In this document: positions 1 through 41,015 of the stretch, piece after piece | How the letters are laid out: each line of letters starts with the position of its first letter | How positions within the stretch are numbered: the stretch's first letter is position 1 | Virus record (IMG/VR): IMGVR_UViG_2537561977_000014 | Length of the DNA: 41,015 bases | Reading direction: 5' to 3' (one strand) | Source: a virus | Lineage: Duplodnaviria > Heunggongvirae > Uroviricota > Caudoviricetes | Position numbers and translations under genes: made by a program | The notes under the pieces: generated by a model | Seen by the model: only the letters and a program-made list of their open reading frames with translations | The model's database searches: none | What the model was told of the DNA's origin: nothing

Positions 1-408
1 CCGGGCAGTGATGTGATTGTCTGCGCTGAAATGGACGAACAGTGGGGCTACGTCGGTGCTAAATCACGTCAGCGCTGGCTGTTTTACGCGTATGACAGGA
101 TACGGAGGACGGTTGTGGCGCACGTCTTCGGTGAACGCACTCTGGCCACACTGGAGCGTCTTCTGAGCCTGCTGTCGGCCTTTGAGGTCGTGGTATGGAT
201 GACGGATGGCTGGCCGCTGTATGAATCACGCCTGAAGGGAAAGCTGCACGTTATCAGCAAGCGTTACACTCAGCGCATTGAGCGACATAATCTGAATCTG
301 AGACAACATCTGGCAAGGCTGGGACGGAAGTCACTGTCGTTCTCAAAATCGGTGGAGCTGCATGACAAGGTCATCGGGCATTATCTGAACATAAAACACT
401 ATCAGTAA
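1..408 (+). CDS. insB: IS1 transposase InsB segment (5' partial at window edge)
   Basis: ORF 13-408 translation identical to the 34685-35080 ORF; recognisable IS1 InsB sequence (..[52 protein letters not shown]..). Confidence 0.85.
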
Positions 409-423
409 GTTGGAGTCATTACC
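1..423 (+). mobile_element. IS1-family insertion sequence, partial copy (window starts inside the element); right terminal repeat ends at 423
   Basis: Bases 1-423 are identical to 34673-35096 of the complete IS1 copy; ends with the IS1-type terminus ...cactatcagtaagttggagtcattacc. Confidence 0.9.
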
Positions 424-737
424 CGAATTTTATAAGTATTTCTGGACACTTTTCTCCTTATAAGAATCGTTTTGTAACGTTCAATCCAGTCTGCCATAGT
501 AAATGAGTCGAACCCTTTAAGTTTTTCAATTAAGGCAGCAGGAGAGTAGTTTTTGTATATATAATGATTTGCTTCAATTGCCTGCGCTACTGCATCTCTT
601 CTTGAAATTTTACCTAGTGTAAATTCTTCTTTCGTCAGAGGGTTGCGCCAGTAATATGCTTTGTCTCTCCTTCGATATGTTAAGTTTCTAGGCAAATTGG
701 GATCGTATTTTTCCGCTGCATGTTTTAACTTCTCCAT
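424..737 (-). pseudogene. int: Lambda-type tyrosine integrase, N-terminal ~105 codons only; reading frame runs straight into the IS1 end at 423
   Basis: Translation ..PNLPRNLTYRRRDKAYYWRNPLTKEEFTLGKISRRDAVAQAIEANHYIY..WIERYKTILIRRK.. resembles the arm-binding N-terminus of lambda Int; catalytic domain absent from the window. Confidence 0.65.
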
Positions 738-968
738 TAACGGACTGTCTCTCCCTTGTCGCCCATTAGGCTGATGGTGTGTTATATCGGTATCAACCTT
801 ATTTGGGTTGATATAGAAAGCCTCCGGAACCACCCTGTAACTCCTCCCGTGTAGTTCAGGTGCAGGATAAATGTTTCCATTCCTTGCCCATCGTCTCAGC
901 GTTGATATTGATGGTGGGTTATCCGGATATCTGAGTTTTCCCCACGTTTTGAGTGTCACAAGATTCAT
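738..968 (-). CDS. xis: Excisionase (lambda Xis-like); in the same frame as the int fragment in the ORF track, exact boundaries uncertain
   Basis: MNLVTLKTWGKLRYPDNPPSISTLRRWARNGNIYPAPELHGRSYRVVPEAFYINP resembles lambda Xis (MYLTLQEWNARQRRPRSLETVRRWVRECRIFPPPVKDGREY..). Confidence 0.5.
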
Positions 969-1074
969 TGCCATACCTCTCACGATATGACCGCCAGTAA
1001 ATATACAGAATACTGGCGGGTGTGGTTGATTTTTAATAATCAGCTATGAAGTTCTAATCTGGATATAATGAAAT

Positions 1075-1287
1075 TCACGAGGACTGAAGTTTCTCGCAAT
1101 TAAAATTTATCAGTTTTACTTTCTGCTCTCTGGAAACGCCTGCTTCTTTTTCCCCTGAGAGCATTTTTTCGCATTCTGATTTCGTTAGTTTTGTCTTTGA
1201 GTATCTTGTCCAGCTGGTAGGAGATCCACCTTCCTTTTCAATAGTGGCTGTAATTTTATACATGAACACCTCCATTAATATTTTCAA
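1075..1287 (-). CDS. Hypothetical small phage protein (70 aa)
   Basis: ORF in operon orientation between ATPase gene and xis; no recognisable motif. Confidence 0.4.
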   Translation of the reverse strand: MKILMEVFMYKITATIEKEGGSPTSWTRYSKTKLTKSECEKMLSGEKEAGVSREQKVKLINFNCEKLQSS

Positions 1288-1313
1288 AAACCGTGTCCAA
1301 AATGCACTTGGTT

Positions 1314-2411
1314 TTACACCGGAATATTCTCATCGTATCCTGCTTGTTGCGTTTCGTTTTGTGTTTGTGGATCCGGGAATGCATATTCAACGCCTTCCAG
1401 TTCAATCCATAGTGCATTACGACCAGCTTTGATTGTCGGCCAGTCCATACCTTTGATTCTTTCCCATGAGCGGGAGGTGAATGTTTTTTCCAGCAAATCA
1501 GCTTTTGCGCGTTTGGCGTCGTTACTGGTGCCCCCATGGTGCTTGTTGAGCAACTCGATAATTTCATCAAGTGCGATTTCTTTTGCACGCTTTTCTTTTA
1601 GCCATGTCGGTGTACCGTCGTTGGCAAATAATTCACTGTTATCCCGTGAGGTATCGATGCCGAGGTGTTCACCTCCCAGGTTAAGAAACTCGATATGAGG
1701 AAGAAAGTTTTTAAATGTTGGGTTTGAAAATACCTGTCCATCAATACGGGTGGAGCGATCTTTTAGTATTCTGGCGGTGCGCCACACCTGACCGGTTTCT
1801 ATGTTCATTTGCTTCTCCATCTGGATCAGGATGGAGGGTTCATAACCGGTTTCTGTTTCTGCTTTCATTTTTATACCGGTTTTTGCCAACTGGCGTTTGC
1901 CATCATCACCTTCGAAAAAGTCATACTCATATCCTGCACGCCCGCACATAATAATGTGCGCCTGACTGTTAACAAATCGATCGGTAAAGCGTCGCCACTC
2001 CTGTTTGAGCCACGCCCAGTCTGAAAATTCCAGTCCTCGTTTACGGTTTCGGCGTCTGGCATACTCGTCGCATAATCCGGTCCAGAAGTGACTGATGGAG
2101 TCGATGATCATTACGGAACCGCTGCTTTCCGCTTCATTAATGGCTTCAAGCAGATCAACAAACGAGCGGGTTTTTGCCGTAAATAATTCGATATTTTCCG
2201 CATCAAAGCGGGGTTTAACCCAGTCAGAGCCTGTTTCTGTGTCCAGAAACATTACCGGGCGGTTACCAGCTTCAATTCCCCGTTGCCGCATAAGCATTAC
2301 CAGACCAATAGCCAGTTCGCTTGCTGTGTAGGTTTTGCCGTCGCCAGCAAACCCCATAATTCCTGCTTTTAGATAGGCCTGTGTGTTTATTGCTCGTTGA
2401 AAAAGCGCCAT
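1314..2411 (-). CDS. P-loop NTPase, RecA-like fold (AAA_24/Sak4-like), probably recombination-associated
   Basis: Walker A GFAGDGKT and Walker B-like VMIIDSIS in the N-terminal half; sits where lambdoid recombination genes lie (upstream of xis/int). Confidence 0.6.
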   Translation of the reverse strand: MALFQRAINTQAYLKAGIMGFAGDGKTYTASELAIGLVMLMRQRGIEAGNRPVMFLDTETGSDWVKPRFDAENIELFTAKTRSFVDLLEAINEAESSGSVMIIDSISHFWTGLCDEYARRRNRKRGLEFSDWAWLKQEWRRFTDRFVNSQAHIIMCGRAGYEYDFFEGDDGKRQLAKTGIKMKAETETGYEPSILIQMEKQMNIETGQVWRTARILKDRSTRIDGQVFSNPTFKNFLPHIEFLNLGGEHLGIDTSRDNSELFANDGTPTWLKEKRAKEIALDEIIELLNKHHGGTSNDAKRAKADLLEKTFTSRSWERIKGMDWPTIKAGRNALWIELEGVEYAFPDPQTQNETQQAGYDENIPV

Positions 2412-2416
2412 AGATT

Positions 2417-2716
2417 TTAGTCCTCCAAATCAATATCAACCTGGTGGTGGGCAATGGTTTCAGCCATGTACCGGATGTGTTCTGCCATGCGCTCCTGAAA
2501 CTCAACATCATCATCAAATGCGTGGCTGATTGCCTGTTTATTGGCACCGTGGCGTTGCAAATGGTCGATGCAGAGCGATTCAAACAGGTGCTGAGGCAGA
2601 CCTTTTTCCAGGTCGTCCGCCAGTTCCGTTTCTTTTTCTTCACGAACGATCTGCTGGTAGTGACGAGCCCATGCCATTTCTTCAATACGATCAAAAATCG
2701 GGTAAGCGCTCATCAC
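2417..2716 (-). CDS. Hypothetical early-region phage protein (99 aa, acidic)
   Basis: ORF tightly packed in the minus-strand operon; no recognisable motif. Confidence 0.5.
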
Positions 2717-2918
2717 TGGTCACTCCAAAATTTTCAAGCTTGTTGGCAATCATCATTGCGATGTCAGGGATTGCAGGCGCATAGGCTATGCACGCAGGAT
2801 TCGCACATAAACCGTAAACCGCCGCAATCAACACCTGTTTTTTCCAGTTGAGTTCATCTTCGCCAGTTTCATTATTGCTATCATTATGCTGATCGCTGCC
2901 AGCGTTCTCCGGTAACAA
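2691..2918 (-). CDS. Hypothetical small protein (75 aa) with a hydrophobic C-terminal half
   Basis: ORF overlapping the 3' end of the upstream large gene; hydrophobic stretch [29 protein letters not shown]. Confidence 0.35.
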
Positions 2919-4630
2919 ATCATCAGCTTTTTCCGTTTACTTCGGCTCTTCTTCCTGTGCTTCATCTGGTTTTTTTCGTCAAAAGTTTCCTGATAAGTTG
3001 CGTCTCCCATCACCGCGCCACAGTCAGGGCAGTTATCCTCGCCAGTCTGATTGCAGGGTGTTCCCTCCTCCGGTTCGCTGTTCTGGTGCTGTTTATCTTC
3101 AGTCTGTCGCACTTCATTTTCCGTTTTTTTGACTTCATTTGAGGAGATATGATGACCGGGAATCCATTTCGAATCATTCGGGTCGCTAATCCCTTCAACA
3201 AATTCTCCGCGAGAGGCAGCCAGTAATTTGTCTGCATCGACAGGATTTTTGGGCGGAATGTTTTTCTGGGCTTCATGGAGTTCTGTCCGCAGTTTCTGAT
3301 ATTTCGCATCAACAGCATTTACCTGTGACTGAGTATCCAGCGGCTGCGTGTCCTGATGATGTTCAGTTGCATCCGGTTCCACTGTTTCAGCCGTTGCCTG
3401 TTCATCTGCCATTGCGCAAGATGGTTGCGGTTTTTCTTCATCATCCTGTTTTCCTTCTTCTGTTACACGTTGCGGCATCGGGGCAGAGGAGCGACCGCAG
3501 GCAATATCCACGATTTCCGGATCAGGGTTGGCATGATCGGTTTCAGTCAGTACCTTGTTCAGATATTCAGTGACGTGCGCGGGGATGACCTCGATACCAA
3601 TCGGTGCTTCTTTCACTAACGCAACCACGATGGCGCGGGAATAATCCATCCCGCCAGGCATGGTGATGAATTTGTCGCGGAAAACAGAAAAGGGCGGTTT
3701 ATTTTCAGCGATAATTTCCTCGACACGTTTAGCGTGTGCCGGATGAAGGTTATAAATGTCCACGTCCATTGAACGAGCCAGTACGCCAGTGGCTACGTCG
3801 CGCGCCAGTGACGTCAGATCGTGAACGAAACCTTCGCCGCGATCGGTGAGGTTCCCGCCGCCAGCATTAGCACCGGAAGCCGTGCGAGTGATACGCGAAA
3901 CACGATTTCCTTTCATCCACTCTTTTGTCAGCAGACCGCGATCGGTGTAGTTGGCATCCAGATATGCTTCGAAAAAAGCAGTCATCAGTCCCAGATTTGA
4001 ATTGCCAGGATTAGGGAAAACTTTGTCAGTATCACGCACGAGTTTGTGGAGGTCGCGAATCTCCAGCGGGTCGAGCAGACTGGTTTTATGCGAAACAGCC
4101 AGAGCAGTAACAGCCGGTAGTTCTTCATCCCGAGCAATGTGTAATGCCTGGAGTTCGTCGCGTGAAACGTGCGTTACCGGTTTTTCGCTGCCGTGTTGCG
4201 CAAGCCAACGAATGGGCAGTTCCTGACCGGAAACTGGCAGGAGCATGTTCTCCTCAATTTCTGTCATGTCTTCGCCGTTGACGTTGGTATTGTCAGTGCT
4301 GGCTGGTTTGTCCTGAACAGAGGGAGAAGATGCGATAAATACCATTGTGATGCCATCTTCCCCGCCTTTTTCGTAACGGTTGCAGAATTCCGTATCAAAC
4401 ACGCCTTCTGGTGGGAGGTCATCAACAACGGGCAAATTGACGCGAACAGGTTTTTTAAAGTCATCTTCATCGTAGCCAGCATCGTCAATCGCAACAGCAC
4501 CACGGGAGATGGCAATGGATAATTTTTTCGCTTCAGCCCAGTAAAAACCGCCTTTAATACCGAGGCGTTTTCTTACTTTGTCATTTTTTGCTTCGTAATA
4601 CAGTGGGTAAACTTGTTTATCGGTGCTCAT
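2828..4630 (-). CDS. Large acidic early-left-operon protein (~600 aa), function unknown; occupies the recE position of Rac-like prophages
   Basis: Long uninterrupted ORF; start chosen at ATG 4630 (MSTDKQ..), preceded by GAGG ~10 nt upstream; Cys cluster CPDC near C-terminus; no nuclease motif recognised by eye. Confidence 0.6.
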
Positions 4631-4663
4631 TGTTTTTAACCTCAACTCATATTCAGATTGCAT

Positions 4664-4948
4664 AAAAGAAACGAACTGATGATGCGATATGAGAGAGTTC
4701 TTTCAGTCGTTGATAACTGATACCGTATTTCTTGTCAGCCTCTTCAATGCGAGCTGTGAGTAATGCAATTTCTTTAATGGCACATACACAACAATCAAAT
4801 GTTCCCAGAACGTAACCGTCATCAATAATTACCGTGACGTTTTCTTTTGGGAAATCTGAATGAAACTATGTAATGTATTCCCACATTTAAATTCGGCGAG
4901 AGAATCGTTAATAACATCAAGTTCAATTCCACATTCAATAATGCTCAT
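4664..4948 (-). pseudogene. Small early gene (~92 codons) split over two frames by an apparent frameshift
   Basis: ATG at 4948 with AAGGAA RBS gives MSIIECGIELDVINDSLAEFKCGNTLHSFI.. then stop; the -1 frame continues ..[52 protein letters not shown]..; switch falls in a TTTCCCAAAAGAAAA tract. Confidence 0.3.
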
Positions 4949-5021
4949 TGCTGTTTCCTTTTTAAGGTTGAGTGAATCCCTGCCATTGCTGGCATAAATT
5001 CAGTTTCGAATATTCAGTTAA

Positions 5022-5309
5022 TTAAAGTTCGTGTGCCATCTTGTCTTTTTCGGCACAAGCTGCACTGCAATATTTTCGTTTCTTTCTGGCAATCATGTTT
5101 CCATGCATATAAATAAGCTCGCCAGTAAAAGCTTTTTCAGGTAAAAACTGTTTATTGCAGAGATGGTAATCACATTGTATTAAATCCGGGTCACCTTTTT
5201 GCTGGAGAATTTTTCTGATTCTCCACAGCCATTTTTTAATCCCGGTATGACTGATGGTCTGCCTGAGGGCAGGTGTAAAACAATAATCAAGCATGGGGTT
5301 CATATCCAT
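5022..5309 (-). CDS. Cys-rich small protein (95 aa), putative zinc-finger
   Basis: Cys pairs CDYHLC and CSAAC; basic residues; ORF in operon orientation. Confidence 0.45.
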   Translation of the reverse strand: MDMNPMLDYCFTPALRQTISHTGIKKWLWRIRKILQQKGDPDLIQCDYHLCNKQFLPEKAFTGELIYMHGNMIARKKRKYCSAACAEKDKMAHEL

Positions 5310-5348
5310 AGCTCCATTTTTATTTTAAGGAAAGCAACTGCTCTACGG

Positions 5349-5872
5349 TCATGTTTTAATTGCGCCCCGGTTTACAAGAGTCCAGCCCTGTTTTTCCAGA
5401 TAAAACCGGAAAGTCTCCAGGGTACAGACCAGTGCGCCATCAGGAACGGTTTCGGTGAATTCGACATTGCCGAATTTGTCGAAGTGAACAACCAGAGTGC
5501 GACCATCACCCGGAATCATCTTGTCAGCAGGTGGGGTGTTATTCTGGCGCAGTTCGGCCTCCATGCGGTCGAACTCAGCAATGTAGGCTTCTTTGAATGC
5601 GGCGGCTTTTTGCCAGTGAAGCCCATCACCAGGAAAACGAAGCCGTTTTTGGTGATTTGGTACATTGGGCGTTTTTCGCCTTTGGTGTCGGTGTAGGTGA
5701 CCGACACAAAATTGTGTTCGTTAAAATTTGATGAGCAGTCTAAATTGCGAATTTTATCCAGCACACGTTCGTGGCGTTTGCCGAAGAACTCCGCAATAGC
5801 AACAGACGTAGTGACAGCGCGACCATTTTCGATGGTTACGTCAGGGTGAGAAAGGGCAGGGATAGTAGCCAT
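5349..5872 (-). pseudogene. rha: Phage regulatory protein Rha family, frameshifted
   Basis: N-terminal frame ..AIAEFFGKRHERVLDKIRNL..PMYQITKNGFVFLVMGFTGKK then nonsense; C-terminal homology (MEAELRQ..) resumes in another frame (ORF 5349-5564); frames are reconciled by one extra A in the A5 run (plus-strand TTTTT at 5587-5591). Confidence 0.65.
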
Positions 5873-6140
5873 TTTAGTGGCCTCCTTAACTGTTTTAGTC
5901 TGCGATTACCAGTTAGTAGCTGGTGATCGGGTGTCAACTAGAGCCAGTTAAGAAGCTCCGGGCATATTCCCCTTACGGGTATTGTATTACGCCTCTCCAC
6001 CCGATCTTTGTACGGATGTGCCGTATTTCAGGCATAAAAAGCCGCAAGGCTATCGGGTGCGGATGACCGCTTAACTGTTTCTAGTGCGATCATCTTGCAA
6101 CAATGCAGGTTGCTTTGTCAATATCCCGGATATCAGAAAG

Positions 6141-6172
6141 CAAAAACCCCTGAACTGGTGGGGACAGGGGCG
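6141..6172 (-). terminator. Rho-independent terminator downstream of the toxin gene
   Basis: Minus-strand hairpin CCCCTG-(12 nt loop)-CAGGGG followed by TTTTTG. Confidence 0.5.
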
Positions 6173-6190
6173 CTACTAAATGTGTAATTG

Positions 6191-6511
6191 CTAAACTCTG
6201 ATCAATCGTCTGAACAGTAACTGTTTAATATCCTGACGTTGGGAAAGAATCACGTGTGCAGTGATAATATCCTCCTCGACAGAGTACAGCACTCTGTAGC
6301 CTTCTGGTGTGTTGCACTCTCTGTATTTAGCCACGCCAAGCTTGAGCAACTCCGGGCATAACTGACATCCGGACGGGAATGCAGTAACTCTTGTTTCAAA
6401 TCGCTCAAGAATTTCTGCTATTACAGGGCGTGGGTCAATGTCGTTACTCCGGAGATGGTCGGCAATTTGCTCAAGGCTTGTTCTGGCGGTAAGTGTGTAT
6501 TCAACCTGCAT
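6191..6511 (-). CDS. Type II toxin, RelE/ParE superfamily
   Basis: ~106 aa with C-terminal ..EGYRVLYSVEEDIITAHVILSQRQD.. signature; immediately downstream of a Phd/YefM-like ORF. Confidence 0.7.
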   Translation of the reverse strand: MQVEYTLTARTSLEQIADHLRSNDIDPRPVIAEILERFETRVTAFPSGCQLCPELLKLGVAKYRECNTPEGYRVLYSVEEDIITAHVILSQRQDIKQLLFRRLIRV

Positions 6512-6532
6512 AGTTAACCTTAGTTGTTAAAG

Positions 6533-6751
6533 CTATCCAGCAACTGTGCTTTGAAAACACGCGACTTCAGACTTGTCGTTTTCTGAAATAGTGAGAAGTT
6601 TCAGTAACGCAATAGCGTTCTCGCGTTCCTGTTGCTGCTCATAGGATTCAATTACGTATGCAGGAACACCATTCTGCGTGACAAGAATGGGTTCCGCCAG
6701 GTCCAGTGAGGCTGCGTTTTTCTTGATGTAGCTGATAGTTTCTATTTTCAT
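6533..6751 (-). CDS. Type II antitoxin, Phd/YefM-like
   Basis: 72 aa; ..PILVTQNGVPAYVIESYEQQQE.. resembles Phd/YefM; 21 nt upstream of the toxin gene. Confidence 0.65.
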   Translation of the reverse strand: MKIETISYIKKNAASLDLAEPILVTQNGVPAYVIESYEQQQERENAIALLKLLTISENDKSEVACFQSTVAG

Positions 6752-7153
6752 ATGGGTGTTCCTTTTTTCATTGGGAGTTATAATTTAGTCTGAATTTAGT
6801 TTTCTCGCAAGTGGCGGAAGCCGCCAGTTTGGTTTGTTCAAAAAGTCACATCCCGACCCTGCGTTCCGGTTCTGCGGATATATCAGGGCATTCGGCGGCA
6901 CCCCGAATTGTGGTTTACGTGACAGCCCGGTTCATATTGTTAAAGAGCGGCGGATTTCAGGTGTGGAAATCCCCTGCACGAATAACGGTTAATTCGCGCA
7001 TAATTAATTAAATAAATTTTGTTGATGCGGTGCCTGGTGCCTCCAGGTGACGTTAACCAGTTAACAATTAACGCCGGAATAAGGGATTTTCCTTACTGTT
7101 TTAACTGTTCCGCGTGCGCTCAGCCGCATTCACCGCATCACAAAATTCACTTT

Positions 7154-7212
7154 AAAAAGGGCGGCAGAGCAAAACTGATGCCGCCAAAAGTTTCATCGCC
7201 AACAACTCAATC
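7154..7212 (-). ncRNA. dicF: DicF-like small RNA candidate (Qin-type cell-division inhibitor sRNA) with intrinsic terminator
   Basis: Minus-strand ..UUUGGCGGCAUCAGUUUUGCUCUGCCGCCCUUUUU: 7-bp GC stem plus U-run; resembles remembered E. coli DicF core; lies downstream of dicA and the ydfA-B-C-position ORFs as in Qin. Confidence 0.45.
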
Positions 7213-7515
7213 TGGAGATGTTGTGGCGGGTTGTCACTTAATCGTATGGTCAACCTGACAACCCGGTGGACATTTGCGAGGAACGGAGAAACCCCGCCAT
7301 ACTTACCGCCGCGCCATTTCGCGGATTGCCACAACCGGAAGCGCACGGTCGGCGAAAATTTAACGACAGGCTATCTATGACCAGCTACCTCGCCGTGCGC
7401 TTTCGTGTTGTGTGCCTGCTTTTAACCACGTCAGGCGAGGTGGTTCCTGTTATTCCCCAACAACAAGAAATTTGTATAATCTGAATACCCCAACAATAAG
7501 AAGAGTGAGCAAGTG

Positions 7516-7911
7516 ATGTTTGATCTATCATTAGCGATGTCAGCTCTCAAAGAGACTGCATCAATGTTAAAATTATTCAATGAAGCAAAAACTCAGGCTG
7601 AGGTTGATCGCGCTGTGTCTGAAATAAACTCTAAGTTGTCAAGCATTCAGCTTGAATATTTGTCTCTCATTGATGAGCTGACAATCTCTAAAAGCAATGA
7701 GGCTGCGCTCAAAGCAAAACTCACGGAGATAGAAAAGTTTAAGTTCCAAAGTGAAGACTGCGAACCTCGCCAATTGATTACTGGAACGATTGTGTATGCC
7801 AGACAGTGCAATACTAGCTCTGGCAAGATTACCATGTATTTTTGTCCAGAATGTTTTGCGAAGAGAGCAATATCTATATTGCAACCTTTCCCTTATCGAG
7901 GAAGGCGATAA
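7516..7911 (+). CDS. Hypothetical protein: N-terminal coiled coil plus C-terminal Cys4 zinc-ribbon-like motif; AT-rich moron on the opposite strand to flanking genes
   Basis: ORF of 131 codons; Cys pattern C-x14-C...CPEC; TATAAT at 7475-7480 flanked by direct repeats CCCCAACAA(C/T)AAG; visibly lower GC than neighbours. Confidence 0.55.
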   Translation: MFDLSLAMSALKETASMLKLFNEAKTQAEVDRAVSEINSKLSSIQLEYLSLIDELTISKSNEAALKAKLTEIEKFKFQSEDCEPRQLITGTIVYARQCNTSSGKITMYFCPECFAKRAISILQPFPYRGRR

Positions 7912-8101
7912 TATACGAAAACTCAATGTCCCTCCTGTAAAAATGAGTATCTCATGGACTACAATTTCAATAATGATTTTTGAGTCAAGGTATTCAGATT
8001 TTTAAAGAACATGCCGGATACTCACCCGTGTCCGGCGCACGCACTCCACCTCACCCGTGGAGAACTCCTTAATTACCAACCTTGGCTTCGTTGGTTAGCC
8101 A

Positions 8102-8320
8102 TTAACGCTGGTATGTAATCATTCTGGCAATGCTTAATGCCGCTGCTTTTTCCAGCCTGGTGATATCCTGCTCCTGAGCGGACAGATTTTCGGCCTCCTT
8201 AGCCCGGGCTTCATTGGCCCACTTCAGGTCCTGCGCAGCCTGAATTTTCTGGTGCATCCACTCATAAAGTTCATCATCGGTATAGTCTGGCGCGATGATG
8301 ACGGGGTCACGTTTCTGCAT
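8102..8320 (-). CDS. Small phage protein (72 aa) in the YdfC position of a Qin-like dicA operon
   Basis: ORF; position between the YdfB-position ORF and the DicF-like RNA. Confidence 0.5.
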   Translation of the reverse strand: MQKRDPVIIAPDYTDDELYEWMHQKIQAAQDLKWANEARAKEAENLSAQEQDITRLEKAAALSIARMITYQR

Positions 8321-8349
8321 ACCGATTCCTCGCAGTGCTGTTTCGCTTA

Positions 8350-8478
8350 TCAGCCGTTAGATTTTGCCGAACTGGAAAGCGCCTGTTTAAACTCACTGAA
8401 GCTGAGAGCTTCTTCGCCTTCGGCAAGGCCTTCGAAGTATTCTTCGTAAGCCTTTTTCATGATTGTGTCGAAATCCAT
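8350..8478 (-). CDS. Small protein (42 aa), YdfB-position ORF
   Basis: ATG at 8478 to stop at 8350 gives MDFDTIMKKAYEEYFEGLAEGEEALSFSEFKQALSSSAKSNG; size and position match Qin ydfB; below the ORF-track cutoff. Confidence 0.4.
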   Translation of the reverse strand: MDFDTIMKKAYEEYFEGLAEGEEALSFSEFKQALSSSAKSNG

Positions 8479-8479
8479 A

Positions 8480-8689
8480 TTACTCACCTGAGTTTCTTTC
8501 CAGCCAGCGACGCGCGCCAGATTCGGTTTTAAACGTTTTGCTTTTGGTATACGTCATCGCGGTGAACGTGCCGTCCTGGTTGGGGAACACGCCGTACACC
8601 AGAGATTCGTTGTTGCCAAGATCGATAGTATTCATGTTGACCCCATTTCCCCTTAACGCCGGGGTAGCGGAACTGTTTGCTGAGAACAC
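8480..8689 (-). CDS. Small phage protein (69 aa), YdfA-position ORF
   Basis: ORF downstream of dicA on the same strand. Confidence 0.5.
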   Translation of the reverse strand: MFSANSSATPALRGNGVNMNTIDLGNNESLVYGVFPNQDGTFTAMTYTKSKTFKTESGARRWLERNSGE

Positions 8690-8716
8690 CGTGCGGTGTC
8701 TTGATGAATGAAATTT

Positions 8717-8765
8717 AGAATAACCTAAGGTGTGCGGTCAAGATTTTTATGTAGAAAACCTAAGT
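8717..8765. promoter_or_regulatory. Operator-like direct repeats (TAGAAnAACCTAAG x2) between dicA and the downstream operon
   Basis: AACCTAAG at 8723-8730 and 8758-8765; same CTAAGG/CCTTAG half-site as the dicA-dicC intergenic palindrome. Confidence 0.4.
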
Positions 8766-8836
8766 TTTTTGATGTAAAAAACACAAGTGTTTGAAAGTTT
8801 GTGCTTTTTATTACAGGGTGTGGAGAAAAAAGGGGA

Positions 8837-9244
8837 TTATTTGTTTGCGCTTCTTTTGCGAGCTTTGAGTAGTTCTTCAAAAAGTTTGTTGAAATTTTCA
8901 ACTCGAGCACGCATCTCTGACAACAGGGCCTTTTGCTCTGACTCAGGCAGTGCGTCGAACAGTTGAAGTAACTCTTTTTGATCTTCTGTCAGAATGGCTG
9001 GCTGATTATCCGGGATCGGTTCGCCTGGTTGTTTATCTTCATCCCCAAAAAGAAGCCAAGTCGGTGAGCACTGAAGCGCTTGGCTCAGTGCGAATAATCT
9101 TTTCCCCGCCGGCTGTGTTTCATCTCTTTCCCATTGAGAAATTGTTACGTGAGCCACTTTGACCAGCTTACCTAATGCGGCCTGAGACAGTTTTAATTTT
9201 TTACGCCTATGTAAGAGGCGAGCACCGAAGGTTTCGTTTTTCAT
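8837..9244 (-). CDS. dicA: Prophage repressor, DicA-like (HTH_XRE)
   Basis: 135 aa; ..QAALGKLVKVAHVTISQWERDETQPAGKRLFALSQALQCSPTWLLFGDEDKQP..MRARVENFNKLFEELLKARKR closely resembles E. coli DicA; divergent from a DicC-like gene. Confidence 0.85.
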   Translation of the reverse strand: MKNETFGARLLHRRKKLKLSQAALGKLVKVAHVTISQWERDETQPAGKRLFALSQALQCSPTWLLFGDEDKQPGEPIPDNQPAILTEDQKELLQLFDALPESEQKALLSEMRARVENFNKLFEELLKARKRSANK

Positions 9245-9264
9245 ATTAGGGAATTCTAATTTTT

Positions 9265-9311
9265 CTTGACTTAGGTTTCTCTACGATCTAGTTTCCTTAG
9301 GAAAATCTAAG
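9265..9311 (+). promoter_or_regulatory. Divergent promoter/operator region between dicA and dicC
   Basis: TTGACT at 9265-9270; palindrome CCTTAGGAAAATCTAAGG at 9294-9311 overlapping the RBS of dicC. Confidence 0.4.
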
Positions 9312-9320
9312 GAGCTCGAT

Positions 9321-9548
9321 ATGTTGAAAATTGATGCTATAGCGTTTTTTGGCAGCAAAACAAAGCTTGCCAATGCCGCAGGAGTTAGGCTGGCAAGCAT
9401 TGCTGCATGGGGGGAACTGGTTCCTGAAGGTCGCGCGATGCGCCTGCAAGAGGCATCTGGCGGGGAACTTCAGTACGACCCCAAAGTTTATGACGAATAT
9501 CGTAAGGCAAAACGACCTGGGAAGGTGATTCATGAAAATCAGGCATGA
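9321..9548 (+). CDS. dicC: Cro-like regulator, DicC-like
   Basis: 75 aa; MLKIDAIAFFGSKTKLANAAGVRLASIAAWGELVPEGRAMRLQEASGGELQYDPKVYDEYRK resembles E. coli DicC. Confidence 0.8.
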   Translation: MLKIDAIAFFGSKTKLANAAGVRLASIAAWGELVPEGRAMRLQEASGGELQYDPKVYDEYRKAKRPGKVIHENQA

Positions 9549-9954
9549 GCACATCGAATCAGTGCTGTTAGCCCTGGCAGCCGAAAAAGGGCAGGCGTGG
9601 GTCGCTAACGCAATTACTGAAGAATATCTGCGGCAGGGGGGCGGCGAATTGTCTCTGGTACCAGGCAAGGACTGGAACAATCAGCAGAATATCTATCACC
9701 GTTGGTTGAAAGGTGAAACGAAAGCGCAAAGGGAAAAAATTCAGAAACTGATCCCTGCGGTTCTGGCAATTCTTCCGCGTGAGCTGCGTCACCGACTCTG
9801 TATCTTCGATACCCTGGAACGCCGTGCATTACTGGCGGCGCAGGAAGCGTTGAGTACGGCAATTGATGCGCATGATGATGCTGTCCAGGCCGTTTACCGG
9901 AAAGCACATTTCAGCGGTGGTGGGTCGCCCGGCGATTCTGTCGTAGTGCATTGA
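9532..9954 (+). CDS. Early regulatory protein (140 aa), YdaT-like position
   Basis: ORF overlapping the dicC stop; size and position as in Rac ydaT. Confidence 0.5.
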   Translation: MKIRHEHIESVLLALAAEKGQAWVANAITEEYLRQGGGELSLVPGKDWNNQQNIYHRWLKGETKAQREKIQKLIPAVLAILPRELRHRLCIFDTLERRALLAAQEALSTAIDAHDDAVQAVYRKAHFSGGGSPGDSVVVH

Positions 9955-9998
9955 TTGAAATTAATCGTGCCGGATTGTTTTGTTCGGTATCAGTTAAA

Positions 9999-10417
9999 TG
10001 TAACGCTGCGAGCGTTACAAGGTGAAAACAAATGGCTTCAAACTGGATAAAGCTCGAGGTTATTACGCCGGATAAGCCGGAAATATTCAGGCTTGCTGAG
10101 ATTCTGAATATTGATCCAGATGCCGCATTAGGGAAGGTTATTCGCTTCTGGGCATGGGCGGATCAACAAATGATAGACGGTAATGCAGATTGTAACGCTC
10201 GCGGCGTTACAAAAAGTGCAATAGATCGCATCACTTTTATGTCTGGTTTTGCTGATGCGTTAATTCAGGTTGGATGGCTGGTCGAAAATGACGGTGGGCT
10301 TTCTCTACCTAACTTTGAACGTCATAACGGAAAAAGCTCTAAAAAACGGGCGGTTACAAACGAGCGAGTAACAAAAATACGCGAACTGAAACGAAAAGGT
10401 AACGCTGCCAGCGTTAC
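9999..10417. repeat. Three copies of a 21-bp palindrome (T/G)GTAACGCT-N3-5-AGCGTTACA at 9999-10019, 10191-10211 and 10397-10417
   Basis: Read directly; first copy just upstream of the replication gene, other two inside its coding sequence. Confidence 0.6.
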
Positions 10418-10814
10418 ACAAACGGATCAAAAAGCGTTACCAGAGGAAGAGGAAGATCTAAATACTGATCTCCCCCTAAATCCCCCTCGCCAAAAACGAG
10501 CGTCTAAAAAATTCGAGCCGGAGGCTATTGAGCTGCCCGATTGGTTGCCGGAAACACTCTGGCATGAGTGGGTCCGGTTCAGACAGGCATTGCGAAAACC
10601 GATTCGAACGGAGCAGGGCGCTAACGGGGCGATACGGGAACTGGAAAAATTCCGTCAGCAGGGTTTTACACCTGAGCAGGTGATTCGACACAGCATCGCC
10701 AATGAATACCAGGGCCTGTTCGCGCCGAAAGGTGTTCGGCCTGAGACGTTGCTCCGACAGGTTAACACCGTCTCGTTGCCGGACAGTGCGATCCCGCCAG
10801 GCTTCAGGGGGTAA
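10032..10814 (+). CDS. Phage replication initiation protein (O-like/YdaU-like)
   Basis: 260 aa ORF immediately upstream of a DnaC-like gene; contains internal palindromic repeats. Confidence 0.65.
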   Translation: MASNWIKLEVITPDKPEIFRLAEILNIDPDAALGKVIRFWAWADQQMIDGNADCNARGVTKSAIDRITFMSGFADALIQVGWLVENDGGLSLPNFERHNGKSSKKRAVTNERVTKIRELKRKGNAASVTQTDQKALPEEEEDLNTDLPLNPPRQKRASKKFEPEAIELPDWLPETLWHEWVRFRQALRKPIRTEQGANGAIRELEKFRQQGFTPEQVIRHSIANEYQGLFAPKGVRPETLLRQVNTVSLPDSAIPPGFRG

Positions 10815-10820
10815 CGGACC

Positions 10821-11567
10821 ATGAAAAATATTGCGACAGGCGGCGTTCTGGAACGCATCCGCCGACTGACCCCGCCACATGTAACCGCCCCATTCAGAAC
10901 GGTAGCGGAGTGGCGCGAGTGGCAACTTGCTGAAGGCCAGAAACGTAGCGAGGAGATCAACCGCCTGAATCGCCAGTTGCGGGTGGAAAAAATTCTGAAT
11001 CGCTCAGGCATCCAGCCGTTGCACCGTAAATGCTCGTTTGCGAATTACCAGGTGCAGAACGACGGCCAGCGATACGCGTTAAGCCAGGCGAAATCCATCG
11101 CCGATGAACTGATGACCGGGTGTACAAATTTTGCGTTCAGCGGAAAACCTGGTACCGGGAAGAATCACTTAGCGGCAGCTATCGGGAATCGCCTGCTGAA
11201 AGACGGTCAGACAGTGATTGTGGTTACCGTGGCTGATGTTATGAGCGCCCTGCACGCCAGCTATGACGACGGGCAGTCAGGCGAAAAATTTTTGCGGGAG
11301 CTGTGCGAAGTGGATCTGCTGGTTCTTGATGAAATTGGCATTCAGCGCGAGACGAAAAACGAGCAGGTGGTGCTGCACCAGATTGTTGATCGCCGGACAG
11401 CGTCGATGCGCAGCGTGGGGATGCTGACAAACCTGAACTATGAGGTGATGAAAACATTGCTCGGCGAGCGGGTGATGGATCGCATGGTCATGAACGGCGG
11501 GCGCTGGGTGAATTTTAACTGGGAGAGCTGGCGTCCGAATGTTAGCCATTCGAGGGTTGTTAAGTAG
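10821..11567 (+). CDS. Replicative helicase loader, DnaC/IstB-like ATPase
   Basis: Walker A GKPGTGKNHL and Walker B LLVLDEIG; typical lambdoid P/DnaC position. Confidence 0.85.
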   Translation: MKNIATGGVLERIRRLTPPHVTAPFRTVAEWREWQLAEGQKRSEEINRLNRQLRVEKILNRSGIQPLHRKCSFANYQVQNDGQRYALSQAKSIADELMTGCTNFAFSGKPGTGKNHLAAAIGNRLLKDGQTVIVVTVADVMSALHASYDDGQSGEKFLRELCEVDLLVLDEIGIQRETKNEQVVLHQIVDRRTASMRSVGMLTNLNYEVMKTLLGERVMDRMVMNGGRWVNFNWESWRPNVSHSRVVK

Positions 11568-11581
11568 TTTCAGGAGGATTT

Positions 11582-12004
11582 ATGGCGAAACCTTTTACTC
11601 CCGAACAGCGGGAAGAACTGAAGACGCGAATTGTGGAACTCGTGCATCAGGACGGTCGGGTCACGATTCGGCAGTTGTCAGATGAAACAGGTATCAGTCG
11701 TGCGTCTGTCGGTCGCTTATGCATGGAACTGGTCGCAAGTGGTGATGTATATAATTCTGGCTACGGCTTATTCCCGTCTGAACAGGCTCGCAAGGACTGG
11801 CAAAGCGCCCGCAAAAAACTCTCGAGAGTAAAGGTGAGGAAACCGGTTGTTGTTGATCCGGACCTTATCTGGTCATTACCTGACGGAGAAATACGCCGCT
11901 ACGACAGGCGCCTGAATATAATCTGTCGCGAGTGCCGGAAGAGCGAAGCTATGCAGCGTGTACTGGCTTTCTATCAGGGTAATTTTCAGGAGGCGATACT
12001 GTGA
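11582..12004 (+). CDS. Hypothetical nin-region protein, probable winged-HTH
   Basis: 140 aa; ..RVTIRQLSDETGISRASVGRLCMELV.. HTH-like segment. Confidence 0.5.
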   Translation: MAKPFTPEQREELKTRIVELVHQDGRVTIRQLSDETGISRASVGRLCMELVASGDVYNSGYGLFPSEQARKDWQSARKKLSRVKVRKPVVVDPDLIWSLPDGEIRRYDRRLNIICRECRKSEAMQRVLAFYQGNFQEAIL

Positions 12005-12061
12005 ATGAAATTAGCTATCAGGCTTCAATTACCGCTGGCATTCGCATCAAAGGAGAGGAGC

Positions 12062-12418
12062 ATGGAAATAAAACCAGAAGATGAGTTAAGCAATATCGTT
12101 TTATTTCCGATAAAAGAGGATGACCCTCGTAATCAGGTTAATTTTCTTTATGAGCCATCGGAAAGACCATATTGCCATCACGCCTCTGTACGGGTTGACG
12201 AAAAAGAGCGTCAGGTCCGCTGTAAAATCTGCGGTGCGGTTGTGGAGCCGTTTGACTGGATGCTCTCTGTGGCAAAAAGAGAAACCAGACTGGCAGATGA
12301 TGTAAGGCTATTGCGCCAGGAGGAACAGGAAAGGCGGAGAAATATAGAAAAGCTGATACAGATTGAGCGTAACGCGAAAGCGCGGATACGCAGGGCGACA
12401 AAATCCAGAACTGAATAA
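12062..12418 (+). CDS. Hypothetical protein with zinc-ribbon-like motif (HH..C-x2-C) and coiled-coil tail
   Basis: ATG 12062 preceded by AAAGGAGAGGAG; PYCHHASVRVDEKERQVRCKICGAVV. Confidence 0.5.
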   Translation: MEIKPEDELSNIVLFPIKEDDPRNQVNFLYEPSERPYCHHASVRVDEKERQVRCKICGAVVEPFDWMLSVAKRETRLADDVRLLRQEEQERRRNIEKLIQIERNAKARIRRATKSRTE

Positions 12419-12565
12419 TTAAATTTAGCACTGTTAAAAATTTAATCCTTAACCGGAGGGATTTCTGCACCCTCAAATCATCAGGAGACCGCCCGAAAGG
12501 GCGGGGAGCAGTCACACATCTGTTTCCGATAGCCCCGTTCTAATGCTACACTCTTTGATATTTTT

Positions 12566-13252
12566 ATGACCCCAATAAACATATTTATGACAGTTGCTGA
12601 TTTCAAACGGCCCAAATTGGAGCTCCCAAACGGGGCAAACAAACTACTACTGCACTCTTGCTGTGCTCCATGTTCCGGTGAGGTGATGGAGGCGCTTCAG
12701 GCCTCGGGAATCGACTACACCATCTTTTTCTACAACCCGAACATTCATCCTCAGAAAGAGTATTTAATTCGTAAGGATGAGAATATTCGCTTTGCTGAAC
12801 AACACGGCGTGCCGTTTATTGATGCTGATTACGACACAGACAACTGGTTTGAACGAGCCAAAGGAATGGAATGGGAGCCCGAACGAGGGATCCGTTGCAC
12901 CATGTGTTTTGACATGCGTTTTGAGCGGACAGCGCTGTACGCCGCTGAAAATGGTTTCAGTGTGATCAGCAGTTCACTGGGCATTTCACGCTGGAAAAAT
13001 ATGCAGCAGGTTAACGACTGTGGGCGGCGAGCCGTCGCGCATTATCCGGGCATGGTGTACTGGGATTATAACTGGCGCAAGCAGGGCGGCTCGTCCCGTA
13101 TGATTGAAATCAGCAAGCGCGAAAAATTCTATCAGCAGGAATATTGTGGCTGTGTGTATTCTCTGCGCGATACCAATCTACACCGCAAATCTCAGGGACG
13201 CCCTCTTATCAAAATTGGTCAACTCCACTACGGTAAAGAAGAGAAGGAGTGA
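12566..13252 (+). CDS. Epoxyqueuosine reductase QueH-like (DUF208)
   Basis: Conserved [11 protein letters not shown] motif plus CTMCFDMR and EYCGCV Cys clusters typical of QueH/DUF208. Confidence 0.7.
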
Positions 13253-13479
13253 TTTTATGGGGCACCTTTCTGATTGATTTCATATTGGCGAGGTAAGTAG
13301 AATGACTGCGGGTGCTTGAGGCTATCTGCTTCAGGCATGAACACCAAAAGGCAGATAGAGAAAAGCCCCAGTTAACATTACGCGTCCGGCAAGACGCTTA
13401 ACATTAATCTGAGGCCAATTTCATGCTTTGCACATGTAGGTTAGCCTCTTACATGCCGAAAGGCAAGGAGAAGCAGGCT

Positions 13480-13635
13480 ATGAAGCAGCAAAAGGCGATG
13501 TTAATCGCCCTGATCGTCATCTGTTTAACCGTCATAGTGACGGCACTGGTAACGAGGAAAGACCTCTGTGAGGTACGAATCCGAACCGGCCAGACGGAGG
13601 TCGCTGTCTTCGTAGACTACGAATCCAGGAAGTAA
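13480..13635 (+). CDS. hok: Hok/Gef-family type I toxin (HokD/RelF-like)
   Basis: MKQQKAMLIALIVICLTVIVTALVTRKDLCEVRIRTGQTEVAVF.. matches the Hok family; GC-rich fold-back hairpins and terminator in 13640-13760. Confidence 0.8.
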   Translation: MKQQKAMLIALIVICLTVIVTALVTRKDLCEVRIRTGQTEVAVFVDYESRK

Positions 13636-13884
13636 GAGTGACCGGGCGGGGAGCTGATCCCATCCCCGCCCACCTCTGATGTGTCAGGCATCCTCAACGC
13701 ACCCGCACTTAACCCGCCCATCGCTGTGATCTCTCAGCGTTTCGGCGGGTTTTTTGTTGTTTATTTCCGGTGAATTTGATTCGCGCACCTTCGCAGATAG
13801 AATCGACTCACTTAAGTAGCGCGCAGGGAGAAGAGGGATGGACCCCGAACAGGGGAGAGCTATTTATCTGGAAGGATTCTGAAG

Positions 13885-14172
13885 ATGAAAATCGAAGAAT
13901 TGCGTGAAATTTTTAGTGAAAATGGCCTCTATGCTGTGCGCGTTGAGAATGGAGCGATTGTCAGCCATTGCCGCATTAGATGTTTGCAATCTCAACAAAG
14001 GAAGAGCGGTGCTGTGTTATTTTATTTTTGTAATGGACTTCTGACGGACGGTTTTATTTTGCGTGAGGACGAATTTGTCACATCATTACGGGTTTTGAAA
14101 GAGATTGGTTTTAAGGCTGGTTTTCTGCTTTTGCTGAAGAATAAACTCATCTACAATCTTGAGCAGGATTGA
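13885..14172 (+). CDS. Hypothetical protein (95 aa), rem-position ORF
   Basis: ORF between hok and DUF1367 gene, same order as Qin hokD-rem-ydfU. Confidence 0.45.
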   Translation: MKIEELREIFSENGLYAVRVENGAIVSHCRIRCLQSQQRKSGAVLFYFCNGLLTDGFILREDEFVTSLRVLKEIGFKAGFLLLLKNKLIYNLEQD

Positions 14173-14210
14173 ACTCCTGCTGTGTAACACCGTGCCACCG
14201 GAGAAAGCCG

Positions 14211-14810
14211 ATGGCACATATACAACTGGTCAAACAAACCTCTTCCGGATTACTTCTCCCGGCGACGCCGGAGAGTTGCGATTTTCTGCATCAAATCAAA
14301 ATAGGTGAGTGGATACACGCAGACTTTAAGCGTGTGCGTAACTACGCATTCCACAAGCGTTTTTTCAAACTCCTGCAACTGGGTTTCGATTACTGGACTC
14401 CGGTCGGTGGGGCGATCACGCCTCGCGAACGAAAACTGGTGTCCGGTTTCGTTGATTACCTGTGTGAATCAGTAGGCCGGGAACATACGCCAGCTCTGAG
14501 CGAAGCCGCAGAGCAATATCTGAATACAGTTGCGACACGCAGAACCCGTGATACGGCATTGCTAAAGTCGTTTGAGGCTTTCCGCGAGTGGGTAGCCATT
14601 CAGGCCGGATTTTACACCGAGCATTTTTATCCGGACGGTAGCCGTGGGTGTCGGGCGAAATCTATCGCGTTTGCGAATATGGATGAAACCGAGTTTCAGC
14701 AGGTTTATAAATCTGTACTGAATGTGCTGTGGAACTGGATTCTGTTCCGTAAATTTTCCTCTCCGGAACAAGTCGAAAATGTGGCCGCGCAGCTGCTGGA
14801 GTTTGCGTAA
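14211..14810 (+). CDS. DUF1367 family phage protein (YdfU-like)
   Basis: ORF; conserved position upstream of the Q-like gene; start placed at MAHIQLVK. Confidence 0.55.
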   Translation: MAHIQLVKQTSSGLLLPATPESCDFLHQIKIGEWIHADFKRVRNYAFHKRFFKLLQLGFDYWTPVGGAITPRERKLVSGFVDYLCESVGREHTPALSEAAEQYLNTVATRRTRDTALLKSFEAFREWVAIQAGFYTEHFYPDGSRGCRAKSIAFANMDETEFQQVYKSVLNVLWNWILFRKFSSPEQVENVAAQLLEFA

Positions 14811-15040
14811 TGGTGGATTTACTTAAAGCGGCGCGGGGGCAGATGTGCACCGTCAGAATTCCTGGCTACTGCAATCACGATCCGGAAACGTCTGTGCTGG
14901 CGCATTACCGACTGGCGGGAACGTGCGGAACAGCGATAAAGCCACACGATATGCAGGCAGCGATTGCCTGTAGCTCGTGCCACGATTTAATCGACGGGCG
15001 GGTAAAACCAGCGATTACACCAAAGAAGAATTACGCCTGA
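14810..15040 (+). CDS. DUF1364-like Cys-rich protein (YbcO-like), possibly frameshifted near the 3' end
   Basis: ..CTVRIPGYCNHDPETSVLAHYRLAGTCGTAIKPHDMQAAIACSSCHDLID..; a conserved-looking C-terminus (..EELRLMHAEGVFRTQEIWRKEGYL) continues in another frame. Confidence 0.5.
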   Translation: MVDLLKAARGQMCTVRIPGYCNHDPETSVLAHYRLAGTCGTAIKPHDMQAAIACSSCHDLIDGRVKPAITPKKNYA

Positions 15041-15095
15041 TGCATGCAGAAGGTGTTTTTCGCACACAAGAAATCTGGAGAAAGGAGGGATATTT

Positions 15096-15650
15096 ATGAT
15101 TTACCCAACGAATACAGGAAAAAGCGGAGAACACCTTCGTCTCACCACGCTGGAAAGTGTCTGGATTCAGGGAAAACTACGTATGTGGGGGCGCTGGTCG
15201 TATATTGGTGGCGGTAAGACGGGGAATATGTTTAACCTGATGTTGACCTCTAAAAAGCTGACAAAAACGGCAATTAACGAGGCGCTCCGGAGGATGAAAA
15301 AAGCAGGTCTGAACAAGTCTGAACTTGAGGCTTTTTTGCGGGATATGATTAACGGTAAGCAAAAGAGCTGGCTGGCGCATTGTACTGATGCAGAGGCGTT
15401 ATGTATTGATCGGGTCATAAGTGAGGTGCTGGCAGAGCATCTAGGATTGATTAGCGTCCTTCGGCAACGGTATGAGGGGCGGGGGATGACCAAACGCAAA
15501 ATGGCTGAACTGCTGAATGATGCACACCCGAAATGGAGTTTAAGAACCTGTGAAAGACGCATTGAGCATTGGCTAAAGGTGGCAGAATTTATTTTGTACA
15601 AACCAATGGTTATGGCTTTTGGTATAGAGAAAAAAGTTATTGCTTTTTGA
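15096..15650 (+). CDS. Putative late-gene antiterminator (Q-like) by position
   Basis: 184 aa ORF immediately upstream of a strong terminator, tRNA cluster and lysis cassette; assignment positional. Confidence 0.45.
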   Translation: MIYPTNTGKSGEHLRLTTLESVWIQGKLRMWGRWSYIGGGKTGNMFNLMLTSKKLTKTAINEALRRMKKAGLNKSELEAFLRDMINGKQKSWLAHCTDAEALCIDRVISEVLAEHLGLISVLRQRYEGRGMTKRKMAELLNDAHPKWSLRTCERRIEHWLKVAEFILYKPMVMAFGIEKKVIAF

Positions 15651-15728
15651 CGTAAAAACTGCTTCAATTCTTGTACGCTTCGCAAAGCTGTACCGCGAGG
15701 CGAATAGCAGACATGGACATTTGAAAGA

Positions 15729-15751
15729 GCCCGCTTTATGCGGGTTTTTTT
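15729..15751 (+). terminator. Rho-independent terminator (tR'-like) after the Q-like gene
   Basis: GCCCGC-TTTAT-GCGGG followed by TTTTTTT. Confidence 0.65.
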
Positions 15752-15839
15752 ATACCTGAAAAACGGCACAGGACGTTAAACGTGCTGGTGGTCAGATGAG
15801 TTTGCAGATGTGATGACATATGGTTATTATTCTGCCTCC

Positions 15840-15916
15840 GGCCCTTTAGCTCAGTTGGTCAGAGCGAGCGACTCATAATCGCCAGGTCGCTGGTTCAAGT
15901 CCAGCAAGGGCCACCA
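15840..15916 (+). tRNA. tRNA with CAT anticodon, ileX/ileZ-like (tRNA-Ile2, or Met by anticodon)
   Basis: Cloverleaf folded by hand: acceptor GGCCCTT/AAGGGCC, anticodon loop CTCATAA, T-loop TTCAAGT, 3' CCA. Confidence 0.85.
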
Positions 15917-15917
15917 A

Positions 15918-15994
15918 CCACCACTAGCTCATCCGGATAGAGCATCAACCTTCTAAGTTGACGGTGCGAGGTTCGAGTCCTCGGTGGTGGGCCA
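15918..15994 (+). tRNA. tRNA-Arg (TCT)
   Basis: Acceptor CCACCAC/GTGGTGG, anticodon stem TCAAC/GTTGA, loop CTTCTAA, T-loop TTCGAGT, CCA. Confidence 0.85.
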
Positions 15995-15996
15995 GC

Positions 15997-16072
<76 letters not shown>

Positions 16073-16075
16073 TAT

Positions 16076-16150
<75 letters not shown>

Positions 16151-16441
16151 GTCAGAGTCTTTCAGTCTGCGATGATGGGAAATCCCGGAGTGACTGAAAG
16201 ACGTTTAAGTTATGAATGATCGCCTTTTTTTGCAAAATTGCTGTGCAGAAATACTAACCTTCGGGCGTGCGATCATTCATAAGCACTCTGCTTTTATTCC
16301 GATTAACTGTGAGTGGTTTGTTGGATAGAGTGCTTTCCTTACTGTATATATCGTTTCGCCCGCTTTTGCGTTTTTTCTTTTCAAATCCCTTTCATTTCTC
16401 AGTGTAAAACTACGCCATCCGTTATTTGCGGAGGTGAGGCT

Positions 16442-16657
16442 ATGAAATCCATGGACAAAATTTCAACGGGCATTGCCTACGGCACCTCCGCCGGCAGTGC
16501 CGGCTACTGGTTTTTGCAGTGGTTGGATCAGGTCAGTCCATCACAGTGGGCTGCGATTGGTGTGCTGGGAAGTCTGCTTCTGGGGCTTCTGACTTATCTG
16601 ACGAATCTGTATTTCAAAATAAGAGAAGATAAGCGTAAGGCTGCGAGAGGTGAATAA
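16442..16657 (+). CDS. Holin, phage-21 S-type (pinholin)
   Basis: [71 protein letters not shown]; two TM segments; RBS GAGG upstream. Confidence 0.85.
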
Positions 16658-17154
16658 TGTCGCCATCATTACGCAAGGCTGTTGCAGTTGCTATTGGTGG
16701 CGGGGCTGTTGCTATAGCATCTGTGTTAATCACTGGCCCAAGTGGTAACGATGGTCTGGAAGGTGTCAGCTACATACCATACAAAGATATCATTGGTGTA
16801 TGGACTGTATGTCACGGACACACCGGAAAAGACATCATGCCTAGTAAAACGTATACCGAAGCAGAATGCAAAGCTCTCCTGAATAAAGACCTTGCCACTG
16901 TCGCCAGACAAATTAACCCGTACATCAAAGTCGATATACCGGAAACAACGCGCGGCGCTCTTTACTCGTTCGTTTACAACGTGGGCGCTGGCAATTTCAG
17001 AACATCGACGCTTCTTCGCAAAATAAACCAGGGCGATATCAAAGGCGCATGTGACCAGCTACGTCGCTGGACATATGCTGGCGGTAAGCAATGGAAAGGG
17101 CTGATGACCCGTCGTGAGATTGAGCGTGAAGTCTGTTTGTGGGGGCAGCAATGA
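16657..17154 (+). CDS. SAR endolysin (lysozyme-like, signal-anchor-release type)
   Basis: N-terminal Gly/Ala-rich weakly hydrophobic segment then lysozyme-like domain; start overlaps holin stop. Confidence 0.8.
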
Positions 17155-17621
17155 GCAGAGTCACCGCGATTATCTCCGCTCTGGTTATCTGCATCATCGT
17201 CTGCCTGTCATGGGCTGTTAATCATTACCGTGATAACGCCATTACCTACAAAGAGCAGCGCGACAAAAACGCAAGAGAACTGAAGCTGGCGAACGCAACC
17301 ATTACTGACATGCAGCAGCGCCAGCGTGCTGCTGATGCACTCGATGCTAAATACACGAAGGAGTTAGCCAATGCGAAAGCTGAAAATGATGCTCTTCGGC
17401 GCAAGCTTGATAATGGTGGTTGGGTGCTCGTCAAAGGAAAATGCCCTGTGCCATCCTCAGCCGAAACCTCCAGCGCCTCCGGCATGGGCAATGATGCCAC
17501 CGTCGAACTCTCTCCAGTTGCTGGACGAAACGTTCTCGGTATCCGGGACGGAATCATCAGCGACCAGACAGCATTGAGAATGCTTCAGGAGTACATCAGG
17601 ATCCAATGCCTTGGGGGGTAG
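17139..17621 (+). CDS. Rz (i-spanin)
   Basis: N-terminal TM segment then coiled-coil periplasmic domain; directly after endolysin. Confidence 0.75.
17371..17577 (+). CDS. Rz1 (o-spanin lipoprotein) embedded in the +1 frame of Rz
   Basis: Signal peptide with lipobox VVGC, proline-rich mature region; fully nested in Rz. Confidence 0.7.
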
Positions 17622-17709
17622 CGGTAATTTTACTCATTATCCTTCAAATCAGATTCTGTTGTCAGAGGAATGGGGGAAGCTGGATTCGCAAGAGCTTTTT
17701 ATGGGCAGT

Positions 17710-18222
17710 TTAGCTAAAAAAAGGCAACACGAAGCTAAAACTACCAACATAAAGTGCTGACCAGCTAGCAGCTGAAATCAGACTCACTGTATACACTTTC
17801 ACTGGATGAAGTTGCAACATTCCTGCCACCAAAGGAGCAATATAACGCAGCACGGCGATAAAGCGCGAAGTGAAAAGTATTGACACAGAGTTATTTTGCA
17901 ACTGAAGGCGAACCCGTTCTATTGTATTGGAACGGCTCGATATTATACATGCAAGTTGAGGGATATGCCCAATTATTATACCAAGATGGTAATTAACGAT
18001 AGTACCGCACCATGCGCCACTCATGACCGTGATTCCAGCTTCCCATGGTGAAAGAGTCGTCTTGCTGACTGTAATTACAGTGGCCATCATAATTGATGCT
18101 GGTGGCAATATCGCCGAAATGAGTAAAGTGGATTTTGTGAACGCTATTATAAAAAGAAGCCCCCATAGGCGATATGGATGAAGTACAAAATAGTTCATCA
18201 AAGCATTTATCCACTCCATCAA
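17710..18222 (-). CDS. Polytopic inner-membrane protein, DedA-family-like; opposite-strand moron between lysis and terminase genes
   Basis: Several hydrophobic segments; motif ..FTSRFIAVLRYIAPLVAGM.. resembles the DedA R-x-x-P..AG signature. Confidence 0.45.
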   Translation of the reverse strand: MMEWINALMNYFVLHPYRLWGLLFIIAFTKSTLLISAILPPASIMMATVITVSKTTLSPWEAGITVMSGAWCGTIVNYHLGIIIGHIPQLACIISSRSNTIERVRLQLQNNSVSILFTSRFIAVLRYIAPLVAGMLQLHPVKVYTVSLISAASWSALYVGSFSFVLPFFS

Positions 18223-18416
18223 TGTCTTTCCTTCTGTGAATTTTTCTTTGCTATTTAACCGTGATACGACTTAATTTAGGCTTAAACACCTTACATTTAC
18301 AAGGTACTCCTGTGGGGGGCCCTGCCACGGAGCGTCGCAGGAGTGAGTGATGAGGAAGAATTAAAGCAACCTATTGTGACAGGCAGCGATAACAGTAAAT
18401 CACAGGAAGCATAATC

Positions 18417-19181
18417 ATGGCAAAACCGGACTGGGAGGCCATCGAATCGGCATACCGGGCCGGAGTCCTTAGCCTCCGTGATATAGGCGAGAAATACGGC
18501 GTTACAGAAGGGGCTATCAGGAAGAGGGCCAAAAAGCTTGGTTGGGCACGCAGTGGCGGTACGCAGGTTTGCAAAAATGGTACGCAAAAAAGGAAAGTGC
18601 GTACCAGCAGAAAGCCTGCCATTACTGGCCTTACACAAAAAAGTACGCAACTAAAAACAGAATCTACACCGGATACGAAACCGATACGCGGAATGCGTAC
18701 CGATCCCCCGACTAACCCATTCCAACCCGGTAACCAGCAGGCATTAAAACACGGTGGTTATGCCCGTCGCCTTCTGCTCAAAGATGAGGTGATAGAGGAC
18801 GCTAAAGCGTTGACGCTCGAGGACGAATTATTTCGCCTTCGTGCTAACAACCTTGTCGCTGCAGAGAATATTGGCCGGTGGTTGGTGTCGCTGGAAGATG
18901 CTAATGGGGACCAGGAAAGGAAGATGCTGATTGAAAATATCAGCGCCGCCGAGAAAGCAATGATGCGCAATACAGTTCGTATTGAGTCCATCGTTGGCAC
19001 GCTTGCGACGGTAGGAAAAATATTTGCTGATACAGCCTACCGCAAGGCCGCCACTGATAAGGTGTCTCTGGAGGCTGATCGTCTTCGCCGTGATGCAGGT
19101 ATTGATGATGGCAATGGAGAGCGTGACCTCAATGACTTCTACTCTGACATCCAAACCGACGCTGAATCCGGCTTTACGTAG
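18417..19181 (+). CDS. Terminase small subunit
   Basis: N-terminal HTH-like segment (..GVLSLRDIGEKYGVTEGAIRKRAKKLGW..); immediately upstream of terminase large subunit. Confidence 0.65.
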   Translation: MAKPDWEAIESAYRAGVLSLRDIGEKYGVTEGAIRKRAKKLGWARSGGTQVCKNGTQKRKVRTSRKPAITGLTQKSTQLKTESTPDTKPIRGMRTDPPTNPFQPGNQQALKHGGYARRLLLKDEVIEDAKALTLEDELFRLRANNLVAAENIGRWLVSLEDANGDQERKMLIENISAAEKAMMRNTVRIESIVGTLATVGKIFADTAYRKAATDKVSLEADRLRRDAGIDDGNGERDLNDFYSDIQTDAESGFT

Positions 19182-20535
19182 TTTCTGGACTATGCGGGCA
19201 CGTAACAAAGTGCTTTATGGTGGTCGGTCATCGTCAAAATCATGGGATGCCGCTGGCATTGCCATATTTCTGTCGAATAAATACACCCTGCGTTTTTGTT
19301 GTGCCCGTCAGATCCAGAATAAAATCGAAGAGTCGGTGTATACCCTGCTCAAAATTCAGATAGACAGGTTTGGTCTGCGGCACCGTTTCCGTATTCTGAA
19401 CAACAAAATCATAAACCGGGTTACTGGCTCGGAATTTGTTTTTTATGGATTATGGCGCAACATCGAAGAAATTAAGTCACTGGAGGGGATCGATGTGTTG
19501 TGGCTGGAAGAAGCCCACGCACTGACGGAATACCAGTGGAAAATTCTGGAGCCAACGATCCGTAAAGAGGGTTCGGAATGCTGGTTCATATTCAACCCCG
19601 GACTTGTTACTGATTTCGTCTGGCGCAACTTCGTTGTTGATCCGCCCGAAGGCACTCTCATCCGCAAAATTAACTATGACGAAAATCCGTTTCTGTCTGA
19701 CACCATGCTTAAGGTTATCGACGCGGCGCGACGCCGTGATCCGGATGGTTTTAAACATGTGTATGAGGGCGTTCCGGAGTCTGATGATGATGCGGCAATC
19801 ATCAAACTGTCTTGGATAGAAGCCGCAGTGGATGCGCACAAAACGTTAAATTTCGAACCCAGTGGAAGAAAGCGTATTGGCTTTGACGTGGCTGACAGTG
19901 GTACAGATAAGTGCGCTAACGTTTACCGTCACGGATCCGTTGTTTTCTGGGCCGACGAATGGAAGGCCAAAGAAGATGAATTACTGAAGAGCTGCCAGCG
20001 TACTTATCAGGCGGCGCTGGAGCGTGAAGCAGATATTGTTTACGACTCTATCGGTGTTGGTGCGTCTGCCGGTGCTAAATTCTCTGAAATTAACGCTGAC
20101 CGGAAGAGCGAGAACGCATACGCGCGACGTGTGAATTACCAGAGGTTTAACGCCGGTGCTGGTGTGCATGAGCCAGATGACGAGTACAACGGCATCCCCA
20201 ACAAAGACTTTTTCGCAAATCTTAAGGCTCAGGCATGGTGGCTGGTGGCTGACCGTTTCAGAAATACGTTTAACGCCATTAACAACGGAGAACAGTATCC
20301 TGTGGATGAGCTGATCAGCATAGATTCTCGTTGTCCGTTGCTTGAAAAGCTGAAACTGGAACTGACAACACCTCATCGTGATTTCGACCGTAACGGACGT
20401 GTGATGGTCGAAAGTAAAAAAGACCTCGCAAAACGCGAGATACCGTCACCAAACGTTGCTGATGCATTCATTATGGCCTTCGCGCCAATCGATACATCGC
20501 TGGATATCTGGGAACAGCTGGGGAGACAGGCCTGA
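19132..20535 (+). CDS. Terminase large subunit
   Basis: ATPase N-terminal region (..YGGRSSSKSWDAAGIAIFL.., ..VLWLEEAH..) and C-terminal nuclease-type acidic residues; start ATG 19132 with GGAG RBS. Confidence 0.8.
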   Translation: MTSTLTSKPTLNPALRSFWTMRARNKVLYGGRSSSKSWDAAGIAIFLSNKYTLRFCCARQIQNKIEESVYTLLKIQIDRFGLRHRFRILNNKIINRVTGSEFVFYGLWRNIEEIKSLEGIDVLWLEEAHALTEYQWKILEPTIRKEGSECWFIFNPGLVTDFVWRNFVVDPPEGTLIRKINYDENPFLSDTMLKVIDAARRRDPDGFKHVYEGVPESDDDAAIIKLSWIEAAVDAHKTLNFEPSGRKRIGFDVADSGTDKCANVYRHGSVVFWADEWKAKEDELLKSCQRTYQAALEREADIVYDSIGVGASAGAKFSEINADRKSENAYARRVNYQRFNAGAGVHEPDDEYNGIPNKDFFANLKAQAWWLVADRFRNTFNAINNGEQYPVDELISIDSRCPLLEKLKLELTTPHRDFDRNGRVMVESKKDLAKREIPSPNVADAFIMAFAPIDTSLDIWEQLGRQA

Positions 20536-22001
20536 TGGCACGAAACAAACAAGCCCTGCGGCGAACTGTGCAGGCCACAGCTGATGGTTATGAGAATTTT
20601 ATTGCCCGCGTAGGGATGCAGACACCTAACCAGCACTCAGCATCCACCTACCGGGCTAATTTCACCAGTCGTAACCGCATGCTGGTGGAATGGTCCTATC
20701 GTTCATCCTGGATCATCGGCGAAGCAGTCGATGCTATCCCGGATGATATGACCCGCAAAGGCATTCGCATCACTTCGGAAATTGATGCAAAAGATCGTGG
20801 CATTCTCGAATCACAACTGGATGAGTTGCAAATCTGGGATGCGCTGAATGACGTGCTGAAATGGTCGCGCCTCTACGGCGGCGCGGTGGGTTTCATCATG
20901 ATTGAGGGGCAGGCACCAATGACCCCGCTGCGACCCGAAACCATCGGTAAGGGCAAGTTTAAGGGGATTCTCCCGCTCGACCGCTGGATGGTCGACCCGG
21001 CACTGACCCGCCGCATTAAAGATATGGGGCCGGACCTGGGTAAACCTGAGTTTTACGATGTGGTGACCACAGCAACGGGAATTCCTGCCTGGCGCATTCA
21101 TCACAGTCGCCTGATTCGCTTTGATGGCGTCACGTTGCCATTTCAGCAGAAGATGACCGAGAACGAATGGGGAATGTCGGTTGTAGAGCGTATCTGGGAT
21201 CGTCTTACCGCGTTCGACAGCGCTACTGTCGGCGCGGCGCAGCTGGTCTACAAGGCGCATTTGCGTACCTACAGCGTGGAGAAGCTACGCGAGCTTATCG
21301 CACTTGGTGGTCCTGCGTATGAAGCGTTGCTGAAGAATATCGACCTGATTCGACAGTTCCAGAGTAATGAAGGCATGACGCTCATGGACTCGCGGGATAA
21401 GTTTGAAACCCATCAGTACAGCTTCAGTGGTCTGGATGACATCCTTTCGCAGTTTGCAGAACAGATTAGTGGCGCTGTTGGTATCCCACTGGTGCGGTTG
21501 TTCGGACAGTCCCCGAAAGGATTTTCTACCGGTGATGCAGACCTTGCCAACTATTACGATCGCATCAGTTCGTTGCAGGAGAGGCGTTTACGTCTTCCGG
21601 TGCGGCGGATACTGGACATCATGCATCGTTCGGAACTTGGCAAGCCGCTGCCGGACGATTTCACGTTTGAGTTTAACCCGCTCTGGCAAATGTCTGATGT
21701 CGATCGCTCAACGGTGGCGTTAAACACCACCAACGCAATCAGTACGGCGCTGGGTGATGGTCTGATGACACTGAAAGCCGCTATGACTGATTTGCGAGAA
21801 AATTCTGACGTAACCGGCATCGGGGCATCCATTACCGACGAGGACATCGAGAATGCCGAAGATGAAGCGCCGCCCGGCATCGGCGAACCTGATGACGAAC
21901 CGCAGGAGCCGTCAGGCGGAAATCCGGTATCGAACCAGCCTACGCAGGATAGCGAGGGCGGTCGGAGACATCGTAAATGGTCGCTACGATGGTTCAAATG
22001 A
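20535..22001 (+). CDS. Portal protein
   Basis: 488 aa ORF directly after terminase; start overlaps terminase stop. Confidence 0.75.
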   Translation: MARNKQALRRTVQATADGYENFIARVGMQTPNQHSASTYRANFTSRNRMLVEWSYRSSWIIGEAVDAIPDDMTRKGIRITSEIDAKDRGILESQLDELQIWDALNDVLKWSRLYGGAVGFIMIEGQAPMTPLRPETIGKGKFKGILPLDRWMVDPALTRRIKDMGPDLGKPEFYDVVTTATGIPAWRIHHSRLIRFDGVTLPFQQKMTENEWGMSVVERIWDRLTAFDSATVGAAQLVYKAHLRTYSVEKLRELIALGGPAYEALLKNIDLIRQFQSNEGMTLMDSRDKFETHQYSFSGLDDILSQFAEQISGAVGIPLVRLFGQSPKGFSTGDADLANYYDRISSLQERRLRLPVRRILDIMHRSELGKPLPDDFTFEFNPLWQMSDVDRSTVALNTTNAISTALGDGLMTLKAAMTDLRENSDVTGIGASITDEDIENAEDEAPPGIGEPDDEPQEPSGGNPVSNQPTQDSEGGRRHRKWSLRWFK

Positions 22002-22635
22002 CAGTATCACGGAAATTATTGCGGCGCTGGAGCGTTACAGTGAAATCATCACCCCCTGGGCGACAAAGGTCGCGGAAAACTTTACTGCGGACCTAACCCG
22101 GCAGAACGAGAAAGTTTGGCGGCAACACAGCAAGAACATCAGTCGCGAGCTCCGCAATCTTGTGGAAAGCGCTCCTGTGGGCCAGGTGATGCAATCCATC
22201 ATCGCCGAACAGGTCAAGTACATCAAATCTCTGCCTCTCGAGGCCGCAGACAGGGTGTACGACATCCAGAACAAAGCGATAGAGGCTGTTGTCACCGGTG
22301 GTCGGGCGGAGCAGTTTGCTAAAGAGATTGCATCTACCGGCGATGTTGCTAAGTCTAGGGCCGATCTGATTGCCCGAACGGAACTGGGAAGAGCAACGGG
22401 CGCGCTGGATATGGCCCGAGCGATAGCTATTGGCTCGGATGGTTATATTTGGCGTACAGCCGATGATGGCGATGTCCGAGATTCCCACGATCACATGAAA
22501 GGTAAATTCGTCCGCTGGGATTCACCTCCAACTTTGGACGGCATGACCGGCCACGCGGGCGAGCTGCCAAACTGCCGCTGCTATAAAGAGATCGTGTTTG
22601 TTCGCGTTCCATTCGCAATGAAAAGGGCAGCATAA
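21853..22635 (+). CDS. Head morphogenesis protein (phage Mu F / SPP1 gp7-like)
   Basis: C-terminal ..RTADDGDVRDSHDHMKGKFVRWDSPPTLDGMTGHAGELPNCRCY.. typical of this family; 5' end overlaps portal ORF by ~150 nt. Confidence 0.65.
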   Translation: MPKMKRRPASANLMTNRRSRQAEIRYRTSLRRIARAVGDIVNGRYDGSNDSITEIIAALERYSEIITPWATKVAENFTADLTRQNEKVWRQHSKNISRELRNLVESAPVGQVMQSIIAEQVKYIKSLPLEAADRVYDIQNKAIEAVVTGGRAEQFAKEIASTGDVAKSRADLIARTELGRATGALDMARAIAIGSDGYIWRTADDGDVRDSHDHMKGKFVRWDSPPTLDGMTGHAGELPNCRCYKEIVFVRVPFAMKRAA

Positions 22636-22638
22636 CCC

Positions 22639-23859
22639 ATGAAATACTTTTTTGAGACCAGGCTCGGGGAAACCCGATACCGCCTGGCTGACGGCTCGTT
22701 GCTGTGCAAAGACGTGCCGATAGGACGAACAGGTAAGCAGCTCTATGGTGCTGATGACCTGCCAAAACTGAAACCCGATAAGTTCGGTGAAATAGTCGTC
22801 ACGCGTTCTCCTGAGCAGGTATTCCATCCGGCCACGCTTGCCTCATTCGAAGGGATGAGCATCACGATCCTGCATCCTGAAGATGAAAACGGGAATGTGC
22901 GGCTGGTAAATCCCGAGAACTGGAAAGAGCTTGCTGTCGGGCACCTCCAGAATGTCCGGCGCGGGACGGGTGAGCAGTCTGATTTGATGCTGGCTGACCT
23001 TATCGTCAAAGACGAAAGCGCCATTCAGCTTATCGAAGATGGCCTGCGCGAAGTGTCGTGCGGCTATGACGCGGAGTACGAGCAGACCGAGCCAGGTAAA
23101 GCCGAGCAGGTCGATATTACCGGAAACCATGTGGCTCTTGTCCCTAAAGGCAGAGCCGGAAATCGTTGTGCAATTGGAGACAGAGACACAATGGCAAATC
23201 AAAAGAAAAACTGGTGGAACCGCATGCGTGCGGCCATCAAGACAGGAGATGCCGACACCATGAACGAACTGGTGGAGTCGGCTCCCGCATCGGTTACAGG
23301 AGATGAGGGGGATTTGCCGCAGGGCGTTAATCTCAACATCAACCTGTCCCCGCAGCAACCACTACCGGACAAAGCACCAGAGATGGGCGGAGATCCAACC
23401 GGCGACAGTGATGATGACCTCAAAACATTACTGAAAGCCCTGCTGGCTAAGCTGGAAAGAAATGCCACGGGCGATAACGATAATAAGCCTGACGATAATC
23501 CGACCGGTGACGGCGAGGACGATGAAGAGGAAACCACGATTACTGGTGACTCAGCCTGGCGTGCCGAAGTTATCGTTCCGGGTATCGATCTGAGCCGTAA
23601 GATGAAACCGACCGCGTTCAAACGCGAGGTTCTGGCTTCTGCTGACAAAACGCTGGTTCGCCAGATAGTCGGTGATGCGGATATCCGCAAATTACCGAAA
23701 CAATCGGTCGACATGGCGTTTAATGCCGTGTCTGAGGTTGCCAAAGGGCGAAACACCCGCGCCACCACCGGCGATGCACAGCGCCTAAACATGGGCATGA
23801 CCAGTATCGCTTCCCTGAACAAACAAAACGCTGAATTCTGGGCAAGCCGTAAAGGGTAA
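22639..23859 (+). CDS. Phage head structural protein, probable scaffold (acidic, low-complexity C-terminal half)
   Basis: ORF between head-morphogenesis and capsid genes; D/E/G/T-rich region. Confidence 0.5.
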   Translation: MKYFFETRLGETRYRLADGSLLCKDVPIGRTGKQLYGADDLPKLKPDKFGEIVVTRSPEQVFHPATLASFEGMSITILHPEDENGNVRLVNPENWKELAVGHLQNVRRGTGEQSDLMLADLIVKDESAIQLIEDGLREVSCGYDAEYEQTEPGKAEQVDITGNHVALVPKGRAGNRCAIGDRDTMANQKKNWWNRMRAAIKTGDADTMNELVESAPASVTGDEGDLPQGVNLNINLSPQQPLPDKAPEMGGDPTGDSDDDLKTLLKALLAKLERNATGDNDNKPDDNPTGDGEDDEEETTITGDSAWRAEVIVPGIDLSRKMKPTAFKREVLASADKTLVRQIVGDADIRKLPKQSVDMAFNAVSEVAKGRNTRATTGDAQRLNMGMTSIASLNKQNAEFWASRKG

Positions 23860-23862
23860 AAA

Positions 23863-24369
23863 ATGAATAATGTATTTCTGTACCGGATGCCTGTTGGCAT
23901 TGCCGGGGCTGTCTCTCGCCCGCAGGACTTAACCGTCGAACCGGTGGTCCTTAAATCCGATAACGCCTTCGCTGCCTATGGCCTGGCTGGTAAATACGAT
24001 GATGACGGTTTTTTCGTGCCGCTGGCAGATGGTGATACCGCAGACAAGGTGAAGGGGATCTACGTGCGCCCTTATCCGACCACGTCGCAGCCGGACATGG
24101 TTCGCCAGGTGGGAACAGGCAAGAACTTCCCGGGCGACGCCATGAAGCGTGGCTACGTGACCGTTAATCTCGGTTCTGATTTTGATGCCAGCACTATCAA
24201 AAAAGGCGATCCGGTATACGTTGTCGTCTCCACTGATGAATCCATCAAAGTGCCGCTGGGTGGATTCATGTCCACGTCAGTCAGTGGCAAAAACGTGGTG
24301 CTGACCAACGCTGAATTCACAGGTGCCGGTGATGCTGACGGCAATGCAGAAATTTCCTGGAAGATTTAA
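23863..24369 (+). CDS. Phage head structural protein (possible decoration/cement protein)
   Basis: 168 aa ORF immediately upstream of the major capsid gene. Confidence 0.45.
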   Translation: MNNVFLYRMPVGIAGAVSRPQDLTVEPVVLKSDNAFAAYGLAGKYDDDGFFVPLADGDTADKVKGIYVRPYPTTSQPDMVRQVGTGKNFPGDAMKRGYVTVNLGSDFDASTIKKGDPVYVVVSTDESIKVPLGGFMSTSVSGKNVVLTNAEFTGAGDADGNAEISWKI

Positions 24370-24380
24370 GGAACAGACGA

Positions 24381-25322
24381 ATGATTACTTTTGATCAGGC
24401 AACCGTTGACAGCTCTGGTGCCTTTCTCATCGGGGAGCTGGAGCGACTCGACCAGACGCTGAACCTGCCACTGGTGGGGTACACCTGGAGCCGCGATATT
24501 CAACTGCGTGAAGACGTCTCCATCGCAGATGACATTTCCAGCTGGACGAATACCAGCTTCGCCGCTGCGGGTACTGGCGCAAATCCGAATGGAAAAAACT
24601 GGGTAGGCAAAGACTCAACCGCTATTGCTGGCGTGAACGTGGATATCGGCAAATCCGGTAACCCGCTGAACCTGTGGGGGATGGAACTTGGCTGGACGGT
24701 CATAGAATTGCAGGCTGCTCAGCAGGTCGGCCGCCCGATTGATACGCAGAAGTATGACGGTATGCAACTGAAATGGCAGATGGATAACGATGAACAGGTA
24801 TATGTTGGCGATTCCGCATTAAACCTGAAAGGCCTTGTTACCCTGGACGGCGTGCCTGTCAACAACGCTGCCAAAACGTGGGCAACCTCAACACCGGACG
24901 AAATCCGCGCAAGCATTAACCAGGTGCTGTCTGATGCGTGGGCCGCTTCTGGTTACTCTGTGGTTCCGCGTGATTTGCTGATCCCGCCTGAGCAGTTTGC
25001 TCTGTTGTCCAGCATCATCGTTTCATCTGCAGGTAACCAGTCCCTGTTGACGTACCTTCAGACCAACACCATCAGCTATCACCAGAACGGTGTTCCGCTG
25101 AATATCCGCGCGGTTAAATGGCTGAAAGGCCGTGGTGTGGGGAATAAGGATCGCATGGTTGCGTACACCAACGATAAAAAATACGTCCGCTACCCGCTGG
25201 TTCCGCTTCAGAGCGTGCCGGTGCAGTATCGCGGTCTGTATCAGATCGTCACTTACTACGGCAAGCTGGGTGCAGTCGAGCCAGTGTACAAAGAAACCAT
25301 TTCGTACGTTGATGGCATTTAA
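24381..25322 (+). CDS. Major capsid protein
   Basis: 313 aa ORF at the expected position after scaffold-like genes; strong coding character. Confidence 0.65.
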   Translation: MITFDQATVDSSGAFLIGELERLDQTLNLPLVGYTWSRDIQLREDVSIADDISSWTNTSFAAAGTGANPNGKNWVGKDSTAIAGVNVDIGKSGNPLNLWGMELGWTVIELQAAQQVGRPIDTQKYDGMQLKWQMDNDEQVYVGDSALNLKGLVTLDGVPVNNAAKTWATSTPDEIRASINQVLSDAWAASGYSVVPRDLLIPPEQFALLSSIIVSSAGNQSLLTYLQTNTISYHQNGVPLNIRAVKWLKGRGVGNKDRMVAYTNDKKYVRYPLVPLQSVPVQYRGLYQIVTYYGKLGAVEPVYKETISYVDGI

Positions 25323-25549
25323 CAGCCATATGGCCCCCTGGCGGGGCCATTAAGGATGACCCGATGGCAAAAATAATGCAGTAATACACGTACATACCCC
25401 GTTTGTGCTCACGCTTCCCGACGGTTCGCGGCGCGAGTTTGTTAAAGGCCGTCATGCAGTGGAGGAAGACGTTGCCACGCACTGGTTCACTCGTGCGCAC
25501 GCGGAAGTATCCGTTGGCAAAGCCACAGACGCGCGTAACGAGGTAAAAA

Positions 25550-25957
25550 ATGCCAAAGAATCAAAGTCTGCCAGCGGTAAGTGATTTTCGCCGCGACTTC
25601 CCGCAGTTTGCTGACCCTGCCAAATATCCCGAAGCGCAAATCCAGTTTCGTCTGAATCTGGCCGATGAACTGCTGAGCGAAAACGTCACCGAAAAAAAGT
25701 TGTTTCCGTACTTTGCCGGATTGTTCGTTGCGCACTACATGACGCTCTGGGCGGCAGACAGCCGGGCGATGCTGGCTGGTGGTCCGGGCGGTTCAACCAA
25801 TGGTGTTCAGTCCTCAAAGTCCGTGGATAAGGTAAGCGTCAGTTATGACACCAGCGCGACGCTGAATCCTGATGCAGGTTTCTGGAATAACACCCGATAT
25901 GGCGCTGAATTTTATCAGTTGATCACGATGTTCGGTGCAGGCGGTCGCCAGCTATGA
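25550..25957 (+). CDS. Head-tail connector/head completion protein (putative)
   Basis: ORF in the head-tail joining module; positional call. Confidence 0.45.
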
Positions 25958-26508
25958 GTTTCAAAAGCGGTGTAACAACGAGGGTGGATAACGCTCAGGC
26001 CATTCTGGATGCGCTCAGGTCGTTAACCAAAAAAGATGTGCTGGTCGGCATCCCTTCGGAAGACAGCGAGCGGGATGATGTTCCGTTTGGTAATGCGGGC
26101 ATCGGTTACCTCAACGAATACGGCTCACCGGCGCAAAACATCCCGCCACGACCTCACCTGGTCCCCGGCGTTAAATCGGTAGAAGAACAGACAGTGCCGC
26201 AGCTCAAAGCAGCGGCGCAGGCTGCGCTTGATGGTAATGCGGCGGGTGCGGAAAGAGCGCTCAACCGTGCCGGAACGCTGGCCGCTAATGGCGTCAGGCG
26301 TTACATGACCATTACCGGCTTTACGCCGCTTGCTGACAGTACTGTTGAAGCCCGGGCTCGTCGGGGGCGCAAGGGGGCAACACTGGAACTTGCCCGGCGT
26401 GCTGCTGGCGAATCTCCGGGAACCGAACTGGCGAAACCATTAATTGACACCGGGCAATATCGCAGAGCGATTACCCATGTTGTGAGGGATAAAGATGCCG
26501 ACTCTTGA
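25954..26508 (+). CDS. Head-tail adaptor/neck protein (putative)
   Basis: ORF with 4-nt overlap to the upstream gene; positional call. Confidence 0.45.
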
Positions 26509-26884
26509 TGTAACAGATGTGCTTTTTGACCCCGATTTTTGCGACTTCAATTTGTGGGTAACACGCCGTGTGCAAACGGTGGATGAGGATGGGATCGGCA
26601 GCGACAGCGAAGTTAAAAAGCAGTTTGCCGGAGTCGTTACTGTTGATCGCTCTCTGGAAAACCGTCGTATGCAGGCCGGGCAGGTAATCAGTGGTGCAAT
26701 TCTGATTGTGACGACTGAGCGACTGACGCAGGGACAGACTGGCCGTGATGCCGATATCGTGACGTATCAGGGCCGTGATTATCGTGTGACTTTCGTCGAC
26801 CCGTATACAGCGTATGGTGCCGGATTCGTTCAGGCGCATTGTGAGTTGCTGCCGTTTGATGGGGGAATTCCGGTTGAGCAATAA
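26495..26884 (+). CDS. Tail completion/neck protein (putative)
   Basis: ORF translationally coupled to neighbours. Confidence 0.45.
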   Translation: MPTLDVTDVLFDPDFCDFNLWVTRRVQTVDEDGIGSDSEVKKQFAGVVTVDRSLENRRMQAGQVISGAILIVTTERLTQGQTGRDADIVTYQGRDYRVTFVDPYTAYGAGFVQAHCELLPFDGGIPVEQ

Positions 26885-27422
26885 CACCAGCACAGAGCGC
26901 GGATGGCTGATACCAACCAGTGGCGATCCGGATTATGACGAAGCGCTCGACAGGCTGTTAAGCCAGTGGATGCGTAACGTTTCCGGTCTGTCTGCCGGGA
27001 TGGTTCGTCCGCGCTGGCAGAAAGAGCAGCCGCCACTGCTACCGGCTGAAACGAGCTGGTGTGCGTTTGGGGTTATCGGATGGTCAGGTGATGACAGTCC
27101 GGCATTCACCAGACAGACCGATGATGGCTCTCAGCTCTGGCGGCATGAAACGATTGAGTGTATGGCTTCGTTTTATGGTCCGGCGGGGATGGTGTATGCG
27201 TCCCGGTTTCGTGACGGTATATCTGTGCCGCAGAACAATGCAGCACTGAATGCGCTGGGGCTGTCTCTTGGCGATTACACAGGTCTGACTCCCTTCCCTG
27301 AACTTATTAATCAGCAATGGGTCCGCCGCTACGATATGACGGTGCGTCTGCGCCGGAAGGTTGTGCGCGAGTACGGTATTAAATCGCTGGTGGAAGCACC
27401 AGTCATCTTTTTCGGAGATTAA
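26859..27422 (+). CDS. Tail-associated protein preceding the sheath gene (putative)
   Basis: ORF; start at ATG 26859 overlapping upstream gene end. Confidence 0.45.
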   Translation: MGEFRLSNNTSTERGWLIPTSGDPDYDEALDRLLSQWMRNVSGLSAGMVRPRWQKEQPPLLPAETSWCAFGVIGWSGDDSPAFTRQTDDGSQLWRHETIECMASFYGPAGMVYASRFRDGISVPQNNAALNALGLSLGDYTGLTPFPELINQQWVRRYDMTVRLRRKVVREYGIKSLVEAPVIFFGD

Positions 27423-27425
27423 GCT

Positions 27426-28571
27426 ATGGCACAGGGCTTGCCTGTATCAAACGTTGTTAATGTTGATGTGATCATGTCGCCGCGTGCAGCATCAGGGCGA
27501 AATTTTGGTGCATTACTCATTCTCGGCCCGTCCACAATCATTCCGGTAAGTGAGCGCATTCGCCGTTATTCTGCTGCGGAAGATATTGGAAAAGATTTTG
27601 GCGTGGAATCACCAGAATATAAGGCTGCGCAGGTGTTTTTCTCACAATCACCGAAACCTCAGGAGGTTTTTGTTGGTCGTTGGGTGAAAACGAAGGGAGA
27701 CAGCGAACAGGCCACGCCTGAGACGCTGGAGCAGGCTGTGAATGCCATGCTTGATTATACTTCATGGTATGGGCTGGGGATTGCAGACGATGCAGATATT
27801 CCGGATGCAGACTGGCTGAAAGTGGCTGCGGCGATCGAATCCTCTTCTGTAAGCCGTATTCTGGCGATTACGACAAGCGATGAGAAATGCCTGCAGACTG
27901 CATCCAGCGATGATTTGGCATCAAAACTGAAAACCGCCGGATATTCACGCAGTTTTATTCAGTATTCATCGGGTAATAAATACGCTGCGTTATCTGCATT
28001 TGGCCGGGCATTCACGGTTAATTTCAATGGCAGTAATACCGCGATTACGCTCAAGTTTAAGCAGGAGCCGGGTGTCGGGTATGAAACACTGACAGTCAGC
28101 CAGGCATCGGCACTTGATGCAAAAAACTGCAATGTATTCGTGTACTACCAGAATGATACGGCTATCCTCCAGCAGGGAGTGATGGCTAACGGCGATTTCT
28201 TTGATGAACGCCACGGCCTGGACTGGTTACAGAATTATGTGCAGACCAACCTCTATAACCTGCTTTATACCAGCACCACGAAAGTACCCCAGAGTGAAGC
28301 CGGTATTACCCGACTGTTATCAAGTGTTGAAAAATCACTGGATCAGGCCGTTCAGAATGGACTGATTGCTCCGGGCGTATGGAACGGTGGCGACCTTGGT
28401 CAGTTGTCATCAGGTGACACGCTGCCCAAAGGTTATTACGTATACGCCCAGCCGCTGGATGAACAGGCACAATCAGAACGTGAAGCCCGTAAGGCTCCGG
28501 TGATTCAGGCTGCAATAAAACTTGCAGGCGCGGTTCATTACGCTGACGTACAGATTAACGTTGTTCGCTAA
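27426..28571 (+). CDS. Contractile tail sheath protein (DUF3383-like)
   Basis: 381 aa ORF followed by small tube-like gene, chaperone with frameshift, and tape measure: canonical myovirus order. Confidence 0.65.
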
Positions 28572-28581
28572 GGGGAAGTGA

Positions 28582-29022
28582 ATGTCTACCTATTCTTTTA
28601 TGGATGTCACTGCGACGCTGACCGGGCCGACCGGTTCGATTGACCTCGGGTACGGTTCGGCAAGTTCTGAAGAGGGGATTGTGGTTGCGATGGGCGGTCC
28701 TAAAAACACCATGACCATCGGTGCTGATGGCGAAGTGATGCACAGTCTCCATGCAGATAAAAGCGGGACGATTACCGTTAACCTTCTGAAGACATCACCG
28801 ACAAATAAAAAATTGTCGCTGGCGTATAACGCACAGAGCCAGTCTTCTGCCACATGGGGGAATAACGTTATTGTGATCCGAAACAAGGTCAGCGGCGACA
28901 TCATCACGGCACGCAGTGTTGCGTTCCAGAAACAACCGGATAACGCCAACGCTAAAACCGGTAATACGATGCCGTGGGTGCTTGACTGCGGCAAGATTGA
29001 CCAGGTTCTCGGGGAGTTTTAA
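28582..29022 (+). CDS. Tail tube protein
   Basis: 146 aa ORF directly after sheath gene. Confidence 0.6.
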   Translation: MSTYSFMDVTATLTGPTGSIDLGYGSASSEEGIVVAMGGPKNTMTIGADGEVMHSLHADKSGTITVNLLKTSPTNKKLSLAYNAQSQSSATWGNNVIVIRNKVSGDIITARSVAFQKQPDNANAKTGNTMPWVLDCGKIDQVLGEF

Positions 29023-29025
29023 TAC

Positions 29026-29478
29026 ATGGAATTCGAAATCAAAGGCGTGAAATATCGCGCGGCAAAACTCAGCGTTTTTGACCAGCTGAAAGTGACCCGC
29101 AAACTTCTGCCGGTGCTGGCAGGAATGATGTCAGATTTCGGGAGCATTCGCTCCCGTTTGCCTGCTGACGGCAAAATAGACACCGTGAAATTCGAGCAGT
29201 TAAAACCGGTGTTTGAAACCATGCTCCCGCGTATCGCTGAGGAACTGTCTTCCCTGACCGAAGATGACACCAGTGCAATTATTCATCCCTGTCTTGCGGT
29301 GGTGTCGCGGCGTCATATGGACGGATGGGTGCCGGTATTTACCCAGGGCGAACTGATGTTTGATGATATTGACCTGCTGGTCATGCTGCAGCTGGTGGCG
29401 CGGGTGGTCGCCGATTCGCTAGGAAATTTTTTGCAAGGACACCCTACCAAAGAGACGCCCATCCCGCCAGCGGAATAA
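29026..29478 (+). CDS. Tail assembly chaperone; -1 slippery site A_AAT_TTT at 29424-29430 would extend the product to 29675
   Basis: ORF upstream of tape measure; -1 frame stays open to 29675 (..FNSLPGGEDFILRPALAFHIDQKDLNSGAVDLCRIALLNDYLDMCEDNDVRVEKW..). Confidence 0.6.
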   Translation: MEFEIKGVKYRAAKLSVFDQLKVTRKLLPVLAGMMSDFGSIRSRLPADGKIDTVKFEQLKPVFETMLPRIAEELSSLTEDDTSAIIHPCLAVVSRRHMDGWVPVFTQGELMFDDIDLLVMLQLVARVVADSLGNFLQGHPTKETPIPPAE

Positions 29479-29655
29479 CCTTCAATAGCCTGCCGGGTGG
29501 TGAAGATTTTATTCTTCGTCCGGCGCTTGCCTTCCATATTGACCAGAAAGATCTTAACAGTGGTGCGGTAGATCTCTGTCGCATCGCGCTTCTTAATGAC
29601 TACCTTGATATGTGCGAGGACAACGATGTCCGGGTAGAAAAATGGAGAGAGGATA

Positions 29656-31608
29656 ATGAACGCCGAGACTATTAAAGATTTCCTCGTCTCGCTTGGCTTC
29701 AGTGTGGATGATGCAGGAGCGAAAAAGTTCGGTTCTGTCCTCGCCGGTACAACTGCAAATGTCATCAAAATGGGGCTGGCTGTTGAAGGAGCTGCGCTGT
29801 CCGTGGTGGCCTTCACGGCTAAGATCGCCTCCGGTCTGGATAATCTTTACTGGGCGTCACAGCGCACCGGCGCGACAGTCCAGGGAATTCAGTCTATTGG
29901 CTATGCGGTTTCGCAGGTTGGCGGCAGCGTGGACGCTGCGCGATCTTCTCTGGAAAGCCTCTCCCGGTTTATTCGTAACAATCCCGGTGCAGAAGGCTTT
30001 CTGAATCGCCTGGGCGTACAGACCCGTGATGCCAGCGGTAACATGCGTGACATGGCCGCTATTTTTACTGGTGTAGGCCAGAAGCTCAGCGGTATGCCGT
30101 ATTACCGGGCTAACCAGTATGCGCAGATGCTGGGCATTGACGAAAATACCCTTATGGCTATGCGTCGCGGAGTGGGGCAGTTCAGCGCTCAGTATTCAGA
30201 AATGGTGAAAGCGATCGGATTTAATGCCGATCAGGCTGCCTTATCGTCAAACCGGTTTATGACCTCGCTGAAATCGCTCGGTGAAATGGCCGGGATGGCG
30301 CGGGACAAAATCGGATCGAATCTTGCGGACGGACTGGCGGGGCAGATTGATAACCTGCGCAAAAAGATAATTGAAAATTTTCCCAAAATTGAAGTCACCA
30401 TCACAAAGGTCATAAAGGGGATCCTCTGGCTGGGTGAGATAGTCGGGCGGGGTGCATTCCGGATAGTCGATGGTGTCGGAGATATCATCGAGTGGTGGGG
30501 GAAACTGGATGCCGAAACGAAAACCCTGATAGAGGTTATCGGCGGTCTGGTTGTCGCCATGCGGATACTTAACTCTACTTTCTGGATGTCACCTATAGGG
30601 CTGATTACCGGTCTGATCGTGGCTCTCGGTCTCTTGTGGGAAGACTACAAAACATGGAAAGAAGGCGGTAACAGTCTTATCGACTGGGAAAAATGGCAAC
30701 CAGCAATAGATAAAGCGAAGGATGCGATCACCTAGCTTCGTGATCACCTTCTGGAACTAAAAGATGGTGTTGGCGGCTGGCAAAATGCACTGGAAATCCT
30801 CGGTACATTCATCGCGGGTGTCTGGGTATCCAAGGTTCTGGGGGCTTTCGGGAAAATATCAGGTTTGCTGGTCCCGCCGTGGTTAAAAGGCTGGATGGCT
30901 TATGCTGCGTATTTGTACTCTGATCGCGAAAATATTGGTGCCAGTGCGAAGTCATCCTGGGATTACACGAAACAAAATATTGGAGATTCATTGCGCTGGC
31001 TTGGCATTGATACCGATTTTGGTCGTAATCCTCATACCGTAAAAGGCGCAAATATTCAGTCAGATATTCCAGGTGCTGAGCCGGAACAACATGCGCAGTC
31101 TACGAAGCGTACTTTAGCCGATCGGAATAACAATCCAGGGAATATTCGCCCGGTGAGCGGTAAAGGGTTCCGGTTTTTCGAATCAGCTCTTGAGGGCTGG
31201 GAGGCGATGAAAAACCAGCTCATGCGTTACTTTACCGGGAAAACAACCGGACGGGCATTACAGACTATTCAGGATATTGTCAGTACCTGGGCCCCGGCAG
31301 GTGATAACAACGATCCGAAAAAGTATGCACAGGATGTTGCGAAATGGATGGGAGTATCACCGAATGCAATATTGAATCTTACAGATCCCCGGACTATGGG
31401 AGCATTGATGCAGTCGATGGCGCGCAAAGAAGGTTATTCAAACTGGAACAGCCCGCTGGCGTATCAGGCCGCCGCTGGCAACCTTAACCAGCAGACTGTT
31501 ATAAATGTTCATGGAGTTAACAACCCTCAGGAGGCGGCTAATCTGATCGCTGACAAGCAGGGGGCTGTAAATGCCAGGGCGGTACAGCAATTGAAAGGAC
31601 CTGCGTAA
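29656..31608 (+). pseudogene. Tail tape measure protein interrupted by an in-frame amber (TAG) codon at 30733-30735
   Basis: ORFs 29656-30735 and 30865-31608 are in the same frame, separated only by TAG; sense sequence resumes immediately (..DAIT*LRDHLLELKDGVGGWQNALEILG..) with no ATG/RBS for the distal part. Confidence 0.65.
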
Positions 31609-32258
31609 TGGACTTTTTATCTGTTTTACTGCAGCAGCGAACCCGCTCAATAGGAATCATTATTCCTGATGTGGTTATTACCGAAAAGCACACTGACGCC
31701 TTGGAAATTACGGAACATCCGGTTGAACAGCCCACGAATGCTGGTGCCAGTGGTGAGGGCGCTGGTTACATATCAGAACACGCATTCAGGCGCCCTTCTG
31801 AGGTTGTGATGGAAACCGGTTTTTCCGGAGGCGGATCGCTGCTTGATTTTGCCAGTAACCTGACTGCTACCAGTTTACTGGGGCTGAGCCCGAAAGAACT
31901 GTATCAGGAACTGCTTAACCTGCAGCGGAATCGTATTCCTTTCGATGTGACAACCGGCAAGCGTATTTACAACAATATGTTGATAAAAACGCTGGAGGTC
32001 ACGACCGATAAGAGTAGTGAAAATGTGCTTCTGGCGACACTTACCCTCAGGGAAGTAATTATTACCTCCACGCAGTCAGTCAGGGTTGCCCCGAAAAACA
32101 ATATGACCGAGGGAGTCGGAACGTCTGCTGTGCAGAATACAGGCACCAAAACAACGGTGCCGCCGAATAATTCCATTCTGAAATCGCTGCCACAGATGGC
32201 GCAAGAAGGTATCTCCACTGTTGATGGGTATTTGAGCAATTTATTTCTGGGAAGGTGA
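31608..32258 (+). CDS. Tail/baseplate protein (putative)
   Basis: ORF overlapping the tape-measure stop. Confidence 0.45.
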   Translation: MDFLSVLLQQRTRSIGIIIPDVVITEKHTDALEITEHPVEQPTNAGASGEGAGYISEHAFRRPSEVVMETGFSGGGSLLDFASNLTATSLLGLSPKELYQELLNLQRNRIPFDVTTGKRIYNNMLIKTLEVTTDKSSENVLLATLTLREVIITSTQSVRVAPKNNMTEGVGTSAVQNTGTKTTVPPNNSILKSLPQMAQEGISTVDGYLSNLFLGR

Positions 32259-32261
32259 TTC

Positions 32262-32564
32262 ATGAAAGCCGTAGAAATCCCACTGGTTGCTGACAATCAG
32301 ACTTTTGCCACCACAATTAACGGTTCGGTTTATCACCTGTCTGTCATCTGGCGAGGCGAGTGCTGGGTTCTGGATCTTGCTGACAGCAATGGCTCCGCCA
32401 TTATATCAGGTATACCGATGATTACGGGGGCTGACCTGCTGGCACAGTATCGATATATGGATCTGGGTTTTTCTCTGGTGGTGCTCTGCGACGTGGCAGG
32501 GCAGGAGAATCCGACGCAATTCGATCTTGGAACGCTCTCACACCTCTATGTTTTCACGGAGTAA
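32262..32564 (+). CDS. Small tail/baseplate-associated protein (putative)
   Basis: 100 aa ORF in the tail module. Confidence 0.4.
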   Translation: MKAVEIPLVADNQTFATTINGSVYHLSVIWRGECWVLDLADSNGSAIISGIPMITGADLLAQYRYMDLGFSLVVLCDVAGQENPTQFDLGTLSHLYVFTE

Positions 32565-32566
32565 CA

Positions 32567-33607
32567 ATGTCGAAAAACTGGATGCGTCACTTTGAATTAT
32601 TGCTTGTTGATGATAAGGGCGACGGGATAAAAATTTCTGAGCTTAAAGTCACTTTCAATATTCAGAAAATGCCTGCGACCATATTTAATGGATTTGTTGG
32701 AAATTTTAAGGTTTATAACCTGTCTCCTACCACTCAGAACCGGATTATGCAGAAGGAGTTTTCGCGTATACAGGTTATTGCCGGATACAAGGGGCAACCG
32801 GATGCAGCAGGTAATTATCCTGATGAAAACGTTGGTATGATATTCAACGGAGATATCCGTTTTACTGTCACTGGTAAAGATAATGCCACAGACAGTTGGA
32901 TCATGTTGCAGTGTATTGACAGCTGGGAAGGCCACCTGAACGCAAGTGTGAAAACCACAGTGGCTGCTGGCTGGAAGTACAGCGATCTTTTCAGTCTGGG
33001 TATGAAATCATTCGAACCATATGGCATCGAATCCGGTGCAGTTCCTGACATGCCTGAAACGGTATTTCCCCGAGGTCGCGTTGTTTATCAAAACACATCA
33101 AGGTTGATGAATCATATCGCAGGGCAGTGTAAAGCTAACTGGTGGTATGAAAATAATCTGGTAAATATTGTTCCTGAAGATAAATATATTGGTGTTGCTA
33201 CGGTGTTGAATGCTAACACCGGGCTTATCAGTATGCCACAGCAGACGATGGGAGCTGGCGTAAATGTCAGATGTCTGATTAATCCAAATATTAAGCTCGG
33301 TGGGCTTATTCGTCTGGATCAGGCATCTGTATACCGTGCCTCTTTGAGTAATGACCAGGTGGCGAAATCGCCAGCACGACTGGATGAGTCTGAAAGCGAC
33401 GGTAATCTCTACGTTAACGGTCTGCCAGGCATGTCACAGCCTGCCAGCATTAATACTGACGGTGATTACATTGTGGGCAGCATTGATTATACTGGCGACA
33501 CCCGAGGGCAGGCGTGGTATATGGACCTGCTTTGCCTGGCTAAAGGGAGTAAAAGTTTACTCACTCCTGATACGATAGCGAAAATAAGTGGGGTACCAAA
33601 TGCTTAA
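32567..33607 (+). CDS. Baseplate protein (putative)
   Basis: 346 aa ORF; last structural gene before AT-rich cargo and IS1. Confidence 0.5.
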   Translation: MSKNWMRHFELLLVDDKGDGIKISELKVTFNIQKMPATIFNGFVGNFKVYNLSPTTQNRIMQKEFSRIQVIAGYKGQPDAAGNYPDENVGMIFNGDIRFTVTGKDNATDSWIMLQCIDSWEGHLNASVKTTVAAGWKYSDLFSLGMKSFEPYGIESGAVPDMPETVFPRGRVVYQNTSRLMNHIAGQCKANWWYENNLVNIVPEDKYIGVATVLNANTGLISMPQQTMGAGVNVRCLINPNIKLGGLIRLDQASVYRASLSNDQVAKSPARLDESESDGNLYVNGLPGMSQPASINTDGDYIVGSIDYTGDTRGQAWYMDLLCLAKGSKSLLTPDTIAKISGVPNA

Positions 33608-33842
33608 ATGGATCTTATTACTGGTATATTTTGTGACTTTGTCTTCTGTGGCTGCGGTAACATGCACCACTTCAAATACAGGAACAACTTACTGTACTGG
33701 TACAGACAGTAGTGGTTCTACAGTTAAAACAGAATCTTATACAACCAATACAGGTACTACGTATACCACAGGAACGATTAATGGGAGTGCAGTACATCGT
33801 GAATGCCAGGCGACCAATACTGGCACAACGTACTGTAATTAA
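33600..33842 (+). CDS. Small secreted Cys-containing protein with NTGTTY(C/T)TGT tandem repeats
   Basis: Signal peptide MLKWILLLVYFVTLSSVAA; mature part has three NTGTTY repeats and four Cys; AT-rich. Confidence 0.5.
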   Translation: MLKWILLLVYFVTLSSVAAVTCTTSNTGTTYCTGTDSSGSTVKTESYTTNTGTTYTTGTINGSAVHRECQATNTGTTYCN

Positions 33843-33877
33843 TTTTTTTAAGAAATCAGCTATAAGAGACATTTGTA

Positions 33878-34219
33878 ATGAAGAAAATATTCCTTCTCGC
33901 AGTGTTGACTCCAACAATTTGTGTAGGTGGAACGCTGAATGATTTTTTTGGACTGCACACCTCACTGGCTGATAACTACATCATCAAGAGAGAGATCACA
34001 AATAGGGCTGTTTCTAATGCGGCTATGGACGCTGTATCTAATGGTCGTGAGGCGGATTTTGGTGATGAGTTAATGAAAGAACATGGTGATAGTTATGGTG
34101 AAATAGCTCTGCGTCAACTCGCTTTCGAGTGCGGTTATTCTTTTTCCGATAGTGGCCAATCTCTTACGATTCTAAAAAAAGAAGAATGTAGATTGGTGCT
34201 ATCTGAAAATAAGAAATGA
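33878..34219 (+). CDS. Small secreted protein of unknown function
   Basis: N-terminal signal peptide MKKIFLLAVLTPTICVGG; AT-rich; followed by a terminator. Confidence 0.5.
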   Translation: MKKIFLLAVLTPTICVGGTLNDFFGLHTSLADNYIIKREITNRAVSNAAMDAVSNGREADFGDELMKEHGDSYGEIALRQLAFECGYSFSDSGQSLTILKKEECRLVLSENKK

Positions 34220-34282
34220 GTTCGCTAAATTAACTTTTCACGGTAATTGCTTCTATCACCATGGAAAGAAAACTAGCTACAT

Positions 34283-34308
34283 AAAACCCGCCTTCGAGTG
34301 GGTTTTTT
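34283..34308 (+). terminator. Rho-independent terminator after the secreted-protein genes
   Basis: AAAACCC-(10 nt loop)-GGGTTTT followed by TT. Confidence 0.45.
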
Positions 34309-34383
34309 GCTTTCTGGAGGCATATGAAGGTAATGCTGCCAACTTACTGATTTAGTGTATGATGGTGATTTTAAGGTGCTTGC

Positions 34384-34683
34384 GTGGCTTCCATTTCCAT
34401 CAGATGTCCTTCCTGCTCCGCTACTGAAGGCGTGGTGCGTAACGGCAAAAGCACTGCCGGACATCAGCGCTATCTCTGCTCTCATTGCCGTAAAACATGG
34501 CAACTACAGTTCACTTACACCGCCTCTCAGCCCGGTACGCACCAGAAAATCATTGATATGGCCATGAATGGCGTCGGATGTCGCGCCAGTGCACGCATTA
34601 TGGGCGTTGGCCTCAACACGGTTTTACGTCACTTAAAAACTCAGGCCGCAGTCGGTAACCTCGCGCATACAACCGGGCAGTGA
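34384..34683 (+). CDS. insA: IS1 InsA (zinc-finger DNA-binding protein); variant 3' end because the frameshift-window A-run is A5
   Basis: [85 protein letters not shown].. matches IS1 InsA; A-run at 34635-34639 has five A. Confidence 0.85.
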
Positions 34684-34684
34684 T

Positions 34685-35080
34685 GTGATTGTCTGCGCTG
34701 AAATGGACGAACAGTGGGGCTACGTCGGTGCTAAATCACGTCAGCGCTGGCTGTTTTACGCGTATGACAGGATACGGAGGACGGTTGTGGCGCACGTCTT
34801 CGGTGAACGCACTCTGGCCACACTGGAGCGTCTTCTGAGCCTGCTGTCGGCCTTTGAGGTCGTGGTATGGATGACGGATGGCTGGCCGCTGTATGAATCA
34901 CGCCTGAAGGGAAAGCTGCACGTTATCAGCAAGCGTTACACTCAGCGCATTGAGCGACATAATCTGAATCTGAGACAACATCTGGCAAGGCTGGGACGGA
35001 AGTCACTGTCGTTCTCAAAATCGGTGGAGCTGCATGACAAGGTCATCGGGCATTATCTGAACATAAAACACTATCAGTAA
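34685..35080 (+). CDS. insB: IS1 InsB (transposase catalytic part)
   Basis: Translation matches IS1 InsB; identical to the partial copy at the window start. Confidence 0.85.
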
Positions 35081-35096
35081 GTTGGAGTCATTACCG

Positions 35097-35582
35097 ACAA
35101 AACGATATTCGGTCACCTGGCTTTTTTCGGAAGACGACAAAAACTGGTATGAAGAACTGAAGAATTTCGCCAGCGACACAATAAAAATAGCTTACACCGG
35201 AGACGGTCGTGTGGTGTGGGTCGGTAAGGATGTGACAGGCATCGAGCCACGCAATGCCAGTGTTATTGAAGTTCCTGATATTACCGCTAACCGACGGATT
35301 ACCGCGCCGGGTTACTGGTTTTACCGCAATGATGAATTTGTCTTTGACTACAGACTCAAAGCGGAAGATGAGCGTGATGCCCTTCTGGCTCAGGTCAGTG
35401 CCCGGACAGGGGAATGGGAAGAAGACCTGCTGCTGGGGTTAATCAGCGACGAAGATAAAGAAAAGCTGAAAGCCTGTCGTATTTACGCGAAATCACTGCA
35501 GGCGATGGATTTCAGCGCCATCACTGATAAATCCTCATACAACGCCATTGAATGGCCCGTCTCTCCGGAAGGTTCTTCCTGA
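35097..35582 (+). pseudogene. tfa: Tail fiber assembly protein (Tfa) lacking its 5' end; reading frame begins at the IS1 boundary
   Basis: ..WLFSEDDKNWYEELKNFASDTIKIAY..VIEVPDITANRR..IEWPVSP resembles Tfa proteins; no native start codon. Confidence 0.6.
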
Positions 35583-35605
35583 TTTAATTTATCGCGAGAA
35601 AAACA

Positions 35606-36874
35606 ATGTCTGTAGTGATATCAGGTGCGCTGACTGATGGCGCAGGTATCCCCATGTCCGGATACCATATTATTCTGAAATCCCGGGTAAACACCCCGGA
35701 AGTGGTTATGCACACTGTTGCTGATGTGATGACAGGAAACGATGGTGAATACTGTTTCCATGCGCGGACTGGAAAATATGGTGTGTATCTGAAACAGGAC
35801 TGGCGCAACGAGTACAACGTTGGCGACATTGCTGTATATGAGGACTCAAAGCCCGGCACGCTGAATGACTTTCTGATTGCTCCTGATGAGGGCGACCTGA
35901 AACCGGATGTCGTCAAACGCTTTGAGGAAATGGTGGCGCAGGCGCAGCAGAGCGCCGGGGCCGCAGCCGGAAACGCACAGCAGACGGCGCAGGATGTGGC
36001 GGCAGCCGCAGGTTATGCCCGCGCAGCAGAACAGGCCAAAAATGACATTGATGCTGCGCTGACCGGCACTCTGAAAACGGCTAACCATCTGTCTGAAATC
36101 GCAGCAGCAGGCGAAAAGGCACAACAGAAGTCCCGGGATAATCTGGGGCTGAAAAGTGCAGCCACGATGGAAGCACAGAGCGACATTTACGACCGGACAA
36201 AAGGCCGTCTGGCGATACCCGGCGCATTCGGCTTTGGGCGTGCTTTTCTGCCTGAAGATGTTATCCGTTTTGACACTAAGAGTGATTTCCTGGCCTGGGT
36301 AAGGAATGCGCTGCCAGGTGAATATTCCGTTGCTGGCCCCTACGACATCATCATACCCGACACACGGTTTGAAGGGGTGCTCAGCATCCGGTGGACTGAT
36401 GCACGCCCTGAGACAACAGAACCGAGGTACAGAGCCAAATCCCTTACTTTTTACGGCATTAACGGCCCCATTTATCACACCCGCTACTGCTACTGGCCCA
36501 TATCCAGACTGACTGGCTGGGTGAAAATAAATATAACCACAGAAGATATTATTTACAGAATCGTGGCGAGCTCTGTCCGCAACAGATGGGGAGACCCTGA
36601 CATTGGCGGGCTGATTATTGCTGCGTACCAGGGAGAAGCTGACGGTGATAAAGTCATCAGACTTGTCAGGGGGCAGTCATACAGAGGCTCACGACTGGGA
36701 CCGGTGGGGATTTCAGTGCCCAGTACTCCCACCGGAACGTATATAGCATCCCCACAATTTTTCATTACGGGATGTTCAGAGCATTCATTACCGGGGTCAT
36801 ATTGCGCCCTGTCCGGGGTGCCGGATGCACATGTCTCTGGCGCAATGCCCGGGCTTTTTATTCGCACATCGTGA
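35606..36874 (+). CDS. Side tail fiber protein (lambda Stf-like N-terminal domain)
   Basis: N-terminus MSVVISGALTDGAGIPMSGYHIILKSRVNTPEVV..YGVYLKQDW..VYEDSKPGTLNDFL resembles the prophage tail-fibre N-terminal domain of lambda Stf. Confidence 0.8.
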   Translation: MSVVISGALTDGAGIPMSGYHIILKSRVNTPEVVMHTVADVMTGNDGEYCFHARTGKYGVYLKQDWRNEYNVGDIAVYEDSKPGTLNDFLIAPDEGDLKPDVVKRFEEMVAQAQQSAGAAAGNAQQTAQDVAAAAGYARAAEQAKNDIDAALTGTLKTANHLSEIAAAGEKAQQKSRDNLGLKSAATMEAQSDIYDRTKGRLAIPGAFGFGRAFLPEDVIRFDTKSDFLAWVRNALPGEYSVAGPYDIIIPDTRFEGVLSIRWTDARPETTEPRYRAKSLTFYGINGPIYHTRYCYWPISRLTGWVKINITTEDIIYRIVASSVRNRWGDPDIGGLIIAAYQGEADGDKVIRLVRGQSYRGSRLGPVGISVPSTPTGTYIASPQFFITGCSEHSLPGSYCALSGVPDAHVSGAMPGLFIRTS

Positions 36875-36884
36875 GGAATGCACC

Positions 36885-37447
36885 GTGGAAATTAAAAAAA
36901 TCATTAATCCCCGTTATACCGAAAGTGGCGCAGTAGACTGTGACGTTTTTTTGACGACAGGGACCAGGCAGTCCCCTACACAGCCACCGCTGATGATGTC
37001 GCTCCGACGGGTCAGCAAATCTGGCAGGAACTGCAAAGCGGCAAATGGGGTGAGATAGCCCCATTCACTGTGACACCAGAAATGCTGGAAGCGGCCAGAG
37101 AGGCCAGACGTCAGGAAATTGAAGCATGGCGCGCAGAACAGGAGGCGAAGCCGTTCACGTTTGAATGGAACGGTCGTATCTGGAATGCTGGTCCCGACTC
37201 ACTGGGCCGCCTGTCCCCGGTAGTCATGCTGGCAAAATCTGTCACAGCACAAACACATATGGCGTGGAGCGATGCCGATAATCAGCAGGTGAAACTGTCG
37301 ATGCCGGAACTGGAAGAACTGGCGGCAGCAATGGTGCAGGCGCAGGTCGATCGCAACGATGAGATTTATCGCCGTCAGCGGGAGATGAAAGAGGAGCTGA
37401 GCAGTCTGGATGATTTGGCTTCAATTCGGGCGTTTGACGTTAAGTAA
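36885..37447 (+). pseudogene. tfa: Tail fiber assembly protein (Tfa) with a frameshift in a T7 homopolymer (36946-36952)
   Basis: GTG 36885 after GAGGAA gives VEIKKIINPRYTESGAVDCDVF then shifts; family sequence continues in frame of ORF 37070-37447 (..YTATADDVAPTGQQIWQELQSGKWGEIAPFTVTPEMLEA..); one extra T would join them. Confidence 0.65.
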
Positions 37448-37561
37448 TGAATAAGCCGCAACTGGCGGAATCACAGAAGACCGCTTTGCTTACCGAGGCG
37501 GAGTCTGTCATCCGGCCGCCGGGGCGTGCGGTCAGGCTGAACAGGGAAACGGATGAATCCG

Positions 37562-37590
37562 GGGAGGCCCGGGGGCGGGCCTCTGTTTTT
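37562..37590 (+). terminator. Rho-independent terminator downstream of the tail fiber/tfa operon
   Basis: GGAGGCCCGGGGGCGGGCCTC hairpin followed by TGTTTTT. Confidence 0.55.
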
Positions 37591-37626
37591 CCGGAGTCAG
37601 TCCGGTCTGTGGTTTATGCGATGTGA

Positions 37627-39342
37627 TTATGAATGGTGCAGTTGTGAGCCGTTTTCAGGCAATCGCAGGGCCAGTACCTCGTCAGTCAGCTGACGGTAAA
37701 TCTGCTGTTCAGTCTCACGCATCACCTGTGCACCGGCTTCCCTCTCCGCATCCGCATCACCGCTCAGACCTGATGCTTTCAGCCGGTCAGCCACCCTCTG
37801 AGGGTACTCATTCTCCAGCATCTCATATTTCTGCTCTTCTGCCAGCGCCCAGCGGTCAGCTTCCGTACGCTTCAGTACAGCATGCCATGGTCCCCAGAGG
37901 GAGAACCAGTCCGTAAATTCATTCTCTTCACGGCTTCTGACCATGGCTTCGGCAGTGCGGAGGTCATTTGCTGTCACTCCCGACACGCCATAGAAACGCA
38001 TTTCCTTCACGGCAGTGGAGAGCTGAAGTTTCTCTGCGAGCATGGTCTGGAAGGCCAGGTAGACTTCTATCTCATCCACAAAATGGAGAGTTCTGACTTT
38101 ATCCCGGGCAATGTCCTCCAGAATTTCGAGGCGGAACATTTCCCTGCCCAGGGAGAGCAGAGCGCCGGTATCATTATCGAAAAGGCCTTCTGATGCCTGA
38201 TGGACCAGGAGGGTTTTCCGGAGATTGTTCCATGTGAGCGCGACACGGTCCTCACAGCTCTCAGTGGCATCAGCAGCAACAGTGAAAGACTGCTGTCGAA
38301 GCTCCGCAGAGGCACTGAGTTTTTCCAGCCATGCAGCGACCTGTTCACGGAATCCGGAGGTATTGCGTGCAGAGACGGTATCGGAAAGGCGGTCAAGGAA
38401 CGCGGAAAAGGTGTTGGCATGCTCTTCATGTTCAAAAGCATGCCATATCTGTGATACATCAGATTGTTTGTTTTCCGGGAACCATGCTGTCACGGCATCA
38501 GCCAGGGGGCGATGGAGTGTATTCTGTTGTCCGTCACTCATGGAGAAGTAAATCCGTGGGCCGTGGTAGTCCGGTTGGGCGGTTTGTTGCGACAGAGACT
38601 CCCTGATCCGTGAGGACAGAGGATTGTCTTCGAGGATGATAGTGCAGGTCGGATCAAGGCTAAGTATATTTTCCGGAATGTGTGTGATGCGATTCTCGCG
38701 GCACCGGAAAAATATCTCGGTTTCCTCTGAGTGATGATTTCTTACAGGTACGGCTGGTAGGCTTTCCAGAAGATTAGTACTTACATCGAGCGCTTCCAGT
38801 GATTCAGGTAACTCAGGGAGAAATGTCAGCTGGTTATTTCTTACTGAGAGCACTTCCAGCGATGTAGGTAATTCAGGAAGCATGGTTAGCTGATTGTTAT
38901 CTGCATTAATATATTCCAGCAATGCAGGCAATTCAGGAAGCATGGTTAGTTGGTTGTTATCTACATCAAGATGTTTCAGAGATGCGGGTAATTCAGGAAG
39001 TGTTGACAGGTGATTGTCACAGGCGTCAAGGTATTCCAGCGATGCTGGCAATTCTGGTAATGATATTAGGGCATTCTGAGTAATTTCCAGAACAGTGATT
39101 TGAGGTGGTAAGTTGTCAGGTAGCGAGGACAGATTTAAACGATTCAGTTGAAGCTCACTGAACTGATTGATGAGACATTCTTTAAGTAGGGAGACCGCTT
39201 CATTCCGATTTTCACCGGGGAGCGCTTGTTTTTCCCATTTATCCCATGCTGAAAAGTAATCAGCATATGTACCGGAAATAGTGTTATAAAAAGAATTTTG
39301 GGACAATGAAAAGTTATTATTTATCGGTAACATGATGGACAT
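37627..39342 (-). CDS. ipaH: IpaH-family type III secretion effector, novel E3 ubiquitin ligase (N-terminal LRR domain, C-terminal NEL domain)
   Basis: 571 aa; N-terminus MSIMLPINNNFSLSQNSFYNTISGTYADYFSAWDKWEKQALPGENRNEAVSLLKECLINQFSELQLNRLNLSSLPDNLPPQITVLEIT; tandem 20-residue LxxLPxLPxxLxxLxxxxNx repeats; NEL signature ..AADATESCEDRVALTWNNL.. with catalytic Cys. Confidence 0.9.
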   Translation of the reverse strand: MSIMLPINNNFSLSQNSFYNTISGTYADYFSAWDKWEKQALPGENRNEAVSLLKECLINQFSELQLNRLNLSSLPDNLPPQITVLEITQNALISLPELPASLEYLDACDNHLSTLPELPASLKHLDVDNNQLTMLPELPALLEYINADNNQLTMLPELPTSLEVLSVRNNQLTFLPELPESLEALDVSTNLLESLPAVPVRNHHSEETEIFFRCRENRITHIPENILSLDPTCTIILEDNPLSSRIRESLSQQTAQPDYHGPRIYFSMSDGQQNTLHRPLADAVTAWFPENKQSDVSQIWHAFEHEEHANTFSAFLDRLSDTVSARNTSGFREQVAAWLEKLSASAELRQQSFTVAADATESCEDRVALTWNNLRKTLLVHQASEGLFDNDTGALLSLGREMFRLEILEDIARDKVRTLHFVDEIEVYLAFQTMLAEKLQLSTAVKEMRFYGVSGVTANDLRTAEAMVRSREENEFTDWFSLWGPWHAVLKRTEADRWALAEEQKYEMLENEYPQRVADRLKASGLSGDADAEREAGAQVMRETEQQIYRQLTDEVLALRLPENGSQLHHS

Positions 39343-39461
39343 TCAGTTAAAGCCGATGGACAAATGGCTTTGTTAAAAGAAATAAGTAGGAGTTTTTATG
39401 AAGTTCATTCCATGAAATGAACTTCAGCACTTTTTTATTATAAAAGGACAAACAAAATTGG

Positions 39462-39477
39462 CTGTAAAAAACGATAC
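39462..39477 (-). promoter_or_regulatory. MxiE-box-like motif with downstream TATAAT (39437-39442) in the ipaH promoter region
   Basis: Minus-strand GTATCGTTTTTTACAG versus remembered consensus GTATCGTTTTTTTANAG; ~120 nt upstream of the ipaH ATG; TATAAT ~20 nt downstream of the box. Confidence 0.55.

Positions 39478-41015: not shown

Follow-up and report, generated by a model that had tools for sequence, protein, structure and literature searches.

Two separate IS1 events, one associated with a 4.1-kb deletion, as the likely history of a defective ipaH3 prophage

The insertion sequence IS1 is about 768 bp long and ends in imperfect terminal inverted repeats of about 23 bp (GGTAATG... / ...CATTACC); in Tn9, two direct copies of IS1 bracket a segment of DNA. 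The 41,015-nt stretch of viral DNA analyzed here (IMG/VR record IMGVR_UViG_2537561977_000014), referred to as the window, raises the question of how two direct IS1 copies came to lie on either side of some 34 kb of prophage. Deletion formation by IS1 is classical and was described for E. coli K-12, in its gal region (Reif & Saedler 1975, cited in PMC8860574). In Shigella/EIEC, IS1 is the dominant expanding insertion sequence and causes gene disruptions and deletions (Hawkey et al. 2020, PMC7373316).

Results

The window comes from a Shigella/EIEC-type genome and contains, at the yebY/pphA locus, a temperate-myovirus prophage that carries ipaH3. In relatives, the int/xis end of the prophage adjoins yebY and the ipaH3 end adjoins pphA, as expected of a temperate prophage with a lambdoid early region and a contractile tail. 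Chromosomal backbone occupies positions 39612 to 41015 and comprises pphA (40080 to 40739, plus strand; Pfam Metallophos) and yebW (40740 to 41015, minus strand; Pfam DUF1482). The right prophage boundary lies near 39611/39612, and 5,426 of 5,426 E. coli genomes match from 39612 (query position 1313) onward. Comparison of the segments tried of the attL and attR regions of the relative L002 revealed no common stretch of at least 12 nt that could represent an att core.

The early, immunity, replication, tRNA, and lysis region (985 to 17621), assigned from homologous annotations, is 99.9% identical to L040 and 99.8% identical to L035 and includes a RelE/Phd pair (6191 to 6751) and four tRNAs (15840 to 16150). 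The head and contractile-tail module (18417 to 34219, plus strand) encodes terminase, portal, capsid, sheath, tube, tape measure, baseplate hub, and a 113-aa product, with Pfam families taken from homologues; it is 99.92% identical to L001 and 99.97% identical to L022 and L026. At greater distance, the module is about 97% identical to that of the induced E. coli prophages vB_EcoM-689R2, -611R5, -683R1, and -606R2 and about 80% identical to that of SEN34-like phages (Salmonella phage SEN34), identities that cover 57 to 65% of window positions 18400 to 34328. Unlike these phages, the window has a broken int, lacks spike, baseplate-wedge, and tail-fibre genes, has a nonsense codon in its tape-measure gene, and carries ipaH3 as cargo.

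The right part of the prophage begins with tfa' (35096 to 35582, plus strand; Pfam Caudo_TAP), a tail-fibre assembly gene without its first 59 nt: tfa of L001 begins at 44170, and the window matches L001 from 44229 onward. The following side-tail-fibre N-terminal-domain gene (422 aa) and DUF4376 gene (35606 to 37447, plus strand; Pfam phage_tail_N and DUF4376) are also found in L001, L002, and L021 to L024. The cargo gene at the right end, ipaH3 (37627 to 39342, minus strand), encodes a T3SS effector E3 ubiquitin ligase of 571 aa (Pfam LRR_TTSS and NEL) and is annotated ipaH3/Hc in RefSeq in relatives. The gene and its upstream region are intact in the window, and the exact protein was found in 7 assemblies.

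IS1 copies in int and in the tail region

Copy 1 (1 to 423, plus strand) consists of the 3' 423 bp of IS1, that is, part of insB' and the right terminal repeat, and ends ...GGAGTCATTACC; the window edge cuts it, so that its first 344 to 345 bp fall outside. Positions 1 to 423 equal 34673 to 35095 with 0 mismatches, which bears out the identity and common orientation of the two copies claimed in the preliminary description. The end of the element at 423/424 aligns to L002 1925/1926, within an intact 358-aa integrase gene. The remnant int' (424 to 721, minus strand), which encodes the N-terminal ~100 codons of a tyrosine integrase (Pfam Arm-DNA-bind_1), begins at L002 1926 and is colinear with the intact 358-aa int of L002, L003, and L005. 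Truncation of the integrase by copy 1 was thus correctly recognized at the outset, and its position, given then as ~105 codons, is corrected to about 100 codons (299 nt).

Simple insertion into int at codon 100, splitting the gene, is the most likely origin of copy 1. The remainder of the IS1, a CGAATTTTA duplication, and about 258 int codons would then lie to the left of the window; a rearrangement beside copy 1 is the less likely alternative. Two relatives were considered in connection with this junction and set aside. L039, tried as a proxy for the left flank, carries an IS1A variant located 13 bp off, only 91% identical to that of the window and with a duplication of its own, GTATTTCTG; it represents an independent event. 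The apparent sharing of the 9-bp flank CGAATTTTA by the IS1 of L035 proved to be a coincidence of gapped alignment; that element inserted simply, at the stop codon of int, and has the duplication TGATTTTA.

Copy 2 is complete and occupies 34329 to 35095 on the plus strand, as aligned to a 768-bp IS1 that has a 9-bp duplication in E. coli 7/2. The start first reported for it holds, and the end shifts from 35096 to 35095, giving 767 bp instead of 768 bp. It begins GGTAATGCTGCC... and finishes ...GGAGTCATTACC, and its termini, GGTAATGCTGCCAACTTACTGAT and ATCAGTAAGTTGGAGTCATTACC, as well as its length, are those of IS1. Copy 2 is 99.9% identical to annotated IS1 elements of thousands of E. coli genomes. 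A single missing A is its sole difference from the 768-bp variant present in L006, L028, L029, L031, and L033, a variant widespread in E. coli and in related prophages. The ORF list contains an insA ORF of aberrant length (34384 to 34683, 99 aa) and an insB' ORF (34685 to 35080), and products identical to those of copy 2 carry PF03811, PF12759, and PF03400 (Pfam InsA and DDE_Tnp_IS1).

Copy 2 measures 767 bp because its frameshift motif (34635 to 34640) reads AAAAAC (A5C) and not A6C. At A6C (AAAAAAC), a programmed -1 frameshift connects insA with insB' (PMC12428005); as read from the sequence, A5C places insB' in the +1 frame instead of the -1 frame. Every related IS1 copy compared has A6, and copy 1 does not include the motif position. 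A similar anomaly affects xis (excisionase; 688 to 968, minus strand; Pfam Exc), which forms one ORF with int' (402 to 983): near 712 to 716, a T6 run reads T5, a one-base gap relative to four references, the near-identical L040 among them. Both the A5C motif and the xis-int' fusion are probably assembly errors, because homopolymers in the window often lack one base when compared with a near-identical short-read assembly and with four further references; 13 of the 14 indels that separate it from L040 are one-base deletions in the window. If A5C were real, copy 2 would lack the -1 frameshift transposase, and either transposase would have had to be supplied in trans or the deletion described below would predate the mutation.

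A 4,130-bp segment is missing at copy 2

The last base of the left flank of copy 2, GCATATGAA (34320 to 34328, plus strand), is the A of the start codon (A|TG) of the baseplate-spike gene: L022 and L001 read ...GCATATGAA|TGCCAGTTTC, and their spike coding sequence begins at the final A of GCATATGAA. The right flank is GACAAAACG (35096 to 35104). As first written, these flanks differ and do not form a duplication. The 8- to 9-bp target duplication of an IS1 insertion is therefore absent at copy 2; such duplications flank the same IS1 variant elsewhere, in five simple insertions.

Comparison with related genomes, which the preliminary description had called for, accounts for this absence. Instead of being contiguous with a 9-bp duplication, the flanks are 4,130 bp apart in L022 and L026 or 4,298 bp apart in the sister prophage L001. 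The distance is exactly 4,130 bp in L022 and in L026/L035, which carry the same prophage at the same locus, and identities over the left and right flanks are 99.97% and 99.76% for L022 and 99.97% and 99.49% for L026. Between the flanks, these relatives carry the genes for the spike, sheath initiator, baseplate J, wedge, and tail fibre together with the initial 59 nt of tfa; six baseplate and fibre genes encoded there are missing from the window. Since relatives have these 4,130 bp between the flanks, copy 2 is the mark of a deletion and represents neither a simple insertion nor a joining of unrelated modules, and GCATATGAA and GACAAAACG are the left and right deletion breakpoints. The deletion in turn explains the lack of a duplication. 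In keeping with the original description, copy 2 separates a contractile-tail and baseplate-hub module on its left from tfa' and the side-tail-fibre gene on its right.

Several features of the junction are those of an IS1 adjacent deletion: in the ancestral arrangement the lost DNA borders on the position of the element, the flanks are otherwise colinear with L022, L026, and L001, both ends of copy 2 are complete, and the breakpoints in the reference prophages share no repeat or microhomology. Precise IS1 termini occur at all three junctions visible in the window.

Of the two outcomes initially proposed for IS1 activity here, deletion is upheld and fusion is unnecessary, both flanks being parts of a single colinear prophage. 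The makeup of the window is mosaic, with ends like the yebY/pphA prophage and a core like the ybhA/pgl prophage, and we considered whether IS1 had fused two prophages. The same mosaic is present in L035, L026, L040, and L022, which lack the IS1 copies of the window, so IS1 did not create it; L035 and L040 match the window at 99.8 to 99.9%.

A comparable pair of states exists in the sisters L028 and L033 of the same prophage family (NCBI GCA_900449095.1 and GCA_047308285.1). L028 has a simple insertion of the identical IS1 variant with the 8-bp duplication GAATTTCG. In L033, the right junction is identical, the left junction is moved 2,413 bp leftward by deletion, and no duplication is present. 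The pair shares with the window the IS1 variant, the tail module, and the orientation. It differs in the insertion site (tfa nt ~133 versus nt 59 in the window), in the left breakpoint (inside baseplate J in L033 versus the spike start codon), and in that its IS1 lies in a different chromosomal copy of the prophage.

The three IS1 junctions of the window had no exact match in species-representative genomes, metagenome contigs, or IMG/VR, and a junction-spanning megablast did not find them in 5,426 complete E. coli genomes. Protein look-up gave no exact match to the junction-specific proteins xis-int' and IS1-tfa'. The IS1-tfa junction of ET474 (H142) was rejected as a counterpart, since it involves a divergent tfa in a Rac-like prophage and is offset by a few bases. 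No precursor with a simple IS1 at either breakpoint was found in the 5,426 complete E. coli genomes, species-representative genomes, metagenome contigs, IMG/VR, or assemblies reached by protein look-up, a search that covered Shigella-labelled complete genomes only indirectly.

Origin of the two IS1 copies

We consider it very likely that an IS1-associated deletion and an independent disruption of int produced the present arrangement and, with little less assurance, that a defective ipaH3 prophage hit by two separate IS1 events is the best explanation of the locus as a whole. At the second site, an identical IS1 in the same orientation now occupies the place where 4,130 bp were lost. For this deletion, we give about even chances to a route that starts from a single IS1. 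The element would have inserted at one of the two breakpoints, and one of its ends would then have attacked a target 4.1 kb away in the same molecule (intramolecular replicative transposition, or adjacent deletion), removing the intervening DNA together with one copy of the original target duplication. Its precursor stage is hypothetical, because no relative has a simple IS1 at either breakpoint. The adjacent deletions reported by Reif & Saedler resemble this one in having an intact IS1 at a novel joint, no target duplication, and loss of the ancestral neighbouring DNA. The event in the window is unlike theirs in being natural and deduced by comparison, not selected in the laboratory, and in that a single-IS1 precursor was not found and recombination between two copies is equally compatible with the sequence.

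Such recombination is a substantial possibility, to which we give somewhat less weight. Two same-orientation insertions, at the spike start codon and at tfa nt 59, would have been followed by RecA-dependent recombination removing one copy and 4.1 kb. This would yield exactly the observed product, one intact IS1 with the flanks of different insertions and no duplication; the tail module is often struck by IS1 in relatives (L006, L028, L029, L031, and L033), two IS1 copies in L006 being less than 1 kb from the left breakpoint of the window; and the mechanism put forward for Shigella is deletion between homologous IS copies (PMC7373316, PMC8072062). However, it requires three events instead of two, and neither breakpoint is occupied by IS1 in the genomes examined. 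Adjacent deletion leaves the same product as homologous recombination of one direct IS1 copy with another, and sequence cannot separate these mechanisms; transposition, like the order of events, is something that we infer.

Neither of two further explanations fits as well. An assembly might have joined, via the repeat, two IS1 copies around an intact baseplate segment, or flanks of different loci. The source assembly is not error-free, given its one-base homopolymer deletions, and its genome has several prophage modules that are nearly identical, as well as numerous IS1 copies. Yet both flanks are colinear in one prophage, in the correct order and orientation, errors in homopolymers typify long reads, which easily span a 0.77-kb IS1, and comparable real deletions occur in the independent assemblies L033 and ET474; we regard an artefact as improbable. 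It is more improbable still, to the point of being nearly negligible, that both IS1 copies and the 33.9 kb between them were inserted as a unit, although identical direct copies bracket the segment in the fashion of Tn9. DNA inside (int N terminus to baseplate hub) and outside to the right (tfa', stf, and ipaH3) is colinear with the prophage that relatives carry uninterrupted at the same locus; the 34-kb segment hence lies in its native context and did not arrive by transposition. As far as is visible, the outer right flank is not duplicated at the left, and the window shows no IS-bounded unit in a foreign target with an outer duplication.

Discussion

A deletion probably made by IS1 and a separate insertion in int would together leave a prophage that can neither excise, its int being broken, nor assemble a baseplate and tail fibre, and ipaH3 would for that reason be fixed in the chromosome. 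This is ordinary IS1-driven prophage decay, already known in kind. It resembles the IS-driven degradation of Shigella/EIEC genomes, with its IS1 interruptions and deletions (PMC7373316; Seferbekova et al. 2021, PMC8072062), and in those studies too chromosomal ipaH genes lie amid prophage genes and insertion sequences; they are genome-wide, and the copy 2 junction is not described there.

Different lineages (the window, L039, L035, and the O121 strain L005) show at least four independent IS1 insertions in or adjoining int, and several independent IS1 insertions or deletions affect the baseplate/tfa module. Selection for fixing the effector gene and preventing lytic induction could underlie this pattern, as could a strong target hotspot for IS1 in int. 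That hits on int and on baseplate and fibre genes represent a repeated, selected "grounding" of ipaH prophages, as opposed to neutral decay, appears unlikely to us; in a weaker variant, the A5C motif, if real, would mark a non-autonomous IS1 copy.

For annotation, these results tell pseudogenes apart and flag frameshifts that are probably assembly errors. The window is one well-resolved case of IS1 immobilizing a virulence-gene prophage in Shigella/EIEC, not new in kind. It also bears on the remark that the integration route of chromosomal ipaH genes is uncertain (PMC8072062), as ipaH3, here and in relatives, is plainly cargo at the terminus of a complete prophage located at yebY/pphA. The single-IS1 product that recombination between the direct copies is predicted to leave was not seen in any genome examined. 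Loss of the 34-kb interior by this route, as foreseen in the preliminary description, is nonetheless a plausible and reasonable inference from the repeat arrangement, and ipaH3 would remain.

Prophage locus and mosaic structure

The chromosomal genes pphA and yebW form the right end of the window, where the match to the chromosomal backbone starts at 39612 in all 5,426 E. coli genomes. Directly inside this boundary lies ipaH3, encoding a 571-aa LRR/NEL type III effector ligase, and the left end carries xis and the N terminus of a tyrosine integrase that adjoins yebY in relatives. Therefore, the window represents a prophage that has integrated between yebY and pphA in a genome of the Shigella/EIEC type and carries ipaH3 as its terminal cargo. 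In its head and contractile-tail module, the prophage shares ~97% identity with vB_EcoM-689R2 and related induced E. coli myophages and ~80% with Salmonella phage SEN34. The ipaH3 start is separated from the backbone by 269 bp (39343-39611), and within this minus-strand gene, four tandem 60-nt units (38794-39033; 62-100% identical) match the IpaH3 leucine-rich repeats, which are 20 residues long. In two relatives' loci, L038 (16984-20321) and L039 (16978-20094), yebY is not found beside the integrase end, and its place is taken by another 571-aa ipaH gene together with a DUF4376 gene. This arrangement suggests that the prophages are in tandem or, as an alternative for L039 with its 47.5-kb contig, a circular or duplicated form.

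A sister prophage, whose cargo is ipaHb, occupies a site between ybhA and pgl in the same genomes. In K-12 coordinates, the replication terminus lies between the two loci, which are inverted relative to each other. The prophage ends and the early-left region (424 to ~8476) of the window resemble the yebY/pphA (ipaH3) type, and the immunity, replication, and structural core (8476-34328) is 99.7 to 99.9% identical to the ybhA/pgl (ipaHb) type. This mosaic is common to same-locus relatives: L040, a near-identical short-read contig (GCA_012768515.1; 99.89% identity to 432-16151), L035 (99.80% to 3056-16151), and L022 and L026 (99.97% over the tail module). As all of these assemblies lack the IS1 copies of the window, IS1 did not make the mosaic.

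A tRNA cluster at 15840-16150 comprises a tRNA with a CAT anticodon (Met by ARAGORN, Ile for its homologue in RefSeq), Arg-TCT, Thr-TGT, and Gly-TCC; FDAARGOS_943 has the fourth tRNA of its yebY/pphA prophage annotated as Val. The early region encodes a RelE/ParE toxin and Phd/YefM antitoxin pair (6191-6751, minus strand) that is also found in VL40 and L035 to L042 and is absent at that position in FDAARGOS_943 and FDAARGOS_944. A 260-aa replication-region gene has one AGAGGA/GAGGAA unit fewer (10441-10456, 6 bp, in frame) than its 262-aa counterparts in the sister prophage L001 and in L035, and L040 has the shorter form. A tandem duplication of CTGG at 36513-36520 maintains the reading frame of a 422-aa side-tail-fiber N-terminal-domain gene; the 4 nt are missing from L022 and L026, whose products are shortened to 304 and ~353 aa, respectively.

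The complete IS1 and the 4,130-bp deletion

The preliminary description reported two identical IS1 copies in direct orientation, and they proved identical base for base: the partial copy at 1-423, cut by the window edge, equals 34673-35095. The complete copy starts at 34329 (GGTAATGCTGCC...), as described, but ends at 35095 (...GGAGTCATTACC) and not at 35096, because it is 767 bp long. Aligned with the 99.9% identical 768-bp IS1 of E. coli 7/2, it differs solely by one A missing in an AAAAAAC motif. A clean duplication of 9 bp (GGTTTCCGG) borders the E. coli 7/2 element; the complete copy lies between GCATATGAA and GACAAAACG, as already noted, with no duplication. Since this type of IS1 is present in 4,971 of the 5,426 complete E. 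coli genomes, the repeat by itself is unremarkable. Recombination between the two identical direct copies could remove the 33.9-kb interior, and the product of such an event was seen in none of the genomes examined.

The flanks of the complete copy are not contiguous in the related genomes checked, which argues against a simple insertion by the criterion set in the preliminary description. L022, an NCTC assembly in which the exact IpaH3 of the window adjoins pphA, aligns to 30987-34328 with a single mismatch and to 35096-41015 at 99.76% identity, with 4,130 bp between the two blocks. Exactly 4,130 bp also separate the flanks at the same locus of the complete genome CP065611.1 (L026), and 4,298 bp separate them in the sister prophage L001. 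Judging from the relatives, the missing segment encodes a membrane-puncturing spike (250 aa), a sheath initiator (117 aa), baseplate J (399 aa), a wedge protein (226 aa), a tail fiber (362 aa), and the first 59 nt of tfa. The left breakpoint falls inside the spike start codon (A|TG), directly 3' of its ribosome-binding site, and the right one within the 20th codon of tfa. IS1 is complete at both ends, and a comparison of the reference sequences shows no homology between the two breakpoints. These comparisons place a deletion of 4,130 bp at the complete IS1, in support of the IS1-linked deletion initially suggested.

Related tail modules provide precedents. The same IS1 variant, which differs from the window copy in A6 versus A5 and at no other position, forms simple insertions with 8- to 9-bp duplications in four relatives' loci (L028, L029, L031, and L006). 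In L028 (GCA_900449095.1), a related prophage at another chromosomal copy, it lies in tfa (10850-11617) with an 8-bp duplication, GAATTTCG. In L033 (GCA_047308285.1), another such prophage, the right junction of the IS1 (8261-9028) is identical to that of L028, and the left junction is shifted 2,413 bp leftward, into baseplate J, without a duplication, a derived deletion. This pair gives a before-and-after view of the process proposed for the window. The unrelated E. coli ET474 (L043, 5585-6760) gives a further independent example of an IS1-associated deletion. Its Rac-like prophage adjacent to trkG has IS1 fused to the 5' region of a divergent tfa and lacks all sequence as far back as a truncated terminase gene; this IS1-tfa junction is a few bases at most from the equivalent of the tfa breakpoint of the window.

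The deletion could have arisen by two routes that yield identical sequence. A single IS1 would have sat at one breakpoint, and one of its ends would then have transposed intramolecularly into a target 4.1 kb away, producing an adjacent deletion, reportedly the classical IS1 event of Reif and Saedler in 1975 (cited in PMC8860574). Parsimony slightly favors this single-element route, to which we give an even chance. A possible but less probable origin is homologous recombination between two direct IS1 insertions, the mechanism usually quoted for Shigella (PMC7373316, PMC8072062). No IS1 was found at either breakpoint of the window among the genomes examined, including the 5,426 complete E. coli genomes. 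An assembly misjoin through IS1 would mimic a deletion, but it is highly improbable because both flanks are colinear within a single prophage and analogous deletions are present in independent assemblies.

The partial IS1 in the integrase gene

The end of the partial copy (423/424) corresponds to 1925/1926 of L002, a yebY/pphA prophage, within its intact 358-aa integrase gene. Thus, int is cut by IS1, as first described, but the remainder is 299 nt, or ~100 codons covering the Arm DNA-binding domain, and not ~105 codons. A simple insertion would predict, leftward of the window, the 5' 344 to 345 bp of IS1 preceded by ...GTTGATTTGCCCGAATTTTA and then int codons 101 to 358, attL, and yebY. This far-side junction was not found in IMG/VR or metagenome contigs, and the IS1/int junction itself was not found in complete E. 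coli genomes, species representatives, metagenome contigs, or IMG/VR. The L040 contig ends at window position 432, nine bases inside the int flank, which fits, without proving, a repeat at or near that point in its genome. Other IS1 events lie nearby: an IS1A 13 bp from the site of the window in L039 (16089-16786, duplication GTATTTCTG), an IS1 at the int stop codon in L035 (~19432-20197, duplication TGATTTTA), and an IS1A that overlaps the int 3' end in the O121 strain of L005 (1085-1782). As these are simple insertions, the partial copy is most likely one as well. Altogether, four independent IS1 or IS1A insertions, two of them 13 bp apart, lie in or directly beside one integrase gene in different lineages, and their clustering could reflect a target hotspot or repeated selection for int loss.

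Homopolymer errors in the source assembly

Compared with L040, the window has 3 substitutions in 15.7 kb, and in 13 of 14 indels it lacks one base, most often within a run of A or T. Comparisons with L001, L002, L021, L022, and L035 show these sites again. Against several independent references, ~17 sites are one base short, nearly all in A/T homopolymers (712-716, 2969-2976, 4632-4637, 4844-4848, 4958-4963, 5353-5357, 5606-5611, 6040, 6552, 6565, 7911, 8754-8758, 15003-15007, 25368, 34635-34639, 36952, and 39471), with a concentration in IS1 and in regions repeated among prophages. These deletions look like the homopolymer error signature of the source assembly and not like biology.

Because of this signature, two features are probably artifacts. 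The frameshift motif of the complete IS1 (34635-34640) reads AAAAAC and not AAAAAAC, the A6 form of every related copy, which extends insA to 99 aa and places insB' in the +1 frame. The assembly collection contains this 99-aa InsA in 432 blocks, with multiple occurrences in some genomes, which fits recurrent homopolymer miscalls. As -1 frameshifting at the motif makes InsAB' (PMC12428005), a true A5C motif would leave this copy without InsAB' by that mechanism and nonautonomous. The second feature is an open reading frame (402-983, minus strand) that combines an excisionase domain with the Arm-binding domain of the integrase, as T6 becomes T5 near 712-716 in the xis/int overlap and fuses xis to the truncated int.

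State of the prophage

A 650-aa tape-measure-like/lytic transglycosylase gene (29656-31608) carries a nonsense codon at 30733-30735 (TAG; TGG in L001) that splits it into open reading frames of 359 and 247 aa. Together with the split int, the loss of the spike, baseplate wedge, and tail fiber, and the 5'-truncated tfa, this defect leaves the prophage grounded. Both ipaH3 and the 269 bp upstream of it are intact. The initial observation was confirmed overall, and what it describes is IS1-driven prophage decay, of a kind already documented for Shigella and EIEC.

Follow-up and report, generated by a model that had tools for sequence, protein, structure and literature searches.

A PfiT/PfiA-like toxin-antitoxin gene pair in an IS1-truncated Rac-like prophage of Escherichia coli LT-68

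Among described systems, the closest relative of the gene pair analyzed here is PfiT/PfiA (PA0729/Rorf0727) of the Pseudomonas aeruginosa filamentous prophage Pf4, for which a structure is available (PDB 9w3a; PMC7264888, PMC13048266). Overexpression of PfiT kills cells (PMC7264888) and is accompanied by filamentation and lysis (PMC13048266), and both toxicity and neutralization by direct binding of the antitoxin have been demonstrated for this homologue (PMC7264888). In the crystal structure, two helices of the antitoxin, alpha2 (A46-G56) and alpha3 (S67 to F79), jointly clamp the toxin, and the toxin carries an extra C-terminal extension that is peculiar to PfiT (PMC13048266). The operator of the Pf4 system, as defined by footprinting, is AATTC GGTCT GAATT (PMC7264888).

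Here we describe a related pair in a 41,015-nt stretch of viral DNA (IMG/VR record IMGVR_UViG_2537561977_000014; hereafter, the window). The pair is a PfiT/PfiA-like module that combines a ParE-branch toxin with a Phd/YefM-fold antitoxin, and its relatives already appear in RefSeq as a RelE/ParE toxin with a Phd/YefM antitoxin, annotated as type II. New here are the link to the structurally solved PfiT/PfiA, the prediction of an operator and promoter, the boundaries of a moron-like cassette, and the recognition that the unusual tail of the antitoxin is most likely an assembly error.

Gene pair, predicted folds, and transcription signals

The initial annotation of the window had placed an antitoxin-like ORF ahead of a toxin ORF with 21 nt between them, and both ORFs are found there, to the nucleotide, on the minus strand (Table 1; gap at 6512..6532). 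In relatives with a 77-aa antitoxin, the gap is 8 nt. [quoted passage not shown] A Shine-Dalgarno sequence, AGGA, lies 9 nt upstream of the antitoxin ATG, and AAGG is found upstream of the toxin ATG. The toxin ORF is intact and 100% identical to an allele present on 158 contigs.

The window corresponds to part of the draft genome of E. coli LT-68, since contig ADUP01000017.1 (GCA_000188815.2) is 100% identical to window positions 533..12751. The 72-aa antitoxin has been recorded once, as the LT-68 protein EFZ60650.1. In the record of the LT-68 contig (L004, about 6241..6561), the intact 106-aa toxin ORF is absent from the called genes, and the frameshifted antitoxin is listed merely as a hypothetical protein.

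Table 1. Positions of the features discussed in the text (window coordinates)
Feature	Position	Strand	Details
IS1 transposase ORF	13..408	+	
Truncated integrase ORF	402..983	-	excisionase (xis) domain fused to integrase arm-binding domain
RalA antitoxin RNA	1079..1257	+	203.9 bits
Private indel sites (BLAST gap coordinates)	4632, 4844, 4958, 5353, 5606, 6035, 6549, 6564, 7893, 7909		
Mobile cassette common to otherwise divergent prophages (e.g., strain A34)	6133..7164	-	blastn segment boundaries
Intrinsic-terminator-like hairpin GCCCCUG..CAGGGGU with U5 tract	6139..6171	-	20 nt past toxin stop
Toxin ORF	6191..6511	-	106 aa, ATG start; modelled as ParE branch of RelE/ParE superfamily, PfiT-like
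Frameshifted stretch of antitoxin	6520..6565	-	alignments, four-way comparison, conservation, AF2 helices
Antitoxin ORF as read in window	6533..6751	-	72 aa, ATG start
Predicted promoter and operator	6782..6810	-	read directly from minus strand
ORF at SieB position	7513..7911	+	132 aa in window
YdaT_toxin-domain ORF (YdaT homologue)	9532..9954	+	
sok	13310..13485	+	117 bits; beside hokD in relatives
ipaH	37627..39342	-	
Shigella sRNA CssrB	39470..39652	+	151.6 bits

By profile search, which the initial annotation had proposed as a check of its ParE/RelE-fold assignment, the toxin matches Pfam ParE_toxin (PF05016) with 32.9 bits against a cut-off of 23, over profile positions 1-88 of 89. When all PDB sequences were searched with phmmer, both chains of the PfiA-PfiT complex (9w3a), and no others, emerged as significant relatives of the pair (E=8e-8 for the toxin against PfiT; E=8e-22 for the antitoxin against PfiA). 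An AF2 model of the toxin (32 homologues, pLDDT 86.7) has strands at residues 2-5, 63-67, 72-79, and 82-90 and helices at residues 7-22 and 27-44, giving two N-terminal helices on an antiparallel beta-sheet, a fold that Foldseek matches with probability 1.0 to many family members. PfiT ranks at the top (TM 0.86, rmsd 2.0 Å), followed by the ParE toxins (TM 0.65-0.72 for O157 ParE2, V. cholerae ParE2, M. tuberculosis ParE1, and P. aeruginosa ParE), with RelE, YoeB, YafQ, and HigB lower than these (TM 0.45-0.58). An extra C-terminal helix is predicted at residues 95-105, where the pLDDT is 51-61, and the Foldseek alignment extends over 108 columns of PfiT. As modelled, the toxin is of the ParE branch and specifically PfiT-like, which sharpens the earlier assignment to ParE/RelE.

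Could the toxin instead be a ribosome-dependent mRNA endonuclease of the RelE type rather than a gyrase poison of the ParE type? PF05016 spans both branches, and NCBIfam TIGR02385 (RelE_StbE) is matched weakly, below its threshold (21.5 bits against a cut-off of 27.9). Antitoxins of the Phd/YefM fold often partner YoeB or RelE toxins, and the basic residues K57, K62, R64, R73, and R92 of the toxin are conserved. However, the structural ranking described above, the modelled PfiT-like C-terminal helix in place of a RelE catalytic tail, and the filamentation and lysis caused by PfiT overexpression (PMC13048266) all argue for a ParE-type toxin, and we consider a RelE-type activity to be quite unlikely. 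The ParE-branch assignment is the one that we carry forward.

The Phd/YefM assignment of the antitoxin also holds and can be narrowed to PfiA-like. Against Pfam PhdYeFM_antitox (PF02604; cut-off 29.8), the antitoxin reaches 29.7 bits in its 72-aa form and 30.1 bits in its intact form of 77 aa, and against NCBIfam phd_fam it falls below threshold (16.4 bits; cut-off 20.8). With the AF2 model of the 77-aa form, Foldseek ranks PfiA at the top (53% identity), ahead of RelB, YefM, and Phd. The model predicts an N-terminal beta-alpha-beta-beta fold for dimerization and DNA binding, followed by C-terminal toxin-binding helices. The family is widespread in Enterobacterales at lengths of 75-77 aa, and T5 is invariant within it.

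A promoter with a -35 element TTGCGA (6810..6805), a 17-nt spacer, and a -10 element TAAATT (6787..6782) is predicted upstream of the antitoxin. Overlapping the spacer and the -10 is a PfiAT-like box, AATTC-AGACT-AAATT (AATTCAGACTAAATT at 6796..6782), 31-45 nt upstream of the antitoxin ATG, which is a candidate for an operator of the AATTC-N5-GAATT type within the pair's own promoter. On both strands of the window, AATTCN5RAATT has a single match, at this promoter, with 0.37 expected. The promoter/operator region also contains a direct repeat, ACTAAATT, in two copies that are 11 nt apart. Homologues on plasmids of Y. pestis (pMT1), Cedecea, and Y. ruckeri share only 66-68% DNA identity with the pair and are otherwise divergent in their upstream DNA, within which the -35 (TTGCRA), the box (AAATnTAGACTAwATT), and the -10 stand out as conserved islands. 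Since these three elements are kept as islands in divergent DNA, their conservation supports a model in which the pair would be autoregulated through promoter occlusion, presumably by binding to the box.

The terminator that had been proposed to follow the toxin is present as a hairpin with a 7-bp G+C-rich stem (about 6171..6146) followed by UUUUU. In an alignment with relatives, the stem is invariant and the loop variable; the folding z-score of the hairpin is not significant by itself. A generic promoter/terminator scan called neither signal of the pair, as the loop of the terminator exceeds 8 nt and the promoter has 8 of 12 hexamer matches, where the rule is 9 of 12. Both were read by eye from the minus strand and are backed by conservation. 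Another hairpin, at 6812..6826, was considered as a terminator of leftward read-through and rejected because it has no U-tract on the minus strand; if it is a terminator at all, it resembles one on the plus (antisense) strand.

Origin of the altered antitoxin C terminus

The suspicion in the initial annotation that the antitoxin C terminus is atypical, and perhaps altered, proved well founded. Residues 1-62 are identical to the common 77-aa form, and residues 63-72 (VACFQSTVAG) are out of frame; compared with its relatives, the gene has lost one base at each of two places, leaving G for GG at 6565 and AAA for AAAA at 6550..6552. In relatives, the antitoxin is 77 aa long and ends in ..SEGRVFSKAQLLDSFNN, corresponding to an ancestral TAA stop at 6520..6522, and the new reading in the window ends in ..SEVACFQSTVAG followed by a stop codon. 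The conserved tail whose place is taken by VACFQSTVAG, GRVFSKAQLLDSFNN, is the second toxin-binding helix. The segment lost contains a nearly invariant linker residue, G63, and the motif x-[VIL]-[FYL]-S-[KR]-x-Q-L-L, which is conserved across Enterobacterales, and it coincides with the predicted helix alpha3 (residues 68-75 in the AF2 model of the 77-aa form). An intact C-terminal toxin-binding segment (residues 63-77), present in all relatives, is missing from the window as written.

Is this change a property of the strain or of its sequence record? The 72-aa form is found on a single contig, that of LT-68 itself, and the 77-aa form on 567 contigs. Compared with four close relatives (VL40, CP065611, strain 53638, and CP026877), window positions 3966..8674 contain 10 private single-base indels and one private substitution. 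All four relatives disagree with the window at nine of the indel sites and three of the four at the remaining one, 5353; in the BLAST gap coordinates of Table 1, the antitoxin deletions are 6549 and 6564. Deletions account for nine of these 10 indels and mostly fall in runs of at least three identical bases, and over 7.7 kb of alignment with CP065611 the window shows 12 gap openings and only 4 mismatches. The indels break rha (5606, 5353), a small ORF (4844, 4958), a 155-aa ORF (7893/7909), and the antitoxin gene, leaving the toxin untouched. In the 155-aa ORF the two indels are 16 nt apart, and in the antitoxin gene 14 nt. Since a 10:1 excess of indels over substitutions is an unnatural mutation spectrum and a signature of homopolymer-length miscalls where coverage is poor, we hold with good confidence that, to judge by these alignments, the antitoxin deletions entered the LT-68 draft through errors of sequencing or assembly. 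The LT-68 gene itself most likely encodes the canonical 77-aa antitoxin, and the altered tail very probably arose in the draft assembly and is not biology. The assembly batch of 2010-11 to which LT-68 belongs was presumably sequenced by 454.

An error of the homopolymer type acting across the whole genome is only partly supported. In 18 kb elsewhere in the window, in the late region, there are just two private indels against 14 substitutions, so that the error explanation needs a locally poor stretch; the low-quality part of the draft is most likely at about 4.6-8.0 kb. Frameshifted genes within it, namely the antitoxin tail, rha, and the ORF at the sieB position, should not be read as biology. 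Private homopolymer deletions relative to both FDAARGOS_944 and VL40 were noted at 25368 (A6 to A5), at the start of an STY1053-family gene, and at 36945 (T8 to T7), inside a DUF4376 gene (gene assignments from the FDAARGOS_944 annotation). A further point speaks against an artefact: a change of GG to G is no classic long-homopolymer miscall.

If both deletions were real, LT-68 would make a 72-aa antitoxin that keeps its DNA-binding domain and alpha2 and lacks alpha3, half of the clamp. Neutralization might then be weakened, the stoichiometry of the complex changed, or the module in early decay. The window sequence does read this way, alpha2 alone forms the larger hydrophobic interface in PfiA, making partial binding conceivable (PMC13048266), and the prophage is already degraded by IS1 in the pseudogene-rich background of EIEC. 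In the antitoxin gene of Logan contig SRR16093183_1457 (L008, 305..526), the same T4CA4 tract carries an independent frameshift, with T5 in place of T4. [quoted passage not shown] However, the 72-aa form is private to one draft contig, and it would require two independent 1-nt losses, separated by 14 nt, where substitutions are all but absent and the indel excess described above is found. An intact toxin paired with a crippled antitoxin should be counter-selected, and the motif that is lost is conserved across Enterobacterales. On balance, real deletions in LT-68 seem unlikely to us.

Far less probable still, and hardly credible on present evidence, is that C-terminal frameshifts are both real and recurrent, with the G/T4CA4 tract at the start of alpha3 serving as a slippage-prone switch. 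The LT-68 and SRR16093183 alleles do converge on a +1 frame ending in ..STVAG. Were such a switch to exist, an alpha3-less antitoxin could bind DNA and dock on the toxin through alpha2, shifting the toxin:antitoxin stoichiometry and the amount of free toxin; it would be a genetic analogue of the phosphorylation-driven switch from PfiA6T4 to A2T2 and would tune prophage maintenance. Programmed frameshifting at T4CA4 was also considered and rejected, as the tract lacks a canonical slippery heptamer, the +1 product would be just 6-10 residues, and the in-frame form is present on 567 contigs. We return below to the reading in which the deletions are errors of the draft and the antitoxin has 77 residues.

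Prophage context and mobility of the cassette

The carrier is an IS1-truncated, Rac-like prophage of the enteroinvasive-type E. coli LT-68. A transposase ORF of IS1 abuts the truncated integrase ORF, in which the arm-binding domain is all that is left of the integrase, and the prophage is incapable of excision by its own integrase. That the prophage is defective had been implied in the initial annotation, which had also placed the pair in the early-left region. The latter is seen in the gene order repressor (HTH_3), DUF1391, SieB-position ORF, antitoxin, toxin, Rha, KilR/YdaE, RecE, which is the same in eight genomes and is that of the leftward early operon of Rac-like prophages. In these eight genomes, the SieB position is occupied by SieB or by an unrelated 155-aa ORF on the opposite strand, and the TA cassette sits between the gene at this position and rha. 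The prophage also carries ipaH, the type I antitoxin RNAs RalA and sok, CssrB, and a YdaT homologue (Table 1).

The cassette consists of the terminator, toxin, antitoxin, promoter, and about 400 nt of upstream non-coding DNA. A near-identical prophage, that of FDAARGOS_944, lacks it, and in the complete E. coli genome collection the cassette is found in only seven records; for these reasons, it behaves as a moron. A blastn search of deposited phage genomes, with a sensitivity of 65-70%, gave no match to the cassette.

Several observations concern the DNA around the pair. The ORF at the SieB position, 155 aa in relatives, is reduced to 132 aa in the window through its paired indels. It belongs to no Pfam family, has several cysteines in its C-terminal region with weak, sub-threshold matches to zinc-ribbon Pfam families, and could serve in superinfection exclusion or defence. 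Positions 5917..6006 on the minus strand, in the interval from the TA terminator to the start codon of rha, match Rfam sRNA-Xcc1 (67.4 bits; gathering threshold 53). The region that includes this match, 5902..6092, carries no annotation in thousands of E. coli genomes, in which it is conserved at about 86%, and may represent an sRNA or a leader connected with rha. Two sub-threshold Rfam matches on the minus strand, STnc100 at 6988..7157 (38.9 bits against 47), inside the cassette, and DicF at 7159..7195 (27.9 bits against 48), fall in the non-coding DNA, roughly 400 nt long, that precedes the TA promoter. At the corresponding place in strain A34, a 'tRNA-OTHER' is annotated (L003 9081..9158).

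Proposed function and comparison with known systems

Comparison of E. coli alleles indicates purifying selection on both genes, with dN/dS values of 0.04-0.13 (toxin) and 0-0.22 (antitoxin). This bears on whether the pair might be a non-functional remnant that merely resembles a TA module, as might be supposed for genes in a defective prophage with broken genes around them and a toxin ORF that is missing from the list of called genes in LT-68. Against such decay stand the selection on both genes, their presence at full length in hundreds of contigs, the conservation of promoter, operator, Shine-Dalgarno sequence, and terminator, and the mobility of the module across prophages and plasmids. We regard a remnant as highly improbable. 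The explanation that we favor overall, and consider likely, is a PfiT/PfiA-like TA moron whose tail deletions are sequencing or assembly errors.

How might such a module work? From what was read from the data (the ORFs, their family and fold, the operator-like box, conservation, selection, context, and indel profile), we infer toxicity, molecular target, neutralization, autoregulation, and biological role as follows. The locus would be an autonomous type II TA cassette that a defective Rac-like prophage carries as a moron within its leftward early operon. By analogy with PfiAT, the antitoxin would dimerize through its N-terminal beta-alpha DNA-binding domain and clamp the toxin with alpha2 and alpha3, and the complex would repress its own promoter by occupying the AATTC-N5-AAATT box over the -10. 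When the labile antitoxin is not replenished, free ParE-like toxin would poison growth. Its target is likely to be DNA gyrase, by extrapolation from other ParE toxins, with filamentation and death as for PfiT. Loss of the element would thereby be penalized, or prophage or phage development modulated. Plausible roles, again by analogy, are to retain the defective prophage region with its ipaH gene, to influence how the prophage develops, as in Pf4, or to act by abortive infection. Neither protein matched the PADLOC defence models, a result that lends no support to a catalogued defence system.

The locus is of a known kind and has little importance beyond annotation. It does place a TA pair of E. 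coli/Shigella-group prophages beside the recently solved PfiT/PfiA, and a testable model follows for the operator, for the clamp formed by alpha2 and alpha3, and for the additional helix at the C terminus of the toxin.

Like PfiT/PfiA, the pair is prophage borne and organized as an antitoxin-first bicistron, in which intact alleles have 8-9 nt between the genes. The N-terminal domain of the antitoxin is about 65% identical to that of PfiA, including T5, S7, and K10, and position 11 is basic in both (lysine here and arginine in PfiA). Both antitoxins have the alpha2/alpha3 layout for toxin binding, the toxin model has the ParE fold with the extra C-terminal helix of PfiT, and a putative operator of the AATTC-N5-RAATT type lies within the promoter. 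Unlike PfiT, the toxin (28% identical; 106 versus 115 aa) lacks the disulphide cysteine C109, and the tails of the two antitoxins diverge past residue 67. The box lies over the -10 here and over the -35 in PfiAT, and the carrier is a lambdoid, Rac-like dsDNA prophage, whereas Pf4 is an inovirus. Assembly in a 6:4 ratio (an A6T4 decamer), phosphorylation of T5, and control of phage production are features of PfiAT.

The ParE systems compared were E. coli O157 PaaA2-ParE2 (5czf), V. cholerae ParD2-ParE2 (7r5a), M. tuberculosis ParDE1 (8c24), and P. aeruginosa ParDE (6xrw). With these toxins the pair shares the fold, the type II logic, and gyrase as the presumed target. However, identity is only 16-24%, these ParE toxins are without the extra C-terminal helix, and their antitoxins are ParD (RHH) or PaaA2 and not of the Phd/YefM fold. 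The antitoxin in turn resembles those of YefM-YoeB and Phd-Doc in the modelled N-terminal fold and probable mode of DNA binding, with a match to PF02604 that is borderline, but identity is 16-23% and the partners differ, YoeB being an RNase of the RelE branch and Doc a Fic kinase.

Finally, the pair belongs to the same subfamily as the RelE/ParE-Phd/YefM pair of Yersinia pestis pMT1/pFra and other Enterobacterales plasmids, with which it shares the promoter and box. On the plasmids, unlike in the window, the two genes overlap or abut by 0-1 nt. Since the plasmid pairs adjoin a recombinase or partition gene, their position suggests that they serve plasmid stabilization. The subfamily thus moves between Rac-like prophages and plasmids of Enterobacterales such as Y. 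pestis pMT1.

Follow-up and report, generated by a model that had tools for sequence, protein, structure and literature searches.

The repressor region and its operators

The locus is a prophage repressor region of the ordinary DicA/DicC type, located in a 41,015-nucleotide stretch of viral DNA that was analysed at its full length and is hereafter called the window. A dicA-like repressor gene (8837–9244, minus strand) encodes a 135-residue protein with an N-terminal helix-turn-helix (Pfam HTH_3), scoring 237.3 bits over residues 1–135 against NCBIfam NF007257 (curated cut-off 101) and sharing 62% identity with K-12 DicA. Divergent from it, a dicC-like gene (9321–9548, plus strand) encodes a Cro-type regulator of 75 residues (Pfam P22_Cro), with 158.3 bits against NCBIfam NF007282 (curated cut-off 130) and 75% identity to K-12 DicC. 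With both regulators above the curated cut-offs, and with operators and the ydfABC genes present, the original prediction was correct in reading this as an immunity region. It had also placed a palindrome between the two genes, and we find it there as CCTTAGGAAAATCTAAGG at 9295–9312.

The related repeats that had been noticed near dicA are specific to the regulatory sequences. The motif AACCTAAG occurs exactly three times in the 41 kb (8722–8729 and 8757–8764 on the plus strand, 9270–9277 on the minus strand; 0.77 expected), and the pattern TTAG-N6-CTAA has three exact matches (at 8715, 9246 and 9297; 0.36 expected), a count reached in 0 of 100 shuffles. All copies of both lie inside two regulatory regions. 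The first is an OR-like operator cluster in the dicA–dicC spacer (9246–9310), recognized from motif statistics and comparison with K-12, with sites at 9246–9259, 9271–9284 (one mismatch) and 9297–9310. This spacer also holds a putative PR-like promoter, read by eye from the sequence with no tool match, in which TTGACT (9266–9271) and TAGTTT (9289–9294) are separated by 17 nucleotides. The second is a PL-like promoter of a leftward operon (8712–8763, minus strand), identified by a promoter scan and motif searches, with TTGACC at 8741–8736, an 18-nucleotide spacer and TAAATT at 8717–8712. It is flanked and overlapped by the operator TTAGAATAACCTAA (8715–8728) and a half-degenerate site (8750–8763). 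A DicA-type repressor would bind the TTAG-N6-CTAA operators, three of them between dicA and dicC and one or two further ones overlapping the PL-like promoter, and would thereby silence both dicC and the leftward operon.

The leftward operon and a conserved leader

Three small minus-strand open reading frames, previously assigned to ydfA, ydfB and ydfC by position, prove by their identity to the K-12 proteins to be those genes: ydfA (8480–8635; 51 residues, 96% identical; Pfam DUF1391, 98.9 bits), ydfB (8350–8478; 42 residues, 98% identical; phrog_2061, and annotated ydfB in the near-identical locus L001) and ydfC (8102–8320; 72 residues, 90% identical; phrog_1744). A GC-rich hairpin further along the operon had been described as following them directly; about 900 bp intervene, occupied by a plus-strand gene and a conserved leader.

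The plus-strand gene (7513–7911), which the original prediction had overlooked, lies between ydfC and the hairpin and belongs to the phrog_1244 family (E=1e-29), encoding a protein with a coiled coil and a CxxC zinc ribbon. It is intact, at 155 residues, in L001 and in two further loci (L005 and L006); in the window, a +T and a −A indel create a stop that truncates it to 132 residues. The protein has no match in Pfam, NCBIfam or PADLOC, and a large protein search returned only two matches.

Upstream of the hairpin, a non-coding leader (7225–7440, minus strand) stands out in the conservation profile and by RNAalifold, with no match to an Rfam family. We identified in it a predicted long-range helix between AGCGCACGG and CCGUGCGCU (about 7401–7393 with 7348–7340), with compensatory changes at 7 of its 13 pairs across 81 unique sequences (RNAalifold). 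The G–U pairs of this helix favour an RNA made from the minus strand. A plus-strand open reading frame at 7266–7484 is annotated as hypothetical in a relative and has no PHROG match. On loss of DicA, transcription from the PL-like promoter would cross ydfA, ydfB, ydfC and the structured leader to reach the GC-rich hairpin and its U-run; the promoter scan found no independent minus-strand promoter upstream of the hairpin RNA.

A short allele at the DicF position

The hairpin (7154–7206, minus strand) is a short allele at the position occupied by DicF or KilS elsewhere, as seen from a sub-threshold Rfam DicF score and from alignments with K-12 dicF, Rac kilS and kil-type loci. It is made up of an altered 5′ arm, a 7-bp stem, a 12-nucleotide loop and a U5 tail. 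The GC stem and U-run are as originally described, with GGCGGCA pairing with UGCCGCC (7185–7179 with 7166–7160) ahead of five U (7158–7154), so that the element shares with DicF a 3′ Rho-independent terminator hairpin with a U-tail. Its fold is computed at −13.7 to −15.1 kcal/mol (centroid −13.7), a stability no better than that of shuffles (z = −0.25).

DicF is an expressed, Hfq-dependent RNA of about 53 nucleotides that causes filamentation. The window block is collinear with the K-12 ydfC–dicF–dicB interval, with flanks 80–100% identical on both sides of the hairpin, and departs from it in the loop, where there is a deletion, in the 5′ arm, which is rewritten, and at the dicB ATG, where the collinearity breaks off. 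The deletion takes out 11 nucleotides of the DicF loop (ACUCCGUGACU), and the DicF 5′ seed UUUCUGGUGACG has its counterpart in GUUGUUGGCGAUGAAAC, which differs by substitutions and a 5-nucleotide insertion. On the upstream side the position matches K-12 in ydfABC, leader and flanks; on the downstream side dicB is absent from the window.

A covariance-model search for DicF, the check on which the original prediction had staked its claim, gives no match at the Rfam gathering score of 48 bits (RF00039). Run permissively on 2.5 kb, it returns 27.9 bits (E=0.0023) in an alignment that skips 11 positions of the model, compared with 76.7 bits for K-12 dicF and 77 for the locus L002. A generic GC-rich terminator resembling DicF by chance would agree with this low score and with a fold no more stable than shuffles, but the collinear flanks, and a stem base and tail identical to those of DicF, rule such a chance likeness out, and the probability left to it is vanishingly small. 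The claim of a DicF-like sequence is upheld as homology to dicF by position and flanks, beyond chance, but not as membership of the Rfam DicF family.

Replacement of the division-inhibitor gene

Downstream of the hairpin lies a conserved spacer (6988–7157, minus strand), which in other prophages is the 5′ UTR of dicB or kilR, according to alignments and a sub-threshold match to STnc100 (RF02076; 38.9 bits, under the gathering score of 47). It is intact and about 90–100% conserved down to about 7011, and homology to the dicB and kil loci stops at about 7011–7000, the would-be start codon of dicB. Beyond it, a Phd/YefM antitoxin gene (6533–6751, minus strand; Pfam PF02604) and a ParE toxin gene (6191–6511, minus strand; PF05016), both annotated likewise in L001, form an intact module (6191–6751) in place of dicB or kil. 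The sequence beyond the hairpin had been thought degraded; instead, an intact spacer leads into intact genes, and the DNA has been replaced. No DicB homologue exists anywhere in the window, as the lack of an evident DicB-like open reading frame had suggested, and there is no homologue of KilR or kil anywhere in it either. The lineage of the window thus appears to have swapped its downstream division-inhibitor gene for a Phd/ParE module.

Predicted pairing with ftsZ

In DicF, a segment of the 3′ region, UUUUACUCCGUGACUGCUCUGCC, pairs with the ftsZ ribosome-binding site, with its CUC required (dicF9) and the G of CCGUG contributing to ftsZ repression (dicF23), and the 5′ seed altered in dicF3 is needed for xylR and pykA (PMC5069750). 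The 11-nucleotide deletion in the window removes both the CUC mutated in dicF9 and the G changed in dicF23, so that inhibition of ftsZ, and toxicity, cannot be assumed. We also considered plain removal of the ftsZ site by the deletion, and rejected it because the junction sequence recreates an ftsZ-pairing site. The junction, UUUU followed by GCUCUG, restores an xCUCxG at the same offset as ACUCCG of DicF, and for this reason AGUUUUGCUCUG, located mostly in the loop, is predicted to pair with the ftsZ Shine–Dalgarno region CGGAGAGAAACU at 11 of 12 positions. The hybrid energy with the Shine–Dalgarno region is −10.6 kcal/mol for the window allele and −12.2 kcal/mol for DicF. The 3′ strand, GCUCUGCCGCCC, retains the predicted pairing of DicF with ftsZ at about −29 to −17. 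Some repression of ftsZ may therefore persist.

Corrected for accessibility, in a local scan that serves as a relative comparison among four related hairpins, the best interaction with ftsZ is −5.6 kcal/mol for the window allele, −9.1 to −13.4 kcal/mol for canonical DicF and about −2.7 kcal/mol for KilS or kil-type hairpins. The ftsZ energy tests are low-powered, true DicF beating only 86.5% of shuffled targets, and cofolding with target shuffles fails to set even genuine DicF apart from the background (shuffle fraction 0.135); RNAduplex on full-length sequences gives unrealistically long duplexes. The suggested check of pairing against ftsZ hence has a divided outcome: the predicted pairing persists, but it is reduced relative to DicF.

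The original prediction's own reading was that of a functional DicF orthologue, in which the shortened RNA would be made, would block ftsZ translation through its loop and 3′ strand and would be toxic when derepressed. The hairpin is indeed the positional homologue of dicF, with terminator and U-tail intact, it keeps the complementarity to the Shine–Dalgarno region and the pairing upstream of it, and its predicted interaction with ftsZ exceeds that of KilS and kil-type hairpins. However, its score falls well short of the Rfam DicF threshold (27.9 bits against 48), the positions mutated in dicF9 and dicF23 are missing, and the 5′ seed that xylR and pykA require (dicF3) is altered. Furthermore, the Shine–Dalgarno and upstream segments pair simultaneously in canonical DicF, whereas GCUCUG of the window can serve only one of them, and the allele is confined to loci that likewise lack dicB or kil, as fits decay of a division-inhibition module. 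We therefore regard a functional orthologue as unlikely.

The element at 7154–7206 is better described as an intrinsic terminator that may also form the 3′ end of a small RNA. The region as a whole probably comprises the genetic switch of a mosaic lambdoid prophage together with its leftward early operon, with the hairpin a terminator or attenuator and not a bona fide DicF. The hairpin would then be the form taken here by a conserved terminator/sRNA locus, whose well-known alleles are DicF in Qin and KilS in Rac, and this lineage would have lost 11 nucleotides of the DicF loop and acquired a different 5′ arm. Most likely it would act in termination or attenuation and, at most, yield a short RNA with weakened pairing to ftsZ. 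As a standard lambdoid immunity region, in which the division-inhibition module (DicF loop and dicB) appears to have decayed and been replaced, the window is itself of little import. What it offers is a natural deletion allele in which exactly the DicF nucleotides whose importance for ftsZ control was established by mutagenesis are gone and a look-alike anti-Shine–Dalgarno sequence is recreated, and hence an inexpensive way to gauge the extent of pairing that DicF requires.

A possible allelic series across prophages

Across about 115 lambdoid loci, the base of the hairpin is conserved and the loops vary, with compensatory changes in the stem, in what appears from the alignments to be one terminator hairpin with interchangeable loops. 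A DicF-type hairpin lies upstream of dicB in 57 of 60 cases and a KilS-type hairpin upstream of kil in 14 of 15; the window type lies upstream of neither in all five of its occurrences. DicF and KilS prove to be allelic forms of a single conserved hairpin locus, with the loop type tracking the downstream killer gene. No paper naming both RNAs was found in the literature searched.

The window allele itself is rare. An exact-pattern scan found no copy of it among 185,579 species representatives, each species being covered by one genome, and it is present in 2 of 5,426 complete E. coli genomes and in two identical IMG/VR contigs, all of one lineage. E. coli VL40 (NZ_CM177011.1) is a lysogen that carries it. 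Because it is confined to so narrow a lineage, its conservation is uninformative on function.

The hairpin could also be a distinct, KilS-like trans-acting sRNA, one interchangeable cassette with its own 5′ arm, loop and targets unrelated to ftsZ. At least ten loop or arm alleles, chimeras included, share the hairpin base and flanks, two of them, DicF and KilS, have been verified by experiment as sRNAs that associate with Hfq (PMC5069750; PMC8175672), and the window allele occurs in two downstream contexts, that of the window and L001 and that of L007. Yet the allele is rare and resembles a simple deletion derivative, and the promoter scan gives it no minus-strand promoter of its own; we consider it very unlikely. 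Broader, and in our view rather improbable, is the idea that one prophage sRNA locus comes in interchangeable versions, namely DicF, KilS, the window allele and no fewer than eight further loop or arm variants. If so, each cassette would be fixed between two conserved elements, a structured leader and an STnc100-like 5′ UTR, and would be linked to a host-killing gene downstream that differs between cassettes (dicB, kil or another), and the short allele of the window would be no remnant but a working sRNA with targets of its own.

Comparison with known systems

The window shares with K-12 Qin the divergent DicA/DicC pair and ydfABC, the layout of the PL-like promoter and its operators (with TTGACC), the conserved leader, the hairpin base (GGCGG..CCGCCC-U5) and the downstream spacer. 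The dicA–dicC spacer of Qin has identical TTAG-N6-CTAA half-sites and the same TTGACT −35, but the operator flanks and spacers differ, so that immunity specificity probably differs as well. The window lacks 11 nucleotides of the DicF loop and has a 5′ arm rewritten with a 5-nucleotide insertion; it has Phd/ParE instead of dicB and ydfD, and a plus-strand phrog_1244 gene between ydfC and the hairpin, where K-12 has none. RalA, YdaE and YdaT near the switch region of the window are Rac-like, as is RecE in L001, and the label 'Qin-like' holds only for dicA, dicC and ydfABC.

The spacer aligns with STnc100/PasD over the whole model, including the conserved hairpins. Similarly weak matches occur in K-12 Qin (34.4 bits) and other loci, all at 33.6–42.2 bits and below 47; as opposed to STnc100, the spacer is elsewhere the 5′ UTR of dicB or kilR, with no known separate sRNA.

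With the cI–OR–cro, OL–PL, sieB and kil arrangement of lambda and P22, the window shares its overall logic: one repressor is served by several palindromic operators at two divergent early promoters, the PL operon encloses an exclusion-type gene that has a promoter of its own, and a host-killing function lies downstream. Unlike these phages, it has no N gene or recognizable nutL beside PL, its operator sequence differs and its repressor is of the short DicA type.

The Rac prophage of E. coli K-12, where the KilS sRNA and the kilR locus have been described (Bar et al. 2021, PMC8175672), has the same architecture of repressor, DUF1391 gene, small open reading frame(s), opposite-strand gene, hairpin-terminated sRNA and conserved spacer, with sieB in the place of the phrog_1244 gene. 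KilS (b4833), for which we found no Rfam model, is a 98-nucleotide RNA upstream of kilR that ends at a hairpin homologous to that of the window (alignment; PMC8175672). The 5′ strand of this hairpin, GGCGGCAUCAG, is identical in the two, and position, tail and downstream spacer are also common. KilS has a longer upper stem (CAUCAG/CUGAUG), and its 5′ arm, loop and 3′ strand are different; Rac has RacR as its repressor rather than DicA, and the kilR gene that follows the hairpin in Rac is absent from the window. KilS of Rac, rather than DicF, may be the closest functional analogue of the window hairpin.

Hairpin at the dicF position

By alignment, the short hairpin element at 7154–7206 (minus strand), originally likened to DicF, is truly homologous to the dicF locus, yet it lies outside the DicF family as Rfam defines it. 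The window is collinear with ydfC–dicF–dicB of the K-12 Qin prophage, with long identical stretches on either side of the element. As the original prediction had it, the element ends in a 7-bp GC stem and a U-run, here GGCGGCA/UGCCGCC with a 12-nt loop and U5, folding at about −14 kcal/mol. Relative to K-12 dicF, the loop lacks ACUCCGUGACU, the 5′ arm has GUUGUUGGCGAUGAAAC where K-12 has UUUCUGGUGACG, and homology stops at the position of the dicB start codon (~7011–7000). The covariance-model search proposed to support the assignment gave no DicF match in the window at Rfam gathering thresholds. In permissive mode the model aligns to 7159–7195 (minus strand) with 27.9 bits (E=0.0023) and 11 loop positions deleted, against a gathering score of 48 and scores of 76.7 for K-12 dicF and 77 for a canonical relative. 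Most likely the element serves as an intrinsic terminator or attenuator where the ydfABC leader ends.

An ftsZ-inhibiting role is doubtful. DicF pairs with ftsZ through its 3′ region and with xylR/pykA through its 5′ end (PMC5069750). Two mutations made with mutagenic oligos, dicF9 (CUC to GAG inside ACUCCG), which abolishes ftsZ repression, and dicF23 (the G of CCGUG) (PMC5069750), both fall within the 11 nt deleted in the window allele. The deletion junction UUUU/GCUCUG mimics UUUU/ACUCCG of DicF, and 11 of 12 positions can pair between AGUUUUGCUCUG and ftsZ CGGAGAGAAACU, with a hybrid energy of −10.6 kcal/mol versus −12.2 for DicF. A second segment, GCUCUGCCGCCC, retains the base pairs that DicF forms with ftsZ around −29 to −17; the two segments share nucleotides and so cannot pair simultaneously. 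By a method of low power, the best accessibility-corrected energy is −5.6 kcal/mol for the window allele; DicF gives −9.1 to −13.4, and hairpins of the KilS or kil type about −2.7. The pairing is predicted to be weakened, not abolished.

Surrounding immunity region

The immunity region is ordinary, and its original reading was correct. In the ORF listing of 6800–10200, a dicA-like gene (8837–9244, minus strand; 135 amino acids) and a dicC-like gene (9321–9548, plus strand; 75 amino acids) diverge around the CCTTAGG...CTAAGG palindrome at 9295–9312; they score 237.3 and 158.3 bits against the NCBIfam DicA and DicC models (cut-offs 101 and 130), with 62% and 75% identity to their K-12 counterparts. 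A YdaT-family gene (9532–9954) follows dicC. The three small minus-strand frames past dicA are, in order, YdfA (DUF1391; 8480–8635), YdfB (8350–8478) and YdfC (8102–8320), 96%, 98% and 90% identical to K-12.

The related repeats reported downstream of dicA also hold: all 3 copies of AACCTAAG in 41 kb lie inside the two regulatory regions, as do the 3 exact window matches to the underlying motif TTAG-N6-CTAA (8715, 9246 and 9297; 0.36 expected, and 3 reached in 0 of 100 shuffles). Further operator-like sites occur at 9271 (one mismatch) and 8750–8763 (half-degenerate). The K-12 dicA–dicC and dicA–ydfA spacers carry the same half-sites, GTTAGttatgaCTAAC and TTAGccatgaCTAA, and the same −35 boxes, TTGACT and TTGACC. 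This shared layout, together with a PL-like promoter found by promoter scan between and overlapping the left sites (TTGACC-18-TAAATT, 8741..8712, minus strand), points to a classical OR/OL arrangement. We infer that DicA binds the TTAG-N6-CTAA sites.

The ~900-bp gap from ydfC to the hairpin holds a plus-strand gene and a conserved leader, both overlooked originally. The gene (phrog_1244, a family with a coiled coil and two CxxC pairs; 7513–7911) sits at the position of sieB in Rac; its protein has no match in Pfam, NCBIfam or PADLOC. Indels (+T and −A, ~7893 and ~7910) shorten it to 132 amino acids and remove the second CxxC pair, and it is intact at 155 amino acids in three otherwise identical relatives (L001, L005 and L006). 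Nearby, a TATAAT (7475–7480) lies between direct repeats CCCCAACAA(C/T)AAGAA. The non-coding leader (7225–7440, minus strand), upstream of the hairpin, matches no Rfam family. It contains a long-range helix, AGCGCACGG/CCGUGCGCU (~7401–7393 with 7348–7340), with compensatory changes across 81 unique sequences (AU/GC 65:12, GC/UA 61:16, GC/UG 57:13), the G-U pairs favouring a minus-strand RNA.

DNA downstream of the hairpin

The DNA beyond the hairpin, first taken as degraded, is a replacement: intact Phd/YefM (6533–6751) and ParE (6191–6511) genes stand there. As foreseen, there is no DicB-like frame; tblastn finds neither DicB nor KilR homologues anywhere in the window. In E. coli RMDEC465 (L007, 2614–2802, minus strand), isrK and C4 antisense-RNA matches and a full-length Rha gene, not the Phd/ParE pair, come after the same short hairpin. 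These different modules indicate that the DNA past the hairpin was exchanged more than once.

Several other features were observed. The spacer at 6988–7157 (minus strand), elsewhere the 5′ UTR of dicB or kilR, is kept though the gene once behind it is gone, and gives a sub-threshold Rfam STnc100 match (38.9 versus 47 bits), a weak match that K-12 Qin shows too. An exact rrn-type boxA 12-mer, GCTCTTTAACAA, lies at 6937–6948 on the minus, leftward strand, upstream of the Phd/ParE genes and directly after a hairpin GGATTTC-N7-GAAATCC; it is a possible antitermination site. Four of the other fetched loci also have the exact 12-mer; in the 2 whose positions were checked, the hairpin spacer lies ~1.1 kb downstream of it. 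An above-threshold sRNA-Xcc1 match (5917–6006, minus strand; 67.4 bits, gathering score 53) lies between the ParE gene and a truncated Rha-family gene (5516–5872), left of which is a YdaE homologue (5025–5180, minus strand; 56% identical). Plus-strand RNA genes over Rfam thresholds, together occupying 1079–1257, 13310–13485, 39470–39652 and 15840–16147, comprise the RalA antitoxin, in a Rac-like left arm, sok, from a module of hok/sok type, CssrB and a four-tRNA cluster. A frame like YdfD, the Qin lysis protein, lies near the right end (40782–40937, minus strand; 36% identical, E=3e-8).

DicF and KilS as alleles of one locus

The window allele is rare and restricted to one lineage. It occurs in E. 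coli VL40 (100% identical), in RMDEC465 (98%, with the other downstream module) and in two mutually identical IMG/VR contigs, and in 0 species-representative genomes. The prophage lineage carrying it has also lost dicB/kil.

A 22-mer of the spacer retrieved 120 viral contigs; these and further loci gave ~115 usable loci, drawn from the window element, L003, L008–L010 and L011–L130. Hairpin base and tail are conserved among them. The upper stem and loop exist in at least 10 versions, chimeras included, and compensatory changes occur in the stem. Which version is present goes with the gene that follows: 57 of the 60 DicF-type loci lie ahead of dicB, 14 of the 15 KilS-type loci ahead of kil, and all 5 window-type loci ahead of neither.

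The modest novelty lies in the window allele and in the allelic relationship between DicF and KilS, two RNAs that no paper in the searchable literature names together. The Rac prophage of K-12 has the same architecture as the window region, namely racR, ydaG, ydaF (DUF1391), opposite-strand sieB, the annotated sRNA kilS and then kilR. KilS, confirmed by Northern blot and RIL-seq (PMC8175672), has the 3′ end GGCGGCAUCAG...CUGAUGUCCGCCCUUUUU, and the spacer behind it is near-identical to those of Qin and the window. DicF of Qin and KilS of Rac represent two alleles of a single, conserved terminator-hairpin locus.

Follow-up and report, generated by a model that had tools for sequence, protein, structure and literature searches.

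In the immunity region of a lambdoid prophage, one AT-rich open reading frame is set against the genes that surround it. What does this ORF encode, and would its product work in the form in which it is written here? The window that we analyzed, meaning the whole stretch of 41,015 nucleotides (IMG/VR record IMGVR_UViG_2537561977_000014), had been given a preliminary description from its letters, in which the ORF was regarded as a candidate superinfection-exclusion or abortive-infection moron of no recognizable family. On the evidence presented here, the gene is very probably a Rip1-family anti-phage moron, lying antisense in the early-left operon that DicA represses in a lambdoid prophage of the Rac/Qin kind, and the copy as written is most likely inactive.

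Genomic context of the ORF

The ORF runs on the + strand from an ATG at 7516 to a TAA at 7909-7911 and comprises 131 codons, with an in-frame GTG at 7513. In extent, composition and orientation it was found just as first described: its GC content (0.383) falls below that of the window (0.491) and that of the ydfCBA-dicA block (0.46), and in the ORF list its neighbours are all on the - strand. The features that surround it are as follows.

6191-6751, - strand: Phd/YefM-ParE toxin-antitoxin pair, on the far side of the ORF from ydfC, with a broken Rha gene
7159-7195, - strand: degenerate DicF-like element, 27.9 bits, below the 48-bit gathering score
8010-8033 (GCCGGA...TCCGGC) and about 8044-8063 (CTCCAC...GTGGAG): two hairpins in the gap from the end of the gene to the convergent ydfC, terminator-like on the - strand only
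8102-8320, - strand: ydfC, phrog_1744
8350-8487, - strand: ydfB
8480-8689, - strand: DUF1391/ydfA gene
8837-9244, - strand: DicA-like HTH repressor
9321-9548, + strand: DicC/Cro-like gene, followed on the + strand by a ydaT-like gene and replication genes

The ORF lies on the left of the repressor, at a distance of about 0.9 kb, and the prophage is of the Qin/Rac lambdoid type. Given the DicF-like element at 7159-7195, the gene sits antisense inside an early operon of the ydfABC-dicF-dicB type. In other E. coli prophages this slot is made up of ydfC, a rip1-like gene (antisense), DicF and dicB, with DicF scoring 76-77 bits at three such loci; in the window the DicF element is degenerate and the Phd/ParE pair stands in place of dicB. 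The stretch that holds the two hairpins (8010-8063) is kept in about 3,900 E. coli genomes. Inside the gene itself, no RNA family was detected with Rfam.

Family assignment

No Pfam domain was detected in the ORF, and the PADLOC-DB 2.0.0 models (Rex, Abi and others) returned no family at E<=1, this library being older than the description of Rip1. Nothing was significant in NCBIfam, where the best match was the ECs_2282 putative zinc-binding family (NF047912), with 13.9 bits against a cut-off of 37 (E=0.039), and covered the region of the Cys motif only. As a side observation, Pfam, NCBIfam and PADLOC 2.0 are still without a model for the Rip1 family. Among the PHROGs, the ORF matched phrog_1244 (E=1.4e-29, 103.5 bits, ORF residues 4-128 against profile positions 4-129), a family listed as unknown, without functional annotation, that appears to be the same as Rip1.

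When the protein of 155 aa obtained by repairing the reading frame (see below) was compared with the PDB using phmmer, the only significant match was 9oox_L, "ring interacting pore 1 (Rip1)" (E=1.3e-7), in an alignment of residues 10-147 of 155 to residues 21-157 of 164. A family profile of 60 sequences reached the same chain by hmmsearch at E=5.9e-37 over almost the full length, and the zinc-finger matches of this profile in the PDB were confined to the Cys motif region. The extent of the family became apparent when 1.84 billion representatives were searched exhaustively with HMMER, the query being a Salmonella protein (P0001) 88% identical to the window protein; a word-indexed protein search gave only one real relative. 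At E<=1e-3 the exhaustive search recovered 243 clusters (50% identity), nearly all of them of 145-180 aa. Among 91 family members, C110 and C113 are invariant, while C138, C141, G90, Y94 and L122 (SILQ motif) are conserved in at least 90%. The orf25 product of D3112 was aligned to the family profile by hhalign with a probability of 99.9% (E=1.6e-35).

A chance ORF in AT-rich spacer DNA would account for the small size and for the lack of a Pfam domain, and nothing else speaks for it. Its probability is negligible, and judging by homology it is already refuted: 243 homologous clusters share the length and the motifs, the PHROG match is at E=1.4e-29, pN/pS is 0.29 and the structure of a homologue has been solved.

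Predicted structure

An AlphaFold2 model of the full-length, 88%-identical Salmonella protein, based on the alignment of 91 sequences, had a mean pLDDT of 92.5. It comprises helices at 4-23 and 27-79 and then a small beta domain bearing the four cysteines, which is the Rip1 fold of N-terminal helices followed by a C-terminal beta/zinc-ribbon domain. The "coiled coil" of the preliminary description corresponds to these two predicted helices. In a Foldseek search of the PDB, 9oox_M and 9oox_L were the only matches below E=0.1, the next one having E=0.2; for 9oox_M the probability was 1.00, with a TM score of 0.82 on the target and 0.68 on the query and an rmsd of 2.9 A. By its title, this entry is a cryo-EM structure in which Rip1 of Escherichia phage HK446 is bound to the small terminase of Enterobacteria phage T6. 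The amphipathicity of the N-terminal helix is moderate (muH 0.35-0.37 in windows spanning residues 4-24) and no transmembrane segment was found, the top Kyte-Doolittle mean over 19 residues being 0.72; these observations agree with Rip1 but do not discriminate.

Sequence and predicted fold both give good support to membership in the Rip1 family. The profile and structure-prediction search that had been proposed as a check did find a family, Rip1 (9oox, E=5.9e-37 and TM 0.82), but not a novel one. The earlier view of the gene as a candidate for an undescribed function does not hold, given that the Rip1 family was characterized in 2026 and its structure solved (9oox).

A different identity was weighed, that of a zinc-ribbon protein with a role in regulation or exclusion and no link to pores, such as a DNA-binding protein, a SieB-like exclusion factor or an anti-repressor. 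Small phage regulators commonly have CxxC...CxxC ribbons, the sub-threshold NCBIfam match is to a CxxC family (ECs_2282, E=0.039, 13.9 bits with a cut-off of 37), and HkaP of phage HK620 has historically been labelled "putative superinfection exclusion" only. Yet the match to Rip1 is full-length in both sequence and fold and nothing else in the PDB was significant, while the zinc-finger matches are restricted to the Cys motif region and Pfam domains are lacking, all of which makes such a protein very improbable.

A frameshift removes the 3' end of the gene

Comparison with E. coli VL40 revealed that the ORF in the window is a truncated reading of a gene of 155 codons (7516-7983). The region is 99.7% identical in VL40, where the gene is annotated as a protein of 155 aa (WP_052327206.1). 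This allele is present, at a coverage of at least 80%, in only four complete E. coli genomes. Against four near-identical E. coli copies the window shows two indels, an additional T at 7893/7894 and a missing A at 7910/7911, with the following consequences along the gene.

7516-7911, + strand: Rip1-family CDS as written; codons 1-126 are authentic and codons 127-131 out of frame, followed by the premature TAA
7843-7854, + strand: first CxxC (CPEC, residues 110-113), inside the 131-codon ORF and invariant in the 91 family members
7893-7894, + strand: frameshift site, TT where VL40, RMDEC465, WGI31CT and PSJ-22 have a single T (CCCT to CCCTT)
7909-7911, + strand: premature TAA, with an A-run of AA (7910-7911) against AAA in the other copies (GATAAAT to GATAAT)
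7912-7983, + strand: orphaned 3' end, YTKTQCPSCKNEYLMDYNFNNDF plus TGA, which carries the second CxxC
7927-7938, + strand: second CxxC (CPSC, C138 and C141), stranded beyond the TAA

Codons 127-131 read YRGRR in place of IEEGD, and Lys132 is turned into the TAA. Directly past this stop, the missing A restores the original frame, which continues to the TGA at 7981-7983. The pair of indels costs the protein 24 C-terminal residues, and with them two predicted beta-strands (133-137 and 144-149) and two of the four conserved cysteines, which are probable zinc ligands; the match to phrog_1244 ends at position 129 of the 157 positions of that profile. The window ORF lacks part of the C-terminal domain, which in full contains two CxxC pairs (C110, C113, C138 and C141); both pairs are present in the repaired reading, in VL40 and in WGI31CT. 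The zinc-ribbon motif noted earlier is present as a CxxC motif, but only the first CxxC falls inside the ORF that was described.

As read from its sequence, the gene is a Rip1 member by descent whose copy here is disrupted. By analogy with the solved homologue, the lost 3' parts most likely belong to the ring-contacting domain, and the 131-aa product would be expected to be inactive. In this form the protein probably fails to fold its sensor domain and, lacking one of the two CxxC pairs of the zinc site, may have no function in the source strain.

Sequencing error or real decay

The gene could instead be intact and active in the real organism, with the additional T and the missing A being errors of sequencing or assembly, an explanation to which we assign a little less than an even chance. 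Between 419 and 8674 (97.8% identity to VL40) the window shows 16 indels, almost all of them contractions by one nucleotide of T4-T9 or A6 runs, and several of them disrupt genes that VL40 has whole, among them those for Rha, the "DNA breaking-rejoining" protein and the Phd antitoxin. Such a pattern is typical of homopolymer sequencing error. From 7380 to 8100 there are no substitutions with respect to VL40 and the two indels are the only differences; moreover, they compensate each other in frame. The truncated product of 131 aa was absent from an index of 153 billion genes in an exact-protein lookup, and the frameshifted 38-mer was not found in an exact scan of GTDB representative genomes. 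However, the rip1 indels are located outside long homopolymers (T1 to T2 and A3 to A2), and one of them is an insertion, whereas the general pattern in the window is the contraction of runs of at least four. Furthermore, sister copies of the same allele have unquestionably decayed through other lesions. The PSJ-22 copy has two nonsense codons and the RMDEC465 copy a 10-bp deletion that takes out the first seven codons; the copies of S. flexneri SFBU1023 and E. coli ECMA0423 carry the 10-bp deletion as well, together with a +1 insertion and a CAA codon turned into TAA. The intact alleles, as estimated from VL40 and WGI31CT, are under purifying selection (pN/pS of 0.29, from 7 synonymous and 8 non-synonymous differences).

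Putative upstream promoter and repeat module

The TATAAT flanked by 13-bp direct repeats that had been noticed ahead of the gene is real. The hexamer is exact, the repeats CCCCAACAACAAG (7455-7467) and CCCCAACAATAAG (7488-7500) match at 12 of 13 positions, and they are longer than was noted: extended to 18 nt, they match at 16 of 18 positions with a spacing of 33 nt. The module is arranged in this way.

7452-7469, + strand: direct repeat 1, ATTCCCCAACAACAAGAA, overlapping the spacer of the putative promoter and its -35 region
7475-7480, + strand: exact TATAAT, putative -10, invariant in the upstream alignment
7485-7502, + strand: direct repeat 2, ATACCCCAACAATAAGAA, over the expected transcription start and the 5' leader as far as the ribosome-binding site

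Among 300 shuffles of 6900-8150 that preserved the dinucleotides, only 2 contained a repeat as good as this one (16/18 within 200 nt), and the motif was not found elsewhere in the 41 kb of the window at up to two mismatches. No acceptable -35 was identified, the best candidate agreeing at 3 of 6 positions, and the site was not listed by a consensus two-hexamer promoter scan. There is no extended -10 either, as TG directly abuts TATAAT and does not give TGnTATAAT. With three helical turns between them, the repeats have the layout typical of an operator pair, and we consider them a putative one. They show no relation to the CCTAAG/CTTAGG repeats found at the dicA/dicC promoters, which makes the DicA-like repressor no obvious candidate to bind them. 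Separately, repeat 2 reads in the leader as (ARN)4 triplets, AAC AAT AAG AAG, and could be a candidate Hfq-type site.

A 96-nt promoter block was located in 77 of 5,426 complete E. coli genomes. At seven loci whose coding regions have 26-43% amino acid identity, the DNA from about 7395 to repeat 2 is almost invariant, with repeat 1 fully so, and divergence starts at the start codon. This conservation might belong to the other strand, that is, the block could be kept as backbone sequence of the early operon on the - strand, where it would belong to the precursor and leader of dicF-dicB, the TATAAT and the repeats being incidental. The invariant block does extend well upstream, to about 7330, into the sequence that precedes DicF on the - strand, a -35 is absent from it, and in the inverted repeat 7336-7348/7393-7405 a G-to-A variant keeps pairing (G.U) only in the - strand RNA. 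Nevertheless, the sharp switch from near-invariant DNA to coding sequence of 26-43% identity falls exactly at the start codon, and some 35 nt separate the exact TATAAT from the ATG, ahead of which there is a plausible ribosome-binding site (GAAGAG/GAG). In addition, the gene requires some promoter and no other + strand candidates were found by the promoter scan, and the repeat is statistically unusual. A purely antisense origin of the conservation appears somewhat unlikely on balance, and we favour the block as a putative promoter of the gene itself.

Relatives in other phages

Lambda RexAB and SieB of lambda and P22 are abortive-infection functions that the lysogen expresses from within or next to the immunity region or the pL operon, and they kill the cell through damage to the membrane. 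RexB and SieB are integral membrane proteins and RexAB is a two-component system. These proteins are unrelated to the window protein, which has no transmembrane segment.

Rip1 of HK446 (gp37, YP_007111990.1, PDB 9oox) has the same family and predicted fold as the window protein, by a profile E-value of 5.9e-37 and a TM score of 0.82. In spite of an identity of only about 24-27%, the two proteins are similar in length (164 aa against 155 aa), and the four conserved Cys and the SILQ motif are found in both. The experimentally studied HK446 gene immediately follows N, about 1.2 kb from the repressor, and reads against the leftward early operon that contains it. In being nested in this way close to the repressor, the two genes share a genomic slot. 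They differ in the type of operon, as HK446 rip1 follows N in a lambda-type pL operon whereas the window gene has ydfC and dicF as neighbours in an operon of the DicA/DicC (Qin/Rac-like) type; furthermore, the window copy is frameshifted.

HkaP of phages HK620, HK630 and HK629 also belongs to the family, as a distant allele (tblastn E=2e-10, 25% identity, 94% coverage). In HK620 and HK630 it is antisense in the pL operon, just past N, between N/hkaQ and cIII. The HK620 record names it a "putative superinfection exclusion protein" and places the tL1 terminator of the antisense operon inside the gene; our literature search found no functional test of HkaP.

Rip1 of Pseudomonas aeruginosa prophages and orf25 of D3112 are members of the same family as the window gene, in which one protein is both sensor and effector. 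D3112 and Cline, two Mu-like phages of Pseudomonas, carry the family member antisense between a TerS-like DNA-binding gene and TerL, a position that fits the description of Pseudomonas Rip1 given in PMC13434031. The Pseudomonas genes are found in the late region, between the small and large terminase genes, whereas the window gene lies beside the immunity region. A prophage gene placed against a lytic operon is what we found in the window, and the same arrangement occurs in HK446, HK620, HK630 and D3112. This antisense nesting is our own observation across these loci and not a published definition.

Proposed function

According to PMC13434031, which summarizes Patel et al. (Nature 651:1060, 2026), Rip1 is a single prophage-encoded protein, harmless alone, that breaks inner-membrane integrity upon superinfection. 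In the same account, escape mutants map to the portal in Pseudomonas phages and to the small terminase in E. coli phages, and cryo-EM places 12 Rip1 subunits around an 11-mer ring of small terminase, with the C-terminal half of Rip1 touching the ring and its N-terminal amphipathic helices making the pore. The complexes release dye from liposomes, and homologues are described as widespread in Proteobacteria, mainly in prophages (PMC13434031). Rip1 is listed as a sensor of the small terminase subunit in PMC13601566.

By homology, an intact allele of the window gene most likely works like Rip1 of HK446 and Pseudomonas. The protein would be made in the lysogen from its own putative promoter and would be harmless alone. 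A superinfecting phage would then produce ring-shaped packaging oligomers (the 11-mer small terminase, or the portal), around which some 12 Rip1 subunits would dock through the C-terminal zinc-ribbon/beta domain. The N-terminal amphipathic helices, once gathered, would form a membrane pore, and membrane integrity would be lost before progeny mature, amounting to abortive infection. The initial proposal of a superinfection-exclusion or abortive-infection moron by the immunity region was right as to the class, which is supported by the homology to Rip1, the fold and the HK446 slot, but the copy at hand is truncated and may be inactive.

The prophage encodes ring-forming and packaging proteins of its own:

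19024-20535: TerL of the prophage
20535-22001: portal of the prophage; capsid genes are also present

With its own TerL, portal and capsid genes, the prophage faces the problem of triggering its own defence. We infer that upon induction the prophage's lytic transcription, being convergent on the antisense-nested gene, would silence it and so spare its own terminase and portal. This can be extended into a lysogeny-only switch for the Rip1 family, in which a factor bound to the repeats at a promoter devoid of a -35, together with convergent lytic transcription, would shut the gene off, and in which the conserved block would also serve as a recombination anchor for allele swapping. The basis of this reading is the presence of the promoter block in 77 genomes, the bracketing of the -10 by repeats on the same helical face, and the antisense embedding of the gene in both lambdoid and Mu-like phages; we put it forward as a speculative and, at present, unlikely scheme.

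Biological significance

The assignment provides a name and a testable mechanism for a gene left as "hypothetical" by RefSeq, PHROGs, Pfam, NCBIfam and PADLOC 2.0. It also identifies the slot from ydfC to dicF/dicB in the Qin/Rac-like prophages of E. coli and Shigella as a Rip1 defence slot with highly diversified alleles. Before the copy in this window is taken for a functional defence, its frameshift has to be checked. Apart from this, the gene is an ordinary, if divergent, member of a structurally and functionally characterized family, and the interest that possibly remains concerns the conserved promoter/repeat module and the antisense nesting as a self/non-self switch. Module and family-wide antisense placement together offer a route to asking how a prophage avoids its own ring sensor. 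If the lysogeny-only switch were true, it would explain how a sensor of universally conserved ring proteins avoids killing its own phage.

RNA elements and inverted repeats of the antisense operon

The rip1 gene is surrounded by a minus-strand early operon of the ydfABC-dicF-dicB type, and the following elements were located in or around this operon:
8010-8063, directly 3' of ydfC: two hairpins, GCCGGA-12-TCCGGC and CTCCAC-7-GTGGAG
7336-7348 / 7393-7405: 13-nt inverted repeat, 92% complementary, in the conserved block 5' of the rip1 gene
7159-7195, minus strand: degenerate DicF-like element
6988-7157, minus strand: STnc100-like element, following the DicF-like element
6191-6751, minus strand: Phd/YefM-ParE toxin-antitoxin pair

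Both hairpins at 8010-8063 contain CTCACCCGTG, and the stretch is kept in about 3,900 of 5,426 E. coli genomes. Since they are terminator-like on the minus strand only, the hairpins may serve to terminate or process the ydfABC-dicF-dicB transcript. Concerning the inverted repeat, O103 and other loci carry a G-to-A variant that retains pairing (as G.U) in the minus-strand RNA only, a hint that the transcript of the antisense operon forms an RNA structure.

The DicF-like element scored 27.9 bits against a gathering score of 48; it has an internal deletion and keeps the GGCGG...CCGCC stem and the T-run. The STnc100-like element was likewise below threshold (38.9 bits against 47). Related loci have a full DicF (76-77 bits) at the matching position, 5' of dicB.

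Homopolymer contractions and broken genes

Comparison of window positions 419-8674 and 36001-41015 with the nearest relative, the E. coli VL40 locus, revealed many one-nucleotide contractions in the window at T4-T9 or A6-A7 homopolymers. Several of them break genes that are whole in VL40:
5349-5872: Rha
about 4700-5000: "DNA breaking-rejoining" gene
near 6549/6564: Phd C-terminus
36945: tail-fibre-region ORF

This pattern suggests that the sequencing carries systematic error or that decay is widespread; every ORF call in the window should be read with caution.

Outside the dicF region, Rfam matches exceeding their gathering scores were found at four places, the last of them adjoining the broken Rha gene, and two further features were found at the right end:
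1079-1257: RalA antitoxin sRNA (Rac-type ralR/ralA)
13310-13485: sok/CssrC, next to a hok-like region
15840-16147: four tandem tRNA genes, 5' of the lysis genes
5917-6006, minus strand: sRNA-Xcc1
37627-39342, minus strand: IpaH-type T3SS effector with LRR_TTSS and NEL E3 ligase domains, at the prophage right end
39470-39652: CssrB sRNA match, adjoining the effector gene

The IpaH-type effector gene at this end of the prophage indicates a Shigella/EIEC-like strain as the source.

rip1 alleles and cassette exchange in related loci

The rip1 allele of the window is present as an obvious pseudogene, with a 10-bp deletion, a +1 insertion and a nonsense codon, at 3960-4470 of two other loci, L016 (S. 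flexneri SFBU1023) and L017 (E. coli ECMA0423). In both, sequence matching the ipaH-proximal right end of the window (36707-39827) is found no more than about 700 bp away from it, indicating that the remaining prophage was deleted in those genomes. The homologue of E. coli C5 (L014, 871-1506) is annotated in RefSeq as a 211-aa protein whose start lies far upstream, in a frame that crosses the promoter and repeat block (MRFRVVCLLLTTSGEVVPVVPQQQEICII...). The start site has probably been mis-annotated; the frame of the upstream extension is also open in the window, at 7266-7484.

In related prophages, dicB and a DUF1482 gene occupy the position held in the window by the Phd/YefM-ParE pair. The presence of this pair in place of dicB/DUF1482 looks like a further cassette swap within the same early operon.

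Follow-up and report, generated by a model that had tools for sequence, protein, structure and literature searches.

The replication initiator gene of a Rac-like lambdoid prophage carries, within its coding sequence and directly upstream of it, three phased arrays of a 7-bp DNA site, GTAACGC (or GCGTTAC). We consider it probable, on comparative sequence grounds, that this heptamer is the site recognized by the N-terminal domain (N-domain) of the initiator, and that the three arrays together make up the replication origin of the prophage inside the initiator gene. We analysed the whole stretch of viral DNA in which the gene lies (41,015 nucleotides; the window), together with related loci. The part of the window around the gene corresponds to the early rightward operon of the prophage. 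The existence of a conserved DNA element is well supported by this comparison, which also suggests the assignment of the element as an origin.

A search of the whole window with TGTAACGCTNNNAGCGTTACA, allowing up to three mismatches, returned three places only, 9999-10019 (no mismatch), 10191-10211 (one mismatch) and 10398-10418 (one mismatch), against none in 100 dinucleotide-preserving shuffles. The preliminary description of this DNA had reported three 21-bp palindromes at 9999-10417, one upstream of the replication gene and two within it, about 190-205 bp apart. All three are there, though the last ends at 10418, and the spacing agrees, with centres 192 and 207 bp apart. The first palindrome is intergenic: the ydaT-like gene stops at 9954, and the initiator ATG is at 10032. 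The palindrome ends 12 bp 5′ of this ATG and touches the Shine-Dalgarno sequence AAGGTG. The other two lie inside the 260-aa ORF and, as the proposed NA(R/A)(G/S)VT peptides had implied, read out as CNARGVT and GNAASVT. The palindrome is real, but it is not the unit of repetition: the true repeat unit is the heptamer, and the palindromes are just pairs of this 7-bp half-site within larger phased arrays (Table 1). An additional exact half-site at 10434-10440 (translated ALP) therefore counts too, and the region holds seven exact half-sites within 442 bp plus a degenerate one, GTAATGC, which reads GTAACGC in most close relatives. The heptamer occurs 16 times in the window, compared with 3.75±2.08 expected, and 7 of the 16 occurrences fall within 10000-10440.

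Table 1. Features of the initiator region, in window coordinates
Feature	Position	Strand	Description
DicA-like repressor	8837-9244	-	operon context
P22-Cro-like gene	9321-9548		operon context
YdaT/CII-like gene	9532-9954		operon context
Cluster A	9999-10019	none	perfect palindrome TGTAACGCT-GCG-AGCGTTACA; half-sites 10000-10006 and 10012-10018; intergenic, abuts the initiator Shine-Dalgarno
Initiator gene	10032-10814	+	260 aa; PHROG 2509; DnaT-like C-domain
Cluster B	10180-10211	none	GTAATGC at 10180-10186, then palindrome 10191-10211 (half-sites 10192-10198 and 10204-10210)
Cluster C	10398-10440	none	palindrome 10398-10418 (half-sites 10399-10405 and 10411-10417) and GCGTTAC at 10434-10440
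Polypurine tract AGAGGAAGAGGAAGA	10442-10456	+	codes EEEED; directly 3′ of the last half-site
Short AT-rich stretch containing two GATC sites, followed by two C5 runs CCCCCTAAATCCCCC (PLNPP)	10457-10486	none	common to K-12 ydaU
ydaV, DnaC/IstB-like AAA+ helicase loader	10821-11567	+	Pfam IstB_IS21, E=1.1e-19; named ydaV in RefSeq genomes

To compare relatives we assembled 27 genome loci, 160 viral contigs (of more than 580) encoding relatives of the N-domain, and six named phages; the viral scan gave close relatives alone with the initial alignment, and was rerun with an alignment of distant members. The arrays are conserved in hundreds of related phages. The heptamer is found at the same places in E. 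coli, Serratia, Yersinia, Pantoea and Erwinia, as well as in contigs binned to distant phyla, labels that call for caution, and the position of the sites is kept in homologs down to ~33% protein identity. The 37 non-redundant GTAACGC-class loci have their half-sites in three clusters, upstream of the ATG, at about +148..+196 and at about +334..+426. Together these hold 236 half-sites, counts that do not represent independent events, since the loci are related by descent. Thirty lie upstream of the ATG (in 15 of the 37 loci, mainly an enteric subgroup), 104 at +130..+215 (at least two in every locus) and 102 at +320..+460 (at least two in 31 loci), against none in the coding DNA between clusters and 23 in the 127,921 bp of remaining flanks. 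The upstream palindrome is, then, lineage-specific. The preliminary description had proposed a search for further copies in related phages and had named their absence from orthologous replication genes, together with a lack of protein binding, as what would speak against it; further copies were found, and the in-gene half-sites are kept, those of cluster B in all of the 37 loci.

In most loci, a blind 7-mer count of the region ranked GCGTTAC first. Little sequence preference is seen beyond the heptamer. Neighbouring sites are phased, with gaps of 12 bp (88 cases), 11 bp (13), 22-24 bp (24) and 33-35 bp (17); the 12-bp pairs include 61 inverted and 26 direct ones. Two relatives show other placements. 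Phage epsilon15 (L191, 1554-1606 and 1833-1874) has its first in-gene cluster, four copies of GTCCGC, at +54..+100 instead of +148..+196, so cluster B does not keep one position throughout the family. In a contig binned to Gallionella (L024, 779-1909) an HNH-like cysteine/histidine segment is inserted in the linker of the homolog, and the half-sites and GA tract are shifted to ~+640..+700 of the gene.

The in-gene sites are encoded in parts of the protein where repeated peptides are also seen, and it has to be asked whether the DNA repeats could be a by-product of selection on a repeated peptide (NAxSVT, EKRRE/EEEE). Indeed, the N-A and S-V-T segments are conserved at the protein level. We regard this explanation as most improbable, because the synonymous positions are fixed as well. 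In alignment columns picked by amino-acid conservation, Gly50 is encoded by GGT in 34 of 35 sequences (background 27%), Ser58 by AGC in 28 of 28 (background 15%) and Val59 by GTT in 31 of 33 (background 45%). Where other residues replace Gly50 or Ser58, NGT or NGC codons are retained; the residue before N-A may be C, S, G or R, yet its codon is always NGT. Depending on frame and strand, the heptamer is translated as xNA, SVT, ALP (in a nearly invariant QKALP), VTQ or SRN, and it also occurs in non-coding DNA, in cluster A of the window and in two contigs. When 51 distinct close relatives are compared, polymorphism affects 10 of the 15 columns in the 5-bp spacers that separate the palindrome arms, and 8 of 56 half-site positions. 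Finally, the structure model predicts disordered loops for the peptides that the sites encode. The GA tract was also considered here: reading it in three frames as proof of DNA-level selection was withdrawn, since the 5-nt repeat (GAGAA)n yields the same peptide, EKRRE, in every frame, so that frame changes there prove nothing alone; a count of Arg codons within purine runs is partly circular. The synonymous codons of the half-sites are fixed so as to preserve the site, in a clear case of DNA-site constraint moulding a protein sequence. The simultaneous coding and DNA-site constraint supposed in the preliminary description thus fits the comparative data, and the binding sites and the purine tract seem to dictate most of the loop and linker peptides (xNAxSVT, KALP, EEEE/EKRRE). 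In the two contigs mentioned above (L314, ~3230-3340; L267, ~1000-1290), GTAACGC/GTCACGC palindromes and a GA tract lie where there is no long ORF, which means that the module can occur outside coding DNA as well; these short contig pieces show no initiator gene.

The sequence of the half-site varies between lineages, and it does so in concert: there are at least seven variant forms of the half-site, and each is common to clusters B and C of its locus. The forms are CTAACGC (L019, L025, L140, L182), GTCACGC (L116, L151), GTGACGC (L127), GTAACGG (L186), TGTCACA (L026, L109, L111 and a Vibrio phage), GTCCGC (epsilon15) and TGTAGAC (Ralstonia phage Raharianne). The genes flanking the arrays vary (cytosine methylase, Roi, DnaB, DnaC, RuvC, hypothetical proteins), as do the C-terminal domains of the initiators, and the N-domain is the only constant partner of the arrays. 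K-12 Rac, whose initiator YdaU has a DUF1376 N-domain, carries five copies of TGTTCAAACA in the corresponding linker; the swap of the N-domain accompanies a swap of the site. The K-12 linker itself (L188, 2357-2463) holds (A/G)TGTTCAAACA five times, four of the copies being direct and one inverted; an A-rich stretch and two C7 runs come next. An active origin of Rac, oriJ, is cited in the literature, in passages that give it no sequence-level position (PMC3945230); L188 2357-2463 may be regarded as a candidate for that location. No simple rule emerged when the N-domain residues were checked by eye for those that track the site variants. The variants offer a natural set of specificities for this winged-helix-like domain, which no Pfam family covers.

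This pattern bears on the identity of the binder. Several DNA-binding proteins are encoded within 2 kb of the sites, and palindromes suit dimeric helix-turn-helix regulators, so that the ligand might be a DicA-like, Cro/DicC-like or YdaT/CII-like protein, the DUF977 protein or a host factor. We find this very unlikely. Arrays of GTAACGC stand beside differing neighbours in TL-2011b, Xanthomonas phage CP2 and Pseudomonas phage PAN70, and variant arrays are found in epsilon15, Raharianne and the Vibrio phage. The site variants differ between phages of related hosts, which argues against a host factor. The published site of YdaT is reportedly TTGATT-N6-AATCAA, unlike the heptamer. The alternative raised in the preliminary description, operators for DicA/DicC or another regulator, is accordingly disfavoured, since the same arrays occur beside a methylase, Roi, DnaB or RuvC gene. 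Concerted variants, together with a swap of the N-domain that goes with a swap of the site, are what an initiator paired with its iterons should show, and argue against DicA, DicC, YdaT, the DUF977 protein and a host factor alike.

Even with the initiator as the binder, the sites could be autoregulatory operators only, at which the initiator or its dimer represses its own operon, with the origin elsewhere in the prophage. Inverted half-iterons serve as operators for plasmid Rep proteins such as RepE of F and RepA of pPS10; all three full sites in the window are inverted repeats, and cluster A abuts the ribosome-binding site of the initiator. We nevertheless think it unlikely that this is their sole role. 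The in-gene clusters are universal, whereas the upstream cluster is missing in 22 of the 37 loci, and no promoter-like (sigma-70-like) site was found near any cluster. Direct repeats, the 26 '>>' pairs at 12 bp, are common in homologs. The conserved polypurine tract at cluster C has no obvious role in repression, and the 41-kb window contains no second heptamer cluster outside 10000-10440. It is probable that the upstream palindrome, which most distant relatives lack, has a second role, as an autoregulatory or auxiliary site.

The sites could also act in the mRNA, as hairpins that, for example, control translation at the ribosome-binding site or affect processing or stability. Each palindrome folds stably (-13.9 to -16.3 kcal/mol, z=-2.0 to -3.7), and the first lies directly 5′ of the Shine-Dalgarno sequence. 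However, many of the homologous arrays are direct repeats, which are unable to pair, and it is the arm sequence itself that is fixed, not mere pairing, being the same in all clusters of a locus. In addition, there is no Rfam match at the sites, and no T-run follows any of the three palindromes on the sense strand. A hairpin function therefore appears highly improbable. The sole terminator-like hit was palindrome 3 on the minus strand, which we take as chance.

The protein encoded by the initiator gene matches PHROG 2509 'replication initiation protein', a name that is an annotation and not an experimentally derived function, with E=1.8e-87 (residues 1-260 on profile positions 1-277). No Pfam family matched the 260 aa at E≤0.01; NCBIfam returned nothing for the N-domain, and the N-domain profile found no match among PDB sequences. 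The protein consists of a winged-helix-like N-domain (~11-95), a disordered linker (~97-165) and a DnaT-like C-domain (168-260). In the AlphaFold2 model (mean pLDDT 66) helices at 16-25, 29-48, 61-68 and 73-80 are followed by a beta-hairpin at 84-91, an arrangement that is predicted to be winged-helix-like, a weak fold assignment: the top Foldseek matches of the N-domain in the PDB are all winged-helix proteins, none of them significant (E of 0.36 or more). The C-domain matches the C-terminal single-strand-binding domain of DnaT (PDB 2ru8_A, E=9.3e-5; 9zbt_D, E=2.7e-4). Model confidence is low at residues 54-57, 97-114 and 120-158. Cluster B codes for the loop GNADCNARGVT (residues 50-60), which in homologs tolerates insertions made of more xNA/SVT units with further half-sites, and cluster C for disordered linker (pLDDT <50, residues 120-158); cluster C and the GA tract together supply the codons for residues 123-142. 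The sites thus sit where the protein tolerates almost any sequence.

Window positions 10453-10830 are 86% identical in DNA to K-12 ydaU/ydaV, and the first 420 bp are unrelated to K-12. Homology of the N-domain to DUF1376, the N-domain of K-12 YdaU, was tried and rejected (hhalign probability 0.1%, alignment A2 versus A4). With an N-domain unrelated to DUF1376 and a YdaU/DnaT-type C-domain, the protein is therefore a chimera of modules. Its presumed partner is the helicase loader YdaV, encoded next to it. Variants in E. coli and Salmonella (P0013, P0028, P0065 and ~45 similar) are 374-380 aa long and retain both the N-domain and the C-domain, with a ~115-aa insertion, carrying no Pfam annotation, following the acidic tract. 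After ydaV, at 11582-12004, comes the gene for the DUF977 protein, which has a winged-helix match and is a 'Ren-like exclusion protein' in PHROG; the sites can be explained without it. A gene for the epoxyqueuosine reductase QueH, a tRNA modification enzyme, lies downstream of the replication module at 12566-13252 (Pfam E=1.9e-65). Elsewhere in the window, Rfam matches were obtained at 1079-1257, 13310-13635, 15840-16147, 39470-39652 and, on the minus strand, 5917-6006; the identities listed are RalA antitoxin sRNA, sok, four tandem tRNA genes, CssrB and sRNA-Xcc1, and sok adjoins a Hok/Gef ORF at 13423-13635 (Pfam E=1e-22).

The last half-site is followed, on the sense strand, by a polypurine tract of (GAGGAA)n or (GAGAA)n units, which has the form CCAGAGGAAGAGGAAGA in the window and enteric relatives and CCAGAGAAGAGAAGAGAAGAGAAGA in more distant members. 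A purine run of at least 12 nt is present there in 44 of 53 non-redundant loci, and in 43 of these the locus has no longer run elsewhere. Epsilon15 (Salmonella) and CP2 (Xanthomonas) carry an identical 23-nt string; their N-domains share only 33% and 47% identity, respectively, with that of the window. We regard the tract as a candidate DNA-unwinding or helicase-entry element. The plus strand is strongly A-rich over 10320-10480 (GC 0.38-0.48). C-runs like those at 10457-10486 follow the tract in epsilon15, TL-2011b, PAN70 and Raharianne, and also in K-12 ydaU; this stretch may be a DNA element, perhaps part of the origin, or may encode a proline linker.

An exact 20-mer of the tract was found in 120 viral contigs, of which 117 had enough upstream DNA to be assessed. 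The N-domain is encoded just upstream of the (GAGAA)n tract in 109 of the 117; the other eight are one epsilon15-like deletion, two non-coding modules and five contigs with other initiator families. In these five (L263, L280, L306, L309, L315), whose N-terminal domains do not fit the profile of the N-domain described here, a CCAGAGAAGAGAAGAGAAG tract lies in the linker, with the family's own repeats directly upstream: GATATCA three times, ATGCAACG six times, CAAGC/GCTTCAAGC, and GAGCATGC. The N-domain of L315 is DUF1376 by Pfam (E=9e-14) and that of L306 is DUF1376-like by eye; L263, L280 and L309 have no Pfam match. Being common to unlike initiator families, the tract looks like a shared element, to which the repeats would add specificity, and this suggests that it may be a common core element of phage origins. 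A further, doubtful possibility is that the tract is a shared core-origin module, preceded by each family's own repeats, whose firing is coupled to transcription and which is opened by an R-loop in the frame of the initiator. Since the gene is transcribed through the tract, a purine RNA-DNA hybrid could form there: the purine-rich RNA would pair stably with the pyrimidine template, opening the duplex and perhaps priming synthesis beside the bound initiator, and the displaced purine strand might be caught by the DnaT-like domain.

Returning to the origin we propose, the co-variation of sites and N-domain suggests that the N-domain binds each heptamer. Initiators bound at 11-12-bp intervals in cluster C would build a nucleoprotein origin complex, while clusters B and A would serve as auxiliary sites or in looping; cluster C and the adjoining polypurine tract are likely to be the origin core. 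The duplex would open in the purine/AT-rich stretch at 10442-10470. If the known roles of DnaT and DnaC apply, the DnaT-like domain would hold the single strand, and the DnaC-like YdaV would bring host DnaB. Some observations weigh against this reading: no DnaA box was found near the sites, the DNA adjoining cluster C is just moderately AT-rich (GC 0.43-0.48), and the arrays are scattered, as three clusters over ~440 bp, whereas lambda and plasmid origins have compact blocks of iterons. In its favour, the sites lie in loop- and linker-coding DNA, as in ori-lambda. Overall, the idea put forward in the preliminary description, of initiator-binding sites and an origin within the gene as in lambda O, gains support from the comparison, through placement, fixed codons, reading frames and concerted variants. 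None of the records inspected carries a rep_origin feature at this locus, and a literature search returned no description of these sites or of the GA tract. The design of an in-gene origin is already known; for the version with these sites we found no earlier description.

A full-length match to the region is present in 679 of 5,426 complete E. coli genomes, and in inducible phages such as vB_EcoS-666R9. The arrays thereby provide a candidate sequence-level origin for the replication module in ~680 of these genomes; the module is also found in phages of Salmonella (epsilon15, SPN1S), Xanthomonas, Xylella, Ralstonia, Pseudomonas and Vibrio.

A close parallel in design is phage lambda. Ori-lambda sits in the O gene, in the DNA for the flexible segment between the N-terminal origin-binding and C-terminal recruiting domains. 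As in lambda O (and in P22 gene 18, phi80 and Stx phages), the repeats described here lie within the inter-domain segment of the initiator gene, dyad-symmetric sites are followed by a purine-skewed, lower-GC stretch, and the gene stands in the early rightward operon with a helicase-loader gene next to it. The window protein, however, lacks an O-type N-domain (Phage_rep_O/HTH_36; no Pfam match), and since neither this nor DUF1376 describes its N-domain, we place it in neither family. Ori-lambda has four contiguous 19-bp iterons and a 40-bp AT-rich block, whereas here there are 7-bp half-sites with 11-12-bp spacing, in three clusters over ~440 bp, and a GA polypurine tract. In place of lambda P there is a DnaC-like loader, with a DnaT-like C-domain in the initiator. 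K-12 Rac YdaU-YdaV shares the operon order (repressor, cro-like, ydaT, initiator, ydaV), a C-terminal half 86% identical in DNA and a short-repeat array in the linker upstream of the common part; it differs in its DUF1376 N-domain, in having TGTTCAAACA repeats instead of GTAACGC, and in having no GAGGAA tract. OriJ of K-12 Rac thus belongs to the other type of N-domain.

Iteron plasmids (RepE of F, RepA of pPS10/P1, Pi of R6K) likewise pair a winged-helix initiator (here winged-helix-like, and predicted) with repeated cognate sites, use one core in direct and inverted arrangement and offer a possible dual role in initiation and autoregulation. As in iteron origins, the short repeats are clustered far above chance and co-vary with the cognate initiator. 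Plasmid iterons differ in being 17-22 bp long, with ~22-bp spacing, and in lying outside the rep gene; the window also has no DnaA box nearby. In Bacillus phage SPP1, G38P binds repeats in its own gene (oriL), at the domain boundary as in lambda, beside a melting region and hands over to a helicase loader, in the way envisaged here, but the protein family and the repeats are different, and no sequence relation was detected. E. coli DnaT shares the C-domain (residues 168-260) and the pairing with a DnaC-type loader; DnaT, which works in PriA-dependent restart, has no sequence-specific origin domain, whereas here the C-domain is fused to a putatively site-specific N-domain. The system described here departs from the known examples in four respects: the 7-bp half-site, the three dispersed phased clusters, the GA tract and the DnaT-like C-domain.

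Follow-up and report, generated by a model that had tools for sequence, protein, structure and literature searches.

A probable complete hok/mok/sok cassette of the hokD/hokW subgroup in a Rac-like lambdoid prophage

Genomic setting and toxin gene

The window, i.e. the whole stretch of 41,015 nucleotides that was analysed (IMG/VR record IMGVR_UViG_2537561977_000014), is a Rac-like lambdoid prophage. Its genes follow the order int/xis, recE, cI/cro-like, ydaT, replication genes, queH, hok and a rem homolog, followed by genes for DUF1367, DUF1364 and DUF1133 (Q-like), four tRNAs, the lysis genes and terminase. The hok cassette is located between queH and the rem homolog, in the nin-like region. 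The first-pass annotation had assigned the toxin to the position of hokD in the Qin prophage, without relBE upstream. The neighbouring genes agree with this assignment: QueH is encoded upstream and, on the other side of hok, the downstream ORF at 13885-14172 shows 68% identity to Rem of K-12, whose gene neighbours hokD in Qin. The queH gene is also found upstream of hok in strains O18 and FDAARGOS_943/944.

The toxin gene (13480..13635, plus strand, stop codon at 13633-13635) encodes a Hok protein of 51 aa which, from the ATG at 13480, reads MKQQKAMLIALIVICLTVIVTALVTRKDLCEVRIRTGQTEVAVFVDYESRK. Hok matches the Pfam family PF01848 HOK_GEF with 81 bits and an E-value of 4.3e-23 (cut-off 22) and the PHROG 251 family, 'MokW-like host killing', with an E-value of 1.3e-32. 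It is 90% identical to K-12 HokD, residues 1 to 44 being the same in both proteins, including Cys15 and Cys30. The NCBIfam matches were under their cut-offs, and neither Hok nor Mok matched any of the PADLOC models. The hok ORF is intact in 45 out of 45 close relatives, with 5, 3 and 13 variable sites at codon positions 1, 2 and 3, respectively, and the ORF list reveals no frameshift or premature stop in either mok or hok. At Tyr47, the motif UACG (13618..13621, plus strand) constitutes a candidate site for TadA A-to-I editing, which would convert Tyr to Cys. In K-12, the hokC, hokD and hokE mRNAs are A-to-I edited so as to encode Cys at the position equivalent to HokB Cys46 (PMC12214031). Tyr47 is invariant across the 15 Hok protein variants.

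The span initially proposed for the locus, 13423-13760, corresponds to a real hok locus, but its left edge was too narrow and the cassette reaches about 150 nt further upstream. Position 13423 is the upstream mok-like ATG, the hok ATG being listed at 13480, and it is the region 13274-13422 that contains the promoter, tac and ucb as well as the greater part of the Sok gene.

Close relatives of the cassette are widespread. More than 2000 of the 5426 complete E. coli genomes exhibit a match over at least 80% of the query, and more than 575 viral contigs of IMG/VR carry close relatives. An identical locus (100% identity) in E. coli FDAARGOS_943/944 is named hokD by PGAP/RefSeq, a name which is also given to copies that are about 91% identical. 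Loci with 99.6% identity were found in S. flexneri SFBU1023 and E. coli ECMA0423. These two strains harbour, respectively, three and two co-resident hokD-type loci, all of which have different alleles of the Sok-target loop described below.

The mok-hok transcript

A consensus scan detected a hok/mok mRNA promoter, TTGATT-18-TAGAAT, at 13274..13303 on the plus strand, with 9 matches out of 12. Its -10 element TAGAAT is conserved in relatives and its -35 region differs; compared with strain O18, 10 bp are missing from the window, a private deletion by which the hok-promoter -35 of most relatives is replaced. The full-length mok-hok mRNA is predicted to extend over 13310..13755 (plus strand). 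Its 5' end was positioned by homology at GGGUGC, the 5' ends of hokC, hokB, hokE, 933W hokW and R1 hok all aligning at 13310, GGGUGCUUGAGG, and its 3' end corresponds to the terminator. An alternative 3' end around 13706 would result if the transcript were trimmed to fbi as in R1, so that its length would be comprised between about 395 and 446 nt. The Rfam family RF01794 is matched at 13310-13485 with 117 bits (gathering score 59). As this match runs along the hok-sense strand and stops at the hok AUG, it speaks for the hok leader and does not bear directly on the antisense RNA. The 446-nt transcript 13310-13755 has a predicted folding energy of -189.6 kcal/mol (z=-8.4, 100 shuffles), and its 5' end is base-paired with the 3' UTR. 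Together with the Pfam match and the Rfam leader match, this fold corroborates the 51-aa Hok/Gef toxin in a hok-type mRNA reported by the first-pass annotation.

The mok frame (13423..13635, plus strand) comprises 70 codons in the ORF list and is in frame with hok, with which it has a common stop. A Shine-Dalgarno sequence GAGG is located at 13411..13414 (plus strand), 8 nt upstream of the mok ATG, and is equivalent to G105-G108 of R1 (PMC9841398). The Shine-Dalgarno sequence of hok, AAGGAG, lies at 13465..13470 (plus strand), 9 nt upstream of the hok ATG. The Mok protein of the window and the MokW annotated in 933W have 96% identity, and in K-12, too, mokC and hokC are in the same frame. Among the relatives the mok frame varies: 38 loci have it in frame with hok (one of them with ACG for ATG), 8 have it in the +1 frame, and in 3 to 4 it stops at the hok ATG. 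The fact that this frame is not conserved fits the published view according to which the translation of mok matters, not the Mok product (PMC9841398).

Downstream of hok, a GC-rich hairpin (13644..13671, plus strand, -20.9 kcal/mol, z=-2.9) is the probable protector of the 3' end of a truncated, translatable mRNA. The GC hairpin in the equivalent position of R1 ends at about nt 360 of the 361-nt truncated mRNA (PMC9841398). The exact pattern of the window's GC hairpin was not retrieved in a scan of species-representative genomes because of a single C/T difference present in the 99.6%-identical loci. An intrinsic terminator follows at 13711..13762 (plus strand), made of an 8-bp stem, an inner 5-bp stem and a U-run (-22.8 kcal/mol and z=-5.0 over 13711-13751). 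The inner stem arises from a 23-nt insertion, shared in the 50-locus alignment described below by loci L008 and L010 only and also present in the near-identical L101/L102. No terminator was called by the consensus scan of 13150-13950, whose loop limit of 8 nt is exceeded by the loop of this terminator. The GC hairpin and terminator that had been noticed by eye downstream of the toxin are both recovered as folds, at 13644-13671 and 13711-13751, respectively.

The antisense Sok RNA

An antisense RNA had been expected near the 5' end of the locus, without delimitation, and a search of 13250-13500 for a sok-like promoter and a mok frame had been proposed. Besides the mok frame at 13423, this region contains a Sok promoter, TTGCCT-17-TAACCT, read on the minus strand at 13438..13466 (-35 at 13466-13461, -10 at 13443-13438). 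Its position and spacing are the same as those of the R1 (TTGCGC-17-TATCCT), hokB (TTGCCG-17-TAAGAT) and hokE (TTGCCT-17-TACCAT) promoters. It remained under the threshold of the consensus promoter scan, its -10 element TAACCT fitting the consensus at 3 positions out of 6.

The predicted Sok RNA is encoded on the minus strand at 13355..13431 and has a length of 71-77 nt, its ends being transferred by alignment. The annotated ends of K-12 sokC, sokB and sokE correspond to 13431->13355/6 and those of the annotated 933W sokW to 13431->13361; the 5' end at 13431 is thus agreed upon by four independent annotations. As judged from the sequence, the expected antisense RNA is therefore present and can now be delimited to 13431->13355/61. 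Predicted Sok comprises a single-stranded 5' tail of 9-15 nt, a long terminator hairpin (13416-13365) and a U-rich tail. The 77-nt form folds with -30.2 kcal/mol (z=-5.0), leaving free a 9-nt 5' tail which begins GCAAAGCAU. This tail is complementary to the mok start codon region and to the loop beyond, GCAAAG facing the loop CUUUGCA, and no second copy of the tail sequence was found in the window. Whereas R1 Sok is 64 nt long (PMC1635323), the Sok RNA of the window is longer because of an 18-nt hairpin extension common to all hokD/hokW-type loci. An exact search for the extended Sok hairpin matched 14 stretches in the species-representative genomes, mostly from Escherichia and Shigella, with one from Kluyvera and a few from short or MAG contigs.

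Regulatory elements and predicted energy switch

The translational activator element tac (GGGUGCUUGAGG, 13310..13321, plus strand) pairs with the fold-back inhibition element fbi (CCUCAACGCACCC, 13692..13704, plus strand) in the full-length fold, forming 6+6 bp with one bulged C, and with ucb in the open fold. The ucb element, an anti-Shine-Dalgarno box (AAGCCCCAG, 13363..13371, plus strand), pairs either with the mok Shine-Dalgarno region (closed form) or with tac (open form); in the full-length fold its positions 13365-71 are paired with 13409-15. A segment of the 3' UTR (13679..13691, plus strand) pairs in the full-length MFE structure with the mok start and Sok target (13423-13435). Similarly, the GGA of the hok Shine-Dalgarno sequence (13467-69) is paired with 13624-26 and the hok AUG region (13478-85) with 13608-15.

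In the refolded mRNA, the Sok-target hairpin (13411..13448, plus strand, -13.6 kcal/mol) is closed by GAGGC and by dcb, GCCUC at 13444-13448, and its loop CUUUGCA (13426-13432) carries the YUNR motif UUUG. In the MFE structures of 3'-truncated RNAs, 13328..13338 (plus strand) acts as the partner of tac, forming with 13312-13322 a hairpin of 11 bp. This hairpin matches the metastable 5' hairpin described for R1 (PMC9841398).

To estimate the cost of the open form, we enforced the pairing of tac 13314-16 with 13364-66 and of GAGGC 13411-15 with GCCUC 13444-48 and compared the resulting energy with that of the unconstrained MFE. The cost was 19.2 kcal/mol for the full-length mRNA of the window and 1.6 kcal/mol for the mRNA truncated at 13674. 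The R1 control gave 18.1 kcal/mol for the 398-nt form and 2.0 kcal/mol for the truncated 361-nt form. In equilibrium folding, the accessibility of the mok AUG increased from 0.08 to 0.53 upon truncation, while the probability of the mok Shine-Dalgarno being unpaired was 0.25 in both full-length and truncated RNAs. As it was likewise unchanged in the R1 control, this probability was set aside as a measure of the switch and does not count against it.

Conservation and covariation of the folds

The two structures were evaluated on an alignment of 50 loci, comprising 44 unique IMG/VR loci together with strain O18, a Salmonella plasmid, an Enterobacter plasmid, R1 and K-12 hokB. The R1-type plasmid loci L088 and L089, which contain IS elements inside the leader, were left out and L092 was used in their place. 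Over the 50 loci, 90.5% of the cells were paired for the full-length structure, compared with 34-42% when partners were slid, and 91.2% for the open leader structure, compared with 33-50%, the values of 90.5% and 91.2% being inflated by the derivation of both structures from the window itself. Changes on both sides of a pair are a more telling measure: they were observed in 34 pairs of the full-length structure vs 16-28 with slid partners.

Taken separately, tac/ucb was paired in 99.7% of the cells (open fold, 50 loci), GAGGC/GCCUC in 49-50 of the 50 loci and tac/fbi in 95.8% of the cells (50 loci). The helices formed by 13423-35 and 13679-91 were paired at 82-92% in relatives and exhibited both-sided changes, and those covering the hok Shine-Dalgarno sequence and AUG at 96-99%. 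Homology among the loci stops just past fbi. Since MAFFT misaligned the fbi of R1, the Enterobacter plasmid and hokB, compensations between tac and fbi were read by hand from the sequences. In the window, tac GGGUGCUUGAGG faces fbi CCUCAA-C-GCACCC. The pairing is compensated in K-12 hokB (tac GGGUGCCUGAGA, fbi UCUCA-U-GGCACCC), in the Enterobacter plasmid (tac GGCGCUUG, fbi CAAGCGCC) and in R1 (tac GGCGCUU, fbi AAGCGCC).

Within the 45 close relatives, column entropy was 0 for tac, which is invariant, 0 for dcb, 0.04 for the mok Shine-Dalgarno and 0.12 for fbi. The most variable segment was the target loop, with 0.97 bits. The CUUUGCA loop of the window is one of at least 21 target alleles, and all of the 21 target-hairpin alleles that were folded form the hairpin, with energies of -10.8 to -14.6 kcal/mol for 20 alleles and of -6.2 kcal/mol for that of K-12 hokB. 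We tentatively suggest, as an idea with rather less than an even chance of being right, that the Sok-recognition module (target loop, upper stem and Sok 5' tail) could be a hypervariable specificity cassette under diversifying selection. If so, lambdoid prophages residing in the same host would each possess a hok/sok pair of their own, which would not cross-react with the others.

Comparison with known systems

The hokW/mokW/sokW locus of phage 933W (AF125520.1), also present in VT2-Sakai, is 92.5% identical to the window at the nucleotide level over 13306-13714. Both loci exhibit a 70-aa Mok in frame with Hok, the tac, ucb, dcb and fbi elements and the 18-nt extension of the Sok hairpin. They differ in the Sok-target loop (CUUUGCA in the window, CUGAACA in 933W), in the C-terminus of Hok (ESRK and ESEK, respectively), in their genomic neighbours and in the sequence past fbi, where no common terminator is found. 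Phage Rac (MN652886.1) has the same gene order as the window, namely hok - rem - DUF1367 (irsA) - DUF1364 (ybcO) - DUF1133 (Q), but its mok is annotated in another frame. Most of the RefSeq hokD copies (about 91% identity) differ from the window in that they lack the 10-bp promoter deletion and the 23-nt terminator insertion, possess a GC hairpin shorter by 5 nt and encode Hok proteins ending in FTAYEPEE or FVDYESEK.

The cassette and R1 hok/sok have in common the order of their elements, the end-pairing of tac with fbi, the covering of the mok Shine-Dalgarno by ucb, the GAGGC/GCCUC target hairpin with a YUNR loop, the GC hairpin preceding fbi and the predicted energy switch between full-length and truncated forms. 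On the other hand, the two Hok proteins are divergent, mok is in the +1 frame in R1 and in frame with hok in the window, Sok has 64 nt in R1 vs a predicted 71-77 nt in the window, and the one locus is carried by a plasmid, the other by a prophage.

The hokD (relF) gene of the K-12 prophage Qin resembles the locus of the window by its downstream rem homolog and its 3' UTR, fbi included. Its homology to the window begins at the hok Shine-Dalgarno; it has relBE upstream and, with unrelated sequence in place of the leader, is devoid of the promoter, of tac and ucb, of the mok start, of the target hairpin and of the Sok gene, whereas the window retains the full leader. With queH rather than relBE upstream and a full leader, the locus is not a remnant of the K-12 hokD (relF) type, and this candidate was ruled out. 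More generally, one may ask whether the cassette is a decaying relic, in which the toxin ORF would have survived the loss of regulation and antitoxin. Such relics do occur in the same family (K-12 Qin, L012/L013), and the promoter and terminator of the window bear private indels. Yet each defining element is present and correctly paired, the leader absent from K-12 is complete here, and mok and hok are free of frameshifts and stops. The lack of an antisense transcript together with a degraded hok mRNA structure had been put forward in the first-pass annotation as the sign of a relic; the predicted fold of the mRNA has a z-score of -8.4. We see no sign of decay and reject the relic on sequence grounds as a very improbable reading.

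The region from about 13274 to 13762 is best read as a type I toxin-antitoxin cassette, a complete hok/mok/sok system belonging to the prophage hokD/hokW subgroup, with a probability that we estimate at roughly 0.85. That the cassette 13274-13762 is an architecturally intact member of the hok/sok family appears, from its sequence, nearly certain.

Proposed mechanism and activity in the host

The mechanism proposed for the cassette follows the literature on R1-type hok/sok (PMC9841398, PMC1635323). Transcription from the sigma-70-type promoter would yield an mRNA of about 395-446 nt starting around 13310. In the full-length mRNA, tac would be paired to fbi, ucb would cover the mok Shine-Dalgarno, the 3' UTR would cover the mok start and Sok target, and the hok Shine-Dalgarno and AUG would be buried by pairing with the end of the coding region. 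By homology with R1, this form is expected to be stable and inert. Slow exonucleolytic trimming of the 3' end, back to the GC hairpin 13644-13671, would then remove fbi, and the trimmed leader would be able to refold into the tac/ucb stem and the target hairpin 13411-13448, exposing the mok Shine-Dalgarno and the YUNR loop. As long as Sok is present, it would bind the refolded mRNA and the duplex would be destroyed by RNase III. Once the short-lived Sok is no longer made, following loss of the prophage or a transcription shut-off caused for instance by phage attack, mok would be translated. The coupled translation of hok would produce the 51-aa inner-membrane peptide and the membrane potential would collapse. 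Because mok is in frame with hok in this cassette, translation initiated at 13423 would in addition give rise to a Hok of 70 aa with an N-terminal extension.

We consider that the chances are slightly in favour of the cassette being active in its own host as R1 hok/sok is. It could instead be intact but physiologically silent, a neutral passenger which is transcribed but whose mRNA is never activated or whose Sok is always in excess. It would then be comparable to the chromosomal hok loci that Pedersen and Gerdes tested, and leader-less or IS-disrupted copies (K-12 hokD, L012/L013, L088/L089) are tolerated in many genomes. Moreover, intact hokA of E. coli C, hokB of K-12 and hokC of ECOR24 reportedly mediated neither post-segregational killing nor activation by rifampicin, as a recent preprint summarises (bioRxiv 10.1101/2025.08.07.668861). 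A silent passenger is harder to reconcile with the strong conservation of the regulatory elements, with a hok ORF intact in all close relatives and varying mainly at third codon positions, and with the compensatory changes that maintain base-pairing. The R1-like energy switch between full-length and truncated forms also speaks against it, as does the approximately four-fold enrichment of hok genes in prophages (bioRxiv 10.1101/2025.08.07.668861). Taken together, conservation of the elements, compensations, switch and prophage enrichment argue for a continuing selection on function, and we regard the silent passenger as unlikely, while still a serious contender.

The activity favoured above could serve mainly as an anti-phage module (abortive infection or exclusion) rather than for prophage addiction, Hok killing the cell when Sok decays after a shut-off by superinfection. 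Mechanistically, this proposal is the same as the best explanation and only the trigger differs. The enrichment of hok in prophages would suit it, and the same preprint cites a phage-defence role for Hok (reference 15 therein; bioRxiv 10.1101/2025.08.07.668861). However, the PADLOC models gave no match, hok is not reported there as enriched near defence systems (bioRxiv 10.1101/2025.08.07.668861), and no sequence feature separates this role from addiction. A mainly anti-phage role therefore strikes us as rather improbable.

Significance of the locus

The type of system, its subgroup and the exact locus are already present in public annotation and in the literature, and the picture of the hok/sok family is unchanged by this locus. 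What is new here are the coordinates given to mok, Sok, tac, ucb, dcb and fbi, which had lacked annotation. In RefSeq the sole feature annotated at this locus is the 'hokD' CDS, with no entry for the mok frame, for Sok or for the cis-regulatory RNA elements, so that the main value of the present analysis is one of annotation. The name hokD is itself misleading, as it implies the regulator-less remnant of K-12. The locus provides a ready example of an intact prophage cassette of the hokD type. It could be used to ask whether prophage hok/sok systems are active, in addiction or in abortive infection, and whether the variable Sok-target alleles are orthogonal.

The leader and frame of the hok cassette

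The Rfam family 'sok antitoxin (CssrC)' matched the window on the hok-sense strand, at 13310-13485(+), with the end of its consensus corresponding to the hok AUG. This family is a model of the hok mRNA leader and not of the antisense Sok RNA. A match to it alone is neither proof of an antitoxin gene nor an indicator of strand. We also compared the mok and hok frames among close relatives, using an alignment of 50 hok loci (alignment A3, drawn from IMG/VR, O18, Salmonella and Enterobacter plasmids, R1 and K-12 hokB). Mok was in frame with hok in 38 loci and in the +1 frame in 8, while 3-4 loci presented a stop at the hok ATG. A single locus of the alignment, L040, has its mok ATG replaced by ACG.

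Damaged hok copies elsewhere

Two IMG/VR prophage contigs, L012 and L013, carry at about 2950-3321 a hok gene which is 99% identical to the window from 13431 on and is preceded by unrelated sequence. Judged from this sequence comparison, the copy is a relic having neither leader nor Sok; it differs from K-12 hokD, the leader-less copy of the Qin prophage, in that its breakpoint lies elsewhere, within the target loop. Two R1-type hok/sok plasmid loci picked at random (L088 and L089) were found to contain IS elements (IS150 and ISKpn28) inside the hok leader, the leader elements tac and ucb having been removed, a situation reminiscent of the K-12 hok loci inactivated by IS.

Candidate editing site in hok

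TadA A-to-I editing leading to a Tyr to Cys change has been reported for the K-12 hokC, hokD and hokE mRNAs (PMC12214031). In the window, a UACG motif is present at Tyr47 of Hok (13618-13621(+)) and constitutes a candidate site for the same editing, with Tyr47 predicted to become Cys. In the full-length fold, the hok SD and the hok AUG are each buried in a helix, and the motif occupies an internal loop separating these helices.

Neighbouring features and other Rfam matches

Directly past the hok terminator, at 13776-13803(+), lies a promoter-like site, TTGATT-16-TAGAAT, the second of its kind, with hexamers identical to those of the hok promoter. It is located upstream of the ORF 13885-14172, which encodes a Rem homolog (68% identity to K-12 Rem). 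Further along, the Q-like gene is followed by a cluster of four phage tRNA genes (15840-16150(+)) and then by the lysis genes. The four tRNA genes are CAT (assigned to Met by ARAGORN and to Ile by RefSeq), Arg-TCT, Thr-TGT and Gly-TCC. The prophage of E. coli FDAARGOS_943 (L001) is near-identical to the window except that, at L001 8510-9207, an IS1 separates its DUF1133 gene from the tRNA cluster; the window has no IS1 at this place.

Two other Rfam families scored over their gathering scores, CssrB at 39470-39652(+) with 151.6 bits and sRNA-Xcc1 at 5917-6006(-) with 67.4 bits. In addition, RalA (RF02694) was matched over its full length at 1079-1257(+) with 203.9 bits. RalA is the antitoxin sRNA of the RalR/RalA type I system of the Rac prophage. 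Antisense to it, the annotation of a near-identical genome places a DUF1187 CDS; the prophage therefore contains a second type I toxin-antitoxin pair, unrelated to hok/sok.

Target-hairpin alleles and co-resident cassettes

No segment of the cassette varies more than the target hairpin (columns 118-157 of A3, corresponding to 13411-13448 in the window), for which the 50 loci present 21 distinct alleles. The column entropy reaches 0.97 bits in its loop, and the variable part is bordered on both sides by the invariant GAGGC/GCCUC. Several hokD-type cassettes can be co-resident in one genome: S. flexneri SFBU1023 (L102, L105 and L106) harbours the loop alleles CUUUGCA, CUGAACA and CUCACAA, and E. 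coli ECMA0423 two cassettes (L099 and L101) with CUUUGCA and CUCACAA. The locus of the window is 99.6% identical to L101 and L102. In these two genomes, the only ones on which the comparison bears, the presence of differing loop alleles within a single genome is consistent with selection against cross-talk.

What the first reader, a model, noticed from the sequence alone, without database searches (positions are those of the whole stretch)
21853..22001. ~150-nt out-of-frame overlap between portal and head-morphogenesis ORFs
The portal ORF tail (..EGGRRHRKWSLRWFK) looks like non-conserved read-through, while the overlapping frame already looks protein-like. The true portal stop may be upstream after an indel, or the overlap is genuine.
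Basis: seen in the sequence. Interest (0 to 1): 0.2.

Follow-up and report, generated by a model that had tools for sequence, protein, structure and literature searches.

The report
Genuine portal / head-protein gene overlap
The last 149 bases of a prophage portal gene are also the first 149 bases of the next head gene (MuF-like) in a different frame; relatives keep both readings, so this is a real, conserved dual-coding stretch and not a sequencing or annotation error.

Summary
The portal ORF (20535-22001, 488 aa, Pfam Phage_portal_3) and the MuF-like ORF (21853-22635, 260 aa, Pfam Phage_Mu_F) overlap by 149 nt, with MuF in the +1 frame.

The overlap is genuine.
- The MuF start ATG at 21853, with a GAGGA Shine-Dalgarno 8 nt upstream, is kept in 35/35 non-redundant Enterobacterales relatives (GTG in Yersinia). 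The other in-frame ATGs (21862, 21892) and the starts annotated in relatives are not conserved.
- MuF residues about 20-50, all encoded inside the overlap, are conserved as far as Burkholderiales, Acinetobacter and Acidobacteriota.
- The portal has the same length and nearly the same stop position in relatives. Its tail is variable in the middle but carries near-invariant D472-S473 and L-R-W-F at the end.
- Synonymous variation falls in both frames inside the overlap. MuF wobble bases that specify the portal's S, R, W and F are fixed, including the rare codons ATA and CTA.

The "non-conserved read-through / indel" reading is refuted. Public annotations of this gene pair disagree with each other. 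I rate it a well-supported member of a known kind of feature (same-strand out-of-frame gene overlap), of modest interest.

The parts
20535..22001 (+). Portal gene (DUF1073 / Phage_portal_3 family), 488 aa. The folded body runs to about residue 443; residues 444-488 form a low-confidence, probably disordered tail.
   Evidence: ORF. Pfam PF06381 E=3e-106 over residues 55-402. Related to the solved Pam3 portal 8hds, E=2e-37. Same length in SEN34, EcoM-689R2 and yong1. AF2 pLDDT is below 50 for residues 444-488.
21853..22635 (+). MuF-like / SPP1 gp7-family minor head protein gene, 260 aa, starting at the ATG at 21853
   Evidence: ORF. Pfam PF04233 E=1.5e-18 over residues 137-243. The start codon is aligned and conserved in 35/35 relatives. 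The N-terminal region is conserved in distant homologs.
21840..21844 (+). Shine-Dalgarno-like GAGGA, 8 nt upstream of the MuF ATG, embedded in portal codons D-E-D (GAC GAG GAC)
   Evidence: Sequence. GAGGA is present at the same place in 29 of 35 relatives, AAGGA in one, and GGGGAG in the five Xenorhabdus loci whose portal ends differently.
21853..22001 (+). Dual-coding stretch of 149 nt: portal residues 440-488 plus the stop codon, and MuF residues 1-50
   Evidence: Synonymous variability is reduced in both frames. Overlaps of 134-179 nt occur in 35 Enterobacterales relatives, 164 nt in Klebsiella phage GZ7, and roughly 0-170 nt in more distant relatives.
21948..21953 (+). Portal D472-S473 (GAT AGC), invariant. 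It overlaps MuF R32-I33-A34, with I33 fixed as the rare codon ATA.
21984..22001 (+). Portal C-terminal motif L-R-W-F-K plus the stop codon. It is written over the MuF motif Y45-D46-G47-S48-N49-D50, where the MuF wobble bases of Y, D and G are fixed (TAC, GAT, GGT).

Best explanation
This is a real, evolutionarily conserved, same-strand out-of-frame overlap between two late head genes of an E. coli/Shigella prophage (SEN34-like head module).

How it works:
- The portal gene is translated through to TGA at 22001. Its last ~45 residues form a flexible acidic/proline-rich linker that ends in a short basic-aromatic peptide (...DS...RKWSLRWFK).
- The MuF-like gene is translated independently. Its own ribosome-binding site (GAGGA, 21840-44) and ATG (21853) lie inside the portal coding sequence, 149 nt before the portal stop, in the +1 frame.
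- Both products are made from the same late mRNA. The 149 nt therefore encode the portal tail and the N-terminal basic segment plus first helix of MuF at once.

Shown here: both ORFs and their termini are conserved, the MuF start and Shine-Dalgarno sequence are conserved, and both frames are under purifying selection.

Inferred:
- The MuF frame is the older reading, because its N-terminal motif is conserved in lineages where the portal stops earlier. The portal tail would then have been extended over it (overprinting) and later acquired a function of its own.
- Initiation inside a translated gene would fit the low copy number expected for a gp7/MuF-type protein.
- The basic-aromatic portal end probably faces the capsid interior and contacts DNA or an internal protein such as MuF. 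SPP1 gp7 is known to bind its portal gp6 (PMC6316719).
For: MuF start:
- The ATG aligned with 21853 is present in 32/35 non-redundant Enterobacterales loci, with GTG in the 3 Yersinia loci. A purine-rich Shine-Dalgarno sequence lies 8-9 nt upstream, and the overlaps measure 134-179 nt.
- The alternative in-frame ATGs M4 and M14 differ in 72% and 82% of sequence pairs.
- The annotated downstream starts of SEN34 (ATG where the window has ATT) and EcoM-689R2 (GTG where the window has ACC) are not conserved.
- The MuF frame has 2-10 stops in the 300 nt upstream of M1 and none within the overlap.

The MuF frame is coding inside the overlap:
- The motif AE.RY.TSLR.IA..VG.IV.G (residues 22-43) is conserved in homologs down to 41-53% identity, from Pandoraea, Cupriavidus, Acinetobacter and Acidobacteriota.
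- Portal-synonymous variability drops from 0.52-0.54 to 0.23 inside the overlap (Mann-Whitney p=5e-16).

The portal frame is coding and selected inside the overlap:
- Portal length and stop position are conserved.
- D472, S473, R485 and W486 are at least 90% conserved in 26 homologs at 57-91% identity. F487 is invariant in the 35-locus set.
- MuF-synonymous variability is 0.36 inside the overlap against 0.53 outside (p=4e-7).
- Codons are fixed at 5 of 15 invariant MuF residues inside the overlap against 2 of 84 outside (Fisher p=7e-4). These include the rare codons CTA (33/35) and ATA (35/35), and TAC/GAT/GGT, which spell portal R-W-F.
- The probability that the portal frame stays open by chance, given the MuF protein, is 0.04.
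- Pandoraea keeps the portal R-W although MuF reads PAGDP there instead of YDGSN.

No RNA explanation: the fold z-score is -0.30 and there is no Rfam hit.

Not an artefact of this copy: the window is identical to Shigella flexneri and E. coli chromosomes, and the module occurs in 339 of 5426 complete E. coli genomes.
Against: - There is no direct expression evidence: no N-terminal sequencing, mass spectrometry or ribosome profiling for either terminus.
- The middle of the portal tail is highly variable (57-86% of pairs differ at many positions).
- Two endosymbiont-type lineages (Arsenophonus L037, Sodalis P0234) stop before the DS/LRWF motifs, and two others run 4-11 residues longer. The tail is therefore not indispensable everywhere.
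- Part of the portal-tail conservation is an automatic by-product of MuF conservation.
- The AF2 models are low-confidence over both overlapping protein segments, so structure adds little.
- Several database annotations place the MuF start downstream of the portal stop.
Confidence: 0.85

Rival explanations
1. The overlap is real but shorter. MuF starts at an internal ATG (21862, M4, or 21892, M14), giving an overlap of 140 or 110 nt. Some gene callers choose these starts.
For: Logan/Prodigal-type calls give 257 aa, starting at M4 (P0001). PGAP starts the identical E. coli copy at window 21892. Many RefSeq proteins are 244-245 aa.
Against: M4 and M14 are not conserved: 72% and 82% of pairs differ. 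Relatives such as Omnitron, L010 and L011 have no ATG there, only the conserved M1, apart from an in-frame TTG at the codon aligned with window L13 (21889), which is CTG in the window. Only M1 has the conserved GAGGA at the right spacing. The residues M-[PR]-K-x-K-RR are themselves conserved in character.
Confidence: 0.08
2. The portal tail is translated but functionless. It is a read-through left by an old loss of the stop codon, and its conservation is only a by-product of selection on the MuF frame.
For: - The tail is predicted to be disordered and its middle is very variable.
- Arsenophonus and Sodalis copies lack the end of the tail.
- In distant relatives the portal stops at many different places.
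- The invariant portal motifs lie exactly over invariant MuF residues.
Against: - MuF wobble positions are free under this model, yet they are fixed where they determine the portal's S473, R485, W486 and F487. These include rare codons, and such fixation is about 14 times more frequent than in the rest of MuF.
- MuF-synonymous variability is reduced overall.
- The portal frame stays open to the same stop in lineages from Escherichia to Yersinia, Xenorhabdus and Klebsiella phages, although only ~5% of synonymous recodings would allow it.
- R-W is kept in Pandoraea despite different MuF residues.
- Similar [RK][LI]xxW[FILV]K ends occur on divergent portals.
Confidence: 0.12
3. There is no real overlap. 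MuF starts after the portal stop, as annotated for SEN34, EcoM-689R2, yong1, Mulock and some RefSeq genomes, and the upstream open frame is chance.
For: Annotations. An open stretch of 49 codons has a chance probability of about 0.1.
Against: - MuF residues 20-50 are conserved as protein across orders and phyla. The tblastn matches begin at query residues 1-20.
- The annotated downstream starts are not conserved between relatives.
- Portal-synonymous variability collapses inside the overlap.
Confidence: 0.02
4. A programmed +1 ribosomal frameshift inside the overlap makes a portal-MuF fusion protein.
For: MuF is in the +1 frame of the portal in all 51 loci where a portal ORF could be paired with the MuF frame (all but the frameshifted L033). 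Four database proteins are in-frame portal-MuF fusions of 655-697 aa.
Against: - The four fusions are singletons with four different junctions. One is a 124-nt deletion between two GACATCG copies. This is the pattern of sporadic indels or assembly errors.
- MuF has its own conserved start and Shine-Dalgarno sequence.
- By reading the sequence I found no X_XXY_YYZ or CCC_UGA/CUU_UGA-type site in the portal frame of the overlap. The stop context varies among relatives (K*, KR*, F*, Q*).
- No stable or conserved RNA structure was found.
- None of ten long portal-family representatives scanned carries a MuF domain.
Confidence: 0.02
5. A sequencing or assembly indel in this particular window created an artificial portal tail.
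For: None, beyond the odd look of the tail.
Against: The window is 100% identical over the MuF gene to independent Shigella and E. coli chromosomes and many IMG/VR contigs. It differs at 2 of 3701 positions from E. coli FDAARGOS_943, neither of them in the overlap. All relatives have the same reading frames.
Confidence: 0.01

Closest known systems
Same-strand out-of-frame overlapping genes (overprinting) in phages and bacteria, e.g. the phiX174 overlaps and lambda Rz/Rz1 (from my own knowledge); long co-directional overlaps assessed by Palleja et al. 2008 (PMC2478687)
   Same: Two proteins are read from one strand in different frames. One frame appears older (MuF N-terminus) and the other is an extension that encodes a disordered, compositionally biased peptide. 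Synonymous variation is reduced in both frames.
   Different: Palleja et al. found no genuine co-directional overlap above 60 bp among 715 cases in 338 genomes. Here a 134-179-nt co-directional overlap passes the ortholog-length test they proposed and also shows dual selection. It is a terminal overlap (3' end of one gene, 5' end of the next), not an embedded gene like Rz1.
SPP1 gp6 (portal) / gp7 (MuF-family minor head protein) pair
   Same: The gene order is the same (portal followed directly by the MuF/gp7-family gene), and the Pfam family of the downstream protein is the same. In SPP1, gp7 binds the portal and is carried into the procapsid in a few copies (PMC6316719).
   Different: The portal here belongs to a different Pfam family (Phage_portal_3/DUF1073). 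The SPP1 genome paper reports only stop/start overlaps such as AUGA for other gene pairs, and my term search of it found no gene 6/7 overlap. No interaction between this portal tail and this MuF has been tested.
Salmonella phage SEN34 (Brunovirus) and relatives: Escherichia phages vB_EcoM-689R2/606R2/611R5/683R1, Citrobacter phage Omnitron, Hafnia phage yong1, Klebsiella phages GZ7 and Mulock
   Same: They share the same head module (portal, MuF, DUF2213) at 77-93% DNA identity (Klebsiella phages ~71%, portal part only). They have the same two overlapping ORFs and the same portal end (...LRWFK/KR).
   Different: Their records mostly annotate a 5'-truncated MuF that avoids the overlap; only GZ7 annotates a 164-nt overlap. 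The window's TerL is of a different type from SEN34's.
Solved portals of the same family: cyanophage Pam3 portal (8hds), Pseudomonas phage E217 gp19 (8fvh)
   Same: Sequence-homologous portal body (E=2e-37 and 1e-14).
   Different: The alignments stop at query residues 413-452. The tail encoded in the overlap has no counterpart in the solved chains by sequence.

Membership tests
Phage_portal_3 / DUF1073 portal proteins (PF06381) | Match to the Pfam profile above the gathering score | tested here: met
   355.4 bits against a cutoff of 33.8, profile positions 7-355 of 357. Homology to solved portals 8hds, 9jlf and 8fvh.
Phage_portal_3 / DUF1073 portal proteins (PF06381) | Position in a head module directly after the large terminase gene | tested here: met
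   TerL (PF04466) ends at 20535 and shares 1 nt with the portal ATG.
Phage Mu F / SPP1 gp7 minor head proteins (PF04233) | Match to the Pfam profile above the gathering score | tested here: met
   68 bits against a cutoff of 29.6, residues 137-243. 808 homologs, named head morphogenesis or minor capsid protein by their sources.
Phage Mu F / SPP1 gp7 minor head proteins (PF04233) | Binds the portal and is incorporated into the procapsid in low copy number | not testable with these tools
   Known for SPP1 gp7 (PMC6316719). No data exist for this protein.
Genuine same-strand overlapping gene pair | Both ORFs have the same length and termini as their orthologs (the criterion of Palleja et al.) | tested here: met
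   Portal homologs are 485-491 aa. The MuF start aligns in 35/35 relatives. The N-terminal region of MuF is conserved in distant homologs.
Genuine same-strand overlapping gene pair | Purifying selection detectable in both frames (reduced synonymous variability in each) | tested here: met
   MuF frame 0.36 against 0.53, p=4e-7. Portal frame 0.23 against ~0.53, p=5e-16. Fixed wobble bases, Fisher p=7e-4.
Genuine same-strand overlapping gene pair | Downstream gene has its own start codon and ribosome-binding site inside the upstream gene | tested here: met
   GAGGA, then 8 nt, then ATG, conserved.
Genuine same-strand overlapping gene pair | Both products detected experimentally with the predicted termini | not testable with these tools
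   No proteomic or ribosome-profiling data are available here.
Programmed ribosomal frameshift site | Conserved slippery sequence, usually with a stimulatory element, and no independent start for the downstream frame | tested here: not met
   No slippery heptamer or shifty-stop motif was found on reading the overlap in the portal frame. The stop context is variable. The fold z-score is -0.30. The downstream frame has its own conserved start.

The most novel reading that the evidence does not exclude
The portal tail is a young, overprinted reading of the 5' end of the MuF gene that has acquired a function of its own. It would act as a short basic-aromatic C-terminal motif (LRWF) on a flexible linker inside the capsid, docking DNA or the MuF protein. 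The portal and its partner would then be physically co-encoded and co-evolve through the same nucleotides (portal LRWF = MuF YDGS). Similar W-containing ends on divergent portals without this overlap would then be convergent solutions.
Probability: 0.35. Interest if true: 0.45.

Novelty: new member of a known kind. Interest (0 to 1): 0.3.

Why it matters
Practical value:
- It fixes the termini of two head proteins that public records annotate in at least five different ways: MuF of 176, 202, 244/245, 257 or 260 aa. Many records cut off a conserved 50-residue N-terminus.
- The module is present in about 6% of complete E. coli genomes (339 of 5426) and in several named phages.

Conceptual value:
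- It is a clean example of a long (134-179 nt) co-directional overlap that passes ortholog-length and dual-selection tests. One systematic survey found no genuine case in this class (PMC2478687).
- It points to an untested short motif at the very end of a DUF1073-family portal that could be probed by mutagenesis.

It does not reveal a new kind of system.

Tried and rejected
- RNA structure or a known RNA family as the cause of the reduced synonymous variation: the MFE z-score is -0.30 and there is no Rfam hit at E<=1. Rejected.
- Promoter and terminator scan of 21400-22400: only weak consensus matches at chance level, none on the + strand near the MuF start. Uninformative.
- Antisense ORF 21554-21997 (147 aa): that frame carries up to 5 stops among the 35 relatives, and at least 2 in about half of them, so the ORF is not conserved. 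Rejected as a gene.
- AlphaFold2 of MuF (pLDDT 54, N-terminal half ~40) and of the portal (pLDDT 60, tail below 50): too low in confidence over the overlapping segments to say more than 'helical' and 'disordered'. I did not run fold searches for that reason.
- Profile search of the PDB with the MuF alignment: no hit.
- The viral-contig scan returned only close relatives (87-100% identity) and added no depth.
- I first suspected that the many 600-1779-aa relatives were portal-MuF fusions. All ten that I scanned instead carry other C-terminal domains or none. Only four singleton fusions with different junctions exist among the close relatives.
- I first suspected that TerL in the window is N-terminally truncated. 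It is a different TerL type from that of SEN34, and the Pfam domain is complete. Its true start was not resolved.

Full report
**What is in the sequence**

The window carries a late head module on the + strand:
- a large terminase (maximal ORF 19024-20535, Pfam Terminase_3);
- a portal protein (20535-22001, 488 aa, Pfam Phage_portal_3/DUF1073, E=3e-106);
- a MuF/SPP1-gp7-family minor head protein (maximal ORF 21853-22635, 260 aa, Pfam Phage_Mu_F, E=1.5e-18);
- a DUF2213 protein (22639-23859).

The portal and MuF ORFs share 21853-22001, which is 149 nt, and MuF lies in the +1 frame of the portal. The other junctions of the module are tight: TGATG at 20533-37, and TAA-ccc-ATG at 22633-41. The long overlap stands out against them.

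**Origin**

The window is identical over this region to prophages in Shigella flexneri and E. coli chromosomes. The module occurs in 339 of 5426 complete E. coli genomes. It is 83-93% identical in DNA to Salmonella phage SEN34 (Brunovirus), four vB_EcoM phages and Citrobacter phage Omnitron, and 77% identical to Hafnia phage yong1. The portal part alone is ~71% identical to a group of Klebsiella phages.

**Where MuF starts**

Public records disagree:
- SEN34, EcoM-689R2, yong1, Mulock and some RefSeq genomes start MuF after the portal stop, at different and mutually non-conserved codons.
- PGAP starts the identical E. coli copy at window 21892.
- Other gene callers use 21862.
- Klebsiella phage GZ7 annotates a 164-nt overlap.

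I collected 49 loci from one genome per species plus the phage loci, and aligned the whole open MuF frame. Residues 22-43 (AE.RY.TSLR.IA..VG.IV.G) are conserved in every lineage, down to 41-53% overall identity in Pandoraea, Cupriavidus, Chitiniphilus, Acinetobacter, a Bryobacteraceae MAG and an Acidobacteriota MAG. A basic segment precedes them (M-[PR]-K-x-K-RR...). All of this lies inside the overlap, so the MuF frame is truly coding there.

In 35 non-redundant Enterobacterales loci, the codon aligned with 21853 is ATG 32 times and GTG 3 times (Yersinia). It is preceded at 8-9 nt by GAGGA, by AAGGA in one locus, or by GGGGAG where the portal end differs in Xenorhabdus. The resulting overlaps are 134-179 nt. 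The alternative Met codons M4 and M14 are not conserved. The MuF frame is closed by 2-10 stops in the 300 nt upstream of M1. I therefore place the start at 21853.

**Whether the portal tail is real**

- Length and stop position. Portal homologs at 57-91% identity are 485-491 aa and align to the very end. The stop lies 83-89 nt after the MuF A22 codon in nearly all Enterobacterales loci, and at +86 in Pandoraea.
- Sequence. The tail is variable in its middle. D472-S473 and R485-W486-F487 are invariant or nearly so in the 35 loci, and D472, S473, R485 and W486 are at least 90% conserved in 26 database homologs. Klebsiella phage GZ7, with no detectable DNA similarity here, still ends ...PTGDS...FLRWFTGKR*.
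- By-product or selection. Portal codon position 1 is the MuF wobble position, so part of this conservation could follow automatically from MuF. I therefore compared synonymous variation within the same set of sequences.
  - In the MuF frame, the mean fraction of same-amino-acid pairs that use different codons is 0.36 inside the overlap and 0.53 outside (Mann-Whitney p=4e-7).
  - In the portal frame it is 0.23 inside and 0.52-0.54 outside (p=5e-16).
  - Among near-invariant degenerate MuF residues, 5 of 15 inside the overlap have an essentially fixed codon, against 2 of 84 outside (Fisher p=7e-4).
  - The fixed codons are L30 CTA (33/35), I33 ATA (35/35), Y45 TAC (35/35), D46 GAT (34/35) and G47 GGT (35/35). 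CTA and ATA are rare codons in enterobacteria (my own knowledge). Their third bases are exactly those that make portal T470, S473, R485, W486 and F487. TAT at Y45 would create a portal stop.
- Stop avoidance. If the overlap is recoded with random synonymous MuF codons, the portal frame stays open to the observed stop in 4% of trials for the window (median 4.7%). Yet it is open in all 35 lineages.
- Independent support. In Pandoraea, MuF reads PAGDP instead of YDGSN at this place, but the portal still has R-W.
- RNA alternatives. RNA structure does not explain the constraint: the fold z-score is -0.30 and there is no Rfam hit.

I conclude that both frames are under purifying selection.

**Evolution of the junction**

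In all 51 loci where a portal ORF could be paired with the MuF frame (all but L033, which carries a frameshift), the portal is in the -1 frame relative to MuF. The portal stop position wanders in distant relatives. With plausible MuF starts, the overlaps are:
- about 0-8 nt in an Aquaspirillum MAG and a Sulfuricella MAG;
- 26 nt in a Bryobacteraceae MAG;
- about 60-100 nt in Acinetobacter, Chitiniphilus, Thiobacillus and Arsenophonus;
- 150-170 nt in Pandoraea and Cupriavidus.

The MuF N-terminal motif is conserved throughout, whereas the portal tail beyond about residue 445 is lineage-specific. The simplest reading is that the MuF frame is the older one and the portal was extended over it. 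This is an inference.

The portal C-terminus is a generally plastic site. Among 50%-identity representatives of the family, many proteins are 600-1779 aa long. All ten that I scanned carry the portal body at the N-terminus, and six of them have added domains (InPase, RelA_SpoT, ADP-ribosyltransferase, topoisomerase IB).

Short [RK][LI]xxW[FILV]K-type ends recur on divergent portals: P0263, P0313, L054 and L056. This suggests that a terminal amphipathic Trp motif is useful in itself.

**Frameshift fusion?**

Four database proteins are in-frame portal-MuF fusions (655-697 aa). Each is a singleton with a different junction inside the overlap. One arose from a 124-nt deletion between two GACATCG copies (window 21843-49 and 21967-73). 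That is the signature of sporadic indels or assembly errors. With no slippery site, a variable stop context and an independent conserved MuF start, a programmed frameshift is very unlikely.

**Mechanism proposed**

Both proteins are made from the late transcript.
- Ribosomes translating the portal continue to TGA at 22001. They produce a flexible tail (AF2 pLDDT below 50 for residues 444-488) that ends in a basic-aromatic peptide.
- Other ribosomes initiate at the internal Shine-Dalgarno/ATG site (21840-55) to make MuF.
- In SPP1, the MuF-family protein gp7 binds the portal and enters the procapsid in a few copies (PMC6316719). Initiation inside a translated gene would be compatible with low MuF output, and the portal tail may contact DNA or MuF inside the head. 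These last points are inferences and were not tested.

**Comparison with what is known, and verdict**

Long co-directional overlaps in prokaryotic annotations are usually errors. Palleja et al. found no genuine case among 715 overlaps above 60 bp (PMC2478687). This pair passes their ortholog-length criterion and shows dual-frame selection, so it is a genuine exception. It is still a member of a well-known kind of feature (overprinted phage genes), not a new system. My two literature searches found no description of this particular overlap, but the library is limited.

Interest is modest at 0.3. The main value is correct termini for a widespread prophage module and a testable C-terminal portal motif.

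Noticed in passing
Proteins P0242-P0264 (relatives of window 20535-22001): Many relatives of this portal family (representatives at 50% identity) are 600-1779 aa. All ten that I scanned have the portal body at the N-terminus, and six carry added C-terminal enzyme or toxin-like domains: InPase PF18823, RelA_SpoT PF04607, ADP-ribosyltransferase PF03496, topoisomerase IB PF01028. The portal C-terminus looks like a general attachment point for cargo delivered with the capsid.
   Followed up: partly
Window 21843-21849 and 21967-21973; proteins P0121, P0123, P0124, P0127: Four singleton database proteins are in-frame portal-MuF fusions (655-697 aa), each with a different junction inside the overlap. 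P0124 corresponds to a 124-nt deletion between two GACATCG copies. They are probably sporadic indels or assembly errors. They show how easily the two genes can fuse.
   Followed up: partly
Window 18417-20535: The window's large terminase (Terminase_3) is a different type from SEN34's: 36% identity, C-terminal half only. DNA similarity to SEN34 begins only ~57 nt before the portal ATG, so there is a mosaic joint at the TerL/portal boundary. A TerS-like ORF (18417-19181) overlaps the maximal TerL ORF (19024-...) by up to 158 nt. The true TerL start is unresolved, and PGAP calls TerL 'incomplete, missing N-terminus' in the identical E. coli prophage.
   Followed up: partly
Window 22518 (locus L057): In E. 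coli FDAARGOS_943 the otherwise identical MuF gene is annotated as a pseudogene with an internal stop. The only difference from the window within the gene is G22518A. The window copy is intact.
   Followed up: yes
Window about 22600-22635; alignment A2 C-terminal columns: The last ~10 residues of MuF fall into alternative versions among close relatives (VRVPFAMKRAA, or PTSHSYPA / PNPHSYLA). The megablast match to relatives stops ~36 nt before the MuF stop. This suggests a second small mosaic joint at the MuF/DUF2213 boundary.
   Followed up: no
Window 21554-21997, minus strand: A 147-aa antisense ORF lies opposite the portal 3' end and the overlap. That frame carries up to 5 stops among the 35 relatives, and at least 2 in about half of them, so the ORF is not conserved and is most likely a by-product of the coding strand's composition.
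   Followed up: yes
Loci L054, L056; proteins P0263, P0313: Divergent portals of the family end in similar short motifs (RLIAWVKGNA, RLKAWVNG, LKRWIKRKRY, RIAAWLKGQNVEV). In L054 and L056 the portal stop lies upstream of, or barely overlaps, the MuF start. This may be a recurrent terminal Trp motif of unknown function.
   Followed up: no

Follow-up and report, generated by a model that had tools for sequence, protein, structure and literature searches.

Our analysis of a 41,015-nucleotide stretch of viral DNA (IMG/VR record IMGVR_UViG_2537561977_000014, hereafter the window) revealed a tail tape-measure gene interrupted by an in-frame amber codon, and a G-to-A transition at position 30734 has very probably made this gene a pseudogene in a prophage that is no longer able to build a tail or to excise. 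Under this explanation, one recent transition would have changed Trp codon 360 (TGG) of a 650-codon gene to amber; translation would stop after 359 residues and no full-length tape measure would be made. The capacity to form particles would already have been lost, or have been in the course of being lost, one IS1 having deleted spike, baseplate and fibre genes and another having cut the integrase. With this capacity gone, there would have been no selection against the stop; we infer the order of the amber mutation relative to the IS1 events. Lambda forms no tails when gpH is present only as an amber fragment, and shortened tails arise only from in-frame deletions. Based upon this established knowledge of tape measures, the truncated product would be expected to fail in supporting tail assembly.

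The premature TAG is located at 30733-30735 (+), in the context GCG ATC ACC TAG CTT CGT as read from the window. When translated in one frame, positions 29656-31608 comprise 650 sense codons and one internal stop, flanked by the residues ...KAKDAIT and LRDHLLELKDG.... The proximal fragment (29656-30735, +) begins with ATG and consists of 359 codons and the premature TAG, and the distal remainder (30736-31608, +) continues in the same frame for 290 codons to the natural stop. In the list of open reading frames, the next long one in this frame is 30865-31608. GenBank carries the two pieces separately, the proximal one as EFZ60687.1, 'lytic transglycosylase, catalytic domain protein [E. coli LT-68]', and the distal one as EFZ60688.1, hypothetical protein ECLT68_0171, called at 30865-31608 with a TTG start. 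A preliminary description made from the sequence alone had proposed that an in-frame TAG splits a tape-measure gene, and this is borne out by the single 650-codon frame, which belongs to one family from end to end. As the presence of the TAG is a single-base fact that was checked against relatives, and not a statistical pattern, a test against chance does not apply.

The identification of the gene as a tape measure was also correct, as the PHROG 2276 profile ('tail length tape measure protein') covers both halves. The protein of an intact relative matches this profile across its full length (residues 1-648, profile positions 21-656, E = 1.1e-252), and the two pieces in the window occupy adjacent parts of the 673 profile positions, 21-399 for the proximal fragment (E = 1.4e-177) and 403-656 for the distal remainder. 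Two further tape-measure models scored below their cut-offs, PF10145 with 26.5 bits (cut-off 33.2; a weak match in the proximal fragment) and TIGR01760 with 20.8 (cut-off 28.8). The C-terminal 240 residues, which lie in the distal remainder, also match endolysin/transglycosylase-type profiles (phrog_873 endolysin and phrog_7182 tail injection transglycosylase), and the RefSeq name 'lytic transglycosylase catalytic' is due to this region; the distal part additionally shows a weak match to the endolysin of PDB 7q47 (E = 5e-5).

The genes are ordered as DUF3383 sheath-like protein, tube (PF11681), chaperone (PF21822), tape measure, Dit-like protein, Pam3_gp18-like plug and E217_gp41-like hub. The tail assembly chaperone gene lies directly upstream of the tape measure (29026-29478, +; PF21822 Phage_TAC_15, E = 4e-31) and has a canonical slippery heptamer, A_AAT_TTT, near its end (29424-29430), from which the -1 frame is open into a DUF6889 ORF (29475-29675) that overlaps the tape-measure start. 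RefSeq gives the 'DUF6889 family protein' a small gene of its own, which is probably a -1 frameshift extension of the chaperone (29424-29675, +) and the analogue of G/GT, rather than an independent gene, the frameshift itself being putative. Tape-measure genes are usually preceded by a G/GT-type arrangement of this kind, and this gene order supports the tape-measure assignment. Directly downstream is the gene for a Dit-like baseplate protein (31608-32258, +; PF21821, E = 4.8e-29), which places the interrupted gene between the chaperone with its extension and the Dit and hub genes.

The element is a myovirus-type prophage related to Salmonella phage SEN34 and to the vB_EcoM-606R2/689R2 phages. 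SEN34-like and vB_EcoM-606R2/689R2-like myovirus prophages of Enterobacteriaceae encode tape measures whose C-terminus is a lytic domain (PHROG 2276; e.g. WP_038341128.1). These share 99.7 % amino-acid identity with the interrupted gene across all 650 positions, and the prophages display the same order of sheath (DUF3383), tube, chaperone with -1 extension, tape measure, Dit-like protein, plug and hub. The copy in the window differs from these genes in having TAG rather than TGG at codon 360, and is thus truncated. Across the family, the C-terminal third of the tape measure is mosaic (alignment columns ~400-800): an endolysin-like module (PDB 7q47-like) is found in the LT-68 and RCIP0034 type, and an SLT-type transglycosylase module takes its place in Hafnia yong1, Klebsiella ST340 and EKP1. 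The mosaic break point falls just past the conserved EDYKTWKEGGKSLIDW block, near the mutated codon.

Comparison with relatives indicates that TGG is the sense codon at this site and that the stop is private to one lineage. NCBI contig ADUP01000017.1 (assembly GCA_000188815.2, Escherichia coli LT-68) matched the window with 100 % identity along 21,080 bases; a literature search for the LT-68 accession returned nothing. The closest complete genomes are those of E. coli FDAARGOS_943, FDAARGOS_944, VL40 and A41, and in FDAARGOS_943, FDAARGOS_944 and A41 RefSeq annotates a single uninterrupted CDS of 1953 bp at the same coordinates, with TGG (Trp) at the site. Base by base over 29400-31900 of the window (2501 bases), there were three differences from each of FDAARGOS_943 and FDAARGOS_944, and position 30734, which is A in the window and G in FDAARGOS_943, FDAARGOS_944 and A41, was the only base private to the window. 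A segment of 351 bases from the window had no exact match in the 109 complete E. coli genomes that carry it; the nearest were FDAARGOS_943 and FDAARGOS_944, each with one mismatch, at 30734. The exact TAG allele also had no match among species-representative genomes and is therefore absent from that collection; its only occurrences were in LT-68 and matching read sets.

The same base was G in all 32 IMG/VR viral contigs with identical flanks (a pattern scan with N at the site), and Trp occupied the site in each of the 120 best protein homologues, 119 of which are 650 aa long and one 678 aa. In an alignment, residue 360 follows just after the strongly conserved EDYKTWKEGGKSLIDW block. Trp360 is invariant only among close relatives (≥98 % identity), and because D, K, S or N takes its place in distant homologues, the residue does not appear to be functionally special and the site seems to be just a mutable TGG; the gene contains 19 TGG codons, each one transition away from a stop. 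A single ORF also runs across the site in the more distant phages vB_EcoM-689R2, Hafnia yong1, Klebsiella ST340-VIM1phi10.1 and RCIP0034, Elizabethkingia EKP1 and Acinetobacter Scipio. The preliminary description had left two readings of the split gene, an inactivating nonsense mutation or expression only with amber suppression, and had reasoned that homologues with two separate genes would speak against it. None of the close or distant phage homologues examined has a two-gene tape measure, and every intact homologue is one gene. The codon that near-identical relatives carry in place of TAG is TGG, within an uninterrupted gene of 650 aa, and this, together with the degradation of the prophage elsewhere, supports the first of these readings. 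The distal 290 codons have acquired no further private mutations; their intactness would fit a very recent mutation, and is neither an independent sign of relaxed selection nor proof that function has been lost.

The prophage has also suffered inactivating lesions in other essential genes. FDAARGOS_944 carries the same prophage between ybhA and pgl, with ipaHb. In the window, a complete IS1 with InsA, InsB and terminal inverted repeats (34330-35096, +) replaces ~4.3 kb of FDAARGOS_944, a stretch with the genes for the spike, a small baseplate protein, baseplate J/gp47, DUF2612 and the tail fibre, together with the opening 20 codons of the fibre-assembly gene. A tblastn search of the window gave no match for the spike, baseplate J or DUF2612 proteins. 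At the contig end, a second IS1, of which the window has the 3' part (1-423, +), abuts a remnant in which the excisionase is accompanied by no more of a lambda-type integrase than its arm-binding N-terminus (402-983, -); this integrase has been cut by IS1, and the window lacks its catalytic domain. Compared with FDAARGOS_944, one base is missing at 15004 (DUF1364 gene) and another at 36946 (DUF4376 gene), each within a homopolymer, and these deletions may be draft errors or real frameshifts. Related strains carry lesions of their own. In VL40 the same tape-measure gene has been broken independently by IS150 (VL40 segment 2860-4367), and in an NCTC strain (GCA_900450175.1) it has been broken by an IS3-family element (segment 1539-2908), with the codon still TGG; the latter insertion corresponds to ~30820-30824 of the window, only ~90 bases from the TAG. 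FDAARGOS_944 has a private frameshift in a different tail gene.

One alternative is that the gene now yields two polypeptides, an N-terminal product of 359 aa and a C-terminal muralytic piece that is reinitiated at TTG 30865 or ATG 30895, to which we assign a very small probability. The preliminary description had stated that the distal part has no ATG or ribosome-binding site of its own. This holds for the vicinity of the TAG, where no start codon or ribosome-binding site was found, but not for the distal part as a whole, since an in-frame TTG occurs 44 codons past the stop (30865) and an in-frame ATG 54 codons past it (30895), the latter with a weak AAAGG a few bases upstream. The C-terminal part on its own matches the endolysin/transglycosylase profiles, which would suit a separate muralytic product. 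However, the bases of both candidate starts are also present in intact relatives, and they would for this reason be unchanged internal codons of the gene rather than starts that have evolved. A two-gene layout is seen in no homologue and the tail module is incomplete. Furthermore, a tape measure must be one chain in order to be loaded by the chaperone and to span the tail tube, which a protein in two parts would not satisfy.

A related proposal, which we regard as just as improbable, is that the amber codon is tolerated, either as the host has co-opted a fragment or as a trickle of near-cognate readthrough at UAG-C retains a residual role. Were a fragment to have been co-opted, the likeliest candidate would be the reinitiated C-terminal muralytic piece.

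That the gene remains functional through amber suppression or programmed readthrough, by way of a suppressor tRNA of host or phage or a recoding signal, is less probable still, with hardly any weight in our assessment. The frame does stay open and protein-like for 290 codons past the TAG, and the base after the TAG is C; a C after the stop is a comparatively weak termination context. However, none of the relatives examined has the stop, which is therefore not a conserved recoding site, and its flanks are identical to those of the relatives with TGG, which argues that no signal has co-evolved with it. The 121 nt around and after the TAG (30715-30835) gave no indication of a stimulatory RNA structure (z = -1.1; 26 of 200 shuffles folded as well), and Rfam returned no match at the site; neither the downstream structure nor the context is that of a readthrough site. 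ARAGORN detected no suppressor tRNA with a CTA anticodon within the 41-kb window, the only tRNAs being those of a cluster at 15840-16150, Met/Ile(CAT), Arg(TCT), Thr(TGT) and Gly(TCC). TAG also serves as the terminator of other genes in the window, e.g. 10821-11567 and 17139-17621. The suppression reading of the preliminary description is thus unsupported by the unconserved stop, the tRNA content of the window and its use of TAG. Even a full-length product could not build a tail, as baseplate, spike and fibre genes have been deleted. The four-tRNA cluster lies upstream of the lysis genes, and its CAT tRNA is annotated as Ile in RefSeq relatives.

An error in the sequencing or assembly of the draft genome is an equally weak candidate for the origin of the TAG. 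In its favour, the draft holds at least one probable homopolymer-length error, at 25369, where the window has A5 and both FDAARGOS_944 and the assembly of run SRR13627069 have A6, which shifts the frame of a small STY1053-family gene. This A5 is probably a draft-assembly error that is unrelated to the TAG, and a G-to-A substitution is not an error of the homopolymer type. Over 14.7 kb, the A6 at 25369 is the sole difference between the SRR13627069 contig and the window. Five contigs were found to encode the identical 359-aa product, among them the assemblies of the separate runs SRR13627069 and SRR2994196, which have A at the same base as the window, as well as further similar contigs. The lesion, reproduced in these two assemblies, is accordingly genuine, and the occurrence of the TAG in independent read-based assemblies makes a sequencing artefact very unlikely.

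Reassignment of TAG to an amino acid was rejected, as the window has one in-frame TAG only, where a reassigned phage would have many, and uses TAG as a terminator: the 24 genes checked end in TAA (11), TGA (10) and TAG (3, one being the premature stop itself), and the remaining structural genes line up with intact, annotated counterparts in relatives, none of them having another in-frame stop.

The inactivation of the tape-measure gene by nonsense mutation, which we favour, has parallels in known systems. Laboratory amber mutants such as lambda Ham likewise owe the stop in an essential tail gene to TGG-to-TAG or CAG-to-TAG changes, with the frame open downstream. Lambda Ham-type mutants are conditional and are propagated on supE/supF hosts, whereas the LT-68 prophage has no evident suppressor and is inviable for other reasons. 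The phenomenon is an ordinary one, and the sequence is already public, annotated as two separate ORFs; EFZ60687.1 and EFZ60688.1 ought to be combined into a single entry that is marked as a tape-measure pseudogene. The same tail gene has been knocked out in three ways in sister strains, by a nonsense codon, by IS150 and by another IS3-family element. For a lone in-frame stop in a prophage gene, near-identical relatives provide the best first comparison.

A closer natural parallel is offered by the degraded 'ipaH islands' of Shigella and enteroinvasive E. coli, which likewise combine an intact ipaH beside tail-fibre remnants with IS1 copies, deletions and pseudogenes in morphogenesis genes, with CssrB nearby. 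No substantive difference from these islands was found, and LT-68 adds one more lineage-specific lesion. The cargo gene in the window is an intact ipaH (37627-39342, -) in which both domains of this type III secretion effector, the LRR and the NEL E3 ligase, are present. Its N-terminal part differs from ipaHb of FDAARGOS_944, the homology ending at 38406, and the Shigella sRNA CssrB is located beside it at 39470-39652 (+; Rfam RF02799, 151.6 bits). The content of the window looks Shigella- or EIEC-like; LT-68 is listed as ETEC (PMC4038620). Chromosomal copies of ipaH are commonly found amid prophages and pseudogenes (PMC9046306). The locus provides a small, clean example of how ipaH prophages become trapped in Shigella-like E. 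coli and decay lineage by lineage, with their virulence cargo intact.

Several small loci of the toxin-antitoxin or sRNA kind were recorded in the early region. These include a RalA sRNA (1079-1257; RF02694) and a hok/sok locus (13310-13635; RF01794) with a Hok/Gef ORF. Positions 6191-6751 (-), in a segment that is not common to FDAARGOS_944, encode a ParE-like toxin and a Phd/YefM-like antitoxin, and positions 5917-6006 (-) match sRNA-Xcc1 (RF02221). The window also contains a prophage-encoded QueH epoxyqueuosine reductase at 12566-13252.
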